Below are positions 1 to 34,758 of a stretch of DNA of 34,758 bases, piece after piece. Below the pieces are notes generated by a model. It made no database searches. It was not told the DNA's origin and saw only the letters and a program-made list of their open reading frames with translations. This stretch comes from an uncultured Candidatus Poseidoniales archaeon (GTDB lineage Archaea; Thermoplasmatota; Poseidoniia; Poseidoniales; Poseidoniaceae). The position numbers were made by a program, and so were the translations under genes. Each line of letters starts with the position of its first letter. Positions within the stretch are counted from its first letter, which is position 1. The stretch lies in assembly GCA_964009815.1 (NCBI GenBank), contig CAXGJQ010000002.1:1-34758 (forward strand), given 5' to 3'.

Positions 1-2865
1 GGGTGAAGTGAAGGTCATGTTGTAGGCGCCAAAGGCGGGGTTAATCTCCTCGTAGAGAACAACGGGCTCACCCATGGGGTCGCCGTCGAAGGTGACGTTC
101 TGGCCAAGGACGCGCAAGGAGAAACTCCCAGCCGGAGGCATGAGTTGTGAATCCTGGAAGTGGATGGACCCGCTAAAGCTGAGATTAAAACCGCCACGAA
201 CCCAATCCATGGGGAAGAGTTGCCGACCGGTTTCCTCCCAAACGCGCAGACCGTCCAGTTGGATGTCGTTTTCAACGACAAGTTCCATCTCTGAAGTGGT
301 CCATTGATTGACAGCGACACCAAGGTCATCCTCAACAGAAATAACCGCTTCAGCGCTGCTCTCATCGTCCCAAGACCAATTCACCTTGGTTGGCATCCAA
401 ACAGAAACGACGCCATCGCTATCCTCCATCGAGGTGCAGTTAGCAGCATCGAAGACCACGATGCCCCCTGCGTCTGAATTGACCGTACAAGAATCGCCTC
501 GTAGCCATGTGAAATTGGGGTTGTCGCCGTATCCATGTTCAATGGCAATGACGGCTTTTGTGACATGGTCAACATCGTCCCCGGGAGCGATTCGAGTGAT
601 GAAATTCCTGTACAAGCCATCCGGTGCAGCAAGGCCACCCTCAAAGGAGACACCTACTGCTCTGGTTTGCATCGCGTAAGTGATGTCGATGTTCGAAATC
701 TTCACTCGCCCTGAACTCGCCGCTTTGACAGCGATTGGGATTTGTACCATGCCGTCGCCGTTCTCAGGTATGTGATCGTTAAAGGCATCAATCAAGGTTG
801 GAGCCTTCTTCACGATGGCCCCAATGGGTGAATCGTCTGAAGCAACAACGGAGGATTCATTCAGGAAAATATCCGATTCCCAGTCGTAGGTGCCGTCTGC
901 TCCAACGTCAAGCATAGGCCGGTCTGGATAACCCTCCTCGTATTCGAGGACAAATTGGTCGATGGAGGGGGTGATATCAGCGTTCGTGCTGGTGAAAAAG
1001 GTAGCATAGCGAAGCGTGTTACCGGCTGCATCGGTTGAGAAGCTGGTCTCCTGATTATTACTTGCGTCAAGCCAAGTACTCCCGTTATCGTTGGAAACGA
1101 CGACATTGAGGGTCGTTCCAGAGGGAACATCGGCCGTCCACTGTGGGCGCACCTTTCCGACTTTGGTTCCGGTGTTGAAGAACGGAGAAATCCAATCGCC
1201 GGAGGTTTGGTAATCCGTTGCGTATTCCACATCAACCCACCAAGAAACAGCCGTGGAGCCAATGAGTTGTGCTTTCCAAACCAACTCTTTGCCTGGATAG
1301 TCGAAATGGATGGTCGACTCTGATTCAACTTCTTCCCAGTGGGTTCCGTTGTCGGCGGAGATCCAATAATCCACTCGATCACCAATGGAGGCCGCCGACC
1401 AATACGTCTGAACGTTGGCAGACAGAACATCTTCTCCGGACTCAATCACCTCACCGTACCATGTGGTGGTACCGGGTGCGGGTGTGGTCTCATAGGTCCA
1501 TCCAGTACCAAATTCACGGTAATAGAGCGTGGCCCCTGACCATGTAGAATACCCACAGTCCACCGAAACGAATCGTTCTCCATCAAATTGTAGACCGTAG
1601 CCCAAACGTGAAATTTGTCGTGTGTTGGATTCAGGAATTAAGGCGGATGAGCTGCCGGAAATCGACCACGCTTCAAGTTGATCTCGGTCATTGTAAGGCG
1701 AATCTTCTTGACATCGCATGTAGAACGTTGAGCCGTTCATTTCCAAGCCACGGAGCATTTGCTTTGAGCCACTTCCATAACTTCCACCGCATTCCCAACT
1801 GGAGCCGGAGGCAGAGGTGTAGGAATAGAAATCTTGACCCCGAGTGTATGTCCCAGTTCCATCTCCCGCAAAGTCGTAGGAGTACAGACGGTTCATGGCG
1901 TTGTGCGCCACCCATACCTCACCGGTTTTCCGGTCATAAGCAATGCCGGTGTATTCACCGACAGATGGAGAGATGTCATAGGAATCAATGCAGGTCCACG
2001 TATCGTCTCGAGAGATGTCCATTTCGAGCACTCGGTGATAATTCACAGGAGCGGTGGACCCGTAGGTGTAGCGGTAGGTTGAGAGGATACCAAAGAGGCG
2101 TTCATCGTCGGTAATCGTCCAGTCTCTAAATCCATAGTATCCATAGTAGGATGAAGGGTGTTTTTGAGGCAAGGTGCACGATGCTTGGTCAAGCGTGATG
2201 ACGGATTCACGAGAGGCATTGTTGGGGTACAAGCGCTCAACTACGTTGTGGAATGAGGAAGAAGACCAGGTCGATAAAAACAGCCAATCATGGTGCTTGA
2301 GGATGGCCCCTTGGCTTTGGGCCATGAAACTCGAAGACGTTTTCGTGAGTTGTTGAGAATAAAGTGATTCGGTGGCGTTAGAGGTGTGTGGTTGACGAAG
2401 AGCGTTGGAACCGTTGTCAAGCCAAGCGTCCGAATTTGGATTGATGTAAGCGTCGTTTCCATGCGGTAGGAAATTTTTGCTGATGTTGTCCATGGCGAGG
2501 GTCAAATCTCCAGAGCGATCGTCGACACTGGTCTCTGAACCTCGAATCCAGTGCACTCGGTCGTCCGCGACCACTTGCGACCAACCTGTGGCGGAAGCCC
2601 CGGAGAGGGTCATGCTCACATCGGTGACCAAAGCCCCTCGTGGAAGGGAAACAGAGGCGCCCGTGTCAGGATTAGCACCTTGGTACAGCGCAATGTGTTC
2701 AACTGAACCATCGCTGAATTCGTAGACATGGCGAGTTCCGGCGGCGGCTTCAGCATCGGAGGCGAAAAGTCCCGCCATGGGACTCAGCGGCGTGAAAAAC
2801 ATGATTGAAACCAGGAGAAAAAACACGGCTCGAGCGTTGAACGGTTGCTGTCCGCCTCCTTGCAT
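1..2865 (-). CDS. Large secreted protein of unknown function, partial (N-terminal 955 codons; continues past the left window edge)
   Basis: Missing from the ORF track because it has no stop codon inside the window. I read the minus-strand frame with codons at 1-3, 4-6 and so on. It contains no tta/cta/tca from position 1 up to 2997. The ATG at 2863..2865 gives MQGGGQQPFNARAVFFLLVSIMFFTPLSPMAGLFA/SDAEAAAG, which is a Sec-type signal peptide (basic n-region, hydrophobic core, small residues before the acidic mature end). The rest is acidic, rich in S/T/G/W/Y, and carries N-x-S/T sequons. I recognise no catalytic motif. Every listed minus-strand ORF in this region is in another frame. Confidence 0.8.
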   Translation of the reverse strand, partial: MQGGGQQPFNARAVFFLLVSIMFFTPLSPMAGLFASDAEAAAGTRHVYEFSDGSVEHIALYQGANPDTGASVSLPRGALVTDVSMTLSGASATGWSQVVADDRVHWIRGSETSVDDRSGDLTLAMDNISKNFLPHGNDAYINPNSDAWLDNGSNALRQPHTSNATESLYSQQLTKTSSSFMAQSQGAILKHHDWLFLSTWSSSSFHNVVERLYPNNASRESVITLDQASCTLPQKHPSSYYGYYGFRDWTITDDERLFGILSTYRYTYGSTAPVNYHRVLEMDISRDDTWTCIDSYDISPSVGEYTGIAYDRKTGEVWVAHNAMNRLYSYDFAGDGTGTYTRGQDFYSYTSASGSSWECGGSYGSGSKQMLRGLEMNGSTFYMRCQEDSPYNDRDQLEAWSISGSSSALIPESNTRQISRLGYGLQFDGERFVSVDCGYSTWSGATLYYREFGTGWTYETTPAPGTTTWYGEVIESGEDVLSANVQTYWSAASIGDRVDYWISADNGTHWEEVESESTIHFDYPGKELVWKAQLIGSTAVSWWVDVEYATDYQTSGDWISPFFNTGTKVGKVRPQWTADVPSGTTLNVVVSNDNGSTWLDASNNQETSFSTDAAGNTLRYATFFTSTNADITPSIDQFVLEYEEGYPDRPMLDVGADGTYDWESDIFLNESSVVASDDSPIGAIVKKAPTLIDAFNDHIPENGDGMVQIPIAVKAASSGRVKISNIDITYAMQTRAVGVSFEGGLAAPDGLYRNFITRIAPGDDVDHVTKAVIAIEHGYGDNPNFTWLRGDSCTVNSDAGGIVVFDAANCTSMEDSDGVVSVWMPTKVNWSWDDESSAEAVISVEDDLGVAVNQWTTSEMELVVENDIQLDGLRVWEETGRQLFPMDWVRGGFNLSFSGSIHFQDSQLMPPAGSFSLRVLGQNVTFDGDPMGEPVVLYEEINPAFGAYNMTFTSP

Positions 2866-2926
2866 ACTGACCACACGCTCGAAATACCATTTGAACCATG
2901 CGGTTCGAGGTCTGAGTCTCTTGGCG

Positions 2927-5900
2927 TCAACTGGTTTGCCTTGAATCGTACCGAATCGGGGAAGAATCGCCGCGAACGCCGTCTTCTTCATCGTCCCTTA
3001 CTTCGAACCAATCGTTCATCCAGTCGCCATCCGTGTCCCAATTCTTTGGATTGCTGCCCTCGGCAAGGTGATCGTCATCGAGGTCCAGAAGATACCAACC
3101 GTATTCATGCTCGCCCACGTTTCTCACTGGAGGTGTATTCGGTGAGCCAGTATAGTAAATGTCCCAAGCGTCGGTGATGTTTCCAGCCATCAAAACCTCG
3201 TCATCGGAAGGATCAACGATAAGGAAATTGGTGTCTTTGTCATCCACGATGTAGCCGTATTGCGCATCTGGGCCGCCAAATTTGTCCAATTTAAGGTAGT
3301 TCAGAATCAATTCATTGGACTGACCCAGGCCAAGAATCGCTGCGCGGAATTGCCACCCCTCCTCAACCGGCATGCCGTCGTGGGTCAATCCGCTGAGCCG
3401 TACGGCATTTGGCGAGGAATAATCGCTGGTGGTAATCGCGTAAAATTCCTGGAAGTTCGTGTATGATTCGTAAGTACAACCTGCACCCGAACAATCCCAA
3501 TTCCCATCTTGGTCAGGGTCTTCGTTGGCATCGTTAGGGTCAGCCGGGTTGAGCGTGAACCATGTAAACTCTGTATCAGGACGGGCAAGGGTACCACCAG
3601 AACCATCTTGCGACAAAGGCAAACATGAGGTAGTGTCGGTATTGCATACGCCTCCAGTGGCCACGTCAATCCAAACGACGCGGATGTCCAGGAAAGAACT
3701 GAAATTATCGTTGTCTTCATTCCAACCCATCTTGTATTCGTACCAATCGGGGAGCATGTCGCCATCCGTGTCGTTGTCGCTTGGATTTGAACCGTACTTG
3801 AACACCTCACGGCCGTCCGAGTAGTTGTAATCTCGATCGTGCGATACGACGGCACCGTTGACAACGTTGGTGATGTAGGTTCGACTGTCATCGTCGCTGT
3901 CATTCATATCGGGACGTGTATCGTTATCGTATTCCATGAAGTTGGTGAAAGGTAGGTCGCCTAGGCCATTTTGAATTGAGACTCCCGATGGCGCAAACAC
4001 TCGGTTTTCCCAAGAGCCTTGATCCGCCGGCACATCGAAGCTGGTTCGATCGTACCAACCATCATGGTCTCCATCGTAATCCACGTCCCAGGGATTGAGC
4101 GGGTTAGCAGCCCAATGGTTTTCCGTTGTTATGTCATCCATACCGTACGTTGCGTAGCAGTATTCCCAGCCGTCGGGAATGCCATCGCTATCCGAGTCGG
4201 GATGCGTTGGGTCAGCCACGCCGCGCAGGCTTCGGTTGAAGTTCTCGCTTTCAAGAGCGTTGATTTTATCCATACGCTCCACTGAATCTTGTCCCTTCTC
4301 AATGAAGTCTTGATACAGCGCTTGCTGGGCTTGGAGCGGCGAGAAACCAAGTTCTTCTTGGTAGGCGGCCATGGCATCCTCACCAAAATCGATGATGCCG
4401 AGGTTAGCAGGAACGGTGTTTCGTGTCAGGAATTTACCCCACGTTCGCGATTCCCATTCCCGCAAATTACTGAAGGTCTCGTTGACATCGATTTCCCCAT
4501 CGCCATTGCAATCAAAGCTGTCCTGATCTGAATCAAGGTTGACATCCCCATCGATGAGTGGGTTGATGGACCAGCGGTTTTGATCCAAATCCCACGATGT
4601 AAACCAATACTCGAAACCGTCGTACATGCCATCACCGTCAGTATCTGGAATGGTGGGGTCCGTCATGCCAAGAACAACCTCAATGAAGGCGTTGGGGGGT
4701 TCTCCTTGTTGCCAAGCATTGAAATCATTCAGCAGTCGCTTTCCTCTGGTCTCTTTAGAGATGAGGATGTTGAAAACACGCTGGGCTTTTTCCGTGGGTT
4801 GTTGGAAGTCGCCATCAACATGCATCAAAGGCGCATCACTGGGATGTTCCATGCCGTTATCGGGTTGCTCGTTGGCCAAAGCGAACTCCTGACGGTCGAT
4901 GAGACCATCTTCGTCCCCGTCAAAGTCGCCGTCACCGGCTACCAAGGGGTTGAGCGTCCATGTTGCAGCAGAAACGTTCCAAGAGGTGAACAGCAGTTCC
5001 ACGCCATCAAGCATACCGTCGCCGTCGGTGTCAACATTGTTGGGGTCGGACGTAAGGCCAGTGAGGTTGGTTTGATTCTCGGAAAGGAAATCTCCGAACG
5101 AGGCCGTGGTCGGTATGCCCGGCCATTGTTGGAGAGCATAAGCCACACCAATGGTCGTCACGAACCACTGTGGTGAGGAACGGTTGACGTCGGTCTCCGA
5201 GAGCAGGGGCGAGATCACATTGTACTCTTCCCAGTTGGTCATTCCATCGTCATCGGCGTCCTGCCAGCGGTCGGTGGAATCCAGAGGATTGAGGGTCCAA
5301 GCATCGTCAAGCAAATCCCAGCGGGCGAACCAAATTTCCCAGCCATCTGGCATCCCATCGTCATCGGTATCTGCGCTAAGGGGGTCGGCGGCTCCGACGC
5401 TGTAGGAAGAGAGCCCCGCAGTAACAGAGCCAGAGGCTCGGTCGGCAAACGTGTCGTCGGGTGCCCCAAAGTCCCCGATGTTGTCAAAGAGACTGGTGGT
5501 GAAATTGCCTGGAAGGGCAACTCCATCGAGGGTCTGGTTGCCGTTGAAGAGGTCGGACCGAATGTGGTATTCGAGGTAGTTGACAAAGGCCTCATCCTGA
5601 GTCAGAATGCCGTCGTGGTTAACATCGTAGCCATCGCCATCGGGATTTTCAAACGCATCCGAGCCGTTCAAAGGATTGACTCCAAGGCGAGAAGGGTCCC
5701 AGGAGCAGAGTCCTTTGGATTCCCAACCATCAGGCAAGGTATCGCCGTCTGAATCGATGAGGTTGGGGTCCGCAACGGACCAAGCTTCGGCTGCTTCAGG
5801 TGTTTCACCGTAATCTTGGAACAAGTCCCCGTTGAGTCCCATGAGCCGAACAACGGACCATTGGTATTCACACAAGTTTGGCAAGCCATCACCGTCAGCA

Positions 5901-8677
5901 TCCCAGTTCGCATCGTCCGCACGAAGCGGGTCAAGACTCCAGTTATTTCCTCCTGTAAACGTGTCGCCAATCCATCGGCGGTGCTCTATTTCCCAGCCAT
6001 CTGGCATGCCATCGCCATCCGAATCTGGGTTGGTTGGGTCGGTAGCAGTGTCAATGTTAGCAAGTGAGAGATAGGTGGCGTTAGCCGCTTGCCCCTTGGC
6101 ATCGTCGCACAGGTAATCCATCTGGACGGTGTAATAGCACCACAGTGTGCTCTGTTCATAGAAAAATCCGTAATATTCAGATCCATCACCAAGACCATCA
6201 CCGTCCGTGTCGCCCTCGCGAGGGTCGGTAGAATTGTAACCCTCGGGGGTGATTTTTGTGTATCGGAATTCATCGAGGTTGGTCCACAACCGCTCGAGGT
6301 TCATATCACCCGATTGGTCCAAGTCAAGACCGTCCGCATCGTTGTCAAACAAGGCGTCCCATGGGTCGGTCGGGTCAAGTCCGTGGACCACTTCCCAACC
6401 ATCGGGCATGCCGTCAGCGTCGGAATCATTGGCTCCTGGGTCCATCAATTGCAAGTTTGCAAACTGACCAGGAGCAGCGGCTCCAAAGACGGTGACATTC
6501 CCCTCGCCAACCGAGGTTGCAATCGCAACGATTTGACCTGGAAGACGGGTTTGGTCTTGGAGCCCGTACACGGCGGTATAGTCTCCAGCCAACGCCCACA
6601 GTCCCCATTCGGAGCCAACCAGCACTTCATCCCCGGTTGGGTGAATGGAGTGAATGCTGTTGCTTTCCCGAGACAATTTACCCTCGACACCGGGGTGAAC
6701 AAAGAGACCGCTGTGTTGGATAAAATCATCATTCAAGTCCAGCATGTGGAGACCTGAGGGCGTTCCAAACCACAAGACTTGGGCGTTTGATGAGGAGGGG
6801 CCGTCAAGCACCATGTCCCGTATTTCAGCAGGATTACCATTGGAACCCAACGGTAAGCTGCGAAGTTCGTCCACATCCGTCGGAATTGGATTGGTTTCGG
6901 GCGTGTAGAAGAAACGCCACTCGCCAACGGCCTCATCGCGTGCTGAGGCCGTCTCAACAATGAACAAACCGCGGTCAGTACCTACGAAAAGCTGGAAGGT
7001 TGTACCTCCCGCCAGTCCGTGCTGGATGGTGGAAACTGAGGCGTTGGCTTCAGCCAGTGCGGATTTCAAACCGGCCCCAAGGTCAAACGTCGACAGAATG
7101 GTGGCCGTTCCATCAACTTCGATGATACCCCCTTGTCCTGCCTCGCCTAGACCAATGGCGTGAAGGTTGAGATCTTCACCAGAAAGGGGAGAAATGGCAT
7201 GAATGGGGCCTGCGAGGCTCCATGACCATGTGCCGATGGAACCGAGCGTTCCGTCAGCCAACAGAGGAGCGACTCCAAAGCCGATGTTGGTTCCCATGAC
7301 AACGGCATAGGGTGAGCCTTCGCCGTAAGCCAAGAAACCATCGTGAAGGAGAACCCCTTGAGGAAGAGAGTGGTGCGATTGGGTTGATTCATCATGGTCG
7401 ATGACACTGACGCCATATTTGGACATGGCATAGAGCGTTCCATCGTGCTCACCCAACGAACGAATGTCGTGGTGCATAACCGCAAGGGTGTTGGCCGGTG
7501 CATCGTAGATGAGTGGCATGGTGGAGAATTCCGAACCGTTGTTGAGGAGCGTTGATTTTAGTCCCGGATAGACCGTGTTTCCATCGTCATAGTGGACGAG
7601 ATATTCCTCGAGCGTGGACAAGGCCTCACCAACCTTCAGTGCAGTCAATGTTCGTGATACGTCGCTTGAAACACCACCATCCCGGTTGGTATCCCATCCG
7701 TCTCGGTCAGGGTCTTCGAGGGCATTGGACCGGTTGAGTGGATCCAATCCAAAGTGGACTTCCCATCCGTCGGGTATGCCATCGCCAAACGAGGGGTACA
7801 GTGGGCGTACCGAGAATCCGTCCCACAAGTACCGGTCTGAATCGTCCAAAAGCGGATCGGTCCCAAGCCACAGGTCCTCGCCCACTGGATTGATGGCACG
7901 TGAGGTACAGGCATCCAGGAGATTGTGGAACGTAGCGTTGGCACCGGATGGAAGGAAGGGCCAATTCTTCAAGATGGAACCTTCAGGAAGCGTAGCATGA
8001 CACCACAATCCATCAAGTTCCGCTGTGAAGTTTGAAGGTGAACCGTAGGCATATTCCTCAGGAGCCGTGAACCGTTCCGAATCACTGAGTATCCCGTCCC
8101 TATCCACGTCAAACCCATCGTTGTCCCCGTCAAGGGTGAGGTCACTTGCGTTTAGCGGGTCAAAGGAGGGGCATGAATAGCGCTGGGCCACGAGGTCAAA
8201 TCCTCCCATTCGATGGCACATGTACGCTTCGTAGCCATCGGGCATCCCGTCTCCATCGGTATCTGATAGCCGTGGGTCAAGGTAGATTCGATCGTTGTTT
8301 TCATCCAATTGTCCCGTGAGGCCACGAGGGAATCCGGGGGCGGTACAATTGGCAGGGTAAGGCCAACAAAATTCTTCGGTGGCGTTCAATCCATCTTTGT
8401 CAAAATCCATTGATGCATCCGAGGCGTTGTTTTTGTCAAGCCCCTGTAGCACGACTTCACGGCCATCCGATGCAGTCCAGTTCATCCATTCTTCAAACAG
8501 AGTTTCATGAACATCCGGAATCAAGTCCCCATCTGTATCGGTGTTTGGAGGAGGAGTGCCTTCCGTCAACTCGGGGTGAATGTTGGAGACATTCGAAACG
8601 GCGGGGAATTGCGACATGAAGAGAAGACTTGCGATGACAGCAAGGGTGGTCAAGATGGTTGTTTGACTTCGCCGCAT
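2927..8677 (-). CDS. Giant secreted or N-terminally anchored calcium-binding repeat protein (about 25 thrombospondin type 3-like DxDxDG repeats) with a central beta-propeller-like region
   Basis: The track ORF is 2927..8752 (1941 aa). I prefer the ATG at 8677 (MRRSQTTILTTLAVIASLLFMSQFPAVSNVSN, a signal peptide or signal anchor), because a TAAAAAA element lies 33 nt upstream of it and would be inside the coding region if 8752 were the start. Repeated motifs include DTDGDGMPDGYE, DSDADGMPDGWE, DSDGDGMPDGWE, DTDDDGMPDGWE, DTDGDGMLDGVE, DTDGDGMYDGFE and DSDSDGIPDGWE, often followed by W(T/S)LNPL and a second D-x-D-x-DG unit. Confidence 0.85.
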   Translation of the reverse strand: MRRSQTTILTTLAVIASLLFMSQFPAVSNVSNIHPELTEGTPPPNTDTDGDLIPDVHETLFEEWMNWTASDGREVVLQGLDKNNASDASMDFDKDGLNATEEFCWPYPANCTAPGFPRGLTGQLDENNDRIYLDPRLSDTDGDGMPDGYEAYMCHRMGGFDLVAQRYSCPSFDPLNASDLTLDGDNDGFDVDRDGILSDSERFTAPEEYAYGSPSNFTAELDGLWCHATLPEGSILKNWPFLPSGANATFHNLLDACTSRAINPVGEDLWLGTDPLLDDSDRYLWDGFSVRPLYPSFGDGIPDGWEVHFGLDPLNRSNALEDPDRDGWDTNRDGGVSSDVSRTLTALKVGEALSTLEEYLVHYDDGNTVYPGLKSTLLNNGSEFSTMPLIYDAPANTLAVMHHDIRSLGEHDGTLYAMSKYGVSVIDHDESTQSHHSLPQGVLLHDGFLAYGEGSPYAVVMGTNIGFGVAPLLADGTLGSIGTWSWSLAGPIHAISPLSGEDLNLHAIGLGEAGQGGIIEVDGTATILSTFDLGAGLKSALAEANASVSTIQHGLAGGTTFQLFVGTDRGLFIVETASARDEAVGEWRFFYTPETNPIPTDVDELRSLPLGSNGNPAEIRDMVLDGPSSSNAQVLWFGTPSGLHMLDLNDDFIQHSGLFVHPGVEGKLSRESNSIHSIHPTGDEVLVGSEWGLWALAGDYTAVYGLQDQTRLPGQIVAIATSVGEGNVTVFGAAAPGQFANLQLMDPGANDSDADGMPDGWEVVHGLDPTDPWDALFDNDADGLDLDQSGDMNLERLWTNLDEFRYTKITPEGYNSTDPREGDTDGDGLGDGSEYYGFFYEQSTLWCYYTVQMDYLCDDAKGQAANATYLSLANIDTATDPTNPDSDGDGMPDGWEIEHRRWIGDTFTGGNNWSLDPLRADDANWDADGDGLPNLCEYQWSVVRLMGLNGDLFQDYGETPEAAEAWSVADPNLIDSDGDTLPDGWESKGLCSWDPSRLGVNPLNGSDAFENPDGDGYDVNHDGILTQDEAFVNYLEYHIRSDLFNGNQTLDGVALPGNFTTSLFDNIGDFGAPDDTFADRASGSVTAGLSSYSVGAADPLSADTDDDGMPDGWEIWFARWDLLDDAWTLNPLDSTDRWQDADDDGMTNWEEYNVISPLLSETDVNRSSPQWFVTTIGVAYALQQWPGIPTTASFGDFLSENQTNLTGLTSDPNNVDTDGDGMLDGVELLFTSWNVSAATWTLNPLVAGDGDFDGDEDGLIDRQEFALANEQPDNGMEHPSDAPLMHVDGDFQQPTEKAQRVFNILISKETRGKRLLNDFNAWQQGEPPNAFIEVVLGMTDPTIPDTDGDGMYDGFEYWFTSWDLDQNRWSINPLIDGDVNLDSDQDSFDCNGDGEIDVNETFSNLREWESRTWGKFLTRNTVPANLGIIDFGEDAMAAYQEELGFSPLQAQQALYQDFIEKGQDSVERMDKINALESENFNRSLRGVADPTHPDSDSDGIPDGWEYCYATYGMDDITTENHWAANPLNPWDVDYDGDHDGWYDRTSFDVPADQGSWENRVFAPSGVSIQNGLGDLPFTNFMEYDNDTRPDMNDSDDDSRTYITNVVNGAVVSHDRDYNYSDGREVFKYGSNPSDNDTDGDMLPDWYEYKMGWNEDNDNFSSFLDIRVVWIDVATGGVCNTDTTSCLPLSQDGSGGTLARPDTEFTWFTLNPADPNDANEDPDQDGNWDCSGAGCTYESYTNFQEFYAITTSDYSSPNAVRLSGLTHDGMPVEEGWQFRAAILGLGQSNELILNYLKLDKFGGPDAQYGYIVDDKDTNFLIVDPSDDEVLMAGNITDAWDIYYTGSPNTPPVRNVGEHEYGWYLLDLDDDHLAEGSNPKNWDTDGDWMNDWFEVRDDEEDGVRGDSSPIRYDSRQTS

Positions 8678-8710
8678 GAACTCACCGTCTGCAAAGGCTC
8701 CGCCTCGCTC

Positions 8711-8717
8711 TTTTTTA
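8711..8717 (-). promoter_or_regulatory. Candidate archaeal TATA box (TAAAAAA) for the TSP3-repeat gene
   Basis: The minus strand reads GAGTAAAAAAGAGCG...(33 nt)...ATG(8677). That distance fits a transcript start roughly 10 nt upstream of the ATG. Confidence 0.35.
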
Positions 8718-8863
8718 CTCTGCAAAGATTGCTTATGAGGGTGATGGAACAATGTTCATACAAAACACCGTTCCTTGTTCGCCTCAAGTGAAGAAATCGC
8801 CCCCTCTGCAAAAGGTCATGCGGTGTATTCAAGTCCCTCCCGCGTTGGAGTGAATATGTTCGC

Positions 8864-9676
8864 ATGACGATGACCATCACGCACTTGGGTACCGGCAGTC
8901 GAGGAAACTCGACCTTGCTCGAAACACCACACGCGAAGGTCTTGATCGACCAAGGATTCAGCGGCACTCAATTGGCCAAGCGCCTTGCACGGCTGGAATT
9001 GAGCCCAGATGACATCGACTGCGTGTTCATTTCCCACCACCACGGCGACCATGGTGGAGGAGCAAAAGTTGTTCAGAAAAAATGGAACATTCCGGTCCTG
9101 GCCAACGAACGAACAGCCCTTGAACTCGATTTAGTCCCGGAACTAACCACGTATTTTGAATCACTGGATTTGGTTCGAGTTGGGCAAGATTTGGCAGTCC
9201 TTCCAGTCCCAGTACCTCACGCTGGTTCGGAAAACGTGGCTTTTGTCGCTAGCCACGAAGGCGAACGCGCCGCCATCATAACCGATTTGGGTTCATGGAC
9301 CGACGAACTGGTGACACATGTTCGCGGCTGTGAACACATTTCGATTGAAGCCAATTACGACCACAACAAACTCATGTTCGGCCCATACCCCTATTCCCTC
9401 AAGGACCGTATTTCGGGTCGTGGGGGACACTTGTCAAACGAGCAGACCGGACGCTTTCTAGCAGAAGTCTGCACGGAGGCAACCCGAAGCATCACGTTGA
9501 CGCACTTGAGCGAAAAGAACAATCTCCCTCACCTTGCAGAATCTACCGTGCTCTACTTCATCGATGAAGTCTTTAGTGGAGACCTACGAATCTCAGCACA
9601 AAATGGACCCGATTTTTCACACTACATCGGACAAGACAAGGCCACATCCAAGGAAGAGAAAGCCCCCGCCAAATGA
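8864..9676 (+). CDS. MBL-fold metallo-hydrolase (YycJ/PhnP-like beta-lactamase-fold protein)
   Basis: 270 aa. Has the HxHxDH metal-binding signature in FISHHHGDHGGG. The N-terminal ITHLGTGSRGNSTLLE strand-loop and the C-terminal GGHLSNEQ motif are typical of this subfamily. It is the first gene of a plus-strand run, 32 nt upstream of the pilin-like genes. Confidence 0.85.
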   Translation: MTMTITHLGTGSRGNSTLLETPHAKVLIDQGFSGTQLAKRLARLELSPDDIDCVFISHHHGDHGGGAKVVQKKWNIPVLANERTALELDLVPELTTYFESLDLVRVGQDLAVLPVPVPHAGSENVAFVASHEGERAAIITDLGSWTDELVTHVRGCEHISIEANYDHNKLMFGPYPYSLKDRISGRGGHLSNEQTGRFLAEVCTEATRSITLTHLSEKNNLPHLAESTVLYFIDEVFSGDLRISAQNGPDFSHYIGQDKATSKEEKAPAK

Positions 9677-9708
9677 ACGCTACCGGCCAGTTCAAGGTCA
9701 ATGGCTAA

Positions 9709-10794
9709 ATGATACGAGGTTGTGTCAACCTTGTGAACCGCCACACCATCCAGTTTGCGCCTCATCGCCGGCGCGATGATGAGCGGGCTGTAAGCGAGGT
9801 GCTGGGGGTTGTCATGCTCTTGGCCATGGTCATCACCATCATGGGTGGAGTATGGGTCTTCCTCAACCCTTACCTGTCCGATTTTGAAGACAACACCAAC
9901 TGGAACTCTGCAACCGGGCTCGCTGACCGAATCGAGGACAGGATAGAAGTCGCAGGCAATGCCCCAGAAGACACCGGGTTCCGCAACACCTTGGCCATCC
10001 AATCCACGGCGATTCGCTCGGTCCAAAACGTCGAACATTGGACGATAAGCGCTGATTTGACCGACGGAGACCGCATCAACTTGAGGCACGTGAACGAGAC
10101 CACCATCGGCGTTTTGTCCTCAAATGAAACAGCACGCAGCATAACGGTGCAATCTCCAGATGTGCTCGTCGAGCGACAAATCACGGTGAGCCACTTGGAG
10201 GTCTTCATCACGCACAACGCCAGTTCATCCCATTGGATGATCATCACCGTATACGACGCCGACAATGAACCCATTCATCGACAAGTTATGTGGACCCTTT
10301 CTGGATTGCAAATCACTACATCGCTGGGCCAAGGTGAACATCAAATCGTCCTCATGAACAACGCCCGTGCTGAGCGATTCCCAAATGAAGCATGGGAGGT
10401 GAGTGCGATGCCACTGGTTGAATTCGACCGCATGGCCAACGATGAATTGCGGCTCTCGATGCTGCTCACCGATGTGGAAGCCAATGGAAGCATCGGATCT
10501 GGTTCCAACGTGGGCATGCAGTTTGTGTCACAAGGCCCACTTACCCTGTTTACAGGCCGAGCTTACAACGTGAATTTCAATGTCTTCAACGCTCTCCATG
10601 ATGTGATTACCCCGCAATACCACAACAACTGGCTTTCAGATTACACCATTCAGCGTTCTGCCGGAACCCTCGACACCTACATCGGATTCTCGCCCTATGA
10701 ACGAGCCAGTGGAGCGGATGGTTTCAGCGTCTCCAGCCAAAACTTACCCCTTTACTTTGAAGTTGACATTCAACGCGTGGAGGTCAGCCGATGA
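9709..10794 (+). CDS. Archaeal type IV pilin-like protein with class III signal peptide (361 aa), function unknown
   Basis: The N-terminus ...HRRRDDERA/VSEVLGVVMLLAMVITIMGGVWVFL matches the archaeal pilin N-terminal pattern (charged segment, R-A, then a hydrophobic helix of about 25 residues). The remainder looks beta-rich and extracellular, with sequons NET, NAS and NGS. The unusually long 26-aa pre-segment leaves the exact start uncertain (an in-frame GTG lies at 9733). Confidence 0.65.
   Translation: MIRGCVNLVNRHTIQFAPHRRRDDERAVSEVLGVVMLLAMVITIMGGVWVFLNPYLSDFEDNTNWNSATGLADRIEDRIEVAGNAPEDTGFRNTLAIQSTAIRSVQNVEHWTISADLTDGDRINLRHVNETTIGVLSSNETARSITVQSPDVLVERQITVSHLEVFITHNASSSHWMIITVYDADNEPIHRQVMWTLSGLQITTSLGQGEHQIVLMNNARAERFPNEAWEVSAMPLVEFDRMANDELRLSMLLTDVEANGSIGSGSNVGMQFVSQGPLTLFTGRAYNVNFNVFNALHDVITPQYHNNWLSDYTIQRSAGTLDTYIGFSPYERASGADGFSVSSQNLPLYFEVDIQRVEVSR
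10779..10784 (+). promoter_or_regulatory. Shine-Dalgarno-like GGAGGT, 6 nt upstream of the second pilin-like gene
   Basis: gtGGAGGTcagccgATG. It is complementary to the conserved 3' end of 16S rRNA. The start codon overlaps the upstream stop (ATGA). Confidence 0.6.
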
Positions 10795-13025
10795 GAGGAA
10801 CATTGCGAAGGGACGAAGACGGCGTTTCGGCCGCCGTCGCCACCGTGTTATTGTTCGGGGGCGTATTGTCAATCATTGGGCTGATGATGGTCTCTATGAT
10901 GCCGGTCATTGAAGAGATGGAAGGCTCGGTTGAACGGCATGACATGTCGTCGCAGATGACGCTTCTTGCCCATGAAACAGCCTCCCTCAGTGAACGGGGC
11001 ATGCCAGGAGACAGTGCTCACGCTACGCTCATTCCCGTTGACGGCGAGCTCGTGTGGGACAGTCTGCGGGGAGGAATGTGGTACTCGGCAACATGGGCAG
11101 AGGACATGAGCTTGCGGGCACGAGGTGCTCTTGATTTTGATGACCAGCTCGAAATACGCCATCCTGAAAGTTTCGTTGAGGCAGTCTGCATAACCGATTT
11201 ACGACTTGGCCCTGACCGCCCTTACTACTACACCCTCGAGTCCGCACTTGACAAAGTGAGCATAACCGTAACGCCGGGGCTAGCCATGCCACTTGGCCCG
11301 ATTGAAGTTGAACTGAACGAAGACGGGAGCGAACTATTGACCACTTCACTGCGAGTCGATGAGATGACGACCATTGACCTCAGCACCTACGGCACGACAA
11401 CCCTCGCATCGAGCCATGCTTTGACCGTGTTTGGGCACATCGGAGAAGAAGGGGCCACCTACGTATTGCCCAATTCCCCTGAACCTTCGGACAAGCGAGG
11501 TCATGCATGGTCCATCCCATTGACCTCAGGGAGTAGCACGCTCCACTTGCTGAGCGATGTGGCCAACCAAATTCACATCTCAATCGACGGTTCAACCACC
11601 ATTCATTATGCAACACCGAGCGGCCTAGCAAGAACCGGTGTTGCCTTCACTCACAGCATCACGGTTGACGAAAGTACCGTCGCCCACATCACGACAAGTG
11701 CACCTGCACGCCTTCTGCTCAAAGCCAATGCAACTGGGGAGGCCGGTTTGACGGCATGGCCATCCTCAAACGGCGCCTACCTCGGCCATTCCTTCCTACC
11801 ACCAAGCGTGAACGGCACCCTTCGCTTTGCCAACCCCGGTGAAAGCGTTGTCACGCTCACCTGGAGGGGTGGTGGGATTTCGGTGGCTGCAGGTGGTGTT
11901 GAGCACGTGAGTTGGCCTCCAGTCACCGGTGATGAGGCACCCACCATCGACGCCGACGGAGATGTATTCTTGACGTGGTCGGCATCAACCAATGCGACCA
12001 CAACCGACGCTTCATCAGGCACTACATTCGTAGCAGCCGATGATACAGGAGCAATGTCGGGTGGTGTGTTTTCCTATGCGAATTTGGAGAACGATACAAC
12101 CGAGAGCCTGCTCGTTCGATTGGCAGGATACACCTCAACATGGAACATGAGTGGAGCATCCGAGGCATCTGGGACCTTCCTTGAGGCGACCGACCACCGG
12201 ACCATCATCCTCGGCGAAGGAACCAGCACGCTCCGAGTTGAATCAGGCCACCCTCTACGAGCCCTCCGGCTTGGTGGAGACAGCGGTCTAATCCACCTCC
12301 CACACGATGGCGTTGATCGATGCACCAGCGTGTCCACACAAGCCAGTGGCTGGATCACGACCGACCTTCCCTGGCAAGGGATGGGGGGGCGAGGTGAAAT
12401 CGACACCCAGCAGGCTTGGGTGGAAGGCCGACATCCATCCAGTGTGAGCATTGATGTGTTGGGCAGCGACGGTATTTCTTCGCACAGCTCCATCGGAACC
12501 GTTTGGGCCTTCCATCTGTCCAGGCTGTCCTATCAGTTTTCCTCGTCCATTGACGGCATGGAGGTGGCCTTCAGTGGTGGAGCGGTCGTCACCAATCACC
12601 CTGAATTCAAACCCTACGTCGTCATCCCACCGTCGGACCGAGGCGGCCCTGGACCCCGGTTTGCTGCCACGATTCCTTCCCTCCACCCCACTGCCTCGAG
12701 CGAAAGCGGGGCCGGTGAGTTAGAACTTGATATTGAAATGGTTCATCGGACTTCCTTGGCATCAACTCCAGCCTACGAAGTGCGACGTGGATGGTCGGAG
12801 CCTTACGGGACGGCCATTGCGAATGAAGCCGGAATCGGCCTCGAAGCGAGCGAAGATTGGACCATTTACCCTGGACGATTGGACTTGCTTACAGACTATG
12901 TCGGCTGGGTGCCTGACCCAAGCTACGGTACTTCAGAAGCCGTTTGGCACACCAACGGTGAAGTGATTGAATTTACCTTGCAATTGGCATCGCTTGACGT
13001 CACCACACGGGAGGTATTGGTATGA
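10791..13025 (+). CDS. Large archaeal type IV pilin-like protein with class III signal peptide (744 aa), function unknown
   Basis: N-terminus MRGTLRRDEDG/VSAAVATVLLFGGVLSIIGLMMVSMMPVI. The start overlaps the upstream stop as ATGA (10791..10794). GGAGGT lies 6 nt upstream. It is far larger than structural pilins, and the soluble part is S/T/G-rich with several N-x-S/T sequons. Confidence 0.65.
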   Translation: MRGTLRRDEDGVSAAVATVLLFGGVLSIIGLMMVSMMPVIEEMEGSVERHDMSSQMTLLAHETASLSERGMPGDSAHATLIPVDGELVWDSLRGGMWYSATWAEDMSLRARGALDFDDQLEIRHPESFVEAVCITDLRLGPDRPYYYTLESALDKVSITVTPGLAMPLGPIEVELNEDGSELLTTSLRVDEMTTIDLSTYGTTTLASSHALTVFGHIGEEGATYVLPNSPEPSDKRGHAWSIPLTSGSSTLHLLSDVANQIHISIDGSTTIHYATPSGLARTGVAFTHSITVDESTVAHITTSAPARLLLKANATGEAGLTAWPSSNGAYLGHSFLPPSVNGTLRFANPGESVVTLTWRGGGISVAAGGVEHVSWPPVTGDEAPTIDADGDVFLTWSASTNATTTDASSGTTFVAADDTGAMSGGVFSYANLENDTTESLLVRLAGYTSTWNMSGASEASGTFLEATDHRTIILGEGTSTLRVESGHPLRALRLGGDSGLIHLPHDGVDRCTSVSTQASGWITTDLPWQGMGGRGEIDTQQAWVEGRHPSSVSIDVLGSDGISSHSSIGTVWAFHLSRLSYQFSSSIDGMEVAFSGGAVVTNHPEFKPYVVIPPSDRGGPGPRFAATIPSLHPTASSESGAGELELDIEMVHRTSLASTPAYEVRRGWSEPYGTAIANEAGIGLEASEDWTIYPGRLDLLTDYVGWVPDPSYGTSEAVWHTNGEVIEFTLQLASLDVTTREVLV
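13009..13015 (+). promoter_or_regulatory. Shine-Dalgarno-like GGGAGGT, 6 nt upstream of the third pilin-like gene
   Basis: acGGGAGGTattggtATG. The spacing and core are the same as at 10779. The start codon overlaps the upstream stop (ATGA). Confidence 0.6.
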
Positions 13026-13501
13026 AGCGTCAACACCTCACCAACGACACCAGAGCCGCAGCGACCGAACTCGGCTACATCTTCACGTTCTTGCTGGGAG
13101 TCCTCCTGATGAGCATGTTCAGCGTTTGGGCATGGGACATCGAGACCAACACACGACTTCGATGGAACGAGGAGGCCATTCAGGCCAACATGGACGACAT
13201 TGCTGCCGCCGTGGAGCGGGCTGACGAGGCAAGTCGTTTGGGAGGGAATGTCTCTTATGCCGAAGAAATTGCTTGGCGGCCTACTGAAGCCGATGAGTCC
13301 CTCTTCTGGCTCGAACTTCATGAGACATCGTTGATATTAATCGATGAAGGGGGGCCATTGGACACCGAAATTTCCCTCTCCGGCACAGGTTCAGGGACGC
13401 ATGAGGGCAGAGTCCCGCTGGCGGGGGTTGAACGGATTTGGGTTGTCCATGATGATGGCATGACGTTCTTGTCACTTGACCGGCCGCAAGCCGTCCAATG
13501 A
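13022..13501 (+). CDS. Small archaeal type IV pilin-like protein with class III signal peptide (159 aa)
   Basis: N-terminus MKRQHLTNDTRA/AATELGYIFTFLLGVLLMSMFSVWAW. The start overlaps the upstream stop as ATGA (13022..13025). GGGAGGT lies 6 nt upstream. Its size is typical of minor pilins or FlaF/FlaG-like accessory proteins. Confidence 0.6.
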   Translation: MKRQHLTNDTRAAATELGYIFTFLLGVLLMSMFSVWAWDIETNTRLRWNEEAIQANMDDIAAAVERADEASRLGGNVSYAEEIAWRPTEADESLFWLELHETSLILIDEGGPLDTEISLSGTGSGTHEGRVPLAGVERIWVVHDDGMTFLSLDRPQAVQ

Positions 13502-16027
13502 TCAGCGACTCATGACTGCACGGTGCACCATGGTCTGAACTTCCCGCATCCGGGCCTTGGCGCCCAGTTCTCGGAAGACCGTCAATGCCCGCTGAAGGTA
13601 TTCCATGCGACCTTGTTTGTCGGGAGCGACGCCTCCAAGGCGGGTGAGCAACTCACCAATCTGCATTCGCAAGTCGTTGGCTTCTGCCAAGACCAAGGCT
13701 TGACCGTAGTGCTCAACCGCTTCATCAGTCCGTCCAGCATCATGAAGCACCTCACCGAGGAGCATGGTAATTTCAACCAGGGATTGGACGTCACCCGCTT
13801 CGTTCATCGCTTCAAGGGCTTCCGTGTAGTGGAAAAGCGCCAATTCAGACTGCTCCACCTTGGAATAGTAACGACCGAGCACGGATTGGGCTCTTGCATG
13901 CAGTACCGCATCGCCGAGGGCTGACGTTCGCTCGTGAGAGGCCATGGCATGCTCTCTCGCCCGTTCAACCTCTCCAAGTTCAATCAGCGAACGAGCAAGG
14001 GTGATTTGACTGTAAATCAACTCATCATCAGTCGACCCCTCAAGGATTGCTTCGACCTCACCGTAGGCCTCAAGCGCTTTGTTTCGTTCGTTTTTTCGTC
14101 GCAGAAGGTAGCCGATGTTGTTGTACGTTCGAGCCGCCCAACGAGCATGTCCGAGTGAAATGTAGTGCTTGAGGGCAGATTTGTGGCGAGTCAATGAAAG
14201 CTCGCTATTCCCTTGCTTGCGGCTTACATCAGCCAGCGAAGACAAGATTTCAGCCTGAATCAGATCATCTGAATTTTTCTTCGCTAATTCAAGGGTGTTG
14301 TTGAGCAGTTCCTCGGCTTCCTCAAGACGCCCAAGGAGGGCGAGAATATCGCCTTGAAGTTGGGCCATTCGGATGATAACAACCGCCTCCAGGTCCTTTG
14401 TTTCAATTTGCTCAATCAATCCGAGGAGTTCCATATAACCCTGTGAAATCAGTTGTCGTCCTTCTTTGACCACCAGAGCGGAGGCCTCCTCAAACTGGCT
14501 TGACTTGATGGAGTGGTAAACCAATTCAATCAGCATATCATGCGATGATGTTTGTTTTTGATACCATTCAACGCACTTTGCGTGGAACTCTTCTCGCAGC
14601 GCCGTCGAGAGGCTACGGAGAAGAAACTCTCGAATGAGATCGTGAACGTCATAGGTTTCTGCATCGGCTTGACGAGCGAGTCCGGACTCTACCAGACTGT
14701 CCAATTCATCGGTGTTGAGTTTCTGTTGTGCCAAGGCTTCCAAGTGAACGGGCTCTCTAAAAATGGAAAGAGCGGAGAGTACCCGCTTCTGTTCCGCACT
14801 CAGCTTAGAGAAGATTTCAACGGTGACATAATTTTCCAATGTCTCGTGAAAAGCCCCGGCTGAGGCTCCACGGTTAATCAATTCCAACACGAGAGGATGG
14901 CCTCTGGAAAGACCGTGGATGTGGAGCCATTGTTCGTCTTCCATGGATTCAAAACTGGTGAGTAATTTTCTCCCAGATTCAGGATCAAGACCGTCAAGTG
15001 GCAGGACAAGGCTCGCAATTCGACCTTCGGCGTCTTTGGTGGGTACGACGGGTTTGAACGACCGTGAAAAGAGGACAAGACCAATCTTTTCTTCACTTCC
15101 AAGAAGGGCGAGTGACATCGCTTGGAAAGTTTGGTGAAGAACCATGTCAGAGACCTTGTGGAAATCGTCGATCACCAGCAAGGATGGAGTCCCTTCCAAC
15201 GCTTCGACCAAGAGGCGAGCTGCATCGGCCGGTTGGGGAACCGGGGTTGCGGCAAGATAGGTCGAGAATTCGGCATTGCCCATGCTCGAGAGCCAATCCG
15301 CAACGGATTCAAAGAACGAACGAGAACCTTCCCAGTCTTGACAGCGGTGATACAACAAGTTCCGACGATGCATGAATCGCTCAATCAATTTCGAGGCAAC
15401 CGTTGTTTTTCCAATGCCAGCAATTCCTGGGACCAGAAGGGTCGTCGCCCGTGCCTCAATGAGGTTCACCATGTTGTCCAGTTCGGTCGTTCGGCCGTAG
15501 AAATGTCGGAGTCGCGGGAGGTCAGCCAGCGAAGTGACAAGTTGCTTTTCAACATGCTTTGACAAGTCGCGCTCAACCAAATCCGCCGTCAAGTTCCTCA
15601 CATCAAGGCAGTTGTTATCATCGATGTAACGGATGATGTCAACCGGTCGCATTTCGAACGGAAGCACGCCTTTGGCACCACCCAATGTGGTCGAGACCGC
15701 CGGCTGTTCGTCCAAGATGCAGCGAACGGGTAAATCGGCAAGGCGCTCCCATGTTTCATTGGCGAGAATTACGCCACTGTCGGTCAAGAAGTAGGCCTTG
15801 CGTTTCCTAGAAACGCCTTTCACGTGGGCTTGGCGCTCAACAAGAATGCCTTGGTCTTTCAGTCCTGCAATGGCCCTCGGTACGTTCGAGCGGGCGATGG
15901 CGACCGCATTGGCAATGCCCATTTGGGAAAGGGCAAAGGGCACCTCAATGCTATCCTTGAAGTCGGAATAATCCAACAAATGGAGCAGGATCCGTTCCTG
16001 CACGCCTGGTTTTGCCTGTGCGGCCAT
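13502..16027 (-). CDS. STAND-like signal-transduction ATPase: N-terminal winged-HTH, P-loop NTPase, C-terminal TPR array (putative transcriptional regulator)
   Basis: 841 aa. Residues 1-100 look like a wHTH (MGIANAVAIARSNVPRAIAGLKDQGILVERQ). FYGRTTELDNM precedes Walker A at LLVPGIAGIGKTTV (15404..15427). Walker B is LLVIDDFH. The C-terminal ~300 aa consist of amphipathic A/L/E/Y-rich 34-residue-type repeats (for example ARTYNNIGYLLRRKNERNKALEAY and ALFHYTEALEAMNEAGD). Confidence 0.75.
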   Translation of the reverse strand: MAAQAKPGVQERILLHLLDYSDFKDSIEVPFALSQMGIANAVAIARSNVPRAIAGLKDQGILVERQAHVKGVSRKRKAYFLTDSGVILANETWERLADLPVRCILDEQPAVSTTLGGAKGVLPFEMRPVDIIRYIDDNNCLDVRNLTADLVERDLSKHVEKQLVTSLADLPRLRHFYGRTTELDNMVNLIEARATTLLVPGIAGIGKTTVASKLIERFMHRRNLLYHRCQDWEGSRSFFESVADWLSSMGNAEFSTYLAATPVPQPADAARLLVEALEGTPSLLVIDDFHKVSDMVLHQTFQAMSLALLGSEEKIGLVLFSRSFKPVVPTKDAEGRIASLVLPLDGLDPESGRKLLTSFESMEDEQWLHIHGLSRGHPLVLELINRGASAGAFHETLENYVTVEIFSKLSAEQKRVLSALSIFREPVHLEALAQQKLNTDELDSLVESGLARQADAETYDVHDLIREFLLRSLSTALREEFHAKCVEWYQKQTSSHDMLIELVYHSIKSSQFEEASALVVKEGRQLISQGYMELLGLIEQIETKDLEAVVIIRMAQLQGDILALLGRLEEAEELLNNTLELAKKNSDDLIQAEILSSLADVSRKQGNSELSLTRHKSALKHYISLGHARWAARTYNNIGYLLRRKNERNKALEAYGEVEAILEGSTDDELIYSQITLARSLIELGEVERAREHAMASHERTSALGDAVLHARAQSVLGRYYSKVEQSELALFHYTEALEAMNEAGDVQSLVEITMLLGEVLHDAGRTDEAVEHYGQALVLAEANDLRMQIGELLTRLGGVAPDKQGRMEYLQRALTVFRELGAKARMREVQTMVHRAVMSR

Positions 16028-16060
16028 ACCTCAACCCTCAGTCACGCTCACTGTTGAGGT
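16028..16060 (-). other. 8-bp stem hairpin spanning the 20-nt junction between the beta-helix gene stop and the STAND regulator start
   Basis: acctcaac (16028..16035) pairs perfectly with gttgaggt (16053..16060), leaving a 17-nt loop. The stop codon of the upstream gene (16048..16050) sits in the loop/stem and the regulator's ATG (16025..16027) abuts the stem. Confidence 0.4.
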
Positions 16061-19000
16061 GGTTGCTGGTAGTTGGGGTCAGGAACCCACTGGTTGGTCG
16101 CTTGGTCCCAGAGCCATCCCGGGTGTTGGGACGAAGCCGCTGCTGCTTCGACTCCTGGAGCCACCGCTGCTGCTTCTTGTGGAATCGCGGGAGTTTGCTT
16201 GGCCTTGGCCCATGCGTACGGGTCTTCCTCAACGGGGCTGTCATCACCGGTCAGTTCATCCTCATCGGGAATTTCTTCGAATTCAATGAAGAAGAAAGCG
16301 CCCGCTCCAAGAAGGACCAAGACGGCCAAAACGATGAGAATGATGCTGATCACGCCAGAACCTCCGTCATCGCCGCTGGACACCACGATGGCGAATTCTG
16401 CATTATCGGTTTGACCTGCGAATTTGAAGATCTGTCCGTCCATCTCAAAGATGACGTCCGATGAACCTTCAATACCGCTGAGTTGCCCTGCGTTGAGTTG
16501 CATGTTCCATGAACCATCCGAGAGGACACGAGTGGAGTTGAGCTTTGCATTTCCATCGGAAAATCGTGCAATAACGAGACTGCCTGGCAGACCTTCACCT
16601 TGGAATTCGGCAGGGTCATTCACGGTGATATCTCCAGTGTCGGTTCGCTCTACCGTGAACGAAACAGCCCGCACGAGGAAGTTCATTCGCAGCGAGAAGG
16701 CTTTGGATTCTTGGTCATCTTGGGCGTAAACAATCACGCTGTTCAGCGACCAATCGGGTATGCTGGCGGTCGTTTGAGCCATGTAGGACATTGGGTCATA
16801 GGTGAGAACGCCGAGTGGTGTGATGGTAATGAAGTCGTCATAGAAATCATCCTCGATGGTCTCATCATCGTCAAAGACGTAAAATTCGAGGTCATTCCCT
16901 GCAACACCCGTTCCGTCGGGGTCTGAAAAGAATTCAGCGAGGTCAAAGGTCACACCGCCTCCACATCGGTCAAACGAATTCGAGTTCGCATCACAAAAGA
17001 TGGTCCATGTGGAAACCCATCCGGTTTCGTTGAACAGAGGGTCAAGGTTTTCGGCATCCAATGGATTGTTGATGGTCATTCGCCAAACGGATACTTCGGA
17101 ATAATCATCGCCGTCGTAAGCCTTGACGGAAACGGAGTAAACGCTGTCGTGAACCAACTTAGACGTGTCCCAAGTAGCCACCCACGAGCCGTCAATGGCG
17201 AAGTTGGTCACCGGCAGCGGACCATTGTTCAGGACGATACCGTTGGCCAAATCAGTGATTTCAATCTCAACACGGGTCACGAAACCTCCGATGTCCCGAG
17301 CAACCCCAATGATCTTGGTTTCTTCCGAGGCACGAATGGTATCTCCGTCAATGCCGCCAGAGGACTGGTCTTCGGCTCCAATCCAAGAGAGTTGGAGGTT
17401 GGGAGGGATGTTGTCGTTGTTGATGGTAATGGTTCGGGTCTCAACGACACACGCTGATGAATCGTCAATGCAGAAATCGCTGTCAGCAGCCCACACCTCT
17501 ATGGTGTAGTCCCCTGTGGGTAATTCGGAAACCAACCATTCGTACGACCAACTGGTAGAACCCTGCTGGAAGAATTGCTGTTCGAAATCGTTTGGCCCCA
17601 TGATGTGGAACCAAATTTGTTGGACATCGCTGCCGTAAGTTCCCTGATACGGGTCAGAAGCCGTTCCTTGGAAGAGGACCCTACCGTTTTGATGAACACT
17701 ACCTTCCGTGGGGACGTCAACCAAGATGGTTGGCGGGACAAGGTTGAGTTTGTACTGGCGCACCTCAATGGGCGAGTAATCCAAACCGTCGTAGGACCGA
17801 ATACGGAACGTAATGTCGCCCTCACCTTCTGGATGAGCGGCTCCGTCCCATTCGTAGACCCAATCCTTGAACGGATGTGTTTCCATGGTGATTTCACCGT
17901 TGGCACCGGATAAGTCTGAGGCGTAGAACCAATCGCTGGAACCAGGTGGCTGAATCTCAACCCGCTTCACCATTCCGAACTGGGCTTGTTGGGCGGTGTT
18001 GTCATTGGCGTAAGGCCATTTGGCACCGTCCCATGCCTGTCCCGTTATGCGAACAGTCGTGGCGTAGGAATAGCCATCGGGTTCGTTGACCCACACACCG
18101 GGGCGGAGGTTTTCGAGGTTGATGACATCGTCAATCGGTCCAGTGAGTACGTAGGAGAAGTCATCGGTACCACTGCCGAACTTGGAGGCTTCAACGGTAT
18201 AGAACGGGCGCTCTCGGCCATTGATACAGTCAGAGTCATCGCCGTCGACATAGGTATCTCCGTCGTTGTCAATACCGTCTGCGCATGAGTCTTCGTCAAC
18301 GACGACGGGTTGACCAGTTCCATCGTTGGAACCAGGGATGGCTGCGTTCTTATCACCCACGATGTGGTTCCAGTTGCGGTCAAGGAGGAAGTCGGATGGA
18401 AGAGAAACCTCGGGCGTGAAACCAAAGGCGTCCGTGGTCAATTCGTAGAGTGGAAGACCGGTCGAATCCTTGATAATGACCGTGGCACCCTCAACGTTGG
18501 AGTTCTTGGCCTTCACTTGGTATCGCACCAATTCACCCTCACGAACCTGTGAGCCCCAAGCTGTGTTTTGATTTTGAATGTGGATCATTGAGGAATCGAA
18601 GTTTTGCAGGTCAGCAAATGAAAAGACTGTAGCGTTTTCGACAAGTTCCAATGCAAGTGGCATGCCGGTAGGGGGCAAGGCAACGGTTCCGGGAAGTTGC
18701 AAACATTCGTCTTGGACGAACGGACACTCAGCGCCCAGCCAACGGATGTTGACCGGGTAAAGTTCGCCGTATCCAGGAGATGGAATTTGCTCAGATTGCA
18801 CAGTAACTCGGGATTCTGTGACGTTGTAGACTTGAGAAACGCCCGTCCATGAATTCCCAGAGAAGTAGGCGATGGACCCGTATTTGTTACCATAATTGTC
18901 ATCGTGAACACTTACGTTGCCAGCGAATCCACCTTGGGAATCAGCGGTGTTTCGCTGCACGTTGATGAGCGAACCCTTGGCTCGAATGATATCCCCCGTG

Positions 19001-20427
19001 TTATCGGTGATGATGTTGTCAAGGATGGTGGCCGAAGAACGGAACACGTGAACAGCAGGACATGGGAAGTCGCCGTCGTACATTTGGGAGTTGCAGGTAC
19101 CTGAGTTGTTCGAAATGGCGTTGTTAGCGAGGTAAAGGCGAGCAGCCGTAGGTGCGGGCACCTGCCAGCCTTGGTCTTGGTAGTGATATTCACCGATCAA
19201 GACCGGCTCTTTTGCAGTTTCCGAGATGGTGTTGTTTTCAGCGATAACATCCGAGGTTCCGTAAATCCATATGCCGTTCCAACCACCAATGGGACCAATG
19301 TTGTTGTTGTGGAGTTCAACAACTGAGCTCCGAATACCGACACCTGAACCATCCGATGCCCCGGAGATGGTGTTTCCTTCTGCATACACTTTGGCTCCGT
19401 CGTAAGCGGTAATTCCCGCACCCTCTTCTGTGGTGATGTCGTTGTTGTTCACCTCGAGTGTGTGTTCAATGATGCCAGTGGTCTTGAGCGAATTGGTGTC
19501 GACAGCGTTGCACTTTACATCAATTTTTGAATTCGTAAGGGTACCCGAACTTGATTTCATGAGAACGCCGTATGCGTTGTCTTTGATGTCGAGGTTGTCC
19601 ATGTCAATGTAGGAATTCTCGATGTAAATCACTGCACGGCCACCGCCTTGCTGACCACAATCGGCATCGTTGCCCGTAAAGGCGGAATTCTTGACCTCAA
19701 ACGTCGAAAGAATACCTGCTCCTGCGTCATAGGCTCGAACGGCGGCAGCGTCGTATCCCTGTCCGTCAACACCGAGTTCGAAGGTTGAATCGGTGAGGAG
19801 CGGTGAGGCGAAATCTACGGCGATAACGTTGGAGGTATTGATGTCCGTGAAGGTCAGACCTCGAGCGGTTGTGCTTGAACCGTCAAAGACGATGGCACCG
19901 TATTGAACGGATTGAAGGGAAGCAACGTAGATTGGGTAGCCGTAAGCGTTCTCAAAGTGCGCATAGTTGATGGAAGTGACGGCTTGGTCAATGGTGTCTC
20001 GAATGATCAAGCCAGAGCCACACGCCGCATCGGGGTTGTTGAGGACATTGCTGTCGGCGACCAAGCATCGTCCAGTCTTGGTGTAGTCCGTTGGAAGCGA
20101 CCAGATGAAGCGAGCTTGGGACGAAGATGAACCTGCACTTGCACCACAAGCGGCGTCTCCAATGCAGATACCACCCTTCACGTCGATGAATTTCCCGAAC
20201 GGGATGTTGATGGTGGTTCCTGCGTTGACAATGAGCTTAGCACCTTCAGCGACTTCGACATCCCCTTGCAGGTTCATGGTGCCAGACCAGGTCTCGGTGC
20301 CTGTCACGGTACCCTGTGTGGTTTCATTGACGGCTGAGGCGGCGGGAACGCTGACCATCACCATCAGAAGTGACATCATGTAGAGCATCACGAGAGAGAC
20401 GGATTTGGTTCGATTATTTTCAGACAT
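16048..20427 (-). CDS. Surface-anchored protein with right-handed parallel beta-helix (PbH1/NosD-like) repeats, Ig-like domains, C-terminal TM helix and 78-aa cytoplasmic tail
   Basis: The track ORF is 16048..20502. I prefer the ATG at 20427 (MSENNRTKSVSLVMLYMMSLLMVMVSVPAASA/VNE, a clear signal peptide). TATTATAT lies 35 nt upstream of it and GGTGA lies 7 nt upstream. Beta-helix turns are visible, for example NSYIDMDNLDIKDNAYGVLM, NNNDITTEEGAGITAYDGAKVYAEGNTISGASDGSGVGIRSSVVELHNNNIG, ENNTISE, LANNAISNN and LDNIITDNTGDII. Ig-like modules follow. The TM helix GVISIILIVLAVLVLLGAGAFFFI lies at about 16285..16356. Confidence 0.75.
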   Translation of the reverse strand: MSENNRTKSVSLVMLYMMSLLMVMVSVPAASAVNETTQGTVTGTETWSGTMNLQGDVEVAEGAKLIVNAGTTINIPFGKFIDVKGGICIGDAACGASAGSSSSQARFIWSLPTDYTKTGRCLVADSNVLNNPDAACGSGLIIRDTIDQAVTSINYAHFENAYGYPIYVASLQSVQYGAIVFDGSSTTARGLTFTDINTSNVIAVDFASPLLTDSTFELGVDGQGYDAAAVRAYDAGAGILSTFEVKNSAFTGNDADCGQQGGGRAVIYIENSYIDMDNLDIKDNAYGVLMKSSSGTLTNSKIDVKCNAVDTNSLKTTGIIEHTLEVNNNDITTEEGAGITAYDGAKVYAEGNTISGASDGSGVGIRSSVVELHNNNIGPIGGWNGIWIYGTSDVIAENNTISETAKEPVLIGEYHYQDQGWQVPAPTAARLYLANNAISNNSGTCNSQMYDGDFPCPAVHVFRSSATILDNIITDNTGDIIRAKGSLINVQRNTADSQGGFAGNVSVHDDNYGNKYGSIAYFSGNSWTGVSQVYNVTESRVTVQSEQIPSPGYGELYPVNIRWLGAECPFVQDECLQLPGTVALPPTGMPLALELVENATVFSFADLQNFDSSMIHIQNQNTAWGSQVREGELVRYQVKAKNSNVEGATVIIKDSTGLPLYELTTDAFGFTPEVSLPSDFLLDRNWNHIVGDKNAAIPGSNDGTGQPVVVDEDSCADGIDNDGDTYVDGDDSDCINGRERPFYTVEASKFGSGTDDFSYVLTGPIDDVINLENLRPGVWVNEPDGYSYATTVRITGQAWDGAKWPYANDNTAQQAQFGMVKRVEIQPPGSSDWFYASDLSGANGEITMETHPFKDWVYEWDGAAHPEGEGDITFRIRSYDGLDYSPIEVRQYKLNLVPPTILVDVPTEGSVHQNGRVLFQGTASDPYQGTYGSDVQQIWFHIMGPNDFEQQFFQQGSTSWSYEWLVSELPTGDYTIEVWAADSDFCIDDSSACVVETRTITINNDNIPPNLQLSWIGAEDQSSGGIDGDTIRASEETKIIGVARDIGGFVTRVEIEITDLANGIVLNNGPLPVTNFAIDGSWVATWDTSKLVHDSVYSVSVKAYDGDDYSEVSVWRMTINNPLDAENLDPLFNETGWVSTWTIFCDANSNSFDRCGGGVTFDLAEFFSDPDGTGVAGNDLEFYVFDDDETIEDDFYDDFITITPLGVLTYDPMSYMAQTTASIPDWSLNSVIVYAQDDQESKAFSLRMNFLVRAVSFTVERTDTGDITVNDPAEFQGEGLPGSLVIARFSDGNAKLNSTRVLSDGSWNMQLNAGQLSGIEGSSDVIFEMDGQIFKFAGQTDNAEFAIVVSSGDDGGSGVISIILIVLAVLVLLGAGAFFFIEFEEIPDEDELTGDDSPVEEDPYAWAKAKQTPAIPQEAAAVAPGVEAAAASSQHPGWLWDQATNQWVPDPNYQQPPQQ

Positions 20428-20462
20428 CAGCAATTCACCGGTTCTGTCCATGAACGCCACGA

Positions 20463-20470
20463 ATATAATA
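20463..20470 (-). promoter_or_regulatory. Candidate archaeal TATA box (TATTATAT) for the beta-helix surface protein gene
   Basis: The minus strand reads TATTATAT-(35 nt)-ATG(20427). It lies in the most AT-rich intergenic stretch of the window. Confidence 0.4.
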
Positions 20471-20490
20471 CTGCGCCTCATTTGGCAAAA

Positions 20491-20520
20491 AAAGAATATC
20501 ATTAGACTGAAAGAATATCA
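20491..20520 (-). promoter_or_regulatory. Perfect 11-nt direct repeat (plus strand AAAGAATATCA, minus strand TGATATTCTTT) x2 with 19-nt period, just upstream of the candidate TATA box
   Basis: The copies are at 20491..20501 and 20510..20520. A third GAATAT core at 20461..20466 overlaps the TATA candidate. Confidence 0.35.
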
Positions 20521-20574
20521 ATTAATTTGCCGGATTCACGCACTATGTTGTAAGGAAAGGGTAGAAATTACGAT

Positions 20575-20621
20575 AAAAATGCGAGATTTCGGCAAATCAA
20601 ATTCAGCTGAATACGACAAAA
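20575..20621 (-). terminator. T4 and T5 tracts downstream of the subtilase stop
   Basis: The minus strand reads TGA gtgcga TTTT gtcg ... cgca TTTTT atcg. Confidence 0.3.
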
Positions 20622-20627
20622 TCGCAC

Positions 20628-21836
20628 TCAGCATCCCGAAATTGCACGAGATTGACTCAACCAAGCCTCAGCATTGAGAAAGCCATAGCCCCCTCGCTCA
20701 TCATGATTTACTGGGTCAGAAACCAGCGAATCCATGAGCGCCTGTTTGACCTGAATCAAACATGATGCATCGCCCCCAGGTTGAGGTTTGAGTCGTGGTT
20801 GGTCTTCAAGGATCAGGGCGAGGGCGCCGGTGACAAACACCGTGGCATCCGAAGAACCACTGCTTGAATACCAGAGATTGTCTTCACCGGTACTGATGAT
20901 GCGTTCCCCGGGTGCCACGACTTCCGGTTTCATGTGGGGATGTTGACGAGCATCTCCATTGCGGTCGGTGGTATCGCCCATCGATGAATTGGACCAAACA
21001 TTGCCCTCTCGGACCGTTGCGCCGACGGATATCGCCAAGGCTACACTGCCCGGAGAGGCGACATCTCCATCGTCTTCGAGACCATCGTTTCCTGCAGCAG
21101 CCACCACGTAAATTCCTGCATCAGTCGCCTGCCGAGTGGCGGCTGATGAACCACCTTCTAGGTTGCCAGCATCATTAGAACCACCAAGGGACAGCGAAAT
21201 AATGTCGGCATTGAATTCAAACTGACACCAACGAATGGCGTCAGCAACGTCCGAATCAAGGCCCGTGTTTTCACCATCCCCATTGTCTTCCAGCGCTGCC
21301 ACCATGGCGAACGAGACGTTGGGGGCAGCCCCGAATTGGGCACCATCTTGTGAAAGGAGAATGCCGGACATCAAAGTACCGTGAGCTACGGCTCCATAGT
21401 CCAACGGTAGACGAGAAGCACCCACGATGTCCTTGAACGTGATGTCCACGCCGGCGAACGCCTCATGGGTTCCATCGATGCCGGTGTCGACCATGCACAC
21501 TCGAACGCCTTCACCGGTCAGGCCGGCATCTTGTACCCCTCGAATCGAAGTGTCCTCAAAAGCCCACTCTGATTTTGGTGCAGGGAGGTCCACGACGAGC
21601 CACTGATTCTGCCACATCAATACGCTGATGGAAATCAAGAGAGCGAAGAGGACCACACCCGATATCGAAAATCGTTGGCGGTTGTAGCGCATCACCGGTT
21701 CTACCGGGAGCGGAGCCCACCCCATGGTCTCGGCACGCCACTGGTCTTGGAAGCCAATAGCGGCAGGGTCTACGGCCGAAAGAATGCGACGGTCCGACGG
21801 TTCTGGAAGGTATTCCACATCGCGTAGGCCTTCCAT
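20628..21836 (-). CDS. Membrane-anchored subtilisin-family (S8) serine protease
   Basis: 402 aa. The catalytic residues are in canonical order and context: D117 in CMVDTGIDGTH (21486..21488), H152 in AHGTLMSG (21381..21383), oxyanion N250 in AAAGNDG, and S329 in SSGSSDATVFVTGALAL (20850..20852). The N-terminus has a ~55-aa cytoplasmic segment, then a single TM helix (FSISGVVLFALLISISVLMW). There is no room for an I9-type propeptide. Confidence 0.88.
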   Translation of the reverse strand: MEGLRDVEYLPEPSDRRILSAVDPAAIGFQDQWRAETMGWAPLPVEPVMRYNRQRFSISGVVLFALLISISVLMWQNQWLVVDLPAPKSEWAFEDTSIRGVQDAGLTGEGVRVCMVDTGIDGTHEAFAGVDITFKDIVGASRLPLDYGAVAHGTLMSGILLSQDGAQFGAAPNVSFAMVAALEDNGDGENTGLDSDVADAIRWCQFEFNADIISLSLGGSNDAGNLEGGSSAATRQATDAGIYVVAAAGNDGLEDDGDVASPGSVALAISVGATVREGNVWSNSSMGDTTDRNGDARQHPHMKPEVVAPGERIISTGEDNLWYSSSGSSDATVFVTGALALILEDQPRLKPQPGGDASCLIQVKQALMDSLVSDPVNHDERGGYGFLNAEAWLSQSRAISGC

Positions 21837-21878
21837 GGCTCACGCTATCCCACTGTTTTCCTCATGAACCCTTGTTTG

Positions 21879-21893
21879 AAAAATCAAGCAAAA
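21879..21893 (-). terminator. T4 and T5 tracts within 25 nt downstream of the aglB stop
   Basis: The minus strand reads TGA tgttcac TTTT gcttga TTTTT caaac. The same T-rich element could also act as a TATA-like element, since it lies about 40 nt upstream of the subtilase ATG. Confidence 0.35.
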
Positions 21894-21900
21894 GTGAACA

Positions 21901-24900
21901 TCAGAACTTGGTTCCGCCTCGGCTACGAGCAGTGCGAACTCCACCGTAGACCACGAGAATGGCCAACAGTGCGATGAGGAGTGTCATCCAAATCGATTCA
22001 CCATCGGCGGTGGATTCGATGTTGTATTCCAAAGCGAAGTCATCATCCGAAGGCTTCGATTCTACGCTGTTCGCTTCCGCTCCCGCCACTTCAACTCGAT
22101 AGTCAAAGCGCTGGTTGCCTTGCATAAAGGTGAGTCCCTCAAAGACGGCGACACCTTCTCCACCGGCTGGAACAGCGATGGATTGGGAAAGTTCAGCGCC
22201 GTTCGGAGGCGTGAGGTAAACAATCACTGAAGGAGCGTCAAGCAAACCTTCGTTCACGATAGGAACACGCACAGCACCGACCTTATCGGCGATGAGGTCA
22301 GATTCAGTGGCAATGCGAGCCGTGTCCAAGGTGAGATAGATCGTGGCCTTCTTGATGCTCACTTCGACTTCTTGACGTTCAACGTTTTCATCCTGGCTGT
22401 TGACGTAGACGGTGAGGTCAAAGTCGCCTTCCGTAAAGGACTCTGGAGCAAAGACGGTGAACTGTTGTGTTCGCGTCTCACCCTTGTTAAGGGTCAACGT
22501 CGAAGCCATCGGCGTGACGGACCAGTCCTCGGGGATGCCGCTTTCAAGCAATTCAATGGTAAAGGTGTCCTGTCCGTTTCCATCGTTGGTCAACGCAAAG
22601 GAGAACTGACGCTCAACCAGGGCAGACATGCCCAATTCCTCAGTAGCATCCGATACGGTGAAACCGAACGATTGTGGAACAAACACCTTGACAGAGCCTT
22701 GAGATGATTCTCCCAAGTCCGTCTCGAGACGCAACGTCATACGGTGGCCGTTGGTGAGATGCCAAGCATCTGCGACGTCAGGCAGCGTGATTTGCACCTT
22801 CACGGTCGTACTGAGTACGGCCTCTGTTGAATTATCACCAATTCCAAGAGCCACGTTGATGGTGTCCTCGTAAGCACCTTGGCCATCATCAGCCGAGGCG
22901 TTCCAAAACTGAACATTCCATAGGTCTGAATCTTGAGCCAAGCCCATCTCGCCCTCGACTGAGAAGATATCCATCGTCTCGGTTCCGTTGTAAACCACTT
23001 CGTAATCAAACGTAATGACCGAGTAAACCGATTCGTTGGATGAGGAAACAATCGCCTCAATTTCACCATCTACGGCGTTGAGCAGTGTACCATCCGTCAA
23101 GGAATCAGCACTGAATGAGATATCAAGGGCTGAGTTGACGCGGCGGTTGAAGTTCAACGTGGCAGAGATGGTTGAGTCAGCGTTGATGGTGGTCGTTTGG
23201 CCACCAAAGTATTCCATTTCGAGTTGAGAACTGTGTTGAACGGTCATGAACTCACCATCAAACGAAACACCGCCTTCAGGGAAGAGTTCCCGGAGTTGAC
23301 CAGAGGCAGGTACATCCATCATCCAAGCCATGTCATCAAAGGTGACCTCAAGCTCGACGGCCTCTTGAATCATGGAGAAACCATCGCTATCAGCACCAGC
23401 ATGGTGCTCATTTTGCTCAATGTCAGTCCAAGCCGTTGCGAGTTCAACGAATCCACCAAGGGCCATGGTCATGCTGATGTTGCCGCCGTTAGCGACGCTC
23501 GCATCAAGCAATCCAACAGCAACTCCTCCACCATTCGGTCCAAGGTTGGTTTGGGAAACCACAACGACCCATTCACCGGGTTGGACACTTGCCGACCATT
23601 CAAGGGTAGTACCGTTCATCGTACCACTTACTTCAACTGGCTCTCGTTCAACACCGGCGACGGGGTAAAGCACAATGCTTGCACCAACAAGCCGGTCAGC
23701 ATCAAGTTGGTCAGTAACCGTACCTTCTGCATCGACCAAACCAGCGGTCACCTCTATGTCAGTGGAATCAGGACTGTCGTGGACGGTGTATCCGGTTTGG
23801 TTGACGGTCTCGTAGTACACGGTCTCAAATCCTTCTTTCTCAACGGTCACGTTGTAGACATCACGGATTGGAACAAAGACTCGCCAGACTCCTTCATCAT
23901 CGGTGGCCACCGTGGTGGAGAATTCAGAGTTGTTGTCGCCAACAATCGTGACGTTCATCCCTGGCAGACCTTCACCGAAGCTTGGCACACTGTTGTTGTC
24001 AAGGTCCCAGTAGACCTTACCACCAATTTCGACTTCCAAGACCGCGTAAACGGGATCCAAGGTAAGGGAATTGTTCTCATCGGCGAGGTCGGTGGTGAAT
24101 GGAGCATCACTGGTGTCCATGAACCATGATTTCGTTCCAATGGTACGATTGAAGTAGAAACTCCATGTTCCCGGCATCAGTAGCTCTGTTGAGTTCCCTT
24201 CTGCATCGGTTCGGTCAAAGGTGATGTTGCCAAATCCATCATGGCTCACCGCAGTGACCGTCATGTCGCTCAGTGGCGACTCGGTCACGGCTTCCAACAA
24301 TTGCATAGAAACCTCTACGCTGAGGCTTGTGGTCATGTTAAGATTCAATCGGTCTGAGTTTGCATCAACCGTGAGGGGTTGGCGCAGCGTCTCCGTATTG
24401 TCACCGTTGGCGAACGGAGCCACAATGACCAACCACTCACCTGCAGGCACATAGGCGGCGAAACTACCGTTCTCATCTGACCCCAAATTGAACCATTCAT
24501 CATCGGCTTCGTTGTAGAGCAAGAACTCGTTGGCAATACCTTCGTTGGTGGTGTTAAAGAGCGTACCAGAAACAAGGTAGGTGTTCTTCAATGCCACGTC
24601 TACTGGGTCTTCGATGGCATCGAGACTGATGCGAATCGCATCGAAGAACTGCTCACCGACCAAGTCGTAATCTGTGGCGTTCTCATCACTGGCTGCCGTT
24701 CGGTTGAACACGAGGTCATAGCCACCGGGTGTCAAAGACACAGTGATGATTCCTGGTTCAGTGTAGTCTTCGGCCGTGTAGTAAATGCTGTCTTGGTTTT
24801 CATCGATTGGCCTCAGGCTGAAGGCAGGAGTGGCCATGGTTCCATTCTCAAAGGTGCCGTCCTCGGCAGCGTTGAGGTAAACATGCATTACCACATCGAT

Positions 24901-27273
24901 GGCTTCTGGCTCTGCGATGAGTTCAATCGATGAAAGTGGCTCAGTATTTGAGCGATTGATGACCAAGTCCTCAACCGTTGAAACGTTGAGGCGTTCGTCG
25001 GAAACGGTCAGGTCCCATACTCCGTTGGGAAGGTCGAGGGCGAACTCTCCAAACTCGTTAGCGATGGTGGTCCATATCAAACCTGCATCGTTTGTAGCGA
25101 TGATTTCAGGAGCCTCCCACATCGGGAAACTTGAATCCCATCGGGTGCTGTTCTCGTAGAGGTGAACCACTCCGTTAAGGAGGGTGGTAGGTTGAATGTA
25201 GAGCATTCCAAGGTCAGTGTCTGTGCCCGTCTCAACGGCCACAAGGGCCCCGTATCCGCGATTGGTGACAACGCTCTCGGTGGTCAGGTGGTATGTGAAA
25301 CCGGAGGGAACACGCACGGAGAAGTATCCCGTGAGATTGGTGACCGCAGCGAACTCAAGATTGTCTGAAACAAAGTTCACGGTCAAGCCATTCGCTGGTT
25401 GCGTGGTTTGTTCTCGGTTTTCTTCCGGTGTTTCATCGTACCAGGTGTTCCATTCCTCAACCGTGACGCCGGGGTAGTTTCGCATTGAACCGTTGATGTA
25501 AGCGGCTTGAGCATAGGTGACGTCCTTAGCAAGGTCCTCAGTACCGGGCACAAGTTCGATTTGGTCGAAGAGCACGAACTCAGGGTTCACATCGTCGCGA
25601 ATGTCCCAAACACCGAACAGAAGTTCAGCATACAAGTCTCCATTTTCATCGCTTGTGACGTTGATTGGGTCGAGCAAGTCAATTTCGTTTTGGAACGTAA
25701 TGGTCCGGTTTGCCACATCAAAGAGCGGTTCTTGTGTCAATGGGTCCACCGGTGAAACAAGGGTCAAAGTGACGTCCACTGTGTCGGGCACATTGAGGTC
25801 CAACGTGATGTTGGTTGTGTCCGTAATGACAAAGATGGACTCGTTAAAGTCGTACCATCCGTCGTTGTCAACGTCCCCGCGGTAGTAGTAGTCTCCTGGC
25901 GGGATTGGGCCGTAAGAGAAGTTCCCATCTTCATCGGTTGGAATCATAACGGCAAACTCTTCGCCAAGGTCAACATCAACAAATTCAATGGTTTGGTTTG
26001 CCATTGCATCGCCGTGCATGTCCTTGAGGGTGTCCTTGAAAATGGCACCAGGCATGGTCATGGCAAGATCGTAAGTTGGGTCAATACCGATTTCAACCGG
26101 GTCTGGCAAAAGAACTTCCTTTCCATTAGCGAGCTGAGCAATCATGTTGTAGGTACCAGGAAGAAGACCCGTCTTGTAGAACGAACCAGGTTCAACCATT
26201 GGGCCAGAGAAGGTTCCAACACCGATGAACAATCCGGTTCCGTTGAACGTTCCAGTTCCTTCGAACAATCCTGCACCTTCAAGGGTTTCACCCTGTCCAG
26301 CATCGGCATCACCGTAGGTCCGGCTGAGCGTCGATGTGCCTTCTGAAGTGAAGGTACCCATGGCGTCAACCGTGCCTTCAAGGCGATAGGTTGGTGTGTC
26401 ACCGCTGTCATCGATGAGACAGAAGGTTTCATTCACCGGCATCACGGGATTGGATTGATTATCTGAATCACAAGCAACCACGTCTGATGGTTCCACCCAA
26501 GAGGCTTCAAGCACACCGTTTCCGGACCAAGTGCCGTTGGCAGAGAAGGAGCGCTCGTTGCCAATATCACGGGTAAATTCGCCAATGAAATTGCTGGCAA
26601 GGGCAATGCCTTCGCTGTCAAAGGAGCCATTCTCCACCAGTGTAGCTTCACCGGTTCCTTGGAGGATTCGTGATTCATCTGATGTGAACGAACCACTCGT
26701 GGTTTCGACGGTGTAGTTGTCGGTCATGGACCAAATGTTTCGCAAGATGAAGGTTGTTTCAGCGATAGGTTCGCCGTTGAATTCTTCGTCTCCGGACCAC
26801 ACGACGGTACCCGAAACACCGCTGCTGTCAACGGTTATGTCGAGTTCGTCATCCATGTCGACCATGCGGTTTGCTTCGTCGGCAGTGATGTTGAGTTGAG
26901 ATTCACCCAACCACGTCATGTTGGCAACTTCGCCCAACAAAGCGGTGATTTCGTTGACGACTCGGTCATCGTTGGTTTCGGTTAGGATATCGCTGAGTCG
27001 CTCACCATAGGAACCGTCGCGGATGTTATCTCGTGCGACCGTAGGGTCAAAATCACCTGCAAAGGCGGACACACGAATGCGGCCTGCTGGGGCGAGGAAA
27101 TCGTAATTTCCTTCTTCATCAGCGTCAACGAATCCAATAGGGACCCAGTAAGTGTCCTCATCAAGGTCTTCGCTGCCTTCACCGGAGAAAGCATCGCGCT
27201 CAATCAACAATCGGACACCAGAGAGCCCTTCTCCGTTATCGCCCATGGTTACTTGACCGGTCAATTCTGCACC
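21901..27273 (-). other. C-terminal ~1,790-aa extracellular extension of the AglB protein: array of CarboxypepD_reg/Ig-like modules, CARDB/NEW3-like modules, terminal TM anchor
   Basis: At least nine recurrences of the D-x-x-G-x-(F/Y)...P-x-G-x-(Y/W) beta-sandwich signature: DEEGNYDFLAPAGRIRV, TDEDGNFSYGPIPPGDYYY, SDENGDLYAELLFGVWDI, NLTGYFSVRVPSGFTYHL, NEFGEFALDLPNGVWDLTV, SDENGSFAAYVPAGEWLVIV, TDAEGNSTELLMPGTWSFYF and TDDEGVWRVFVPIRDVYNVTV. CARDB-like segments are FSFALTNDGNGQDTFTIELL...GETRTQQFTVFAP and VRVPIVNEGLLDAPSVIVYL. The terminal helix WMTLLIALLAILVVYGGV lies at 21937..21990, followed by RTARSRGGTKF. Confidence 0.65.
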
Positions 27274-30200
27274 GGGGTAGTACTTCAGAATCTTCACGAG
27301 GGTATTCGTTGATTGAATTTGGTCTTCAGGAGCTTCACTGTACCAGTTGGCGATGACAAAGTGGTTCATCATGGCACCAGGCAGGGGCAGAGCGTTGGTC
27401 AAAATCGTACCAGGCGATCCGGATTGTCCGAAATGCTGTGATGGTTGAGGGTTGCTGGAACCGGCATCGAGTCCGAGGGTGGACGCACCATAGCCGACGT
27501 AGGTCCTTGCCACCATCGTGTCAAAGAAGGCAGGATTGTGGTCAACACGGACGTCCTCGATTTGGAGCATATCAATGTCAGCACCAGCCTGTTGGTTGAG
27601 GAAATCCTTCTGCATTGCATCGTCAACCTCTTCTCGAGTCATCTCATCTTGGAAGTCTCCACGAACGGTTTCGTAAACTTCGTTCATGTATGTGGTGATG
27701 TCCTGTCCTGCCAAGATGGTCGGTGCACCAAAGATACCCATGGGTTGACCACGGTTGTAATTGGAGTCCGCCGTGTATCGACCGGCGCGAGGGTAAAGTC
27801 GGTCGTCGATGGCGAAGTAGCGAATATCGTGGTCTCGAGTGATGGTTTCACCAGGAGCACCTTCGTAATCTTGCACCTTGTAGGGGCTGTTAAGATTGAT
27901 GAGGTCGTTGTAGAGGTCGTGGATGTTGTAGACGGGGTGGGCATCCATTGCAGATGTGAGAAGTTGCGTTGCCAAGGCCAAACGGGCGTTCTTTCGGTGG
28001 ATGGACGTCGACACTGAGAGGTACTCATCCAACAAATCATCGGTATACCAGTACTCACCAATGATGGTGTGGCTGCGACCTTCAACGGTTTCTTCAGACG
28101 TTCGCACGTTGTTGTTGAAGGTGATGTCGGCTTGCTCCATTGAGCTCCAAGCATCACCCTCACAGGAATTGGAGAGGGCATCAGTGCAGGGAATCGCTTC
28201 ACCGTCTTTGTAAATCTTGTAGACCTTGTTGTCGTCAAAGATACCGGCGACATGGGTGTATCCTTCGGCCATGACCACGTTTCGATTTGACTTGACCACG
28301 TTGAATGAGCGCTCTTCAATGAATTCAATCATCGACTCATCAAAGGTGAGTTGCATGGTGTTGAATTCAGCCAGTTGGTCGTCGTCAAGGTACTTGTCCA
28401 TGACGTTCATGAAAGGTTCCGTGAATTGATGATTTACGCCTTCAGTAGCGTAGGCTCGGTCGCCTTCTGAAAGTTGCCAGATGAACATGGCTGTCAAGTC
28501 ATCCTGGTTGCGTGCAAGAAGCATGTTCCCTGTGGCAGGGATACCTGACTGGAAGTTGTCTGAAACCGATGGGTGTTCGCCGGTGGCCAGTGCTTGGAAA
28601 CCATAGTCCCACCATGAGACAAAGGCAGGTTTCTCTGAATACGCCATATCAGCGTCCTGATTCGCCAACCAGTCGTAGGCCGCATTCCAGCCGTTGTCGT
28701 TGAAGGACGAACCGAAGCTACCCAAATACCGACGTCCATCGTACGTACTGCTGTCAAGAATCGAAAAGCCAAGTCCGTCGAAACGAAGGATATCGGGCAT
28801 GATGTTGTAGATCTTCTCATCAATTTCGCTTTCTTGGTTGGAGGTGCCGGGGATGGCCGAGTCCAAACCGTAGGTGGCTTGTTGCCCGAAAATCATGATC
28901 ATCACGAGGAAGACCGCAGAGAATTGCGGTGTACGCCATACGGCTTTGCGAGCACCGGAGATGCGGTCAGCCGGCGTGCGAATACCGAATTTCTTCCACG
29001 AACGAACCAAGCGACCCCAATCAGCCCACTTCCAGAACGCCATGATTCCAGCCGCTCCAAGAATGGCCATGATGGGCGTAGCGTTGAACATGAAACGAGC
29101 AGCGTTCCAAGCCATGAACGTGGCTGCAAAGACCCAGACACCAAACACCAAAGCGGTGCCATTTCGATGCCGAAGACCTCGCCAAAGAAGTCCGCCGCCC
29201 ATGATGAGAGCGAGCAAAAACGTGATCGGTCCAAAGGAGGCGAAGAGTTGAGCACGGTTCGGTGCATTCGCTTCAGCAACCGTGCCGAAAATCTTGGTCT
29301 TGGTGAAGTAGCCGCTGCCGGTGAACAGGACATCCCAGGCGTTGGAAAGTTCCAACGTCTTGAGGACGTAAAGGATGGCAAAGAAGACGGTAGCAACGGC
29401 GGTGAGTGTGCCGAGAACGAGCAACCAAGGCTTGTCTCGGAAACCGGTTGTCACGTAGGCAATGGCCAGCGTGAATCCAAAGATGAACAAGAAGGGTTGC
29501 AGTCCTGTTGGGTCAAACACCAAATTGAATTGCGGGTGTGCATAGAATGGTAGAACCATCAACAAAATGGTGGTCAACATCACGAGGAACATCACGCTCA
29601 AGGTGGTTGAATCACGGCGGCGGAACATGTTCAGGGCCACTTGCAGGGCGTAAGCCAAGAAGAGGATCGAAGGACCGACGACGAACCCTTTCCATCCGAG
29701 GGCGACGATTCCAAACGCGACACCAGCAAGGGCCGCGTTCGCCATGGCAGCTTGTCGATGCTGGGCAACGTCGTTGAAAGCACGCACAAAGGACATCGGG
29801 TGAGCCGATGTTGTCTTGGTTATGCGAGCTGAGCCGGCATACTTGACCGCACGGAGCCAGTACATGAAACCGATCGAGATGAACAACATCACGAAGGCAT
29901 CGTGGTCAGCCAGAGCCCACGTGGAGTGGGTGACGTGAGCAGGCATGAAGGCGATGAGCCAGGCAGCCAGAACGCCAGCGCCTTTGCCGAAGTGGTCCTT
30001 GGCCATGATGGCGATGGGGAACACGGTCAAAGCTCCGTAGATGGCTGGTAGAGCAAGCATGCTCCACCAAACCGCATCTTCGGGATTTGAGAGGAAGGGT
30101 TCCAACACCATAGCACCAATGGCCATCGACCAGGTGAAGAGCGGGGGACGTGGGTTGATGCCGCCGACTGGATAGAACCGGTCGGCGTCAAACACCAGGT

Positions 30201-31464
30201 GGGCATTGTTGGCGAGGATGTAGTCCACGACGCGCTTCATGTACCAAGGGTCAGAACCACCGGTCATGTCCCAGTTACCCGTTCCAAAAGCATTCATGGA
30301 TGGAACCGCGTACCACTGTACACGGATAGCCAGACCAATGAGGAAGGCCAAACCGACCATCATACCTGCTCCGTGGGCTCGAAGGAAGAGGCGCGCCTGA
30401 GAGGGCTCGTGCTCTCCGAGGTTGGCCCAACCGCCGTAGCGTTCATGGTTCCCAATGGAATAGATTCCAACACTGAGGAAGAAGGTGATGGCAAGCCAAA
30501 TCAAGGCACCCCACGTTCCGTCAAGATCCTCGTTGTACCAAATTCCTGCTTCAAACCAAGCAGCCACTTGGTAGAGCGTCCACATCGAACCAACGAACAT
30601 GGCACGGGTGTACCATCGCTCCGCCACCATACCGGCGACGATAAGGGCAACAACACCGGTCAAGAAAGCGCTCCAATAGCCGGCATAGCCGTGGTATCCG
30701 TTTTCCGTAGTGATGCCAAGTTGGTCGATCACATCGACGCTGTTGAAGTGCCAAAGTGAACCTGCAAAAACGACGACCCACATGCTGAGCGCACCCATCA
30801 ATGGGAGAGCAGAGCGATTGAATCCGTTTGAGTGGCCGAGGAACGAGAACCATCCCTCTTCTCCCGAGGGATTGATTGTACCTCGAGCAAGCACACCGGC
30901 CAACAATCCAGCCGCCGTGGTCATGGTCCAGTAGGCAAAGAAGACGTACGCGGTGGCCTGGCGTTCCAGATTCATCGTGGAAACAAGCTGTCCGCTTTCC
31001 ATGCTGTACGTTGAAGGGAGGGCAGCGTAGGTGTCTCCAGCTGCCGCTATGGCCAGCCAAAATCCAATGGCTGAGAACGTCATAGCCGTTCTCCACTCGT
31101 GGCGTCCACGAAGGTCAAGATTTGACCCAAACACGACGAGCAAGGCGAACATCAAGGCCGCAACCGCATCGACGTCAGCAAAAGCGTACAGCAATTCAGC
31201 GCCGACAAGAGCAAACACCAAAACGCCGAGGGAAAGGGTAGAGGTGGAAAGACCAGGCTGAGATTCCTGAACGATGCGTGGCACCAAAGCCAGCATGCTA
31301 GCGACAGCGACGACGAGCATCGGCATCATGTTGTTCAATGTCAAGTCGTATTCAATGCCCACGACTCGTGTGGTGGCAAGAGCGAGCAGCACGGCCAGAG
31401 GTGCAAGCAGCAACCCCATCACGGCACTTGGCTGACTCGCCTTCATATCCATTTGTTCATCCAT
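21901..31464 (-). CDS. aglB: Giant AglB/STT3-type oligosaccharyltransferase fusion protein (3187 aa)
   Basis: One uninterrupted ORF. The WWDYG catalytic motif is at codons 951-955. A polytopic membrane region lies upstream, with an acidic first external loop (GGSDPWYMKRVVDYILANNAHLVFDADRFYPVGGINPRPPLF) typical of STT3/AglB. About 10 extra TM helices precede the core. About 1,790 residues of repeated Ig-like modules follow it, and the protein ends in a TM helix and a basic tail. Confidence 0.88.
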   Translation of the reverse strand: MDEQMDMKASQPSAVMGLLLAPLAVLLALATTRVVGIEYDLTLNNMMPMLVVAVASMLALVPRIVQESQPGLSTSTLSLGVLVFALVGAELLYAFADVDAVAALMFALLVVFGSNLDLRGRHEWRTAMTFSAIGFWLAIAAAGDTYAALPSTYSMESGQLVSTMNLERQATAYVFFAYWTMTTAAGLLAGVLARGTINPSGEEGWFSFLGHSNGFNRSALPLMGALSMWVVVFAGSLWHFNSVDVIDQLGITTENGYHGYAGYWSAFLTGVVALIVAGMVAERWYTRAMFVGSMWTLYQVAAWFEAGIWYNEDLDGTWGALIWLAITFFLSVGIYSIGNHERYGGWANLGEHEPSQARLFLRAHGAGMMVGLAFLIGLAIRVQWYAVPSMNAFGTGNWDMTGGSDPWYMKRVVDYILANNAHLVFDADRFYPVGGINPRPPLFTWSMAIGAMVLEPFLSNPEDAVWWSMLALPAIYGALTVFPIAIMAKDHFGKGAGVLAAWLIAFMPAHVTHSTWALADHDAFVMLFISIGFMYWLRAVKYAGSARITKTTSAHPMSFVRAFNDVAQHRQAAMANAALAGVAFGIVALGWKGFVVGPSILFLAYALQVALNMFRRRDSTTLSVMFLVMLTTILLMVLPFYAHPQFNLVFDPTGLQPFLFIFGFTLAIAYVTTGFRDKPWLLVLGTLTAVATVFFAILYVLKTLELSNAWDVLFTGSGYFTKTKIFGTVAEANAPNRAQLFASFGPITFLLALIMGGGLLWRGLRHRNGTALVFGVWVFAATFMAWNAARFMFNATPIMAILGAAGIMAFWKWADWGRLVRSWKKFGIRTPADRISGARKAVWRTPQFSAVFLVMIMIFGQQATYGLDSAIPGTSNQESEIDEKIYNIMPDILRFDGLGFSILDSSTYDGRRYLGSFGSSFNDNGWNAAYDWLANQDADMAYSEKPAFVSWWDYGFQALATGEHPSVSDNFQSGIPATGNMLLARNQDDLTAMFIWQLSEGDRAYATEGVNHQFTEPFMNVMDKYLDDDQLAEFNTMQLTFDESMIEFIEERSFNVVKSNRNVVMAEGYTHVAGIFDDNKVYKIYKDGEAIPCTDALSNSCEGDAWSSMEQADITFNNNVRTSEETVEGRSHTIIGEYWYTDDLLDEYLSVSTSIHRKNARLALATQLLTSAMDAHPVYNIHDLYNDLINLNSPYKVQDYEGAPGETITRDHDIRYFAIDDRLYPRAGRYTADSNYNRGQPMGIFGAPTILAGQDITTYMNEVYETVRGDFQDEMTREEVDDAMQKDFLNQQAGADIDMLQIEDVRVDHNPAFFDTMVARTYVGYGASTLGLDAGSSNPQPSQHFGQSGSPGTILTNALPLPGAMMNHFVIANWYSEAPEDQIQSTNTLVKILKYYPGAELTGQVTMGDNGEGLSGVRLLIERDAFSGEGSEDLDEDTYWVPIGFVDADEEGNYDFLAPAGRIRVSAFAGDFDPTVARDNIRDGSYGERLSDILTETNDDRVVNEITALLGEVANMTWLGESQLNITADEANRMVDMDDELDITVDSSGVSGTVVWSGDEEFNGEPIAETTFILRNIWSMTDNYTVETTSGSFTSDESRILQGTGEATLVENGSFDSEGIALASNFIGEFTRDIGNERSFSANGTWSGNGVLEASWVEPSDVVACDSDNQSNPVMPVNETFCLIDDSGDTPTYRLEGTVDAMGTFTSEGTSTLSRTYGDADAGQGETLEGAGLFEGTGTFNGTGLFIGVGTFSGPMVEPGSFYKTGLLPGTYNMIAQLANGKEVLLPDPVEIGIDPTYDLAMTMPGAIFKDTLKDMHGDAMANQTIEFVDVDLGEEFAVMIPTDEDGNFSYGPIPPGDYYYRGDVDNDGWYDFNESIFVITDTTNITLDLNVPDTVDVTLTLVSPVDPLTQEPLFDVANRTITFQNEIDLLDPINVTSDENGDLYAELLFGVWDIRDDVNPEFVLFDQIELVPGTEDLAKDVTYAQAAYINGSMRNYPGVTVEEWNTWYDETPEENREQTTQPANGLTVNFVSDNLEFAAVTNLTGYFSVRVPSGFTYHLTTESVVTNRGYGALVAVETGTDTDLGMLYIQPTTLLNGVVHLYENSTRWDSSFPMWEAPEIIATNDAGLIWTTIANEFGEFALDLPNGVWDLTVSDERLNVSTVEDLVINRSNTEPLSSIELIAEPEAIDVVMHVYLNAAEDGTFENGTMATPAFSLRPIDENQDSIYYTAEDYTEPGIITVSLTPGGYDLVFNRTAASDENATDYDLVGEQFFDAIRISLDAIEDPVDVALKNTYLVSGTLFNTTNEGIANEFLLYNEADDEWFNLGSDENGSFAAYVPAGEWLVIVAPFANGDNTETLRQPLTVDANSDRLNLNMTTSLSVEVSMQLLEAVTESPLSDMTVTAVSHDGFGNITFDRTDAEGNSTELLMPGTWSFYFNRTIGTKSWFMDTSDAPFTTDLADENNSLTLDPVYAVLEVEIGGKVYWDLDNNSVPSFGEGLPGMNVTIVGDNNSEFSTTVATDDEGVWRVFVPIRDVYNVTVEKEGFETVYYETVNQTGYTVHDSPDSTDIEVTAGLVDAEGTVTDQLDADRLVGASIVLYPVAGVEREPVEVSGTMNGTTLEWSASVQPGEWVVVVSQTNLGPNGGGVAVGLLDASVANGGNISMTMALGGFVELATAWTDIEQNEHHAGADSDGFSMIQEAVELEVTFDDMAWMMDVPASGQLRELFPEGGVSFDGEFMTVQHSSQLEMEYFGGQTTTINADSTISATLNFNRRVNSALDISFSADSLTDGTLLNAVDGEIEAIVSSSNESVYSVITFDYEVVYNGTETMDIFSVEGEMGLAQDSDLWNVQFWNASADDGQGAYEDTINVALGIGDNSTEAVLSTTVKVQITLPDVADAWHLTNGHRMTLRLETDLGESSQGSVKVFVPQSFGFTVSDATEELGMSALVERQFSFALTNDGNGQDTFTIELLESGIPEDWSVTPMASTLTLNKGETRTQQFTVFAPESFTEGDFDLTVYVNSQDENVERQEVEVSIKKATIYLTLDTARIATESDLIADKVGAVRVPIVNEGLLDAPSVIVYLTPPNGAELSQSIAVPAGGEGVAVFEGLTFMQGNQRFDYRVEVAGAEANSVESKPSDDDFALEYNIESTADGESIWMTLLIALLAILVVYGGVRTARSRGGTKF
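28600..28614 (-). other. WWDYG catalytic motif of the AglB/STT3 domain
   Basis: The plus strand reads accatagtcccacca, whose reverse complement tgg tgg gac tat ggt encodes WWDYG. It is in frame with the ATG at 31464 (codons 951-955). Confidence 0.9.
30340..31464 (-). other. N-terminal extra polytopic membrane module (about 10 predicted TM helices) fused ahead of the AglB core
   Basis: Codons 1-375 contain about ten hydrophobic stretches of 18-24 residues, for example VMGLLLAPLAVLLALATT, MMPMLVVAVASMLALV, LSLGVLVFALVGAELLYAF, AVAALMFALLVVFGS, AMTFSAIGFWLAIAAAG, AYVFFAYWTMTTAAGLLAGVLA, LPLMGALSMWVVVFAGSLW, SAFLTGVVALIVAGMVA, MFVGSMWTLYQVAAWF and GALIWLAITFFLSVGIYSI. They precede the helix that corresponds to AglB TM1 (GAGMMVGLAFLIGLAIRVQWY). 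TM calls were made by eye. Confidence 0.6.
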
Positions 31465-31520
31465 ATGTATCCCTCATTTTAGGTCCAGCCTCAAGGCTGG
31501 CGTCGTTTGCCACTTCTGAA

Positions 31521-31530
31521 CCCTTTTTAG
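31521..31530 (-). promoter_or_regulatory. Candidate TATA box (CTAAAAAGG) for the giant aglB gene, with hairpin and GAGGG in the predicted leader
   Basis: The minus strand reads CTCTAAAAAGGG-(about 58 nt)-ATG(31464). The predicted leader contains the hairpin CCAGCC-TTGA-GGCTGG (31485..31500) and TGAGGG 6 nt before the ATG. Confidence 0.3.
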
Positions 31531-31597
31531 AGATGATGGGTTACTAAGGAGGCCGGTGTCTCTCAGTCGCCCTTTTGCTTATGATGGAAATTACGGT

Positions 31598-31603
31598 AAA
31601 AAA
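31598..31603 (-). terminator. Oligo-T tract (T6) 8 nt downstream of the purD stop
   Basis: The minus strand reads TAA ttcagcg TTTTTT acc. Archaeal intrinsic termination typically uses oligo-T tracts. Confidence 0.45.
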
Positions 31604-31610
31604 CGCTGAA

Positions 31611-32885
31611 TTATTGGATGGCTCGATGGGCAATATCCGTACGGAAATGACCACCCTCAAGGTCAATGTTCGACAGCAAATCATAGGCCATTTCCTGAGT
31701 GGTTTTGAGGTCAATCCCGAGGGCTGTGCACGAAAGTACACGCCCGCCGGAAGCGATGAAATCTCCACCCTCGTTCTGTGAAACTCCAGCAAAATTTACC
31801 CATGCTGTCCCGTAGTTTGCCGAGGCAGAAAGCTCAGCCAACCCACCGAGCAATCGGCCTTTCTTGGGAGAAGCAGGATAGCCCTCGGAGGCGAGAACAA
31901 CGGTGACGGCCGAACCGCCGTGAAGATGAAGTTCAACTTCGTGCAATCCATCGGTGGCAGCTCCATGAAGGAGGTCGTACATGTCGGTGCGGATGAGGGG
32001 CAGCGTGACTTGGCATTCTGGGTCGCCGAACCGGACGTTGAATTCCACCACGTACGGATCGTCGTGTTGGTCGATCATCAAACCGATGAACAGAACACCG
32101 CGGTAGGGGACCTCAAGCGCCGACAAATGTTGATGCATTGGCTCAACGATTCGGGTGATGATTTTCTCGTGCACGGACGGGGAGACCACAGGGGCGGGGC
32201 AATAGGCACCCATTCCACCTGTGTTGGGACCTTTATCGCCATCGTAGGCCCGCTTGTGGTCTTGGCTGGCGGGGAGCGCCCTGTACGCACCACCGTCCAT
32301 GACGACCAACATGCTGGCTTCTTCTCCGGGGAGGAAAGCCTCGAGGAGAACAAAACCATCGGTTTGTATTGAGGATTCGATGAACGTCCTTGCTTCGCGA
32401 CGGTCTTCGGTTACAACCACGCCCTTACCGCCAGCCAACACATCTCGCTTGACGACCCATGGATGGCCAGCATAGGTCTCCAGTGCTGCATCCACATCGC
32501 TATCTGCATCAAGCCGCAGGAACGCTGCAGTCGGCACACCTGCCGCTTGCATCGTTTGCTTGGCATGGAGTTTGGAGCCTTCCAAGTGAGCCAAGGCCGC
32601 GACAGGACCAAAACAAGCGAGGCCACGAGCAGCGCATGCATCGGCCAATCCCGCACATAACGGCGCTTCAGGTCCGACCACCACAAGGTCCGCTTCAAGG
32701 TGTTCAAATAACCCCACCAACGATTCCGTGGTCATTTCATTGGCATGGTTCGTGGCCAGTTGGGCTGTACCGGCGTTCCCGGGAACACAGTGAAGGGAAC
32801 CGACTCGAGGCGATGAATCAAGGGACAGGCAAAGGGCATGTTCGCGGCCACCGCTTCCAACCACGACAACCGTAGCTTTGTCCAT
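31611..32885 (-). CDS. purD: Phosphoribosylamine--glycine ligase (GAR synthetase)
   Basis: 424 aa. The N-terminal VVVVGSGGREHALC...PGNAGTA is the classic PurD signature. An ATP-grasp core follows. The C-terminal GGRVLSCTALG...AYDLLSNIDLEGGHFRTDIAHRA matches the GARS C-domain consensus. Confidence 0.95.
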   Translation of the reverse strand: MDKATVVVVGSGGREHALCLSLDSSPRVGSLHCVPGNAGTAQLATNHANEMTTESLVGLFEHLEADLVVVGPEAPLCAGLADACAARGLACFGPVAALAHLEGSKLHAKQTMQAAGVPTAAFLRLDADSDVDAALETYAGHPWVVKRDVLAGGKGVVVTEDRREARTFIESSIQTDGFVLLEAFLPGEEASMLVVMDGGAYRALPASQDHKRAYDGDKGPNTGGMGAYCPAPVVSPSVHEKIITRIVEPMHQHLSALEVPYRGVLFIGLMIDQHDDPYVVEFNVRFGDPECQVTLPLIRTDMYDLLHGAATDGLHEVELHLHGGSAVTVVLASEGYPASPKKGRLLGGLAELSASANYGTAWVNFAGVSQNEGGDFIASGGRVLSCTALGIDLKTTQEMAYDLLSNIDLEGGHFRTDIAHRAIQ

Positions 32886-32985
32886 ACAACGCTGTGCCCC
32901 CCGGCGATGAATAAGACCTTCGTGGAGGCTATTTGTGCGTACGAGGCGGAAGAACCCTTATCCACCACGAATTTTTGTTCTTACC

Positions 32986-34758
32986 ATGCGAACCCAGAAA
33001 CCTGTTGCCGCCCTCATCCTCGCCCTCCTAATGTTGGGCCTCCCACTTGCTGCTGCGCAACCTCCTGCCGGAGGCGATTCAACCACCATAACCGAATCCG
33101 AAGCATGGACCGAAGACGGCTCGATGAATGGCCATGTCGTGGTCAGTGACGGAGCCGTTTTGACCGTGAGTGCCAACATCAGTATGGCCACCGGTTCATC
33201 CATCACCGTGGAAAATGGAGGCCAGTTGGTCTTGACCAATGGCGCCCTTCTCAGCGACGACCTCAATGCAGGACTGATGGTGAACAGCATGTTTGCCTCA
33301 CTTACGCTCAACTTTGGAGACCTTGCAGACGACGGCGTTCTCCAGCTCAAATTTGACCATGTCATCGATGCAGATTCAAAAATGAACGTGAGCCTTGGCA
33401 ATGAAACCGTGAACGCTTCGGGGTTGGACACCGTACAGTTTGACGCACCGCTCAATGGAACCGATTTGGTGATCACCTTTGATTCGTACTACTTCACGCC
33501 AACCTATGTCCTCTGGGCCAAAGCCATCTACGGTGGAGGTAACACGGAGACGCTATTGGCCCAAGATATTGAAGCGTCCGATGCCCCGCTCTATTGGTTC
33601 CAGTCAGGCTTTGACATCCACGCTCATGGAGACTTGACGGTGACAAGCAGCACCCTTTCGGGAGCCAACCTTCACTGCGAGGCACTTTGCCAATTTGACA
33701 GCGCCGAACTCGTTGGGAGTGCTCCCGTTGATGCCGCCACCACCGCTACGGTCTCGGTCATTGACAGCCTCATCACCGGTTCGCGAACCGATGAGGACAT
33801 CATCCTCCACGATGAAGCCACCATTGTCTACTCCAACAGCCAAGGAACAGGTGGAACCACCGATGCATGGATTCGGCTCTTATCCGAGCGAACCTTGACC
33901 ACAAACATTCCGAACGGTAGCCTTGACATTTACGACCTTGGGTGGGGTGCTGCCGACTGGAATGACTTGACCGACGAAAACGGGAACATTGTTCTGGTGG
34001 ACCAGGGAGCCACCAACGAACACAAGCGAATTGTTGCTTGGATGGATGGAAACGGCGTCGAGCATCAAGAAGATGCCAGCATTACGCTTTCAATTTCCAG
34101 CAGTTGGGGTGTGTTCTCGAGCACCATTGACGCTCCAACCACCTCGACGGGCAACATTGAACTCGCCCTCCCGTTCATTCAGGTATCGGCCGTTGCTCCA
34201 GAAACAGATGTTGGTGTAGCCAACAAGAGTGTTTCAGGAATGGTCACCGTCTCCAACACAGGAACAACGGATGCTTCGAGCATCAACATTTGGTGCTACG
34301 AAGGCGACGATATCGCCGATACCACTCAATTGGTGGTCAGCCTCGCACCAGGTGAAACGAAAGATGTACCGTTTACTTGGTATGTTTACTCGGCTGGCGA
34401 CGCTGCATTGACGTGCAAACCTCTGCTTCCAAGTGCCTTGGACGGCATTGCTGACCTCGTCGTGGACGCAGACGGAGCAACCTCATCGATGGTGACCTGG
34501 GAATACGCCGAAGAAGTGGAGGAGGCTCCCCTTCTCATCTGGATTGTAGCGATTGCAGGGTTCATGGGCCTCGCATTGTTCATCGCTTCTCAAAGCCGCA
34601 AGCAGGAGAAGGAATATGTCACTTACGCAGAATCAGATGAGGATGCAGATGACACTGAAGACGAGGAACCTGAGGACGAACCGAAGGAAGAGACAGAAGA
34701 AGGTTCGGACGAGGCCGGAGATGATGCTGAAGACGAGGAACCTGAGGACTCAGAGGAA
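32986..34758 (+). CDS. Surface-anchored protein, partial (591 codons; continues past the right edge): signal peptide, beta-helix-like N-terminus, CARDB-like domain, TM helix, acidic repeat tail
   Basis: Missing from the ORF track because it has no stop in the window. I read the frame from the ATG at 32986 to 34758 and found no taa/tag/tga. The signal peptide is MRTQKPVAALILALLMLGLPLAAA/QPP. A CARDB-like segment is VSGMVTVSNTGTTDASSINIWCYEGDDIADTTQLVVSLAPGETKDVPFTW. The TM helix PLLIWIVAIAGFMGLALFIAS lies at 34528..34590, followed by a D/E-rich tail. Confidence 0.8.
   Translation, partial: MRTQKPVAALILALLMLGLPLAAAQPPAGGDSTTITESEAWTEDGSMNGHVVVSDGAVLTVSANISMATGSSITVENGGQLVLTNGALLSDDLNAGLMVNSMFASLTLNFGDLADDGVLQLKFDHVIDADSKMNVSLGNETVNASGLDTVQFDAPLNGTDLVITFDSYYFTPTYVLWAKAIYGGGNTETLLAQDIEASDAPLYWFQSGFDIHAHGDLTVTSSTLSGANLHCEALCQFDSAELVGSAPVDAATTATVSVIDSLITGSRTDEDIILHDEATIVYSNSQGTGGTTDAWIRLLSERTLTTNIPNGSLDIYDLGWGAADWNDLTDENGNIVLVDQGATNEHKRIVAWMDGNGVEHQEDASITLSISSSWGVFSSTIDAPTTSTGNIELALPFIQVSAVAPETDVGVANKSVSGMVTVSNTGTTDASSINIWCYEGDDIADTTQLVVSLAPGETKDVPFTWYVYSAGDAALTCKPLLPSALDGIADLVVDADGATSSMVTWEYAEEVEEAPLLIWIVAIAGFMGLALFIASQSRKQEKEYVTYAESDEDADDTEDEEPEDEPKEETEEGSDEAGDDAEDEEPEDSEE
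34655..34749 (+). repeat. In-frame tandem repeat (72-nt / 24-codon period) in the acidic cytoplasmic tail
   Basis: The 23-nt string ctgaagacgaggaacctgaggac occurs perfectly at 34655..34677 and 34727..34749, encoding (T/A)EDEEPED each time. The window ends before the extent of the repeat can be seen. Confidence 0.7.

Follow-up and report, generated by a model that had tools for sequence, protein, structure and literature searches.

The DNA analyzed here, a window of 34,758 nt from a member of the Poseidoniaceae (Marine Group II archaea), contains three consecutive open reading frames on the plus strand which lie at the positions given for them in an earlier sequence-only reading. The three genes (P1, P2 and P3), their translation signals and the flanking genes are as follows:

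8864–9676, plus strand: MBL-fold hydrolase gene (Pfam Lactamase_B_2 1.4e-15, Lactamase_B 3.2e-15)
9695–9708, plus strand: conserved AGGTCAATGGCTAA motif, immediately 5′ of the P1 ATG
9709–10794, plus strand: P1, a 361-aa type IV pilin-like protein
10779–10784, plus strand: Shine-Dalgarno (SD) sequence GGAGGT of P2, 6 nt before the ATG; ATGA overlap at 10791–10794
10791–13025, plus strand: P2, a 744-aa pilin-like protein, the proposed head
13010–13015, plus strand: SD sequence GGAGGT of P3, 6 nt before the ATG; ATGA overlap at 13022–13025
13022–13501, plus strand: P3, a 159-aa pilin-like protein
13502–16027, minus strand: putative regulator with HTH, STAND NTPase and TPR regions (Pfam AAA_16, TPR_12, HTH_Crp_2, TPR_MalT)

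The sequence-only reading had proposed that these genes are translationally coupled, and this was borne out by both the window and its relatives. The ATGA overlaps and the GGAGGT sequences are present at both junctions; the 4-nt overlap of P1 and P2 is retained in 72 of 73 loci and that of P2 and P3 in 65/73 (a further 6/73 have a 1-nt overlap), while an SD-like GGAG or GAGG is retained before P2 in 68 and before P3 in 66 of the 73 loci. The AGGTCAATGGCTAA motif is likewise SD-like (AGGT(C/G)A, ~9–10 nt upstream of the P1 start). It is near-identical among Poseidoniaceae loci, where the encoded proteins are only 57%–95% identical, and species-specific GC hairpins stand 5′ of it. P1, P2 and P3 would be made in fixed proportion from a single translationally coupled mRNA.

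Each protein of the trio contains one hydrophobic stretch, which is N-terminal and follows a charged leader of 27 (P1), 11 (P2) or 12 (P3) residues. In alignments of orthologues (n = 44, 33 and 32 for P1, P2 and P3, respectively) the leaders were variable and near-invariance started exactly at an A or G followed by VSEVLGV in P1, VSAAVATV in P2 and AATELGY in P3; in all three proteins a conserved hydrophobic helix, ~25 residues long, comes after this invariant A/G. The same boundary with a variable leader is also retained in MGIIb. K/R does not consistently occupy the −2 position, where P2 has an acidic residue. An early acidic residue, E, stands at +3 in P1 and at +4 in P3 and is lacking in P2. 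P2 matches the FlaFind core pattern at aa 10 (DGVSAA). Similarity between P1 and P2 was confined by hhalign to the N-terminal 42 columns, the pattern to be expected of pilins whose heads differ, and the ectodomains of the trio are mutually unrelated although the N-terminal layout is common to all three. With conservation running from the predicted cleavage site onward, the proposal of class III (type IV pilin-like) N-termini was upheld.

Similarity to pilin N-terminal profiles is strong to good for P1, partial for P2 and weak for P3. The scores of P1 of the window fall just short of the Pfam cut-offs in bits (DUF7289 25.9 against 27, Pilin_N 19.9 against 25.2) and of that for TIGR02537 (16 against 20), and these matches span only the N-terminal part of each profile. 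Among the P1 orthologues, all 44 match Pilin_N and DUF7289 at E ≤ 0.1, 38 match TIGR02537 and 21 match UpsA. An alignment of the P1 profile pairs DERAVSEVLGVVMLLAMVIT with DEERAVSPVIGVILMVAITVI of PilA2, a Natrinema pilin of solved structure (8gi2); beyond the first ~30 residues the resemblance of the family to PilA/UpsA and archaellin is weak. The P2 N-terminus scored 18.8 bits against DUF7289, which is matched by 6 of 11 diverse P2 orthologues (best E 5.8e-7). DUF7266 is matched by 9/32 P3 orthologues (best E 9.8e-4) and no match of P3 to the NCBIfam pilin families was found; of the three proteins, P3 has the weakest evidence for a pilin nature.

The P1 leader (aa 1–27, 9709–9789), with predicted cleavage after A27, precedes the conserved hydrophobic helix (aa 28–52, 9790–9864), a second helix (aa 65–83) and Ig-like beta-sandwich domains; the AF2 model (mean pLDDT 78.5) likewise has a helix at 25–52 followed by Ig-like sandwiches. 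As to existing annotation, many P1 orthologues bear a precomputed PF23960 match and one is named 'FlaG/FlaF family flagellin' by JGI. In P2 the leader (aa 1–11, 10791–10823), with predicted cleavage after G11, is followed by a hydrophobic helix from aa 12 (10824–10901), which lies inside an AF2-modelled helix at aa 9–69, and by a variable all-beta region (aa 84–584, 11040–12542, AF2 pLDDT ~90). The P2 C-terminal domain (aa 576–744, 12516–13022) is strongly conserved, more so than any other part of the ectodomain; in it the motifs TNHPE and RRGW are conserved and His residues are invariant. For aa 583–744 AF2 gave no confident fold (pLDDT <50, mostly <35). C133 and C511 are invariant across the P2 alignment. 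The models of P1 and P2 both show a long N-terminal helix with beta-sandwich domains, resembling a lollipop. P3 is the most conserved of the trio proteins and consists of a leader (aa 1–12, 13022–13057), a conserved AATELGYIFTFLLGV helix (aa 13–38, 13058–13135) and a putative small globular domain.

The trio was retained in every sampled lineage of Marine Group II (Poseidoniales), Thalassarchaeaceae (MGIIb) included, and no relatives were found outside Poseidoniales, to which the family is restricted; it is a new family set in the known type IV pilin-like class. Synteny extends over both families of the order and takes in the genes, their overlaps and ~30 kb of surrounding surface-protein genes. 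P1 and P2 are the fastest-evolving proteins of this island (29%–42% identity across families, versus 48%–63% for the MBL-fold and STAND proteins) and vary in their middle regions, as exposed surface proteins do. The MBL-fold hydrolase is cytoplasmic, without a signal sequence, and its gene lies 32 nt upstream of P1 on the same strand. This gene precedes P1 in all loci reaching that far, including those of MGIIb, with a gap of 21 to >300 nt, and as a conserved neighbor it may be co-transcribed with the trio. The STAND gene is convergent with P3, has zero intergenic spacer to the P3 stop and is syntenic in all loci; we regard it as a candidate regulator and as context rather than part of the trio. 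Also nearby are genes for a subtilase, a giant AglB and giant secreted proteins of TSP3-like, beta-helix and CARDB type. No C-terminal anchor was found in the neighboring giant secreted proteins.

AglB had been described as an adjoining gene which would glycosylate all three proteins. It lies 8.4 kb downstream, with three other genes between. Counts of N-X-S/T sequons were 4 in P1 (4.0 expected), 5 in P2 (2.8 expected) and 2 in P3 (0.7 expected), showing no clear enrichment. In P1, sequons are retained at N139 (41/44 sequences) and N259 (37/44), and on this pattern its glycosylation by AglB is plausible. The case is weak for P2, with one sequon conserved only among close relatives, and the claim is not supported for P3, in whose orthologues no conserved sequon was found.

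As had been reported, the window is without a type IV pilus (T4P) ATPase, platform protein or prepilin peptidase, and none of these was found within 10 kb of the trio in any of 91 loci. The description of the trio as an orphan operon is correct for the locus but not for the lineage, because FlaK and archaellum genes are reported in ~90% of MGIIa genomes (flaK in 83/92 MAGs, flaB/flaH in 79/92; PMC6336850, Supplementary Data 10). An archaellum operon, interpreted as adhesive, is reported from all Poseidoniaceae genera (PMC6461757) and in archaea it is common for pilin genes to lie apart from T4P operons (PMC4858521). Only a minority of MGIIb MAGs have an annotated flaK (26/158) or flaB/flaH (41–46/158) (PMC6336850), which makes it doubtful that the trio relies on archaellum machinery throughout the order.

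The reading that we favor, and hold as a whole with somewhat better than even confidence, is that the trio proteins are archaeal type IV pilin-like (class III signal peptide) proteins with unrelated ectodomains which, co-translated, make up a minor-pilin-like or adhesin complex headed by P2; both this function and the dependence on pilus machinery are inferred. A FlaK/PibD-type prepilin peptidase encoded elsewhere would cleave the leaders after the conserved A/G, and the three mature N-terminal helices would pack into a minor-pilin-like (pseudopilin-like) heterocomplex resembling bacterial GspI-J-K or FimU-PilVWX-PilY1 priming/tip complexes and modular pilins. Such a complex could be carried on, or prime, a filament built by the archaellum-like FlaH/I/J system, the only T4P-type machinery reported for this lineage, or it could remain a short membrane-rooted stalk. 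P2 would be the exposed head, combining a variable stack of CBM/jelly-roll-like beta-domains with the strongly conserved C-terminal domain, and P1 and P3 would serve as adaptors. The complex is probably adhesion-related, with P2 most likely mediating adhesion to particles or algal polymers.

It is possible, if rather doubtful, that the trio is a membrane-rooted envelope complex which never forms a filament. The pilin-like helices, cleaved or not, would then be permanent membrane anchors, like those of ArlF/ArlG or the Sulfolobus bindosome proteins, of a pseudo-periplasmic scaffold which organizes or tethers the giant secreted proteins or an S-layer-like coat and needs no pilus ATPase. Consistent with this are the place of the trio amid giant secreted proteins, subtilase and AglB in an island whose synteny spans the order, the missing C-terminal anchors of these giants, the absence of machinery near any locus, and the presence of the trio in MGIIb, where most MAGs are without annotated flaK, flaB and flaH. 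The trio is also single-copy, of fixed length and universally conserved, unlike the usual variable pilin sets, and the conserved P2 C-terminal domain could serve as a docking surface. However, the sharp A/G boundary behind a variable leader, even in MGIIb, argues for the action of a prepilin-type peptidase, the low flaK counts could be explained by MAG incompleteness and divergent peptidases, and profile searches revealed no similarity of the trio to ArlF/ArlG or substrate-binding proteins.

Improbable in our view is that at least one of the proteins is the major subunit of a new Poseidoniales-specific filament rather than a minor, tip or anchor protein. Stand-alone pilin genes outside T4P operons often encode major pilins (Makarova et al., PMC4858521) and P3 is pilin-sized and highly conserved, but fixed 1:1:1-type coupling of proteins of such different lengths is atypical of major pilins, tandem duplication is absent, P1 and P2 far exceed known archaeal major pilins in size, and P1 is only weakly like PilA/UpsA and archaellin past its N-terminus. 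We consider it very unlikely that the likeness to pilins is coincidental and the proteins are of an ordinary Sec type, either signal-anchored (type II membrane) or cleaved and secreted. In each of them conservation is highest in the hydrophobic segment and lowest in the leader, and a cleaved Sec signal would show the reverse. The sub-cut-off scores of the window's own proteins, the missing profile support for P3 and a P1 leader that is long for a class III signal would fit such proteins; against them stand the DERAVSEVLGV motif of P1, which matches the solved haloarchaeal pilin 8gi2, the Pilin_N matches of every P1 orthologue and a layout common to three consecutive coupled genes despite their unrelated ectodomains. 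The sequence-only reading also raised the option of a pilin-anchored enzyme set; that the trio is such a set, extracellular and with P2 as the hydrolase, we regard as the least probable of all. The TNHPE, RRGW and invariant His residues of P2 could in principle make an active site, but no enzyme was matched in Pfam, NCBIfam or PDB sequences, and Foldseek found no enzyme fold in the P1 and P2 models, returning only generic, non-catalytic CBM, jelly-roll or Ig-type beta-sandwich modules (for P2, only CBM- or jelly-roll-like; TM ~0.1).

Among known systems, the archaeal Pilin_N/TIGR02537 pilins (haloarchaeal PilA, Natrinema PilA2 8gi2, Sulfolobus UpsA) have the same order of leader, A/G and hydrophobic helix as the trio, and likewise a beta-sandwich ectodomain after a protruding helix. 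The trio proteins differ in size (2–5 times larger), in having multi-domain ectodomains that bear no relation to those of known pilins, in coming from three distinct coupled genes and not from one major pilin gene or tandem copies of it, in having no PilB/PilC nearby and, for those of the window, in scoring below the curated cut-offs. The best-scoring Pfam families were the haloarchaeal pilin-like DUF7289 (PF23960), matching the P1 and P2 N-termini, and DUF7266 (PF23928), matching some P3 and P1 orthologues; we found no publication on either. Only the first 58–70 of 238 profile positions were matched by the trio proteins, and the ectodomains are therefore not homologous to these families at such sensitivity.

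In ArlF/ArlG (FlaF/FlaG), the archaellum stator proteins, and in the class III sugar-binding proteins of the Sulfolobus bindosome, an N-terminal pilin-like helix anchors a beta-sandwich or functional ectodomain which is no filament subunit. The trio differs in having no profile match to ArlF/ArlG or binding proteins and in lying outside an archaellum operon. Bacterial priming/tip complexes (GspH-I-J-K of the T2SS; FimU-PilVWX with PilY1 of T4aP) and modular pilins (Streptococcus sanguinis PilB/PilC) offer a functional analogy only. In these systems an operon encodes several different pilin-like proteins, of which a much larger one caps or decorates the fibre. GspK lacks E5, and the missing early acidic residue of P2, the largest of the trio, is reminiscent of this. 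There is no sequence or fold homology to the bacterial complexes (beta-sandwich in the trio, alpha-beta roll in bacteria), no secretin or assembly genes adjoin the trio, and the trio complex is putative. The minor pilins EpdA/B/C of Methanococcus maripaludis are, like the trio, a set of several non-identical class III proteins; they are needed beside a major pilin. Predicted components of archaeal T4P loci include a 'large signal-peptide protein, minor pilin or adhesin' (Makarova et al. 2016, PMC4858521), and an adhesin role has been put forward for large pilin-like proteins. EpdA/B/C and these components are encoded in or near T4P loci, whereas the trio, a family restricted to Poseidoniales, is set among surface-protein and glycosylation genes.

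The three pilin-like genes (P1, P2 and P3, together the trio) and their neighbours were placed in the window as follows.

1-2865, minus strand: giant protein, ORF of more than 955 aa running off the left end, no Pfam match
between the left-end giant and the MBL gene, minus strand: TSP3-like giant protein, 1941 aa
8864-9676, plus strand: MBL-fold hydrolase, directly upstream of P1
9709-10794, plus strand: P1, ORF of 361 aa
10779-10784, plus strand: GGAGGT before P2, internal ATG 6 nt downstream
10791-13025, plus strand: P2, ORF of 744 aa
13010-13015, plus strand: GGAGGT before P3, internal ATG 6 nt downstream
13022-13501, plus strand: P3, ORF of 159 aa
stop at 13502-13504, minus strand: HTH-STAND-TPR regulator, convergent to P3
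beyond the STAND regulator, minus strand: beta-helix protein, 1484 aa
between the beta-helix protein and the STT3/AglB fusion, minus strand: S8 subtilase
21901-31464, minus strand: STT3/AglB fusion, 3187 aa
between the STT3/AglB fusion and the CARDB protein, minus strand: purD
32986-34758, running off the right end, plus strand: CARDB-domain secreted protein with a Sec signal

The ORF positions and sizes of the trio, the ATGA overlap at both the P1-P2 and the P2-P3 junction and the two GGAGGT sites were all as described in the sequence-only reading of this DNA. Expression of P1-P3 is coupled, and the overlaps and SD-like sites at the junctions were kept in 65-72 of 73 loci. Immediately 5' of the P1 ATG lies AGGTCAATGGCTAA, which is conserved at the DNA level across Poseidoniaceae (window 9677-9708; comparison loci L001/L066). 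Between the MBL stop and this element GC hairpins were observed which are species-specific, for example CACCCCCCTATGGGGGGGTG, and which are possible terminators or attenuators; the MBL gene and the trio may or may not be on one transcript. A 3-codon uORF, ATGGCTAAATGA, ending on the P1 start codon in the window was rejected, being absent as a conserved feature from loci L045 and L056. At the other end of the trio, no spacer separates the P3 stop codon (TGA, 13499-13501) from the stop of the STAND-TPR gene, which runs convergently; separate terminators would have no space here.

Each of the three proteins contains one hydrophobic stretch, which is N-terminal and follows a charged leader (27 residues in P1, 11 in P2 and 12 in P3). 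In alignments of orthologues the leader was the least conserved region of all three proteins, and near-invariance began abruptly at [A/G]|VSEVLGVVMLLAMVITIMGG in P1 (44 orthologues), at [A/G]|VSAAVATVLLFGGV in P2 (33 + 11) and at [A/G]|AATELGYIFTFLLGV in P3 (32). This layout of leader, [A/G] and hydrophobic helix was retained in an MGIIb locus. Prepilin-type processing has as its hallmark a leader that can be discarded, a small -1 residue and a hydrophobic mature N-terminus that is conserved; this combination is the opposite of a Sec signal. P1, P2 and P3 all have the class III layout, defined as a short charged leader at the extreme N-terminus, G/A at -1 and a hydrophobic stretch, 20 aa or longer, within the mature protein. 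The strict FlaFind core regex was matched by P2 only (DGVSAA); P1 (RAVSEV) and P3 (RAAATE) carry an E within the six-residue core pattern. The early acidic residue stands at +3 in P1 and +4 in P3, and P2 has none.

Profile searches gave support that differed between the three families. Pilin_N (PF07790) was found at E<=0.1 in 44/44 P1 orthologues (best 1e-4), DUF7289 (PF23960) likewise in 44/44, TIGR02537 in 38/44 (best 3.7e-4) and UpsA in 21/44. P1 of the window itself scored 19.9 bits against Pilin_N and 16 bits against TIGR02537, below the curated cut-offs of 25.2 and 20, and P2 and P3 of the window matched neither profile. Against the 238-position DUF7289 profile (cut-off 27), window P1 reached 25.9 bits over positions 1-58 only and window P2 18.8 bits over positions 2-70, both short of the cut-off; some orthologues pass it in precomputed annotation, the match being N-terminal only. 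The same N-terminal match was seen in 6/11 orthologues of P2. DUF7266 (PF23928, cut-off 27.6) gave 17.8 bits with window P1. Window P3 matched none of the pilin families, DUF7266 included, and the P3 family matched no NCBIfam pilin family. An AATELGY motif had raised the possibility that P3 is TadE/Flp-like, which was rejected when TadE matched 0/32 orthologues.

Searches of the PDB by sequence with the P1, P2 and P3 family profiles returned nothing significant. The best match, at E 0.2, aligned the P1 profile with the N-terminal part of PilA2, a Natrinema pilin of solved structure (8gi2). A tblastn search of plasmids with the N-terminal region of P1 for haloarchaeal DUF7289 loci gave no match, and we found no literature on DUF7289, on MGII class III signals or on an MGII prepilin peptidase. 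The reading of the trio as archaeal class III/type IV pilin-like proteins, here a new lineage-restricted family, was largely right. Profile support is broad for P1, partial for P2 and, for P3, consists of DUF7266 in only 9/32 orthologues (best E 9.8e-4).

When compared by hhalign, P1 and P2 were alike in 42 N-terminal columns alone and P1 had nothing significant in common with P3; paralogy between ectodomains was not detectable. The alignments point to three different ectodomains carried by one kind of N-terminal module. AlphaFold2 models of P1 and P2 had a lollipop architecture, with a long N-terminal alpha-helix followed by beta-sandwich. The P1 model (pLDDT 78.5) contained helices at 25-52 and 65-83 and then Ig-like sandwiches, and the P2 model (pTM 0.67) a helix at 9-69 and an all-beta region at 84-584 with pLDDT of about 90. 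Within the P2 ectodomain, conservation is highest at aa 576-744 (window 12516-13022), with the motifs TNHPE, RRGWxxPYG and DYxGWVP and several invariant His, Trp and Gly residues. Despite this conservation the C-terminal 160 residues were modelled at pLDDT <50, mostly <35, and aa 576-744 might represent a fold not yet recognised, or might become ordered only in the presence of a partner. Foldseek against the PDB returned no match at E<=1e-3 for P1 and 20 for P2, all partial with TM of about 0.1, to generic beta-sandwich, CBM, cupin and phage-tail structures. Taken over both models, the partial matches were to beta-sandwich, CBM, cupin, phage-tail or Ig structures at TM of about 0.1-0.2, and on these models a fold assignment past beta-sandwich would be unjustified for P1 and P2. 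With the PDB sequence searches empty and the Foldseek matches generic, nothing points to an enzyme, and the suggestion that the trio is an enzyme set is left without support.

Homologues of P1, P2 and P3 all came from Candidatus Poseidoniales (Marine Group II, MGII), and the genomes nearest to this one (MED790 and SAT1329) belong to MGIIa. A profile search with the P2 alignment in 1.84 billion representative proteins gave 132 matches and about 13 full-length clusters, all of 682-768 aa and none with another architecture; no relative was found outside Poseidoniales, every traceable cluster belonging to that order. Since Thalassarchaeaceae (MGIIb) and MGIIa.1 are represented among the full-length clusters (31-35% identity), the family is order-wide. 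Relatives were detected in 348 genomes by a pattern scan of species-representative genomes, and all Poseidoniales lineages that were sampled had the trio.

The trio lies in an island of about 30 kb (window 1-31464; comparison loci L001-L091) which is syntenic in both Poseidoniales families down to a P2 identity of about 32%. It contains two giant secreted proteins, the MBL-fold hydrolase, P1-P3, the STAND-TPR regulator, the beta-helix protein, the S8 subtilase and the giant AglB. Gene order and orientation were constant in 80/80 species-level loci retained (P2 identity 51-95%), and this also applied to divergent loci, among them those of Thalassarchaeaceae and MGIIa.1. Within the island P1 and P2 evolved fastest (29-42% identity, versus 48-63% for MBL and STAND, the MBL figure being that between the window and the most divergent lineages). 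The left-end ORF (1-2865), within which the small listed ORFs 861-1445 and 1608-2114 fall, is another giant surface protein. Orthologues of the MBL-fold protein are assigned to the Anti-Pycsar Apyc1 family (PF23023) in precomputed annotation and PADLOC MBL models matched it weakly; a defence island was rejected, as PADLOC scans of MBL, STAND, S8 and P1-P3 revealed no meaningful defence system. A complete MGII island with 78-93% protein identity was also present on a 72 kb contig labelled 'Verrucomicrobiales bacterium ARS100' (L015, NZEQ01000036.1); this contig has almost certainly been mis-binned and belongs to Poseidoniales.

The AglB of the island is unusually large, with an STT3/AglB core at aa ~390-990, long CarboxypepD_reg/NOMO-like beta-sandwich repeats and a C-terminal TM segment, and in MGIIa and MGIIb loci its place is taken by equivalents of 2800-3250 aa. 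The gene lies 8.4 kb from the trio, and it had been proposed that all three proteins are glycosylated by its product. Sequon counts in P1, P2 and P3 were near expectation. Glycosylation is plausible for P1, judging from its conserved sequons N139 (41/44) and N259 (37/44). Support for the proposal does not extend to all three proteins: P2 has one sequon, N452, conserved among close relatives only, and the P3 orthologue alignment contains no conserved sequon.

No type IV pilus (T4P) ATPase, platform protein or prepilin peptidase was found in the 34.8-kb window, in agreement with the sequence-only reading. Nor was an ATPase, TadC/FlaJ-like platform or peptidase found in +/-10 kb flanks of the 80 species-level, the MGIIb and the MGIIa.1 loci, and the trio locus stands apart from the canonical archaeal T4P/archaellum arrangement, in which a pilin gene lies beside an ATPase, platform or peptidase gene. 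Elsewhere in MGIIa genomes an archaellum-like FlaHIJ operon is reported. An archaellum operon, read as adhesive, is reported for all genera of Poseidoniaceae and half of those of Thalassarchaeaceae (Rinke et al., PMC6461757). The peptidase gene flaK was recorded in 83/92 MGIIa versus 26/158 MGIIb MAGs and flaB/flaH in 79/92 versus 41-46/158, in a MAG set that does not include the traceable MGIIb carrier of the trio (TMED85 / NHEM02), the other carriers being newer MAGs (Tully et al., PMC6336850, Suppl. Data 10). In archaea it is common for pilin genes to lie outside T4P operons (Makarova et al., PMC4858521). Given these reports, the description of the trio as an orphan holds, in this MGIIa organism, for the locus only.

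We have established pilin-type N-termini, a helix plus beta-sandwich architecture and order-wide conservation inside a surface-protein island. In the mechanism that we propose, a FlaK/PibD-type peptidase would cleave the leaders, and the three mature helices would pack as a minor-pilin-like heterocomplex. P2 would form its exposed, adhesin-like head, for which P1 and P3 would serve as adaptors. The heterocomplex might be borne on an archaellum-type filament or lie at its base, or it might form a membrane-rooted stub.

The main rival, which we consider somewhat unlikely, is that the trio anchors the neighbouring giant proteins in the envelope independently of an ATPase; the occurrence of the trio in MGIIb and the tight synteny of the island both favour it. 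A bolder reading, which appears to us doubtful, is that of a universal Poseidoniales envelope module that has pilin-type N-termini and no pilus ATPase. Its three helices would form a membrane-rooted 'pseudopilus stub', the conserved P2 C-terminal domain would both dock and display the neighbouring giant adhesins or the surface coat, and the module would function also in the many MGIIb lineages devoid of archaellum genes and of an annotated FlaK. If true, the most abundant planktonic archaea would be putting the type IV pilin scaffold to a new use that is independent of an assembly machine.

Marine Group II are the most abundant archaea of surface oceans and are still uncultured. To our knowledge, their attachment to particles or algae has been argued from gene content only (archaellum operon, thrombospondin-like proteins, flotillin). 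The trio is a conserved pilin-like surface protein set, previously unannotated. Since it occurs in every sampled lineage and lies among giant adhesin-like genes, it is a concrete candidate for an adhesive tip or anchor in the surface apparatus of MGII. Its relevance comes from the ecological weight of these archaea and from testable predictions.

Among known systems, the stator proteins ArlF/ArlG (FlaF/FlaG) are encoded in the archaellum operon, whereas the trio locus has no archaellum genes, and their profiles gave no Pfam or NCBIfam match to P1-P3 or orthologues. The missing early acidic residue of P2 recalls the capping pseudopilin GspK, by analogy only. In kind, the trio is one more lineage-specific archaeal class III family, and such families are numerous and often lie apart from machinery.

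Follow-up and report, generated by a model that had tools for sequence, protein, structure and literature searches.

In the known agl clusters of Haloferax and Methanococcus, the oligosaccharyltransferase gene aglB lies among glycosyltransferase genes. The A. fulgidus enzyme AglB-L (PDB 3WAJ/3WAK, 875 aa) has a GT66 multi-TM catalytic core with an acidic motif in EL1, a second DxH/DHD motif, a TIXE-type motif and WWDYG. The S8 fold with its Asp, His and Ser blocks is found in the Thermococcus protease Tk-SP (PDB 3AFG) and in the mycosins of type VII secretion, membrane-tethered proteases encoded beside the machinery that they possibly serve. PH0952 of Pyrococcus horikoshii (PDB 6MFV) combines an N-terminal DNA-binding domain, a NOD (NBD-HD-WHD), an arm and a TPR sensor; it is a predicted transcription factor from a TPR-sensor STAND clade between MalT and APAF1 (Lisa et al., 2019, PMC6468293), and the part of that account used here names neither an inducer nor target genes. 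We compare these systems with a locus of an uncultured archaeon of Marine Group II, a Poseidonia of the order Candidatus Poseidoniales, contained in a window (the whole stretch analyzed) of 34,758 nt, in which an earlier note had seen a self-contained, regulated module dedicated to surface decoration or particle attachment.

The ORF map bears out the reported core of five consecutive minus-strand genes with short gaps of 20 to about 200 nt. They encode the phosphoribosylamine-glycine ligase PurD (31611-32885; Pfam GARS_N/A/C, 1e-22 to 4e-57), a giant AglB/STT3 oligosaccharyltransferase (21901-31464), a subtilase, S8 (20628-21836), a beta-helix/Ig surface protein (16048-20502) and a STAND protein (13502-16027). 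They lie head to tail, separated by 146, 64, 125 and 20 nt; the third gap grows to about 200 nt if the beta-helix protein starts at M26 (window position 20427). Flanking giant exported proteins and pilin-like genes were likewise found as described. On the minus strand, g1 (1-2991) encodes the N-terminal 997 aa of an exported protein of about 1,805 aa whose gene is cut by the contig end, and g2 (2927-8752) a secreted, acidic, sequon-rich protein of 1,941 aa with a signal-peptide-like TM segment at residues 31-52. On the plus strand, an MBL-fold hydrolase gene (8864-9676; Lactamase_B_2 match) precedes three overlapping pilin-like genes (9709-10794, 10791-13025 and 13022-13501), which have N-terminal hydrophobic helices and match DUF7289 and Pilin_N just under threshold; this group (8864-13501) converges on the STAND gene with zero spacing. 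Also on the plus strand, and divergent from purD, g12 (32935-34758) encodes a surface protein with a CARDB domain, a C-terminal TM helix and an acidic tail. Domains were called by Pfam scans, anchors and signal peptides by hydropathy. Five giant exported proteins indeed fill about 70% of the window (24,660/34,758 nt, 70.9%), and the claim that they are rich in sequons stands for three of the five: compared with shuffled sequences, AglB has 43 versus 24.2 (z 4.2), g2 31 versus 15.2 (z 4.7) and g1 14 versus 7.9 (z 2.5), whereas g12 (7 versus 4.5, not significant) and the beta-helix protein (10 versus 13.5) are not enriched.

AglB, at 3,187 aa, matches the Pfam families STT3 (51.8 bits, cut-off 24.5), AglB_core and CarboxypepD_reg. 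Its catalytic core resembles that of A. fulgidus AglB-L, since GGSDPWY, DHD, the TIXE-like TVAE and WWDYG are all present in the alignment to 3WAJ. Unlike AglB-L, the Poseidoniales protein is 3.6 times longer: an extra multi-TM region of about 370 aa, without counterpart outside Poseidoniales in a sample of 151 Thermoplasmatota genomes, precedes the STT3 core (residues ~390-1000), and a beta-sandwich extension of about 2,100 aa follows it, ending in a second membrane anchor (hydropathy gives about 23 TM segments plus a C-terminal helix at 3153-3180). Nearly all sequons (40/43) fall into this extension (AglB residues 1251-3150). AglB-type open frames are ~3,160-3,540 aa long throughout Poseidoniales, and many other families of Thermoplasmatota have frames of 2,060-2,850 aa; the match to the archaeosortase-A-associated subfamily TIGR04154 is under cut-off (171 versus 450 bits). 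The suspicion that this could be a degenerate copy beside a normal-sized aglB elsewhere was not borne out, as the tested catalytic motifs are present and the gene is the sole STT3 match in the genome (84.9% complete). Because it is the only oligosaccharyltransferase found there, AglB probably serves the whole cell and would N-glycosylate exported proteins in general. Its extension, pinned into the membrane by the C-terminal helix, may be part of a glycoprotein coat and a substrate of the enzyme's own catalytic site.

The region upstream of aglB (31465-31532, minus strand) is promoter-like and conserved across families. It combines a TATA-like CTAAAAA, some 66 nt ahead of the ATG, with a GC-rich block, a short hairpin, CCAGCC-N4-GGCTGG, at 31485-31500 and a GAGGG Shine-Dalgarno-like site. 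The element is almost invariant within the genus and recognizable in all families; it matches no Rfam family, and covariation support for the hairpin is weak (three consensus pairs, two with compensatory changes). Unlike in the agl clusters, aglB here precedes a protease gene. This protein of 402 aa (Peptidase_S8, 116.5 bits) has an intact triad, its Asp (DTGID), His (HGT) and Ser (GSSDAT) blocks aligning with those of Tk-SP (3AFG/9UES). It differs from Tk-SP and the mycosins in its type II N-terminal anchor (TM helix 54-77 by hydropathy) behind a conserved cytoplasmic head of about 55 aa, and a propeptide domain was not detected. Although a mycosin is its best NCBIfam match, membership in that family was rejected at 93 versus a cut-off of 279 bits. 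S8 follows aglB by 46-130 nt (median 64, 63 species), a gap in which relatives have neither a conserved terminator nor a conserved promoter and only 8/63 species have a run of five or more T. S8 is therefore probably co-transcribed with aglB, and it may mature or trim coat proteins. Like a mycosin, it is tethered to the membrane, and its gene adjoins that of machinery which it may serve. S8 and the AglB extension show no co-variation in evolutionary rate beyond phylogeny.

The beta-helix protein (1,484 aa; Pfam Beta_helix and Big_7) has a signal peptide, a right-handed beta-helix ectodomain, an Ig-like part, a TM helix (1377-1412) and a cytoplasmic tail of 70 aa. An AF2 model confirms the beta-helix (pLDDT 77.7), and Foldseek returns only generic matches among carbohydrate-active beta-helix enzymes and tailspikes. 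The ectodomain of about 500 residues thus shares its fold with GH110, GH87, PL6, AlgG/AlgE epimerases and phage tailspikes, but at TM-scores of 0.2-0.35 and identities of 7-14%; no catalytic residues were identified in it, and unlike those proteins this one continues past the fold into Ig-like domains, a TM helix and the conserved cytoplasmic tail. Two tail motifs, DPYAWAKAK and HPGWLWD..NQWVPDPNY, are conserved at most positions in 95% or more of 80 species, with WVPD retained in all families and a variable linker between them. Judging by most cross-family alignments, which begin at M26, translation probably starts there and not at the called ORF start, inside which lies a BRE/TATA-like box, GCGCAGTATTATAT (20463-20476, minus strand), conserved in Poseidoniaceae examples and with its TTATAT kept in several other families.

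Upstream of this box, on the same strand, a direct-repeat pair of TGATAY (20496-20520, 19 nt apart) is a candidate transcription-factor site. Across 67 Poseidoniaceae loci there are 2.8 copies per locus versus 0.19 expected (about 15-fold), at fixed distances from the M26 ATG (~70-79 and ~90-99 nt ahead of it); just 4 copies lie on the opposite strand, and the array also occurs in other families. The pair is unique to the beta-helix promoter within a 22.5-kb span, and its genome-wide count (3, with 2.2 expected) shows no enrichment. No cis element common to the aglB and beta-helix promoters was found in relatives.

The last gene of the block encodes, as far as its sequence and predicted fold can tell, a PH0952-type regulator of 841 aa (AAA_16, TPR_12 and a weak HTH match). 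A winged helix, NOD NTPase, arm and TPR sensor follow each other in the same order as in PH0952, the profile match to 6MFV has an E-value of 6.9e-28, and 6MFV is also the top Foldseek match (E 3.9e-15), in which search the TPR part resembles the peptide-binding TPR domains of LGN and Rap. Identity is only about 21%, and unlike PH0952 the protein is an order-wide single-copy orthologue, whose gene comes last, after that of a giant surface protein, with the conserved repeat array in the promoter. It begins 9-67 nt after the beta-helix stop (median 22, 80 species); in the window it is preceded by a Shine-Dalgarno-like site and leaves no room for a promoter. This arrangement suggests co-transcription of a surface protein, with a carbohydrate-binding-type ectodomain, and a STAND transcription factor, whose winged helix would be the candidate binder of the TGATAY repeats and which may control the operon that it belongs to when the TPR domain senses a ligand. 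Of the proposed regulated module, a regulator and one promoter with a conserved repeat array are thus present; the array at the beta-helix promoter only does not speak for a single module.

Sampling of 3 families and 12 genera of Poseidoniales showed the block to be collinear in each of them, so that the check named beforehand, conservation of aglB-subtilase-beta-helix-STAND as a block, came out positive across the whole order. By hand count, 37/60 relatives have the four genes other than purD on a single contig with order and strand unchanged; the remaining 23 are split at contig ends only, and none is rearranged. All Poseidoniaceae loci (80/80) are collinear. Orthologues occur in every genus with 40-57% identity between families (purD ~54%, STAND ~52%, g2 ~46%, the AglB N-terminal part and S8 ~43% each, the beta-helix protein ~41%). 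In the sample of 151 Thermoplasmatota genomes, the AglB-S8 and AglB-STAND links occur in Poseidoniales only, which dates the block to the origin of the order. purD adjoins aglB in every family, but an oligo-T run directly 3' of its stop and the promoter-like element of aglB itself set it apart, and it is probably a housekeeping gene in its own transcription unit. The idea that it is an unrelated neighbor therefore holds, whereas that of an island border does not, because synteny runs past it. Among the other neighbors, g2 is collinear in 12/12 genera (41-48% identity between families); g1, which is full-length in the closest relative, is present in 47/61 genomes and 7/12 genera, the same set as the pilin-like gene pil2, and the MBL gene is kept even at loci without pilin genes.

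A horizontally acquired, strain-variable surface island, or an Avs-like anti-phage defence island built on a STAND NTPase and a protease, is very improbable and already contradicted by distribution and composition. Like the flexible genomic islands of marine plankton, the locus is dense in giant exported glycoprotein genes, PADLOC gives weak generic matches (subtilase 1e-21, TPR 5e-8), and many MAG contigs end shortly upstream of purD and within the AglB extension, hinting at local microdiversity. Unlike such islands, however, it is not variably present: every sampled genus has the block in collinear form. The suggested check of composition gave values typical of the genome (GC 0.532 versus 0.541; tetranucleotide distance at the 47th-87th percentile), no tRNA was found at the locus, and Pfam scans of the window detected neither integrase nor transposase domains. 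As its effector domain, STAND has a winged helix and not a nuclease or protease, and the STAND gene is among the slowest-evolving of the block. The notion of a hot spot of strain variation is thus not tenable. If anything, the fast-evolving, assembly-breaking region lies beyond purD, around g12, whose positional counterpart in Thalassarchaeaceae is just 22% identical.

That the whole stretch forms one self-contained, co-regulated system is also doubtful, and clearly so. It would fit that all components save the regulator and purD are membrane or surface proteins, that block and g2 are conserved together order-wide, that the two AglB adjacencies are innovations of the order, and that g1 and pil2 share a phyletic pattern. 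But the only oligosaccharyltransferase found in the genome cannot be dedicated to one locus, Pfam scans revealed no glycan-synthesis genes (glycosyltransferase, flippase) in the window, and other giant sequon-rich proteins are scattered over many other contigs, so "self-contained" and "dedicated" had to be given up. There are, moreover, at least three promoters or units, with the array at one only, and the pilin-like operon and g1 are absent from 5/12 genera that otherwise keep the rest. Somewhat easier to entertain, though still unlikely, is that unrelated neighbors, both gene pairs included, were simply frozen in the slowly rearranging, streamlined genome of a planktonic organism. Since purD, MBL, g2, a 319-aa surface protein and an upstream LTD-PLD protein are equally syntenic, and unrelated genes such as purD, MBL and LTD-PLD are collinear between families over more than 50 kb, synteny alone is no proof of common function, and gene order may have been conserved because the genome as a whole is static; the lack of a common promoter motif and of rate co-variation agrees with this. 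Against such inertia as the whole explanation speak the tight beta-helix-STAND and aglB-S8 gaps, kept in 63-80 species without a conserved terminator, the Shine-Dalgarno-like site ahead of STAND with no room for a promoter, and the near-invariant cytoplasmic tail motifs of the beta-helix protein beside a protein with a TPR sensor.

Together, our data favor, at a probability of roughly 60%, a vertically inherited core envelope neighborhood common to Poseidoniales (Marine Group II) and made of three units: purD, presumably an unrelated housekeeping gene; aglB-S8, apparently behind the order-wide conserved promoter-like element; and beta-helix-STAND, apparently behind the TGATAY array next to its TATA-like box. 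The spacing suggests co-transcription within the aglB-S8 and beta-helix-STAND units; these two units may also be functionally coupled, and the genes of the block may work together. Typical composition, the only STT3 gene and collinearity make this a core neighborhood: for the Poseidoniales, the block is an old part of the core genome, not a variable island.

The window is all of contig C2 (34,758 bp), from a genome of 1.93 Mb that is 84.9% complete. On its minus strand, the ORF map and Pfam scans agree with the earlier note that five genes follow one another with short gaps. They are purD (31611-32885, 424 aa, GARS_N/A/C), aglB (21901-31464, 3,187 aa, with STT3 domain, WWDYG motif, CarboxypepD_reg modules and a C-terminal TM helix), an S8 subtilase gene (20628-21836, 402 aa, Peptidase_S8, single TM helix at residues 54-77), a gene for a beta-helix/Ig protein (16048-20502, 1,484 aa, signal peptide, TM helix 1377-1412) and a gene for a STAND protein (13502-16027, 841 aa, wHTH, AAA_16 and TPR). 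The spacings are 146, 64, 125 and 20 nt. As had been described, further giant exported proteins and pilin-like genes flank the block. The minus strand encodes g2 (1,941 aa) and g1, of which only the start is in the window; the plus strand has three pilin-like genes, an MBL-fold gene and, divergent from purD, the gene of g12, a giant CARDB surface protein. Five giant proteins were said to occupy about 70% of the bases and to be rich in sequons. The coverage is correct (70.9%), but sequons exceed the shuffled expectation only in AglB (z 4.2), g2 (z 4.7) and g1 (z 2.5), not in g12 or the beta-helix protein. BLASTP at 1e-3 detected no paralogy among the giant proteins. The three pilin-like proteins all have an N-terminal hydrophobic helix. 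Pfam matches to DUF7289 (25.9, cut-off 27) and Pilin_N (19.9, cut-off 25.2) are just under threshold. The third pilin-like gene converges with the STAND gene; their stops at 13501 and 13502 have zero bases between them (window 13499-13504), which leaves no space for terminators.

The block is real, ancient and part of the core genome. Each protein was searched in 60 relatives from three families and 12 genera of Poseidoniales. The four genes other than purD share one contig, with identical order and strand, in 37 of these genomes, 15 of them outside Poseidoniaceae; in the remaining 23 the block is divided by contig ends only, and none of the 60 has a rearranged block. Wherever the contig extends far enough, purD is directly upstream of aglB. 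Among Poseidoniaceae loci fetched around the STAND gene, order and orientation are identical in 80 of 80. The conservation as a block that the earlier note wished to see checked holds across 12 genera. Identities between families are 41-57%, which speaks for constrained core genes. Within Poseidoniaceae, the STAND and MBL-fold proteins evolve most slowly, and S8 and the AglB extension (the ~2,100-aa sequon-rich beta-sandwich part) most rapidly. In 151 Thermoplasmatota genomes, S8 and STAND orthologues beside aglB were found only in Poseidoniales. As the N-terminal extension of AglB is also specific to the order, the block was assembled in the order's ancestor and kept since.

Synteny alone nevertheless proves little, because purD and the MBL-fold gene are collinear to the same degree as the rest of the block, and gene order persists upstream of purD. 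A closed Thalassarchaeaceae genome has positional counterparts there for g12 (22% identity), a 409-aa membrane protein (24%), a 319-aa surface protein (40%) and a 1,623-aa LTD-PLD protein (42%). Gene order in the region is therefore conserved across more than 50 kb, irrespective of gene function. On the other flank, g2 is collinear in 12 of 12 genera. The g1 gene and pil2, the second pilin-like gene, have identical phyletic patterns (47 of 61 genomes, 7 of 12 genera), and both are absent from five small-genome Thalassarchaeaceae genera; this may reflect a common function or losses in one lineage. g1 (window 1-2991) and the pilin-like genes (9709-13501) are not adjacent.

Two of the proteins encoded upstream of purD deserve mention. 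In L026, the locus of the closest relative, the 319-aa surface protein (3424-4383, minus strand, upstream of g12) ends in PGFEVVP, a hydrophobic helix, GRR and an acidic tail. This end resembles a PGF-CTERM sorting signal, so the lineage may have an archaeosortase system. The second is a secreted protein of 1,531-1,623 aa that combines six Lamin-tail domains with a phosphodiesterase domain of PLD type in one chain; it is found at L026:9243-14114 (+) and at L017:3960-8555 (-), with 42% identity between families.

AglB scores 51.8 bits for the STT3 domain (cut-off 24.5), and 60.6 bits in a whole-genome scan. Its GGSDPWY (EL1 acidic motif), ADHD (second DxD/DxH), TVAE (TIXE/SVSE, EL5) and SWWDYG align with the corresponding motifs of A. 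fulgidus AglB-L (3WAJ). Against TIGR04154, the archaeosortase-A-associated STT3 subfamily, it remains below the cut-off (171.5 versus 450 bits). It is the only STT3 match in the genome, and AglB is single-copy in the 60 relatives. Since the catalytic motifs align as well, we take this copy to be the working oligosaccharyltransferase, and not the degenerate duplicate of a normal-sized aglB elsewhere that the earlier note had considered. Nor is it dedicated to this locus, contrary to what had been proposed: it is the one such enzyme detected for the whole genome. Open frames of 2,060-2,850 aa for AglB are widespread in other Thermoplasmatota families (151 genomes), so that the fusion of oligosaccharyltransferase and long extracellular extension is much older than Poseidoniales. 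The ~370-aa N-terminal extension is missing outside the order, where matches begin at residues 333-401, mostly around 368. Public annotations of AglB fragments read "hypothetical" or "carboxypeptidase regulatory-like". In metatranscriptomes, an oligosaccharyltransferase was among the genes with raised transcript abundance where the Thalassarchaeaceae genus O1 was active (PMC9723583). In our literature search, no paper described the block or connected AglB with Marine Group II or Poseidoniales.

The neighboring subtilase has a clear S8 domain (116.5 bits), and its Asp-His-Ser blocks DTGID, HGT and GSSDAT align to Tk-SP. It differs from subtilases made as secreted precursors, as Pfam detects no N-terminal I9 inhibitor/propeptide domain; the catalytic domain begins at residue 108, only ~30 residues beyond the TM helix (54-77). 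The ~55-aa cytoplasmic head (window 21672-21836) contains motifs, ..EYLPEP.. and ..W..E..GWAP.., that are conserved across Poseidoniaceae, and EYLP/EFLP persists in other families. This conservation suggests that the head has a partner in the cytoplasm. A second S8 paralogue in the genome (contig C5, 4188-5078, minus strand) is ~43% identical and lacks the first ~100 residues, i.e., head and anchor. This unanchored type also occurs in other Thermoplasmatota; the anchored copy beside aglB is specific to the order. Rates of S8 and the AglB extension, which might have hinted at a protease and its substrate, do not co-vary (residual correlation 0.05).

The sequence between and before the genes points to three transcription units, purD, aglB-S8 and beta-helix-STAND. 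An oligo-T run directly follows the purD stop. Upstream of aglB (31465-31532, minus strand) is a ~70-nt element in which a TATA-like box, ~66 nt before the gene, is followed by GC-rich sequence, a small hairpin and a Shine-Dalgarno-like GAGGG site. It is recognisable in all families and almost invariant in the genus Poseidonia, whereas the adjoining N-terminal region of AglB is only 83-95% identical. We considered a structured RNA here and rejected it: RNAalifold yields only a 3-bp consensus hairpin with weak covariation, and there is no Rfam match. Between aglB and S8, on the same strand in 63 species, the gap is 46-130 nt (median 64), with no conserved element and a T5+ run in only 8 of the 63. 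Such short, featureless gaps fit co-transcription of the two genes.

The beta-helix-STAND pair is also preceded by a conserved element. The true start of the beta-helix protein is probably M26 (window 20427). The TATA-like box GCGCAGTATTATAT lies ~50 nt before this ATG, with direct TGATAY repeats, 19-20 nt apart, immediately upstream; box and repeats together span 20463-20520 (minus strand), and ~5400-5540 in the relatives' loci L037-L116. In 67 Poseidoniaceae loci there are 2.8 TGATAY copies per locus versus 0.19 expected, with a copy ~70-79 nt before the ATG in 66 and ~90-99 nt before it in 62; the opposite strand has four copies in all. The array is also present in other families and is conserved throughout the order. 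The beta-helix stop and STAND start are 9-67 nt apart (median 22, same strand, 80 species), and in the window a Shine-Dalgarno-like site precedes STAND. These features argue for a promoter that is dedicated to the pair and probably autoregulated, with the STAND protein as the putative factor that binds the repeats. A wider TGATAY regulon was rejected: paired TGATAY is not enriched in the genome (3 found versus 2.2 expected), and the array occurs nowhere else in a 22.5-kb span, so nothing indicates that it extends to aglB, g2 or the pilin-like operon. The 18-nt repeat TTTTTAYCGTAATTTCYA, a candidate for a block-wide regulatory motif, has only two copies in the 1.93-Mb genome, upstream of aglB (31585-31602) and of the beta-helix gene (20562-20579, minus strand); even the closest relative lacks the latter copy, and we regard the repeat as due to chance or lineage-specific.

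In a profile search, residues 171-499 of the STAND protein match PH0952 (6MFV; E 6.9e-28), and 6MFV is also the top Foldseek match of the protein's model (E 3.9e-15, pLDDT 73). AAA_16 (34.7 bits, cut-off 32.6) and TPR_12 (84.9 bits) are recognized by Pfam; the HTH_Crp_2 match, taken by itself, is below threshold (21 versus 27 bits). The model has a helix-helix-helix-hairpin winged helix at residues 9-81 and a helical repeat at 548-839. In fold, this TPR part is similar to LGN/Pins and Rap proteins, whose TPRs bind peptides. The PH0952 study presents the Pyrococcus horikoshii protein as a predicted transcription factor with N-terminal DNA-binding domain, NOD, arm and TPR sensor (Lisa et al., PMC6468293), the same layout as here. 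The partner has a Pfam Beta_helix match (57.1 bits), and the AF2 model of its ectodomain (pLDDT 77.7) is a right-handed parallel beta-helix. It has this fold in common with carbohydrate-active enzymes (GH/PL), but Foldseek returns only generic matches to enzymes of this kind and to tailspikes (3e-5 or weaker, TM-scores 0.2-0.35), and there is no sequence match to any solved structure or to a CAZy-type Pfam family. On sequence and model, we assign it to no enzyme family.

Its cytoplasmic tail has two motifs, DPYAWAKAK and HPGWLWD..NQWVPDPNY, with most positions kept in at least 95% of 80 species and a linker between them that is free to vary; WVPD is kept in all families. Translation of the genome in six frames gives just two copies of WVPDP[SN]Y, one in this tail (16072-16092) and one near the C-terminus of the 744-aa pil2 protein (12902-12922). 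Both copies are conserved in Poseidoniaceae; the double occurrence may be due to chance. Conserved tail motifs beside a TPR of peptide-binding type make a tail-TPR interaction a testable idea. In a more speculative model, to which we give a probability of roughly one in five, the beta-helix and STAND proteins would be partners in one-step signalling across the membrane, a pair found only in Marine Group II. Outside the cell, the beta-helix/Ig part would bind polysaccharide or a particle; inside, the two near-invariant tail peptides would be ligand or tether of the TPR sensor. The NTPase, switched by release or binding, would in turn act on the TGATAY array. Giant AglB would serve as a structural coat protein as well as an enzyme, and the subtilase next to it would mature it. 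The four proteins would thus make up the core apparatus for envelope and surface sensing in an abundant, uncultured archaeal order.

The earlier note saw an island and likened it to hot spots of strain variation, as the density of giant surface genes tempts one to do. However, GC is 0.532 in the window and 0.541 in the genome, the tetranucleotide distances of its 5-kb chunks fall between the 47th and 87th percentile, the distribution is not patchy, and the window has neither a tRNA nor, in Pfam scans, an integrase or transposase domain. We therefore reject a genomic island. A defence system was also rejected, with only generic PADLOC matches. Among relatives with the block on the plus strand, 16 of 31 contigs end within 5 kb upstream of purD (window beyond 32885), and ~11 of 60 MAG contigs break within the AglB extension (residues ~1400-3000; window 22400-27300). 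Population microdiversity is suggested at these two places, not across the block.

The idea of one self-contained, regulated module is weakened. The window has no glycosyltransferase or flippase, and ~89 crude ORFs of at least 900 aa, several denser in sequons than those here, are spread over many contigs of the genome, so that "self-contained" is unsupported. As judged from gaps and promoters, the block is probably made up of two operon-like pairs beside an unrelated purD; an envelope function common to the whole block is plausible.

Marine Group II are among the most abundant planktonic archaea. To our knowledge, they have no cultured member. Our analysis corrects a tempting misreading, since dense giant surface genes do not equal a flexible island, and it cautions that in this lineage gene-order conservation alone is weak evidence of common function. 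The block yields envelope candidates conserved throughout the order: the sole N-glycosylation enzyme, within a giant coat-like protein, and its partner protease, as well as a surface protein with its PH0952-type switch, and the DNA repeat array and tail peptides defined here. None of them needs a culture of the organism to be tested in vitro.

Follow-up and report, generated by a model that had tools for sequence, protein, structure and literature searches.

Characterised AglB enzymes are approximately 590–1,050 amino acids (aa) in length and begin with TM1. They are treated as compact single-subunit enzymes. Eukaryotic oligosaccharyltransferase (OST) contains catalytic STT3 together with luminal beta-sandwich domains (ribophorins/OST48) that end in a single helix. 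Few archaea of the surface ocean are as abundant as those of Marine Group II (MGII), which are uncultured. A literature search found no description of the MGII cell envelope.

The window analysed here is a stretch of 34,758 nucleotides from an uncultured Candidatus Poseidoniales archaeon. It encodes an intact AglB of unprecedented length, as a reading of the sequence without database searches (the sequence-only reading) had proposed. The best sequence and fold matches of this giant AglB are the long archaeal AglB enzymes, e.g., Archaeoglobus fulgidus AglB-L (AfAglB-L; PDB 3WAJ/3WAK/5GMY/7E9S) and the AglB of Pyrococcus and Haloferax. Both types are single-subunit enzymes with a GT-C/STT3 domain, the loop-1 D, the DxD/DxH, TIXE-type, and WWDYG motifs, and an extracellular domain past the last helix. 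Beyond this common layout, the giant AglB has 365 additional N-terminal residues (9–10 helices), an insert of ~250 aa after WWDYG, a further ~1,700 residues outside the cell, and a second anchor in the membrane.

A single reading frame throughout the Poseidoniales

The giant AglB gene occupies 21901..31464 on the (-) strand and is composed of one ATG-to-stop frame of 3,187 codons without interruption; the stop codon lies at 21901-21903. The upstream neighbour is purD (31611..32885, (-); Pfam GARS_N/A/C), a conserved synteny marker that is equally placed at relative loci L001-L004 and L086. Downstream are an S8 subtilase (20628..21836, (-)), syntenic throughout the Poseidoniales, and a syntenic 1,484-aa beta-helix/Big_7 surface protein (16048..20502, (-)). 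Among the two large neighbours, only a 1,941-aa protein is rich in sequons; those of the beta-helix protein are not enriched.

For homology searches, the protein was divided into three queries; at least 280 genome hits were obtained. Collinear, uninterrupted single ORFs of 3,167-3,238 aa were found in 48 independent Poseidoniales MAGs, with 47-94% identity, ~1% gaps, and a length that is constant within 2%. Both Poseidoniales families carry the gene as a single syntenic orthologue. The order purD-AglB-subtilase-beta-helix is common to these loci and is identical in short-read and long-read assemblies. The giant AglB is thus an order-wide Poseidoniales orthologue and no peculiarity of one genome.

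The possibility that faulty assembly or sequencing created the long ORF, by fusing a normal aglB with adjoining genes, is already refuted by the collinear orthologues, and its remaining probability is negligible. A few relatives are split, as this explanation would have it: L001 and L002 are nanopore assemblies with frameshifts, and L003 and L086 each carry a single in-frame TAG. However, the same unbroken frame is present in 48 independent assemblies from various studies and assemblers. The breaks fall within domains, at different positions that are not homologous to one another, and the alignment runs across them without leaving the frame. Reading the four split genes as evidence of a conserved gene boundary was likewise rejected, as the break positions are unrelated. 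The uninterrupted ORF that had been read from the letters therefore stands, and a missed frameshift, stop, or chimeric join is excluded by the comparative data.

The sequence-only reading knew of no described AglB with this architecture, and homologues already both annotated and described would have refuted it. The first half of this condition applies: full-length copies are annotated in GenBank and IMG, auto-named 'STT3 domain-containing protein', 'hypothetical protein', or 'asparagine N-glycosylation enzyme membrane subunit Stt3'. A literature search found no description of the giant AglB or of its 2,000-2,800-aa relatives.

The STT3/AglB core and the N-terminal extension

The STT3/AglB membrane domain spans aa 366-890 (28795..30369, (-)), has a mean identity of 0.79, and its last STT3 helix lies at ~865. 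Pfam STT3 (PF02516) matches aa 392-710 with 51.8 bits, above its cut-off of 24.5. The best-matching model is NCBIfam archaeo_STT3 (TIGR04154; aa 369-987, E = 3e-50). Its score of 171.5 bits is below the subfamily cut-off of 450, and the protein falls outside the archaeosortase A system-associated subfamily. The Pfam AglB_core-like score is also under its cut-off. A profile of the core matches AfAglB-L (3WAJ/5GMY) with E = 4e-13. In a Foldseek search of the PDB, the top 18 matches of the core model are AglB, STT3A/B, yeast Stt3, and PglB (best E = 3.5e-11), obtained with a poor model whose mean pLDDT is 52 and whose WWDYG region is <50. Profiles and fold search thus bear out the STT3/AglB core around WWDYG that had been recognised in the sequence, together with its acidic loop GGSDPWYMKRVVDYI...DADRFYP, which lies at aa 402-432.

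Three of the catalytic motifs align with those of AfAglB-L. In external loop 1, GGSDPWY (30241..30261, (-)) contains D405, which aligns with the catalytic D47 and is invariant in 25/25 orthologues, the set over which motif invariance was scored. The divalent-cation DxD/DxH motif, D520-H521-D522 (29899..29907, (-)), aligns with D161-H-H163 and is invariant. In external loop 5, T728-V-A-E731 (29272..29283, (-)) is invariant among orthologues and is a TIXE-type motif, which we take to be the TIXE/SVSE motif by its position and pattern. WWDYG at aa 951-955 (28600..28614, (-)) aligns with the WWDYG of AfAglB-L and is invariant.

The extracellular catalytic or soluble region covers aa 891-1490 (26995..28794, (-)) as delimited by the identity profile; its C-terminal boundary is uncertain (~1400-1500), as the alignment to the AfAglB-L peripheral domain is weak. 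It contains 0 sequons versus 4.5 +/- 1.9 expected, and 49 orthologues have a mean of 1.2 versus 4.6 expected. A less conserved insert of ~200-250 aa (about 1001-1190/1250) separates WWDYG from the next conserved block. This block, IRYFAIDDRLYPRAG...GIFGAPTIL (aa 1214-1251; 27712..27825, (-)), has invariant residues and is a tentative DK/MI candidate. Within it, D1220-x-x-L1223...G-I1244-F-G-A-P is a candidate for the DK, DM, or MI motif that forms the +2 Ser/Thr pocket; it is conserved in both size classes and lies where the core model is unreliable. The 2,000-2,800-aa relatives share the block, as IRYFAVDSRLFP...GIFYAP (common pattern IRYFAxDxRL...GIFxAP). When the block at 1185-1500 and the whole protein were compared with PDB profiles, nothing matched apart from the AglB core and, marginally, CARDB; the candidate block had no match to a solved structure.

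Judged by its motifs, the gene product is an oligosaccharyltransferase of the AglB type (GT-C, CAZy GT66) that has the catalytic equipment, and its STT3/AglB core is genuine. It is very improbable that the STT3 part lacks catalysis and serves to anchor a giant adhesin in the membrane. Such a reading could draw on the DK/MI motif, which has no confident assignment, and on the archaeo_STT3 and AglB_core-like scores under their cut-offs. However, the remaining catalytic motifs are invariant even among orthologues with an overall identity of 47%, and likewise in relatives at ~30%. Conservation within the protein is highest in the core (0.79-0.82), above that of the C-terminal arm, and the length and domain order of the arm are constant, unlike those of adhesin repeats.

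The core is preceded by an N-terminal extension (aa 1-365; 30370..31464, (-)) with 9-10 membrane helices predicted by hydropathy. Position 359 of the core profile aligns with residue 5 of Archaeoglobus AglB-L (3WAJ), and ~365 residues therefore precede the canonical TM1, close to the ~375 extra membrane residues first estimated. Across orthologues, the extension aligns almost without gaps and has a mean identity to the window of 0.60. It is specific to the Poseidoniales and is absent from the 2,000-2,800-aa relatives. The extension has no Pfam, PDB, or hhalign match, and its homologues are fragments of the same gene only; a Pfam scan at E <= 10 gave nothing meaningful. An origin as a duplicated STT3 half or as an internal duplication was rejected (hhalign probability <=0.5%).

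The C-terminal ectodomain and the second anchor

The C-terminal ectodomain, or arm, covers aa 1491-3150 (22015..26994, (-)) and is predicted to be an all-beta chain of divergent beta-sandwich domains. It belongs to a stretch of 2,289 acidic residues (866-3154) without a hydrophobic segment. The ectodomain is acidic in composition and its cysteine pairs are invariant, and basic residues come after the last helix. Pfam CarboxypepD_reg scores above its cut-off, and SpaA, CarbopepD_reg_2, NEW3, and choice-of-anchor-T match weakly. An AF2 model of aa 1491-2690 is all-beta, with a pLDDT of 70-88 from about 1800. Its Foldseek matches include pilins, adhesin stalks, and macroglobulin domains (56 with E <= 0.001).

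Internal repeats are weak: 3 distinct segment pairs (6/378 window comparisons) reach at least 80% hhalign probability. Recent tandem repeats of variable number, the mark of a repeat-type giant adhesin, are not seen in these proteins of 3,167-3,238 aa with ~1% gaps. The initial description of ~1,790 residues of Ig-like repeats thus holds for size (~1,700 aa past the AglB-like part), whereas the domains are divergent beta-sandwiches and not recent repeats. An origin of the arm as a stand-alone family that was fused secondarily was rejected, as a search with aa 1990-3187 retrieved nothing but pieces of this one gene from Poseidoniales.

The arm contains 40 sequons versus 17.1 +/- 3.6 in shuffles (maximum of 29 among 2,000 shuffles). 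Sequon Asn residues have a conservation of 0.74 versus 0.43 for other Asn (p = 8e-7); N1525, N1643, and N1678 are among the conserved sequons. The mean is 44 versus 18 expected across 49 orthologues, and 29 versus 12.5 expected in 84 distant relatives. The arm is thus an extracellular, multi-beta-sandwich, sequon-rich polypeptide by prediction. The sequons suggest that it is N-glycosylated. The arm itself is the strongest candidate substrate of the giant AglB, ahead of the giant proteins encoded next door to which the sequence-only reading had the enzyme possibly tethered.

The second anchor that had been noted is a single C-terminal membrane helix (3155-3178, by hydropathy) followed by a basic tail, RTARSRGGTKF, whose final Phe is invariant (21904..22002, (-)). 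No match to PGF-CTERM or a related sorting signal was found in this tail.

Comparable fusions occur outside the Poseidoniales. More than 80 clusters of 2,000-2,800-aa AglBs are present in other Thermoplasmatota and possess a C-terminal arm and anchor as in the giant AglB; their database names are automatic. Uncharacterised STT3 proteins of this class from MAGs of marine Thermoplasmatota/Thermoplasmata (e.g., MCL4356568.1 and MFA5772382.1) resemble the giant AglB in their STT3 core (28-37% identity), in a sequon-rich arm of ~1,100-1,500 aa, and in a C-terminal helix followed by a basic tail. Their arms are only weakly and partly alignable with that of the giant AglB (20-27% identity), and their genomic neighbourhood differs. 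Almost every full-length relative, whichever its size class, has the helix and basic tail. Some of the shorter class end in a PGF-CTERM-like signal; among long relatives, 9/96 end in P[GS]F-helix-basic tail. One of these nine, P0102, is above the cut-offs for Loki-/Heimdall-CTERM, and its PGF-CTERM score is 21.6 versus a cut-off of 24.5.

These signals bear on a possible polyprotein, in which the arm is cut from the enzyme after membrane insertion, possibly by the downstream subtilase, to give a normal-sized AglB and a C-terminally anchored glycoprotein. We consider this improbable. An S8 subtilase gene does come next in every inspected Poseidoniales locus, and some distant relatives carry sortase-type C-terminal signals, so the end of the arm may be processed like that of a surface protein. 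Nevertheless, no cleavage motif or low-conservation linker was found, with identity staying at 0.74-0.80 throughout aa 1351-1450. A 2,098-aa relative that was examined has the same fusion without a subtilase neighbour, and no obvious signal peptide was seen in the S8 protein of the window.

A proposed role of the arm in the cell envelope

The arm can be compared with two described systems. Archaeal S-layer and surface glycoproteins, e.g., Haloferax volcanii csg (PDB 7PTP), are likewise acidic beta-sandwich chains with many N-glycosylation sites and C-terminal membrane or lipid anchoring. Unlike csg, the arm is covalently continuous with the transferase and the window protein lacks PGF-CTERM; by fold, the Haloferax S-layer protein is a weak match, with E = 6e-4 and a probability of 0.25. 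Eukaryotic OST keeps its beta-sandwich partners as separate subunits, whereas the arm is fused. No sequence or fold similarity of the arm to OST accessory subunits was detected with PDB profiles or Foldseek.

By analogy with the second system, the arm might belong to the enzyme as an accessory module and not to the envelope; it would capture, hold, or order unfolded acceptors close to the active site or to the Sec exit in the manner of OST subunits. In favour of this, the fusion is permanent and the arm hardly varies in length. The portion adjoining the catalytic domain (aa 1401-1800) is its best-conserved part, with an identity of 0.68. There is a weak Pfam match to a NOMO1-like beta-sandwich, and the topology of extracytoplasmic beta domains and one C-terminal helix is generally like that of ribophorin/OST48, whose beta domains are luminal. 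This reading is nonetheless unlikely. OST accessory subunits account for 0/50 of the Foldseek matches listed (56 with E <= 0.001). Strong, position-conserved sequon enrichment would be more natural on a glycoprotein put on display than on the surface of a chaperone, and 1,700 aa is far above the size of any accessory subunit.

The arm is more probably a structural envelope glycoprotein: a doubly anchored AglB whose N-glycosylated arch embeds the transferase in the surface layer. Residues 366 to about 1490 form the GT-C/STT3 core, which is preceded by the lineage-specific membrane module of 9-10 helices. The same polypeptide continues with the ~1,700-aa beta-sandwich ectodomain, which is predicted to return to the membrane through the C-terminal helix and to leave the basic tail in the cytoplasm. 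With both ends spanning the membrane, an acidic arch of fixed length would be displayed outside the cell. This arch would itself be heavily N-glycosylated, most likely through catalysis by neighbouring AglB molecules; the same molecule may also act during translocation. The arch would most likely form a structural element of a glycocalyx or S-layer-like coat and keep the transferase embedded in the surface layer. The enzyme part would still serve other N-glycoproteins, e.g., pilins and large surface proteins.

A bolder version, which we regard as distinctly doubtful, makes the giant AglB the principal MGII envelope glycoprotein. The cell would then be covered by a self-glycosylating coat of doubly anchored arches, with the 2,000-2,800-aa relatives acting likewise in other wall-less marine Thermoplasmatota. 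The N-terminal module would handle the lipid carrier, e.g., by flipping or recycling.

The giant architecture explains why MAG annotations frequently show these genes as fragments or under wrong names. Names found include 'carboxypeptidase regulatory-like domain protein', 'GT39 protein', and 'hypothetical protein'.

A whole order possesses an AglB of 3,100-3,200 aa, and related Thermoplasmatota have forms of 2,000-2,800 aa. These proteins represent an architectural class of oligosaccharyltransferase that is not described in the literature searched, in which the enzyme forms one covalent chain with a sequon-rich surface arm predicted to be doubly anchored. The layout may be seen as a natural single-chain analogue of the eukaryotic OST arrangement of a catalytic subunit with luminal beta-sandwich partners. 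For MGII, the giant AglB supplies a concrete candidate for an envelope component with a putative built-in substrate.

The STT3 core of a single polypeptide

The giant AglB gene (21901..31464, minus strand) is one ATG-to-stop frame of 3,187 codons. Residues 392-710 match Pfam STT3 at 51.8 bits (gathering score 24.5), and the top NCBIfam model is archaeo_STT3 (residues 369-987, E = 3e-50), with a score below the subfamily cut-off. A profile of the core aligns with the long AglB of Archaeoglobus fulgidus, AfAglB-L (3WAJ/5GMY), at E = 4e-13, and position 359 pairs with AfAglB-L residue 5. In this alignment, D405, within the loop GGSDPWYMKRVVDYI...DADRFYP (residues 402-432), falls on catalytic D47, D520-H-D522 falls on D161-H-H163, and the WWDYG at residues 951-955 falls on the WWDYG of AfAglB-L. 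The AlphaFold model of residues 301-1500 is poor (mean pLDDT 52); all 18 of its best PDB Foldseek matches are oligosaccharyltransferases, led by AfAglB (E = 3.5e-11) and followed by STT3A/B, yeast Stt3, and PglB. The identity of the core as STT3 is solid because the profile matches, the AfAglB-L alignment, and the Foldseek matches all support it. The sequence-only reading of an uninterrupted frame with an STT3/AglB core and WWDYG at 951-955 is borne out, as is the outcome of the profile check for STT3 that it suggested.

Downstream of WWDYG, the Poseidoniales giants (class 1) and their shorter relatives (class 2) share the block IRYFA(I/V)D(D/S)RL(Y/F)P...GIF(G/Y)AP, a candidate for the DK/MI-motif region. 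Mean identity of orthologues to the window protein is 0.79 in the STT3 membrane domain, 0.82 around WWDYG, 0.60 in residues 1001-1250, and 0.79 in 1251-1400. The giant AglB bears all testable catalytic motifs, and its STT3 part is unlikely to be an inactive anchor.

The giant AglB is a real, order-wide, single polypeptide. Its nearest database proteins come from Candidatus Poseidoniales (Marine Group II, MGII). One genome per GTDB species was scanned, and all 80 loci recovered lie in Poseidoniales MAGs. The gene is one unbroken frame in 48 of these (3,167-3,238 aa, 47-94% identity), each aligning with residues 1-3187 of the window protein, and the remainder are mostly interrupted by contig ends or masked bases. 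The gap fraction among orthologues is ~1% in all regions. Broken orthologues carry nanopore frameshifts (loci L001 and L002) or a lone in-frame TAG (L003, 13813-13815; L086, 9908-9910, where it takes the place of a conserved Tyr). The breaks lie at unrelated positions with in-frame homology on both sides, and, in a gene 9.5 kb long, the TAGs probably represent nonsense alleles or errors. An assembly artefact, whether missed frameshift or chimera, is excluded by the 48 collinear frames and the unrelated break sites. A member of a 3,148-aa cluster (47% identity) is labelled Candidatus Thalassarchaeaceae; therefore, the giant architecture is found in both families of Poseidoniales.

The N-terminal module and class-2 relatives

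The giant AglB carries a lineage-specific N-terminal membrane module (residues 1-365). Hydropathy averaged across 49 orthologues predicts 9-10 helices in residues 1-340, in agreement with the extra helices first read from the sequence, and the STT3 helices span 364 to 865. The module has no Pfam match, even at E <= 10, and no match in a PDB search; homologues are restricted to fragments of the giant AglB gene itself. Kinship with the STT3 helices and an internal duplication are both rejected, as hhalign similarity is absent in the first case and between the two halves in the second. Invariant polar residues are E282, W284, T286, R287, G344-G345-W346-N348, and R358, and mean identity to the window protein is 0.60.

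Searching 1.84 billion cluster representatives with residues 366-1400 and no filter yielded 797 matches, and two classes are present among the best 150. Class 1 is composed of Poseidoniales proteins of 3,146-3,228 aa whose core begins at ~344-409. Class 2 is made up of more than 80 clusters of 2,028-2,775 aa, 28-37% identical, with the core starting at ~20-150 and no N-terminal extension. WWDYG and a loop of the GGSDxYY type are present in nearly all full-length members of both classes, as are a C-terminal helix and its basic tail. Named class-2 members are 'Thermoplasmata' or 'Candidatus Thermoplasmatota' MAG proteins, automatically called carboxypeptidase regulatory-like domain protein, GT39 protein, or dolichyl-diphosphooligosaccharide-protein glycosyltransferase. 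One class-2 protein of 2,098 aa is encoded by a single gene in 14 of 15 listed cluster members, and the housekeeping genes around it form a neighbourhood unlike that of the window gene.

A P[GS]F-helix-basic ending is found in 9 of 96 long relatives, one of which exceeds the Loki- and Heimdall-CTERM cut-offs and is just under that of PGF-CTERM. The window protein tail matches none of these models. The PGF-helix-basic tails of the distant relatives P0102, P0111, P0120, P0126, P0134, P0167, and P0187 (2,200-2,700 aa) resemble archaeosortase substrates. By analogy with S-layer glycoproteins, the far arm end may be lipid-anchored in PGF-tailed lineages. Phe is the final residue of the window protein (last codon 21904-21906) and of P0079-P0092. 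Every class-1 orthologue terminates in Phe (...RF, ...KF, or ...PF), a sequence invariance that points to a conserved C-terminal signal.

The sequon-rich ectodomain

The ectodomain is of fixed length, all-beta, and sequon-rich, and is followed by a second anchor. After residue 865, 2,289 residues contain no hydrophobic segment (D+E 391, K+R 97), and a C-terminal helix at 3155-3178 precedes RTARSRGGTKF. The STT3 C-terminal domain is extracellular, so a protein with an anchor at each end and a very large arch outside the cell is predicted. CarboxypepD_reg passes the Pfam cut-off at 2497-2555, and SpaA-like, CarbopepD_reg_2, NEW3, and choice-of-anchor-T signals are weak. The AlphaFold model of 1491-2690 is all-beta (pLDDT 70-88 from ~residue 1800) and resembles Gram-positive pilins, adhesin stalks, and macroglobulin domains; the Haloferax S-layer protein is a weak fold match. 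Of the Ig-like repeats and second anchor read initially, the beta arm and helix stand, but the repeats are ancient, with hhalign probability >=80% in just three distinct segment pairs (6 of 378 window comparisons). Mean orthologue identity in the arm is 0.50-0.68.

The arm (residues 1491-3150; 22015-26994) has 40 N-X-S/T sequons, ~2.4-fold enriched over 2,000 shuffles (17.1 +/- 3.6, maximum 29), and the soluble catalytic region (891-1490; 26995-28794) has 0 vs 4.5 +/- 1.9 expected. Orthologue arms average 44 sequons (18 expected), and the soluble domain is depleted across 49 orthologues (mean 1.2 vs 4.6). N1525, N1643, and N1678 are sequons in 49/49 orthologues, and arm sequon Asn are more conserved than other Asn (0.74 vs 0.43, p = 8e-7). 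The arms of 84 class-2 proteins average 29 sequons (12.5 expected); with rough domain boundaries, no depletion is seen in their soluble domain. Judged by its sequons, the arm looks like a glycoprotein. Class-1 and class-2 arms align weakly with their order preserved. An accessory or substrate-handling role for the arm within the enzyme is rather unlikely.

Neighbourhood and proposed envelope role

The recurrent gene order, seen in both short-read and long-read assemblies, is purD, giant AglB, S8 subtilase, a beta-helix protein (~1,470 aa), and a STAND/TPR protein. The conserved downstream subtilase is a candidate for cutting off the arm, though such release is quite improbable. The beta-helix protein is not sequon-enriched (10 vs 13.3 expected). 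The 841-aa STAND/TPR protein (13502-16027, minus), with an N-terminal HTH, STAND/AAA_16 NTPase, and TPR repeats, is syntenic with the cluster in L003, L085, and L086. The 1,941-aa protein encoded at 2927-8752 (minus), which matches a bacterial TSP3 repeat, has 31 sequons vs 14.9 expected and is likely, from this enrichment, another heavily N-glycosylated surface protein.

Three consecutive genes of 361, 744, and 159 aa (9709-13501, plus) have N-terminal hydrophobic segments and look like a pilin-like operon; their products are plausible AglB substrates. The 361- and 744-aa proteins match DUF7289, and the former also matches the archaeal type IV pilin N-terminal domain, all below cut-off. An open frame at ~32960-34758 (plus) leaves the right window end (at least 616 aa); it starts with a signal-like MRTQKPVAALILALLMLGLPLAAAQ and finishes in an acidic E/D-rich stretch. 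Another (1-900, minus, 300 aa) leaves the left end.

No description of a giant AglB or of the MGII envelope was found in the non-subscription literature searched. The initial claim of novelty holds for that literature and not for the sequences, which are already public under automatic names, e.g., MGY8754428.1 'STT3 domain-containing protein' (3,174 aa). Within an already known enzyme family, what appears to be undescribed is the giant architecture with two anchors and how widely it is distributed phylogenetically. On the favoured reading, the arm would be displayed extracellularly, would be N-glycosylated as its sequons suggest, and would be a structural element of the envelope that retains the transferase inside the surface layer.

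What the first reader, a model, noticed from the sequence alone, without database searches (positions are those of the whole stretch)
30340..31464. About ten extra transmembrane helices fused upstream of the AglB core, an even number that preserves topology
Codons 1-375 form about ten hydrophobic helices with short loops. They come before the helix that aligns with AglB TM1 (GAGMMVGLAFLIGLAIRVQWY, followed by the DPWY...DADR loop). An even number of added helices keeps the N-in orientation that TM1 needs, which supports a functional fusion over an annotation artefact. The module has no motif I recognise. One speculative reading is that it handles the lipid-linked oligosaccharide (flippase-like or carrier-binding). 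The flippase step of archaeal N-glycosylation is poorly defined, so a fused partner of the OST would be informative.
Basis: inference. Interest (0 to 1): 0.7.

Follow-up and report, generated by a model that had tools for sequence, protein, structure and literature searches.

The report
Extra ten-helix membrane domain on AglB
The protein-glycosylating enzyme (AglB) of the abundant ocean archaea Poseidoniales carries a conserved extra ten-helix membrane domain at its front end; the domain resembles no known protein or fold, and its job is unknown.

Summary
Codons 1-338 of the 3187-codon ORF (21901..31464, minus strand) form ten transmembrane helices. A roughly 26-residue cytoplasmic linker joins them to AglB TM1. 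Hydropathy and a confident AlphaFold2 model (pLDDT 82, pTM 0.80) both give ten helices. Across 15 family members, the loops predicted to be cytoplasmic carry a mean of 10.5 K+R, against 1.0 in the loops predicted to be outside.

The fusion is real. The reading frame is continuous in 78 of 80 Poseidoniales species genomes. dN/dS is about 0.1. A GAGGGA ribosome-binding-like motif lies upstream of Met1 in 71 of 73 loci. The internal Met368 is not conserved.

The module occurs only at the N-terminus of about 3150-3190-residue giant AglBs. I found no stand-alone copy. The nearest other AglBs (26-36% identity) have the ordinary one-helix N-terminus.

It matches nothing known: no Pfam, NCBIfam or PDB sequence hit, no Foldseek hit (best TM-score 0.22), no similarity to the AglB membrane domain, and no internal repeat.

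The flippase idea has no support but is not excluded. The module evolves about twice as fast as the catalytic membrane domain, and no charged residue is conserved in its membrane core. I therefore favour a built-in accessory or anchoring domain, with moderate confidence.

The parts
30451..31464 (-). N-terminal ten-helix membrane module (residues 1-338), predicted N-in/C-in. Helices by window coordinates: 31360-31425, 31261-31338, 31180-31245, 31111-31167, 31021-31101, 30886-30975, 30739-30816, 30622-30678, 30547-30612, 30451-30516.
   Evidence: AF2 model with pLDDT 82.3 and pTM 0.80. Hydropathy scan. Positive-inside counts of 10.5 versus 1.0 K+R. Coordinates.
30373..30450 (-). Cytoplasmic linker (residues 339-364, GNHERYGGWANLGEHEPSQARLFLRAH...) joining the module to AglB TM1.
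   Evidence: Low-pLDDT segment without transmembrane helices. Mean 2.8 K+R. P354 and R358 are conserved.
30301..30372 (-). AglB TM1 (residues 365-388), the point where canonical AglB proteins begin.
   Evidence: TIGR04154 position 3 aligns with residue 369. 3WAJ residue 38 aligns with about residue 397. Outgroup AglBs have the EL1 motif at residues 51-81.
28504..30372 (-). AglB/STT3 catalytic unit (residues 365-987): the membrane domain with EL1 GGSDPWY (30241-30261) and LADHDAF (29893-29913), plus the external core with WWDYG (28600-28614).
   Evidence: Pfam STT3 at 51.8 bits against a cut-off of 24.5. TIGR04154 match at 369-987. PDB hits to 3WAJ/5GMY. Motif positions.
21991..28503 (-). Roughly 2170-residue C-terminal extension of the same polypeptide (predicted extracellular), with CarboxypepD_reg-type beta-sandwich domains.
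   Evidence: Pfam CarboxypepD_reg at E = 5e-18, and a below-cut-off NCBIfam match to choice_anch_T (26.7 bits vs cut-off 70). Architecture and length are conserved in 8 distant clusters.
21937..21990 (-). C-terminal transmembrane anchor (residues 3159-3176, WMTLLIALLAILVVYGGV), followed by a basic tail RTARSRGGTKF.
   Evidence: Read from the sequence. Equivalent anchors ending in ...RF/PF are present in all full-length relatives.
31465..31480 (-). Translation start context: in-frame TGA three codons upstream of Met1, and a GAGGGA Shine-Dalgarno-like motif.
   Evidence: Window sequence. The motif is present upstream of the equivalent ATG in 71 of 73 related loci.

Best explanation
Shown:
- Residues 1-338 are a translated, autonomously folding bundle of ten transmembrane helices with both ends in the cytoplasm.
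- A roughly 26-residue cytoplasmic linker joins the bundle permanently to TM1 of a motif-complete AglB.
- That AglB sits inside a 3187-residue membrane protein, which also has a roughly 2170-residue C-terminal extension (predicted external) and a C-terminal anchor helix.
- The module is specific to the giant AglB of Poseidoniales (Marine Group II). It has no detectable relative by sequence or fold, and no stand-alone form.

Inferred:
- The module most likely works as a built-in, non-catalytic accessory membrane domain.
- Being tethered to TM1, it probably packs against the edge of the AglB membrane domain. There it would enlarge and stabilise the membrane footing of an enzyme that carries a very large extension beyond the catalytic core.
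- It may also shape the lipid-facing surface where the dolichol-linked glycan approaches. This would be a role in cis like that of the non-catalytic membrane subunits of eukaryotic OST.
- It is probably not itself a transporter or an enzyme.
For: Real domain:
- A confident ten-helix model with strong positive-inside asymmetry.

Constant fusion:
- The frame stays open, and an HMM of the module matches, directly upstream of AglB in 78 of 80 species-representative genomes.
- Eight distant clusters of 3146-3194 residues all carry the module at residues 1 to about 360.

Translated from Met1:
- dN/dS is about 0.1.
- A GAGGGA motif precedes Met1 in 71 of 73 loci.
- There is an in-frame stop three codons upstream of Met1.
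- Met368/369 is absent in P0046, P0058, P0059 and P0071.

Family-specific:
- Outgroup AglBs at 26-36% identity have only TM1 before EL1.

Accessory rather than catalytic or transporting:
- 5.9% of module positions are invariant, against 23.9% in the AglB membrane domain. Identity to distant members is 23-30% against 48-54%.
- Conserved residues in the helix cores are Gly, Ala, Pro, Phe and Trp, in patterns typical of helix packing (G134/A138/A142; T269/G270/A273/A277).
- Every position conserved as a charge class lies at a helix end or in a loop.
- There is no match to any transporter or enzyme family or fold.
Against: - No experiment and no model of the module together with AglB was possible, so the packing against TM1 and any contact with the glycan-lipid site are inference only.
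- A new fold could hide a new activity. Scramblases need not have conserved charges in the membrane core.
- The invariant cytoplasmic-face residues (R63, R121, E123, R194-G195, W205-F206, E282-x-W284, R358) could form a specific binding site, for example for a phosphate head group or a cytoplasmic partner. They need not be purely structural.
- Lower conservation is also compatible with a real but lineage-tuned function.
- The AF2 model rests on only 15 sequences.
Confidence: 0.45

Rival explanations
1. The module handles the lipid-linked oligosaccharide. It would be a new-fold flippase or scramblase, or a carrier-binding domain, delivering dolichol-phosphate glycans directly to the fused AglB.
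For: - The fusion to the enzyme that consumes the flipped substrate is obligatory and order-wide.
- Invariant Arg, Glu and Trp residues cluster on the cytoplasmic face, where a phosphate head group would enter.
- The archaeal flippase is not firmly identified. AglR is only a candidate (my own knowledge; papers listed).
- No glycosylation or Wzx-like gene lies in the conserved neighbourhood.
Against: - No similarity to MOP/Wzx, MurJ, MATE, DMT, ABC or GT-C proteins by Pfam, NCBIfam, PDB sequence search or Foldseek.
- No inverted internal repeat.
- No conserved polar or charged residue in the helix cores apart from T269.
- The module evolves about twice as fast as the AglB membrane domain.
- No stand-alone homologue exists in any other archaeon, although all of them need a flippase.
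Confidence: 0.15
2. The module is a separate membrane enzyme or transporter of a new fold. Its activity would be coupled to surface-protein biogenesis but not to glycan flipping. Examples would be a final outside-face sugar or other modification, or recycling of dolichol phosphate.
For: - It folds as an autonomous domain (pTM 0.80 on its own).
- E305/G307 are conserved on the outside face, and there is a conserved cluster on the cytoplasmic face.
- It is under purifying selection.
Against: - Few positions are invariant (5.9%) and no catalytic-type motif is recognisable.
- The outside loops are short and poorly conserved.
- There is no family or fold match.
Confidence: 0.12
3. The module is not part of the working enzyme. 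Either translation of the active AglB starts at the internal Met368/369, or the module is cleaved off after insertion. The long ORF would then overstate the mature protein.
For: - Met368-Met369 coincide exactly with the canonical AglB start (TIGR04154 position 3).
- A GGAG lies 6-10 nt upstream of Met368 in the window.
- A subtilase gene sits immediately downstream in all four loci examined: the window, L001, L082 and L083.
Against: - The internal Met is absent in distant members.
- The GGAG is explained by the conserved His-Gly-Ala-Gly codons.
- 358 codons are kept open and under dN/dS of about 0.1 in 78 of 80 genomes.
- A conserved Shine-Dalgarno-like motif sits before Met1.
- The linker is cytoplasmic, out of reach of a protease acting outside the cell.
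Confidence: 0.07
4. The module is a degenerate duplication of GT-C/AglB transmembrane helices.
For: Only the general precedent that membrane domains often grow by duplication. The helix lengths are similar.
Against: - hhalign of the module profile against the AglB membrane-domain profile gives probability 0.13%.
- BLASTP self-comparison gives E >= 0.87.
- No AglB, PglB, STT3, ArnT or PMT structure appears among the Foldseek matches.
- There is no long first external loop with an acidic motif.
Confidence: 0.03

Closest known systems
Archaeal AglB (e.g. Archaeoglobus fulgidus AglB-L, PDB 3WAJ/5GMY); GT-C fold, STT3 family
   Same: From residue 365 onward the protein is a normal AglB. TM1 is followed by EL1 GGSDPWY, a second acidic motif (LADHDAF) and WWDYG. 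It has a Pfam STT3 match and aligns to 3WAJ over the membrane domain.
   Different: - Canonical AglB starts at TM1. My recollection is 13 helices and about 600-1000 residues.
- This protein has 364 extra N-terminal residues with ten helices.
- It also has about 2200 extra C-terminal residues ending in a further anchor helix.
- It scores below the TIGR04154 subfamily cut-off (171.5 versus 450 bits).
Eukaryotic OST complex, where STT3 is joined by non-catalytic membrane subunits (Ost3/6, Ost4, Ost5, Ost2/DAD1, Swp1, Wbp1, Ost1)
   Same: The likeness is in how it would work: additional non-catalytic transmembrane helices surround the catalytic STT3 and help build or stabilise the substrate-docking surface. 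This rests on my own knowledge of the yeast and human OST structures and was not tested here.
   Different: - Here the extra helices are in the same polypeptide.
- They show no sequence or fold similarity to any OST subunit.
- They occur in a euryarchaeal lineage. This is analogy, not membership.
Lipid-linked oligosaccharide flippases (Wzx/AglR and MurJ of the MOP superfamily; PglK ABC type)
   Same: They are polytopic membrane proteins that act just before the oligosaccharyltransferase.
   Different: MOP proteins have 12-14 helices with conserved charged residues in the cavity (my own knowledge). This module has ten helices, no Pfam or NCBIfam hit, no Foldseek hit and no conserved core charge.
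Other marine-archaeal AglBs with a CarboxypepD_reg C-terminal extension (P0203, P0205, P0207, about 1100 residues; P0194 locus L084)
   Same: They are the closest relatives outside the family (30-36% identity). They share an AglB core followed by CarboxypepD_reg-type domains.
   Different: They have a canonical N-terminus: the EL1 motif is at residues 51-81, with a single preceding helix and no ten-helix module.

Membership tests
AglB/STT3 oligosaccharyltransferase (Pfam PF02516) - whole protein | Match to the STT3 model above the curated cut-off | tested here: met
   PF02516 at 51.8 bits against a cut-off of 24.5, residues 392-710.
AglB/STT3 oligosaccharyltransferase - whole protein | Catalytic motifs: an acidic EL1 motif after TM1, a second acidic motif, and WWDYG in the external domain | tested here: met
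   GGSDPWY at 402-408, LADHDAF at 518-524 and WWDYG at 951-955. These align to 3WAJ.
TIGR04154 archaeosortase-A-associated OST subfamily | Score above the NCBIfam cut-off | tested here: not met
   171.5 bits against a cut-off of 450.
MOP/Wzx/AglR-type flippase - N-module | Sequence match to the Polysacc_synt, MurJ or MATE families | tested here: not met
   No Pfam or NCBIfam hit at E <= 1 for the window module. No family recurs among the 15 members at E <= 10.
MOP/Wzx/AglR-type flippase - N-module | A 12-14-helix two-lobe fold | tested here: not met
   Ten helices. No MOP-superfamily structure (Wzx, MurJ, MATE) appears among the 50 PDB matches listed; the best is E 0.07, and TM-scores are at most 0.22.
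GT-C glycosyltransferase membrane core - N-module | Profile or fold similarity to GT-C membrane domains, and a long first external loop with an acidic motif | tested here: not met
   hhalign against the protein's own AglB membrane domain gives probability 0.13%. No GT-C structure among the Foldseek matches. The first outside loop is about 7 residues.
DMT/EamA-type ten-helix transporters - N-module | A 5+5 internal repeat and an EamA match | tested here: not met
   hhalign of the two halves gives probability 0.26%. No EamA hit. The CMP-sialic acid transporter 6OH3 scores E 1.0 and TM 0.13.
Eukaryotic OST accessory subunits (Ost3/6, DAD1, Swp1 and others) - N-module | Sequence or fold match to any subunit | tested here: not met
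   No Pfam hit. No yeast or human OST subunit chain among the 50 Foldseek matches listed.
Flippase or scramblase activity (function, not family) - N-module | Translocation of dolichol-phosphate-linked glycan across a bilayer | not testable with these tools
   This needs reconstitution of residues 1-364, or of the full protein, in liposomes.

The most novel reading that the evidence does not exclude
The ten-helix module is a previously unseen fold that flips or scrambles dolichol-phosphate-linked glycans and hands them directly to the fused AglB. Poseidoniales would then carry a single-polypeptide flippase-transferase, and the module would be the first firmly assignable archaeal N-glycan flippase.
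Probability: 0.12. Interest if true: 0.9.

Novelty: new variant of a known kind. Interest (0 to 1): 0.58.

Why it matters
- To my knowledge, every structurally or biochemically studied oligosaccharyltransferase catalytic subunit (PglB, AglB, STT3) starts at TM1 of a 13-helix domain. Here an entire order of very abundant planktonic archaea has added ten more helices of an unmatched predicted fold in front of it. The resulting protein has about 24 helices and about 3200 residues.
- If the module is an accessory subunit in cis, it is an independent archaeal route to the multi-subunit arrangement of eukaryotic OST.
- If it handles the lipid-linked glycan, it would bear on the unresolved flippase step of archaeal N-glycosylation.
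- It is also a practical annotation point. In many MAGs the gene is split by frameshifts, and the N-terminal piece is labelled as a hypothetical protein.

Tried and rejected
- **Pfam and NCBIfam.** Scans of residues 1-375 at E <= 1 gave nothing. A Pfam scan of all 15 family members at E <= 10 gave only single, non-recurring weak hits such as SPC25 and 5TM-5TMR_LYT.
- **PDB sequence search.** The module profile gave only noise, at E >= 0.19.
- **Foldseek.** The confident model gave no match at E <= 0.001 against PDB or BFVD. The top hits are GPCRs and assorted transporters with TM-scores of 0.1-0.2. The first AF2 run, with 10 close sequences, was too poor to use (pLDDT 55).
- **Duplication of the AglB membrane domain.** Rejected by BLASTP and hhalign.
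- **Internal 5+5 repeat.** Rejected.
- **Stand-alone homologue (Rosetta stone).** I searched with a profile against 1.84 billion representatives and twice against the 5.8-billion-protein collection. Only giant fusion proteins, fragments and frameshifted calls came back. The apparent 404-449-residue 'stand-alone' proteins on long contigs (P0002, P0007, P0010) all run through AglB TM1 or break off in a shifted frame. In L001 the break lies inside EL1, not at the domain border.
- **Genome scan with the module alignment.** It failed because no stretch was conserved enough. I used the AglB membrane-domain alignment instead.
- **Not achieved.**
  - I could not determine whether Poseidoniales genomes also hold a canonical AglB or an AglR/Wzx gene.
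Full report
**What is there**

The finding lies at the 5' end of a single 3187-codon ORF on the minus strand (21901..31464).
- Pfam places an STT3 domain at residues 392-710. NCBIfam's archaeal OST model (TIGR04154) aligns from its position 3 at residue 369 through to 987, but below the subfamily cut-off.
- The solved A. fulgidus AglB-L (3WAJ) aligns with its residue 38 at about residue 397. An ordinary AglB would therefore begin at about residue 360.
It is followed by GGSDPWY (402-408), DADR (426-429), LADHDAF (518-524) and WWDYG (951-955).
- The enzyme part therefore looks intact.
- Residues 1-375 on their own match no Pfam or NCBIfam family.

**Number of helices and topology**

- A Kyte-Doolittle scan shows strongly hydrophobic stretches throughout residues 14-338.
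- AlphaFold2 with 10 close sequences gave the same helices but low confidence (pLDDT 55).
- With 15 sequences that include members only 24-34% identical, it gave a confident compact bundle (pLDDT 82.3, pTM 0.80).
- The ten long helices are 14-35, 43-68 (kinked at the invariant P62-R63), 74-95, 100-118, 122-148, 164-193, 217-242, 263-281, 285-306 and 317-338.
- With the N-terminus placed inside, the loops predicted to be cytoplasmic carry a mean of 10.5 Lys+Arg per protein across the 15 members. The loops predicted to be outside carry 1.0.
- The last loop (339-364) is on the cytoplasmic side. AglB TM1 therefore crosses from inside to outside and places the catalytic EL1 loop outside, as it must be.
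- One distant member (P0046) has an acidic DxDxDG-rich insert in the helix 5-6 loop. Inserts of that kind are typical of extracellular calcium-binding repeats (my own knowledge), which fits the predicted outside position.
The one correction is that the helical module ends at residue 338 (window 30451), and codons 365-375 already belong to AglB TM1.

**Is it a real fusion?**

- A scan of one genome per species (GTDB) with the AglB membrane-domain alignment found 466 relatives. The best 80 are all Poseidoniales (Poseidonia and Poseidoniaceae MAGs) at 71-97% identity.
- In 78 of these 80 loci the frame stays open for about 357-475 codons upstream of the AglB match where enough upstream DNA is held (four loci are cut by a contig end), and the translation matches an HMM of the module (E from 1e-65 to 1e-168). 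The two exceptions are one locus with no upstream DNA and one with a broken frame.
- Against locus L001 the module has dN = 0.145 and dS = 1.38, although dS is near saturation.
- In the window an in-frame TGA lies three codons before Met1.
- A GAGGGA Shine-Dalgarno-like motif sits a few bases upstream of the equivalent ATG in 71 of 73 loci.
- Met368/369 coincide with the canonical AglB start, but they are replaced by other residues in the distant members P0046, P0058, P0059 and P0071. A conserved internal start is therefore unlikely, although it cannot be excluded for this genus.
- Many database 'proteins' of 400-520 residues that contain the module are contig-end fragments or products of frameshifted MAG sequence. 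In L001 the gene is called as 408 + 804 + 1999 residues, and the first break is inside EL1, not at the domain border.

**Distribution**

- A profile search of 1.84 billion representative proteins found only 70 clusters at E <= 0.001.
- Every full-length hit is a 3146-3194-residue protein with the module at its extreme N-terminus, followed by AglB. The rest each cover only part of the module.
- A second profile that included the distant members found nothing new.
- Where public sources name these proteins, they call them 'STT3 domain-containing protein' or 'hypothetical protein' of Candidatus Poseidoniales or Euryarchaeota.
- The closest AglBs outside the family (P0194, P0203, P0205, P0207, P0214, P0217; 26-36% identity) have the EL1 motif at residues 51-81. 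That leaves a single helix before it and no module, although several already carry CarboxypepD_reg domains after the AglB core.
- The module is therefore an invention of the giant-AglB family. It has no stand-alone form, so Rosetta-stone reasoning has nothing to work with.

**What it is not**

- It is not a copy of the AglB membrane domain. BLASTP gives E >= 0.87 and hhalign gives probability 0.13%.
- It has no internal repeat (hhalign of the two halves gives 0.26%).
- It matches no PDB sequence.
- The confident model matches no solved structure. The best Foldseek E-value is 0.07, there are no matches at E <= 0.001, and TM-scores are at most 0.22. No GT-C, MOP/Wzx/MurJ or OST-subunit entry is among the matches listed, and a DMT transporter (6OH3) scores E 1.0 and TM 0.13.
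- Viral predicted structures give nothing either.
- No Pfam family recurs among the 15 members, even at E <= 10.

**Clues to function**

- On the same nine full-length proteins, 5.9% of module positions are invariant, and identity to the most distant members is 23-30%. The AglB membrane domain has 23.9% invariant positions and 48-54% identity. The module changes about as fast as the distal part of the C-terminal extension.
- The residues conserved inside the helices are small or aromatic: A21/P22/A24, G134/A138/A142, F175/F176, G186, T269/G270/A273/A277, W295, W323 and F328.
- Every position conserved as a charge class lies at a helix end or in a loop, mostly on the cytoplasmic face: R63, R121, E123, R194, E282, R283, R287 and R358. 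E305 is on the outside.
- This pattern suits a tightly packed structural bundle better than a polar translocation path or an active site. The invariant cytoplasmic cluster could nevertheless be a binding site.
- The gene neighbourhood is conserved from this window to members only about 25% identical in the module: purD, giant AglB, S8 subtilase, a roughly 1450-residue beta-helix protein, then a STAND-NTPase/TPR protein. It contains no glycan-assembly or Wzx-like gene.

**Most likely explanation**

- I favour a built-in, non-catalytic accessory membrane domain, with confidence about 0.45.
- Tethered to TM1 by a short cytoplasmic linker, it would pack beside the AglB membrane domain. It would broaden and stabilise the membrane footing of an enzyme that carries a roughly 2170-residue extension beyond the catalytic core and a C-terminal anchor helix.
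- It may also contribute to the lipid-facing surface near the glycan-lipid entry. In that sense it would work like the extra membrane subunits of eukaryotic OST, but it is not a member of any of their families.
It gains from the obligatory fusion and the cytoplasmic Arg/Glu/Trp cluster. It loses from the absence of any transporter-like feature, the fast divergence, and the absence of the module from all other archaea.
- The other rivals are a separate new enzyme (0.12), a module that is not part of the mature enzyme (0.07) and a degenerate GT-C duplication (0.03).

**Novelty and verdict**

- The proteins are in public databases but carry only generic names where named, and I found no paper describing this architecture.
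- It is a new variant of a known kind: a canonical AglB enlarged by a lineage-specific ten-helix domain of an unmatched predicted fold.
- Interest is moderate to high (0.58). The structural finding is solid and unusual for an oligosaccharyltransferase, and it is present across a globally abundant archaeal order. Against that, the function is unknown and the organisms are uncultured.

Noticed in passing
window 21901-28503 (-), residues 988-3187 of the same ORF: After the AglB core the protein continues for about 2200 residues. These include CarboxypepD_reg-type beta-sandwich domains, a choice-of-anchor-T-like region, a single C-terminal transmembrane helix (3159-3176) and a basic tail. Total length (3146-3194 residues) and a terminal ...R/K/P-F are conserved across the family.
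   Followed up: partly
window 13502-32885; L001, L082, L083: Gene order is conserved from this window to family members only about 25% identical in the N-module: purD, giant AglB, S8 subtilase (window 20628-21836), a roughly 1450-residue beta-helix/Big_7 protein (16048-20502), then an roughly 840-residue STAND-NTPase/TPR protein (13502-16027). The adjacent subtilase might process the giant protein.
   Followed up: partly
L001 10001-19576 (GCA_038142585.1); also P0004, P0007, P0010, P0012: In several MAG assemblies the giant gene is broken by frameshifts into overlapping ORFs (408 + 804 + 1999 residues in L001). The N-terminal piece then appears as a roughly 400-450-residue hypothetical protein. 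These breaks look like assembly errors rather than natural splits.
   Followed up: partly
P0046 residues about 150-205 (helix 5-6 loop of the module): One distant member has a roughly 45-residue highly acidic insert (DTDGDNLFDW...DSDGDGTLDFDEDVDDD) that resembles calcium-binding thrombospondin-type-3 or EF-hand-like repeats, in a loop predicted to be outside the cell.
   Followed up: no
P0050 residues about 690-760 (AglB membrane domain): Compared with its close relative P0059, this partial protein has an insertion of about 75 residues of hydrophobic sequence after the RD(K/L)PW motif. It looks like two to three additional transmembrane helices inside the AglB membrane domain.
   Followed up: no
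L084 10001-17082 (locus of outgroup AglB P0194): The nearest canonical-N-terminus AglB (36% identity) is followed by overlapping ORFs of 1164 residues (CarboxypepD_reg) and 258 residues (CARDB). This is probably one longer frameshifted gene. If so, the C-terminal extension would be older and more widespread than the N-terminal module.
   Followed up: partly
window 2927-8752 (-) and 10791-13025 (+): There are two further large ORFs (1941 and 744 residues) with no Pfam match. Next to the 744-residue ORF is a 361-residue ORF with a weak DUF7289 match (25.9 bits against a cut-off of 27).
   Followed up: no
P0024 (369 aa, ENA): This database protein joins the first roughly 190 residues of the module to an RNase HII domain (PF01351). 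It is most likely a chimeric contig rather than a real alternative fusion.
   Followed up: no
window about 32900-34758 (+): An ORF of at least 616 codons runs off the window end, divergent from purD. It opens with a signal-peptide-like segment (MRTQKPVAALILALLMLGLPLAAAQ).
   Followed up: no
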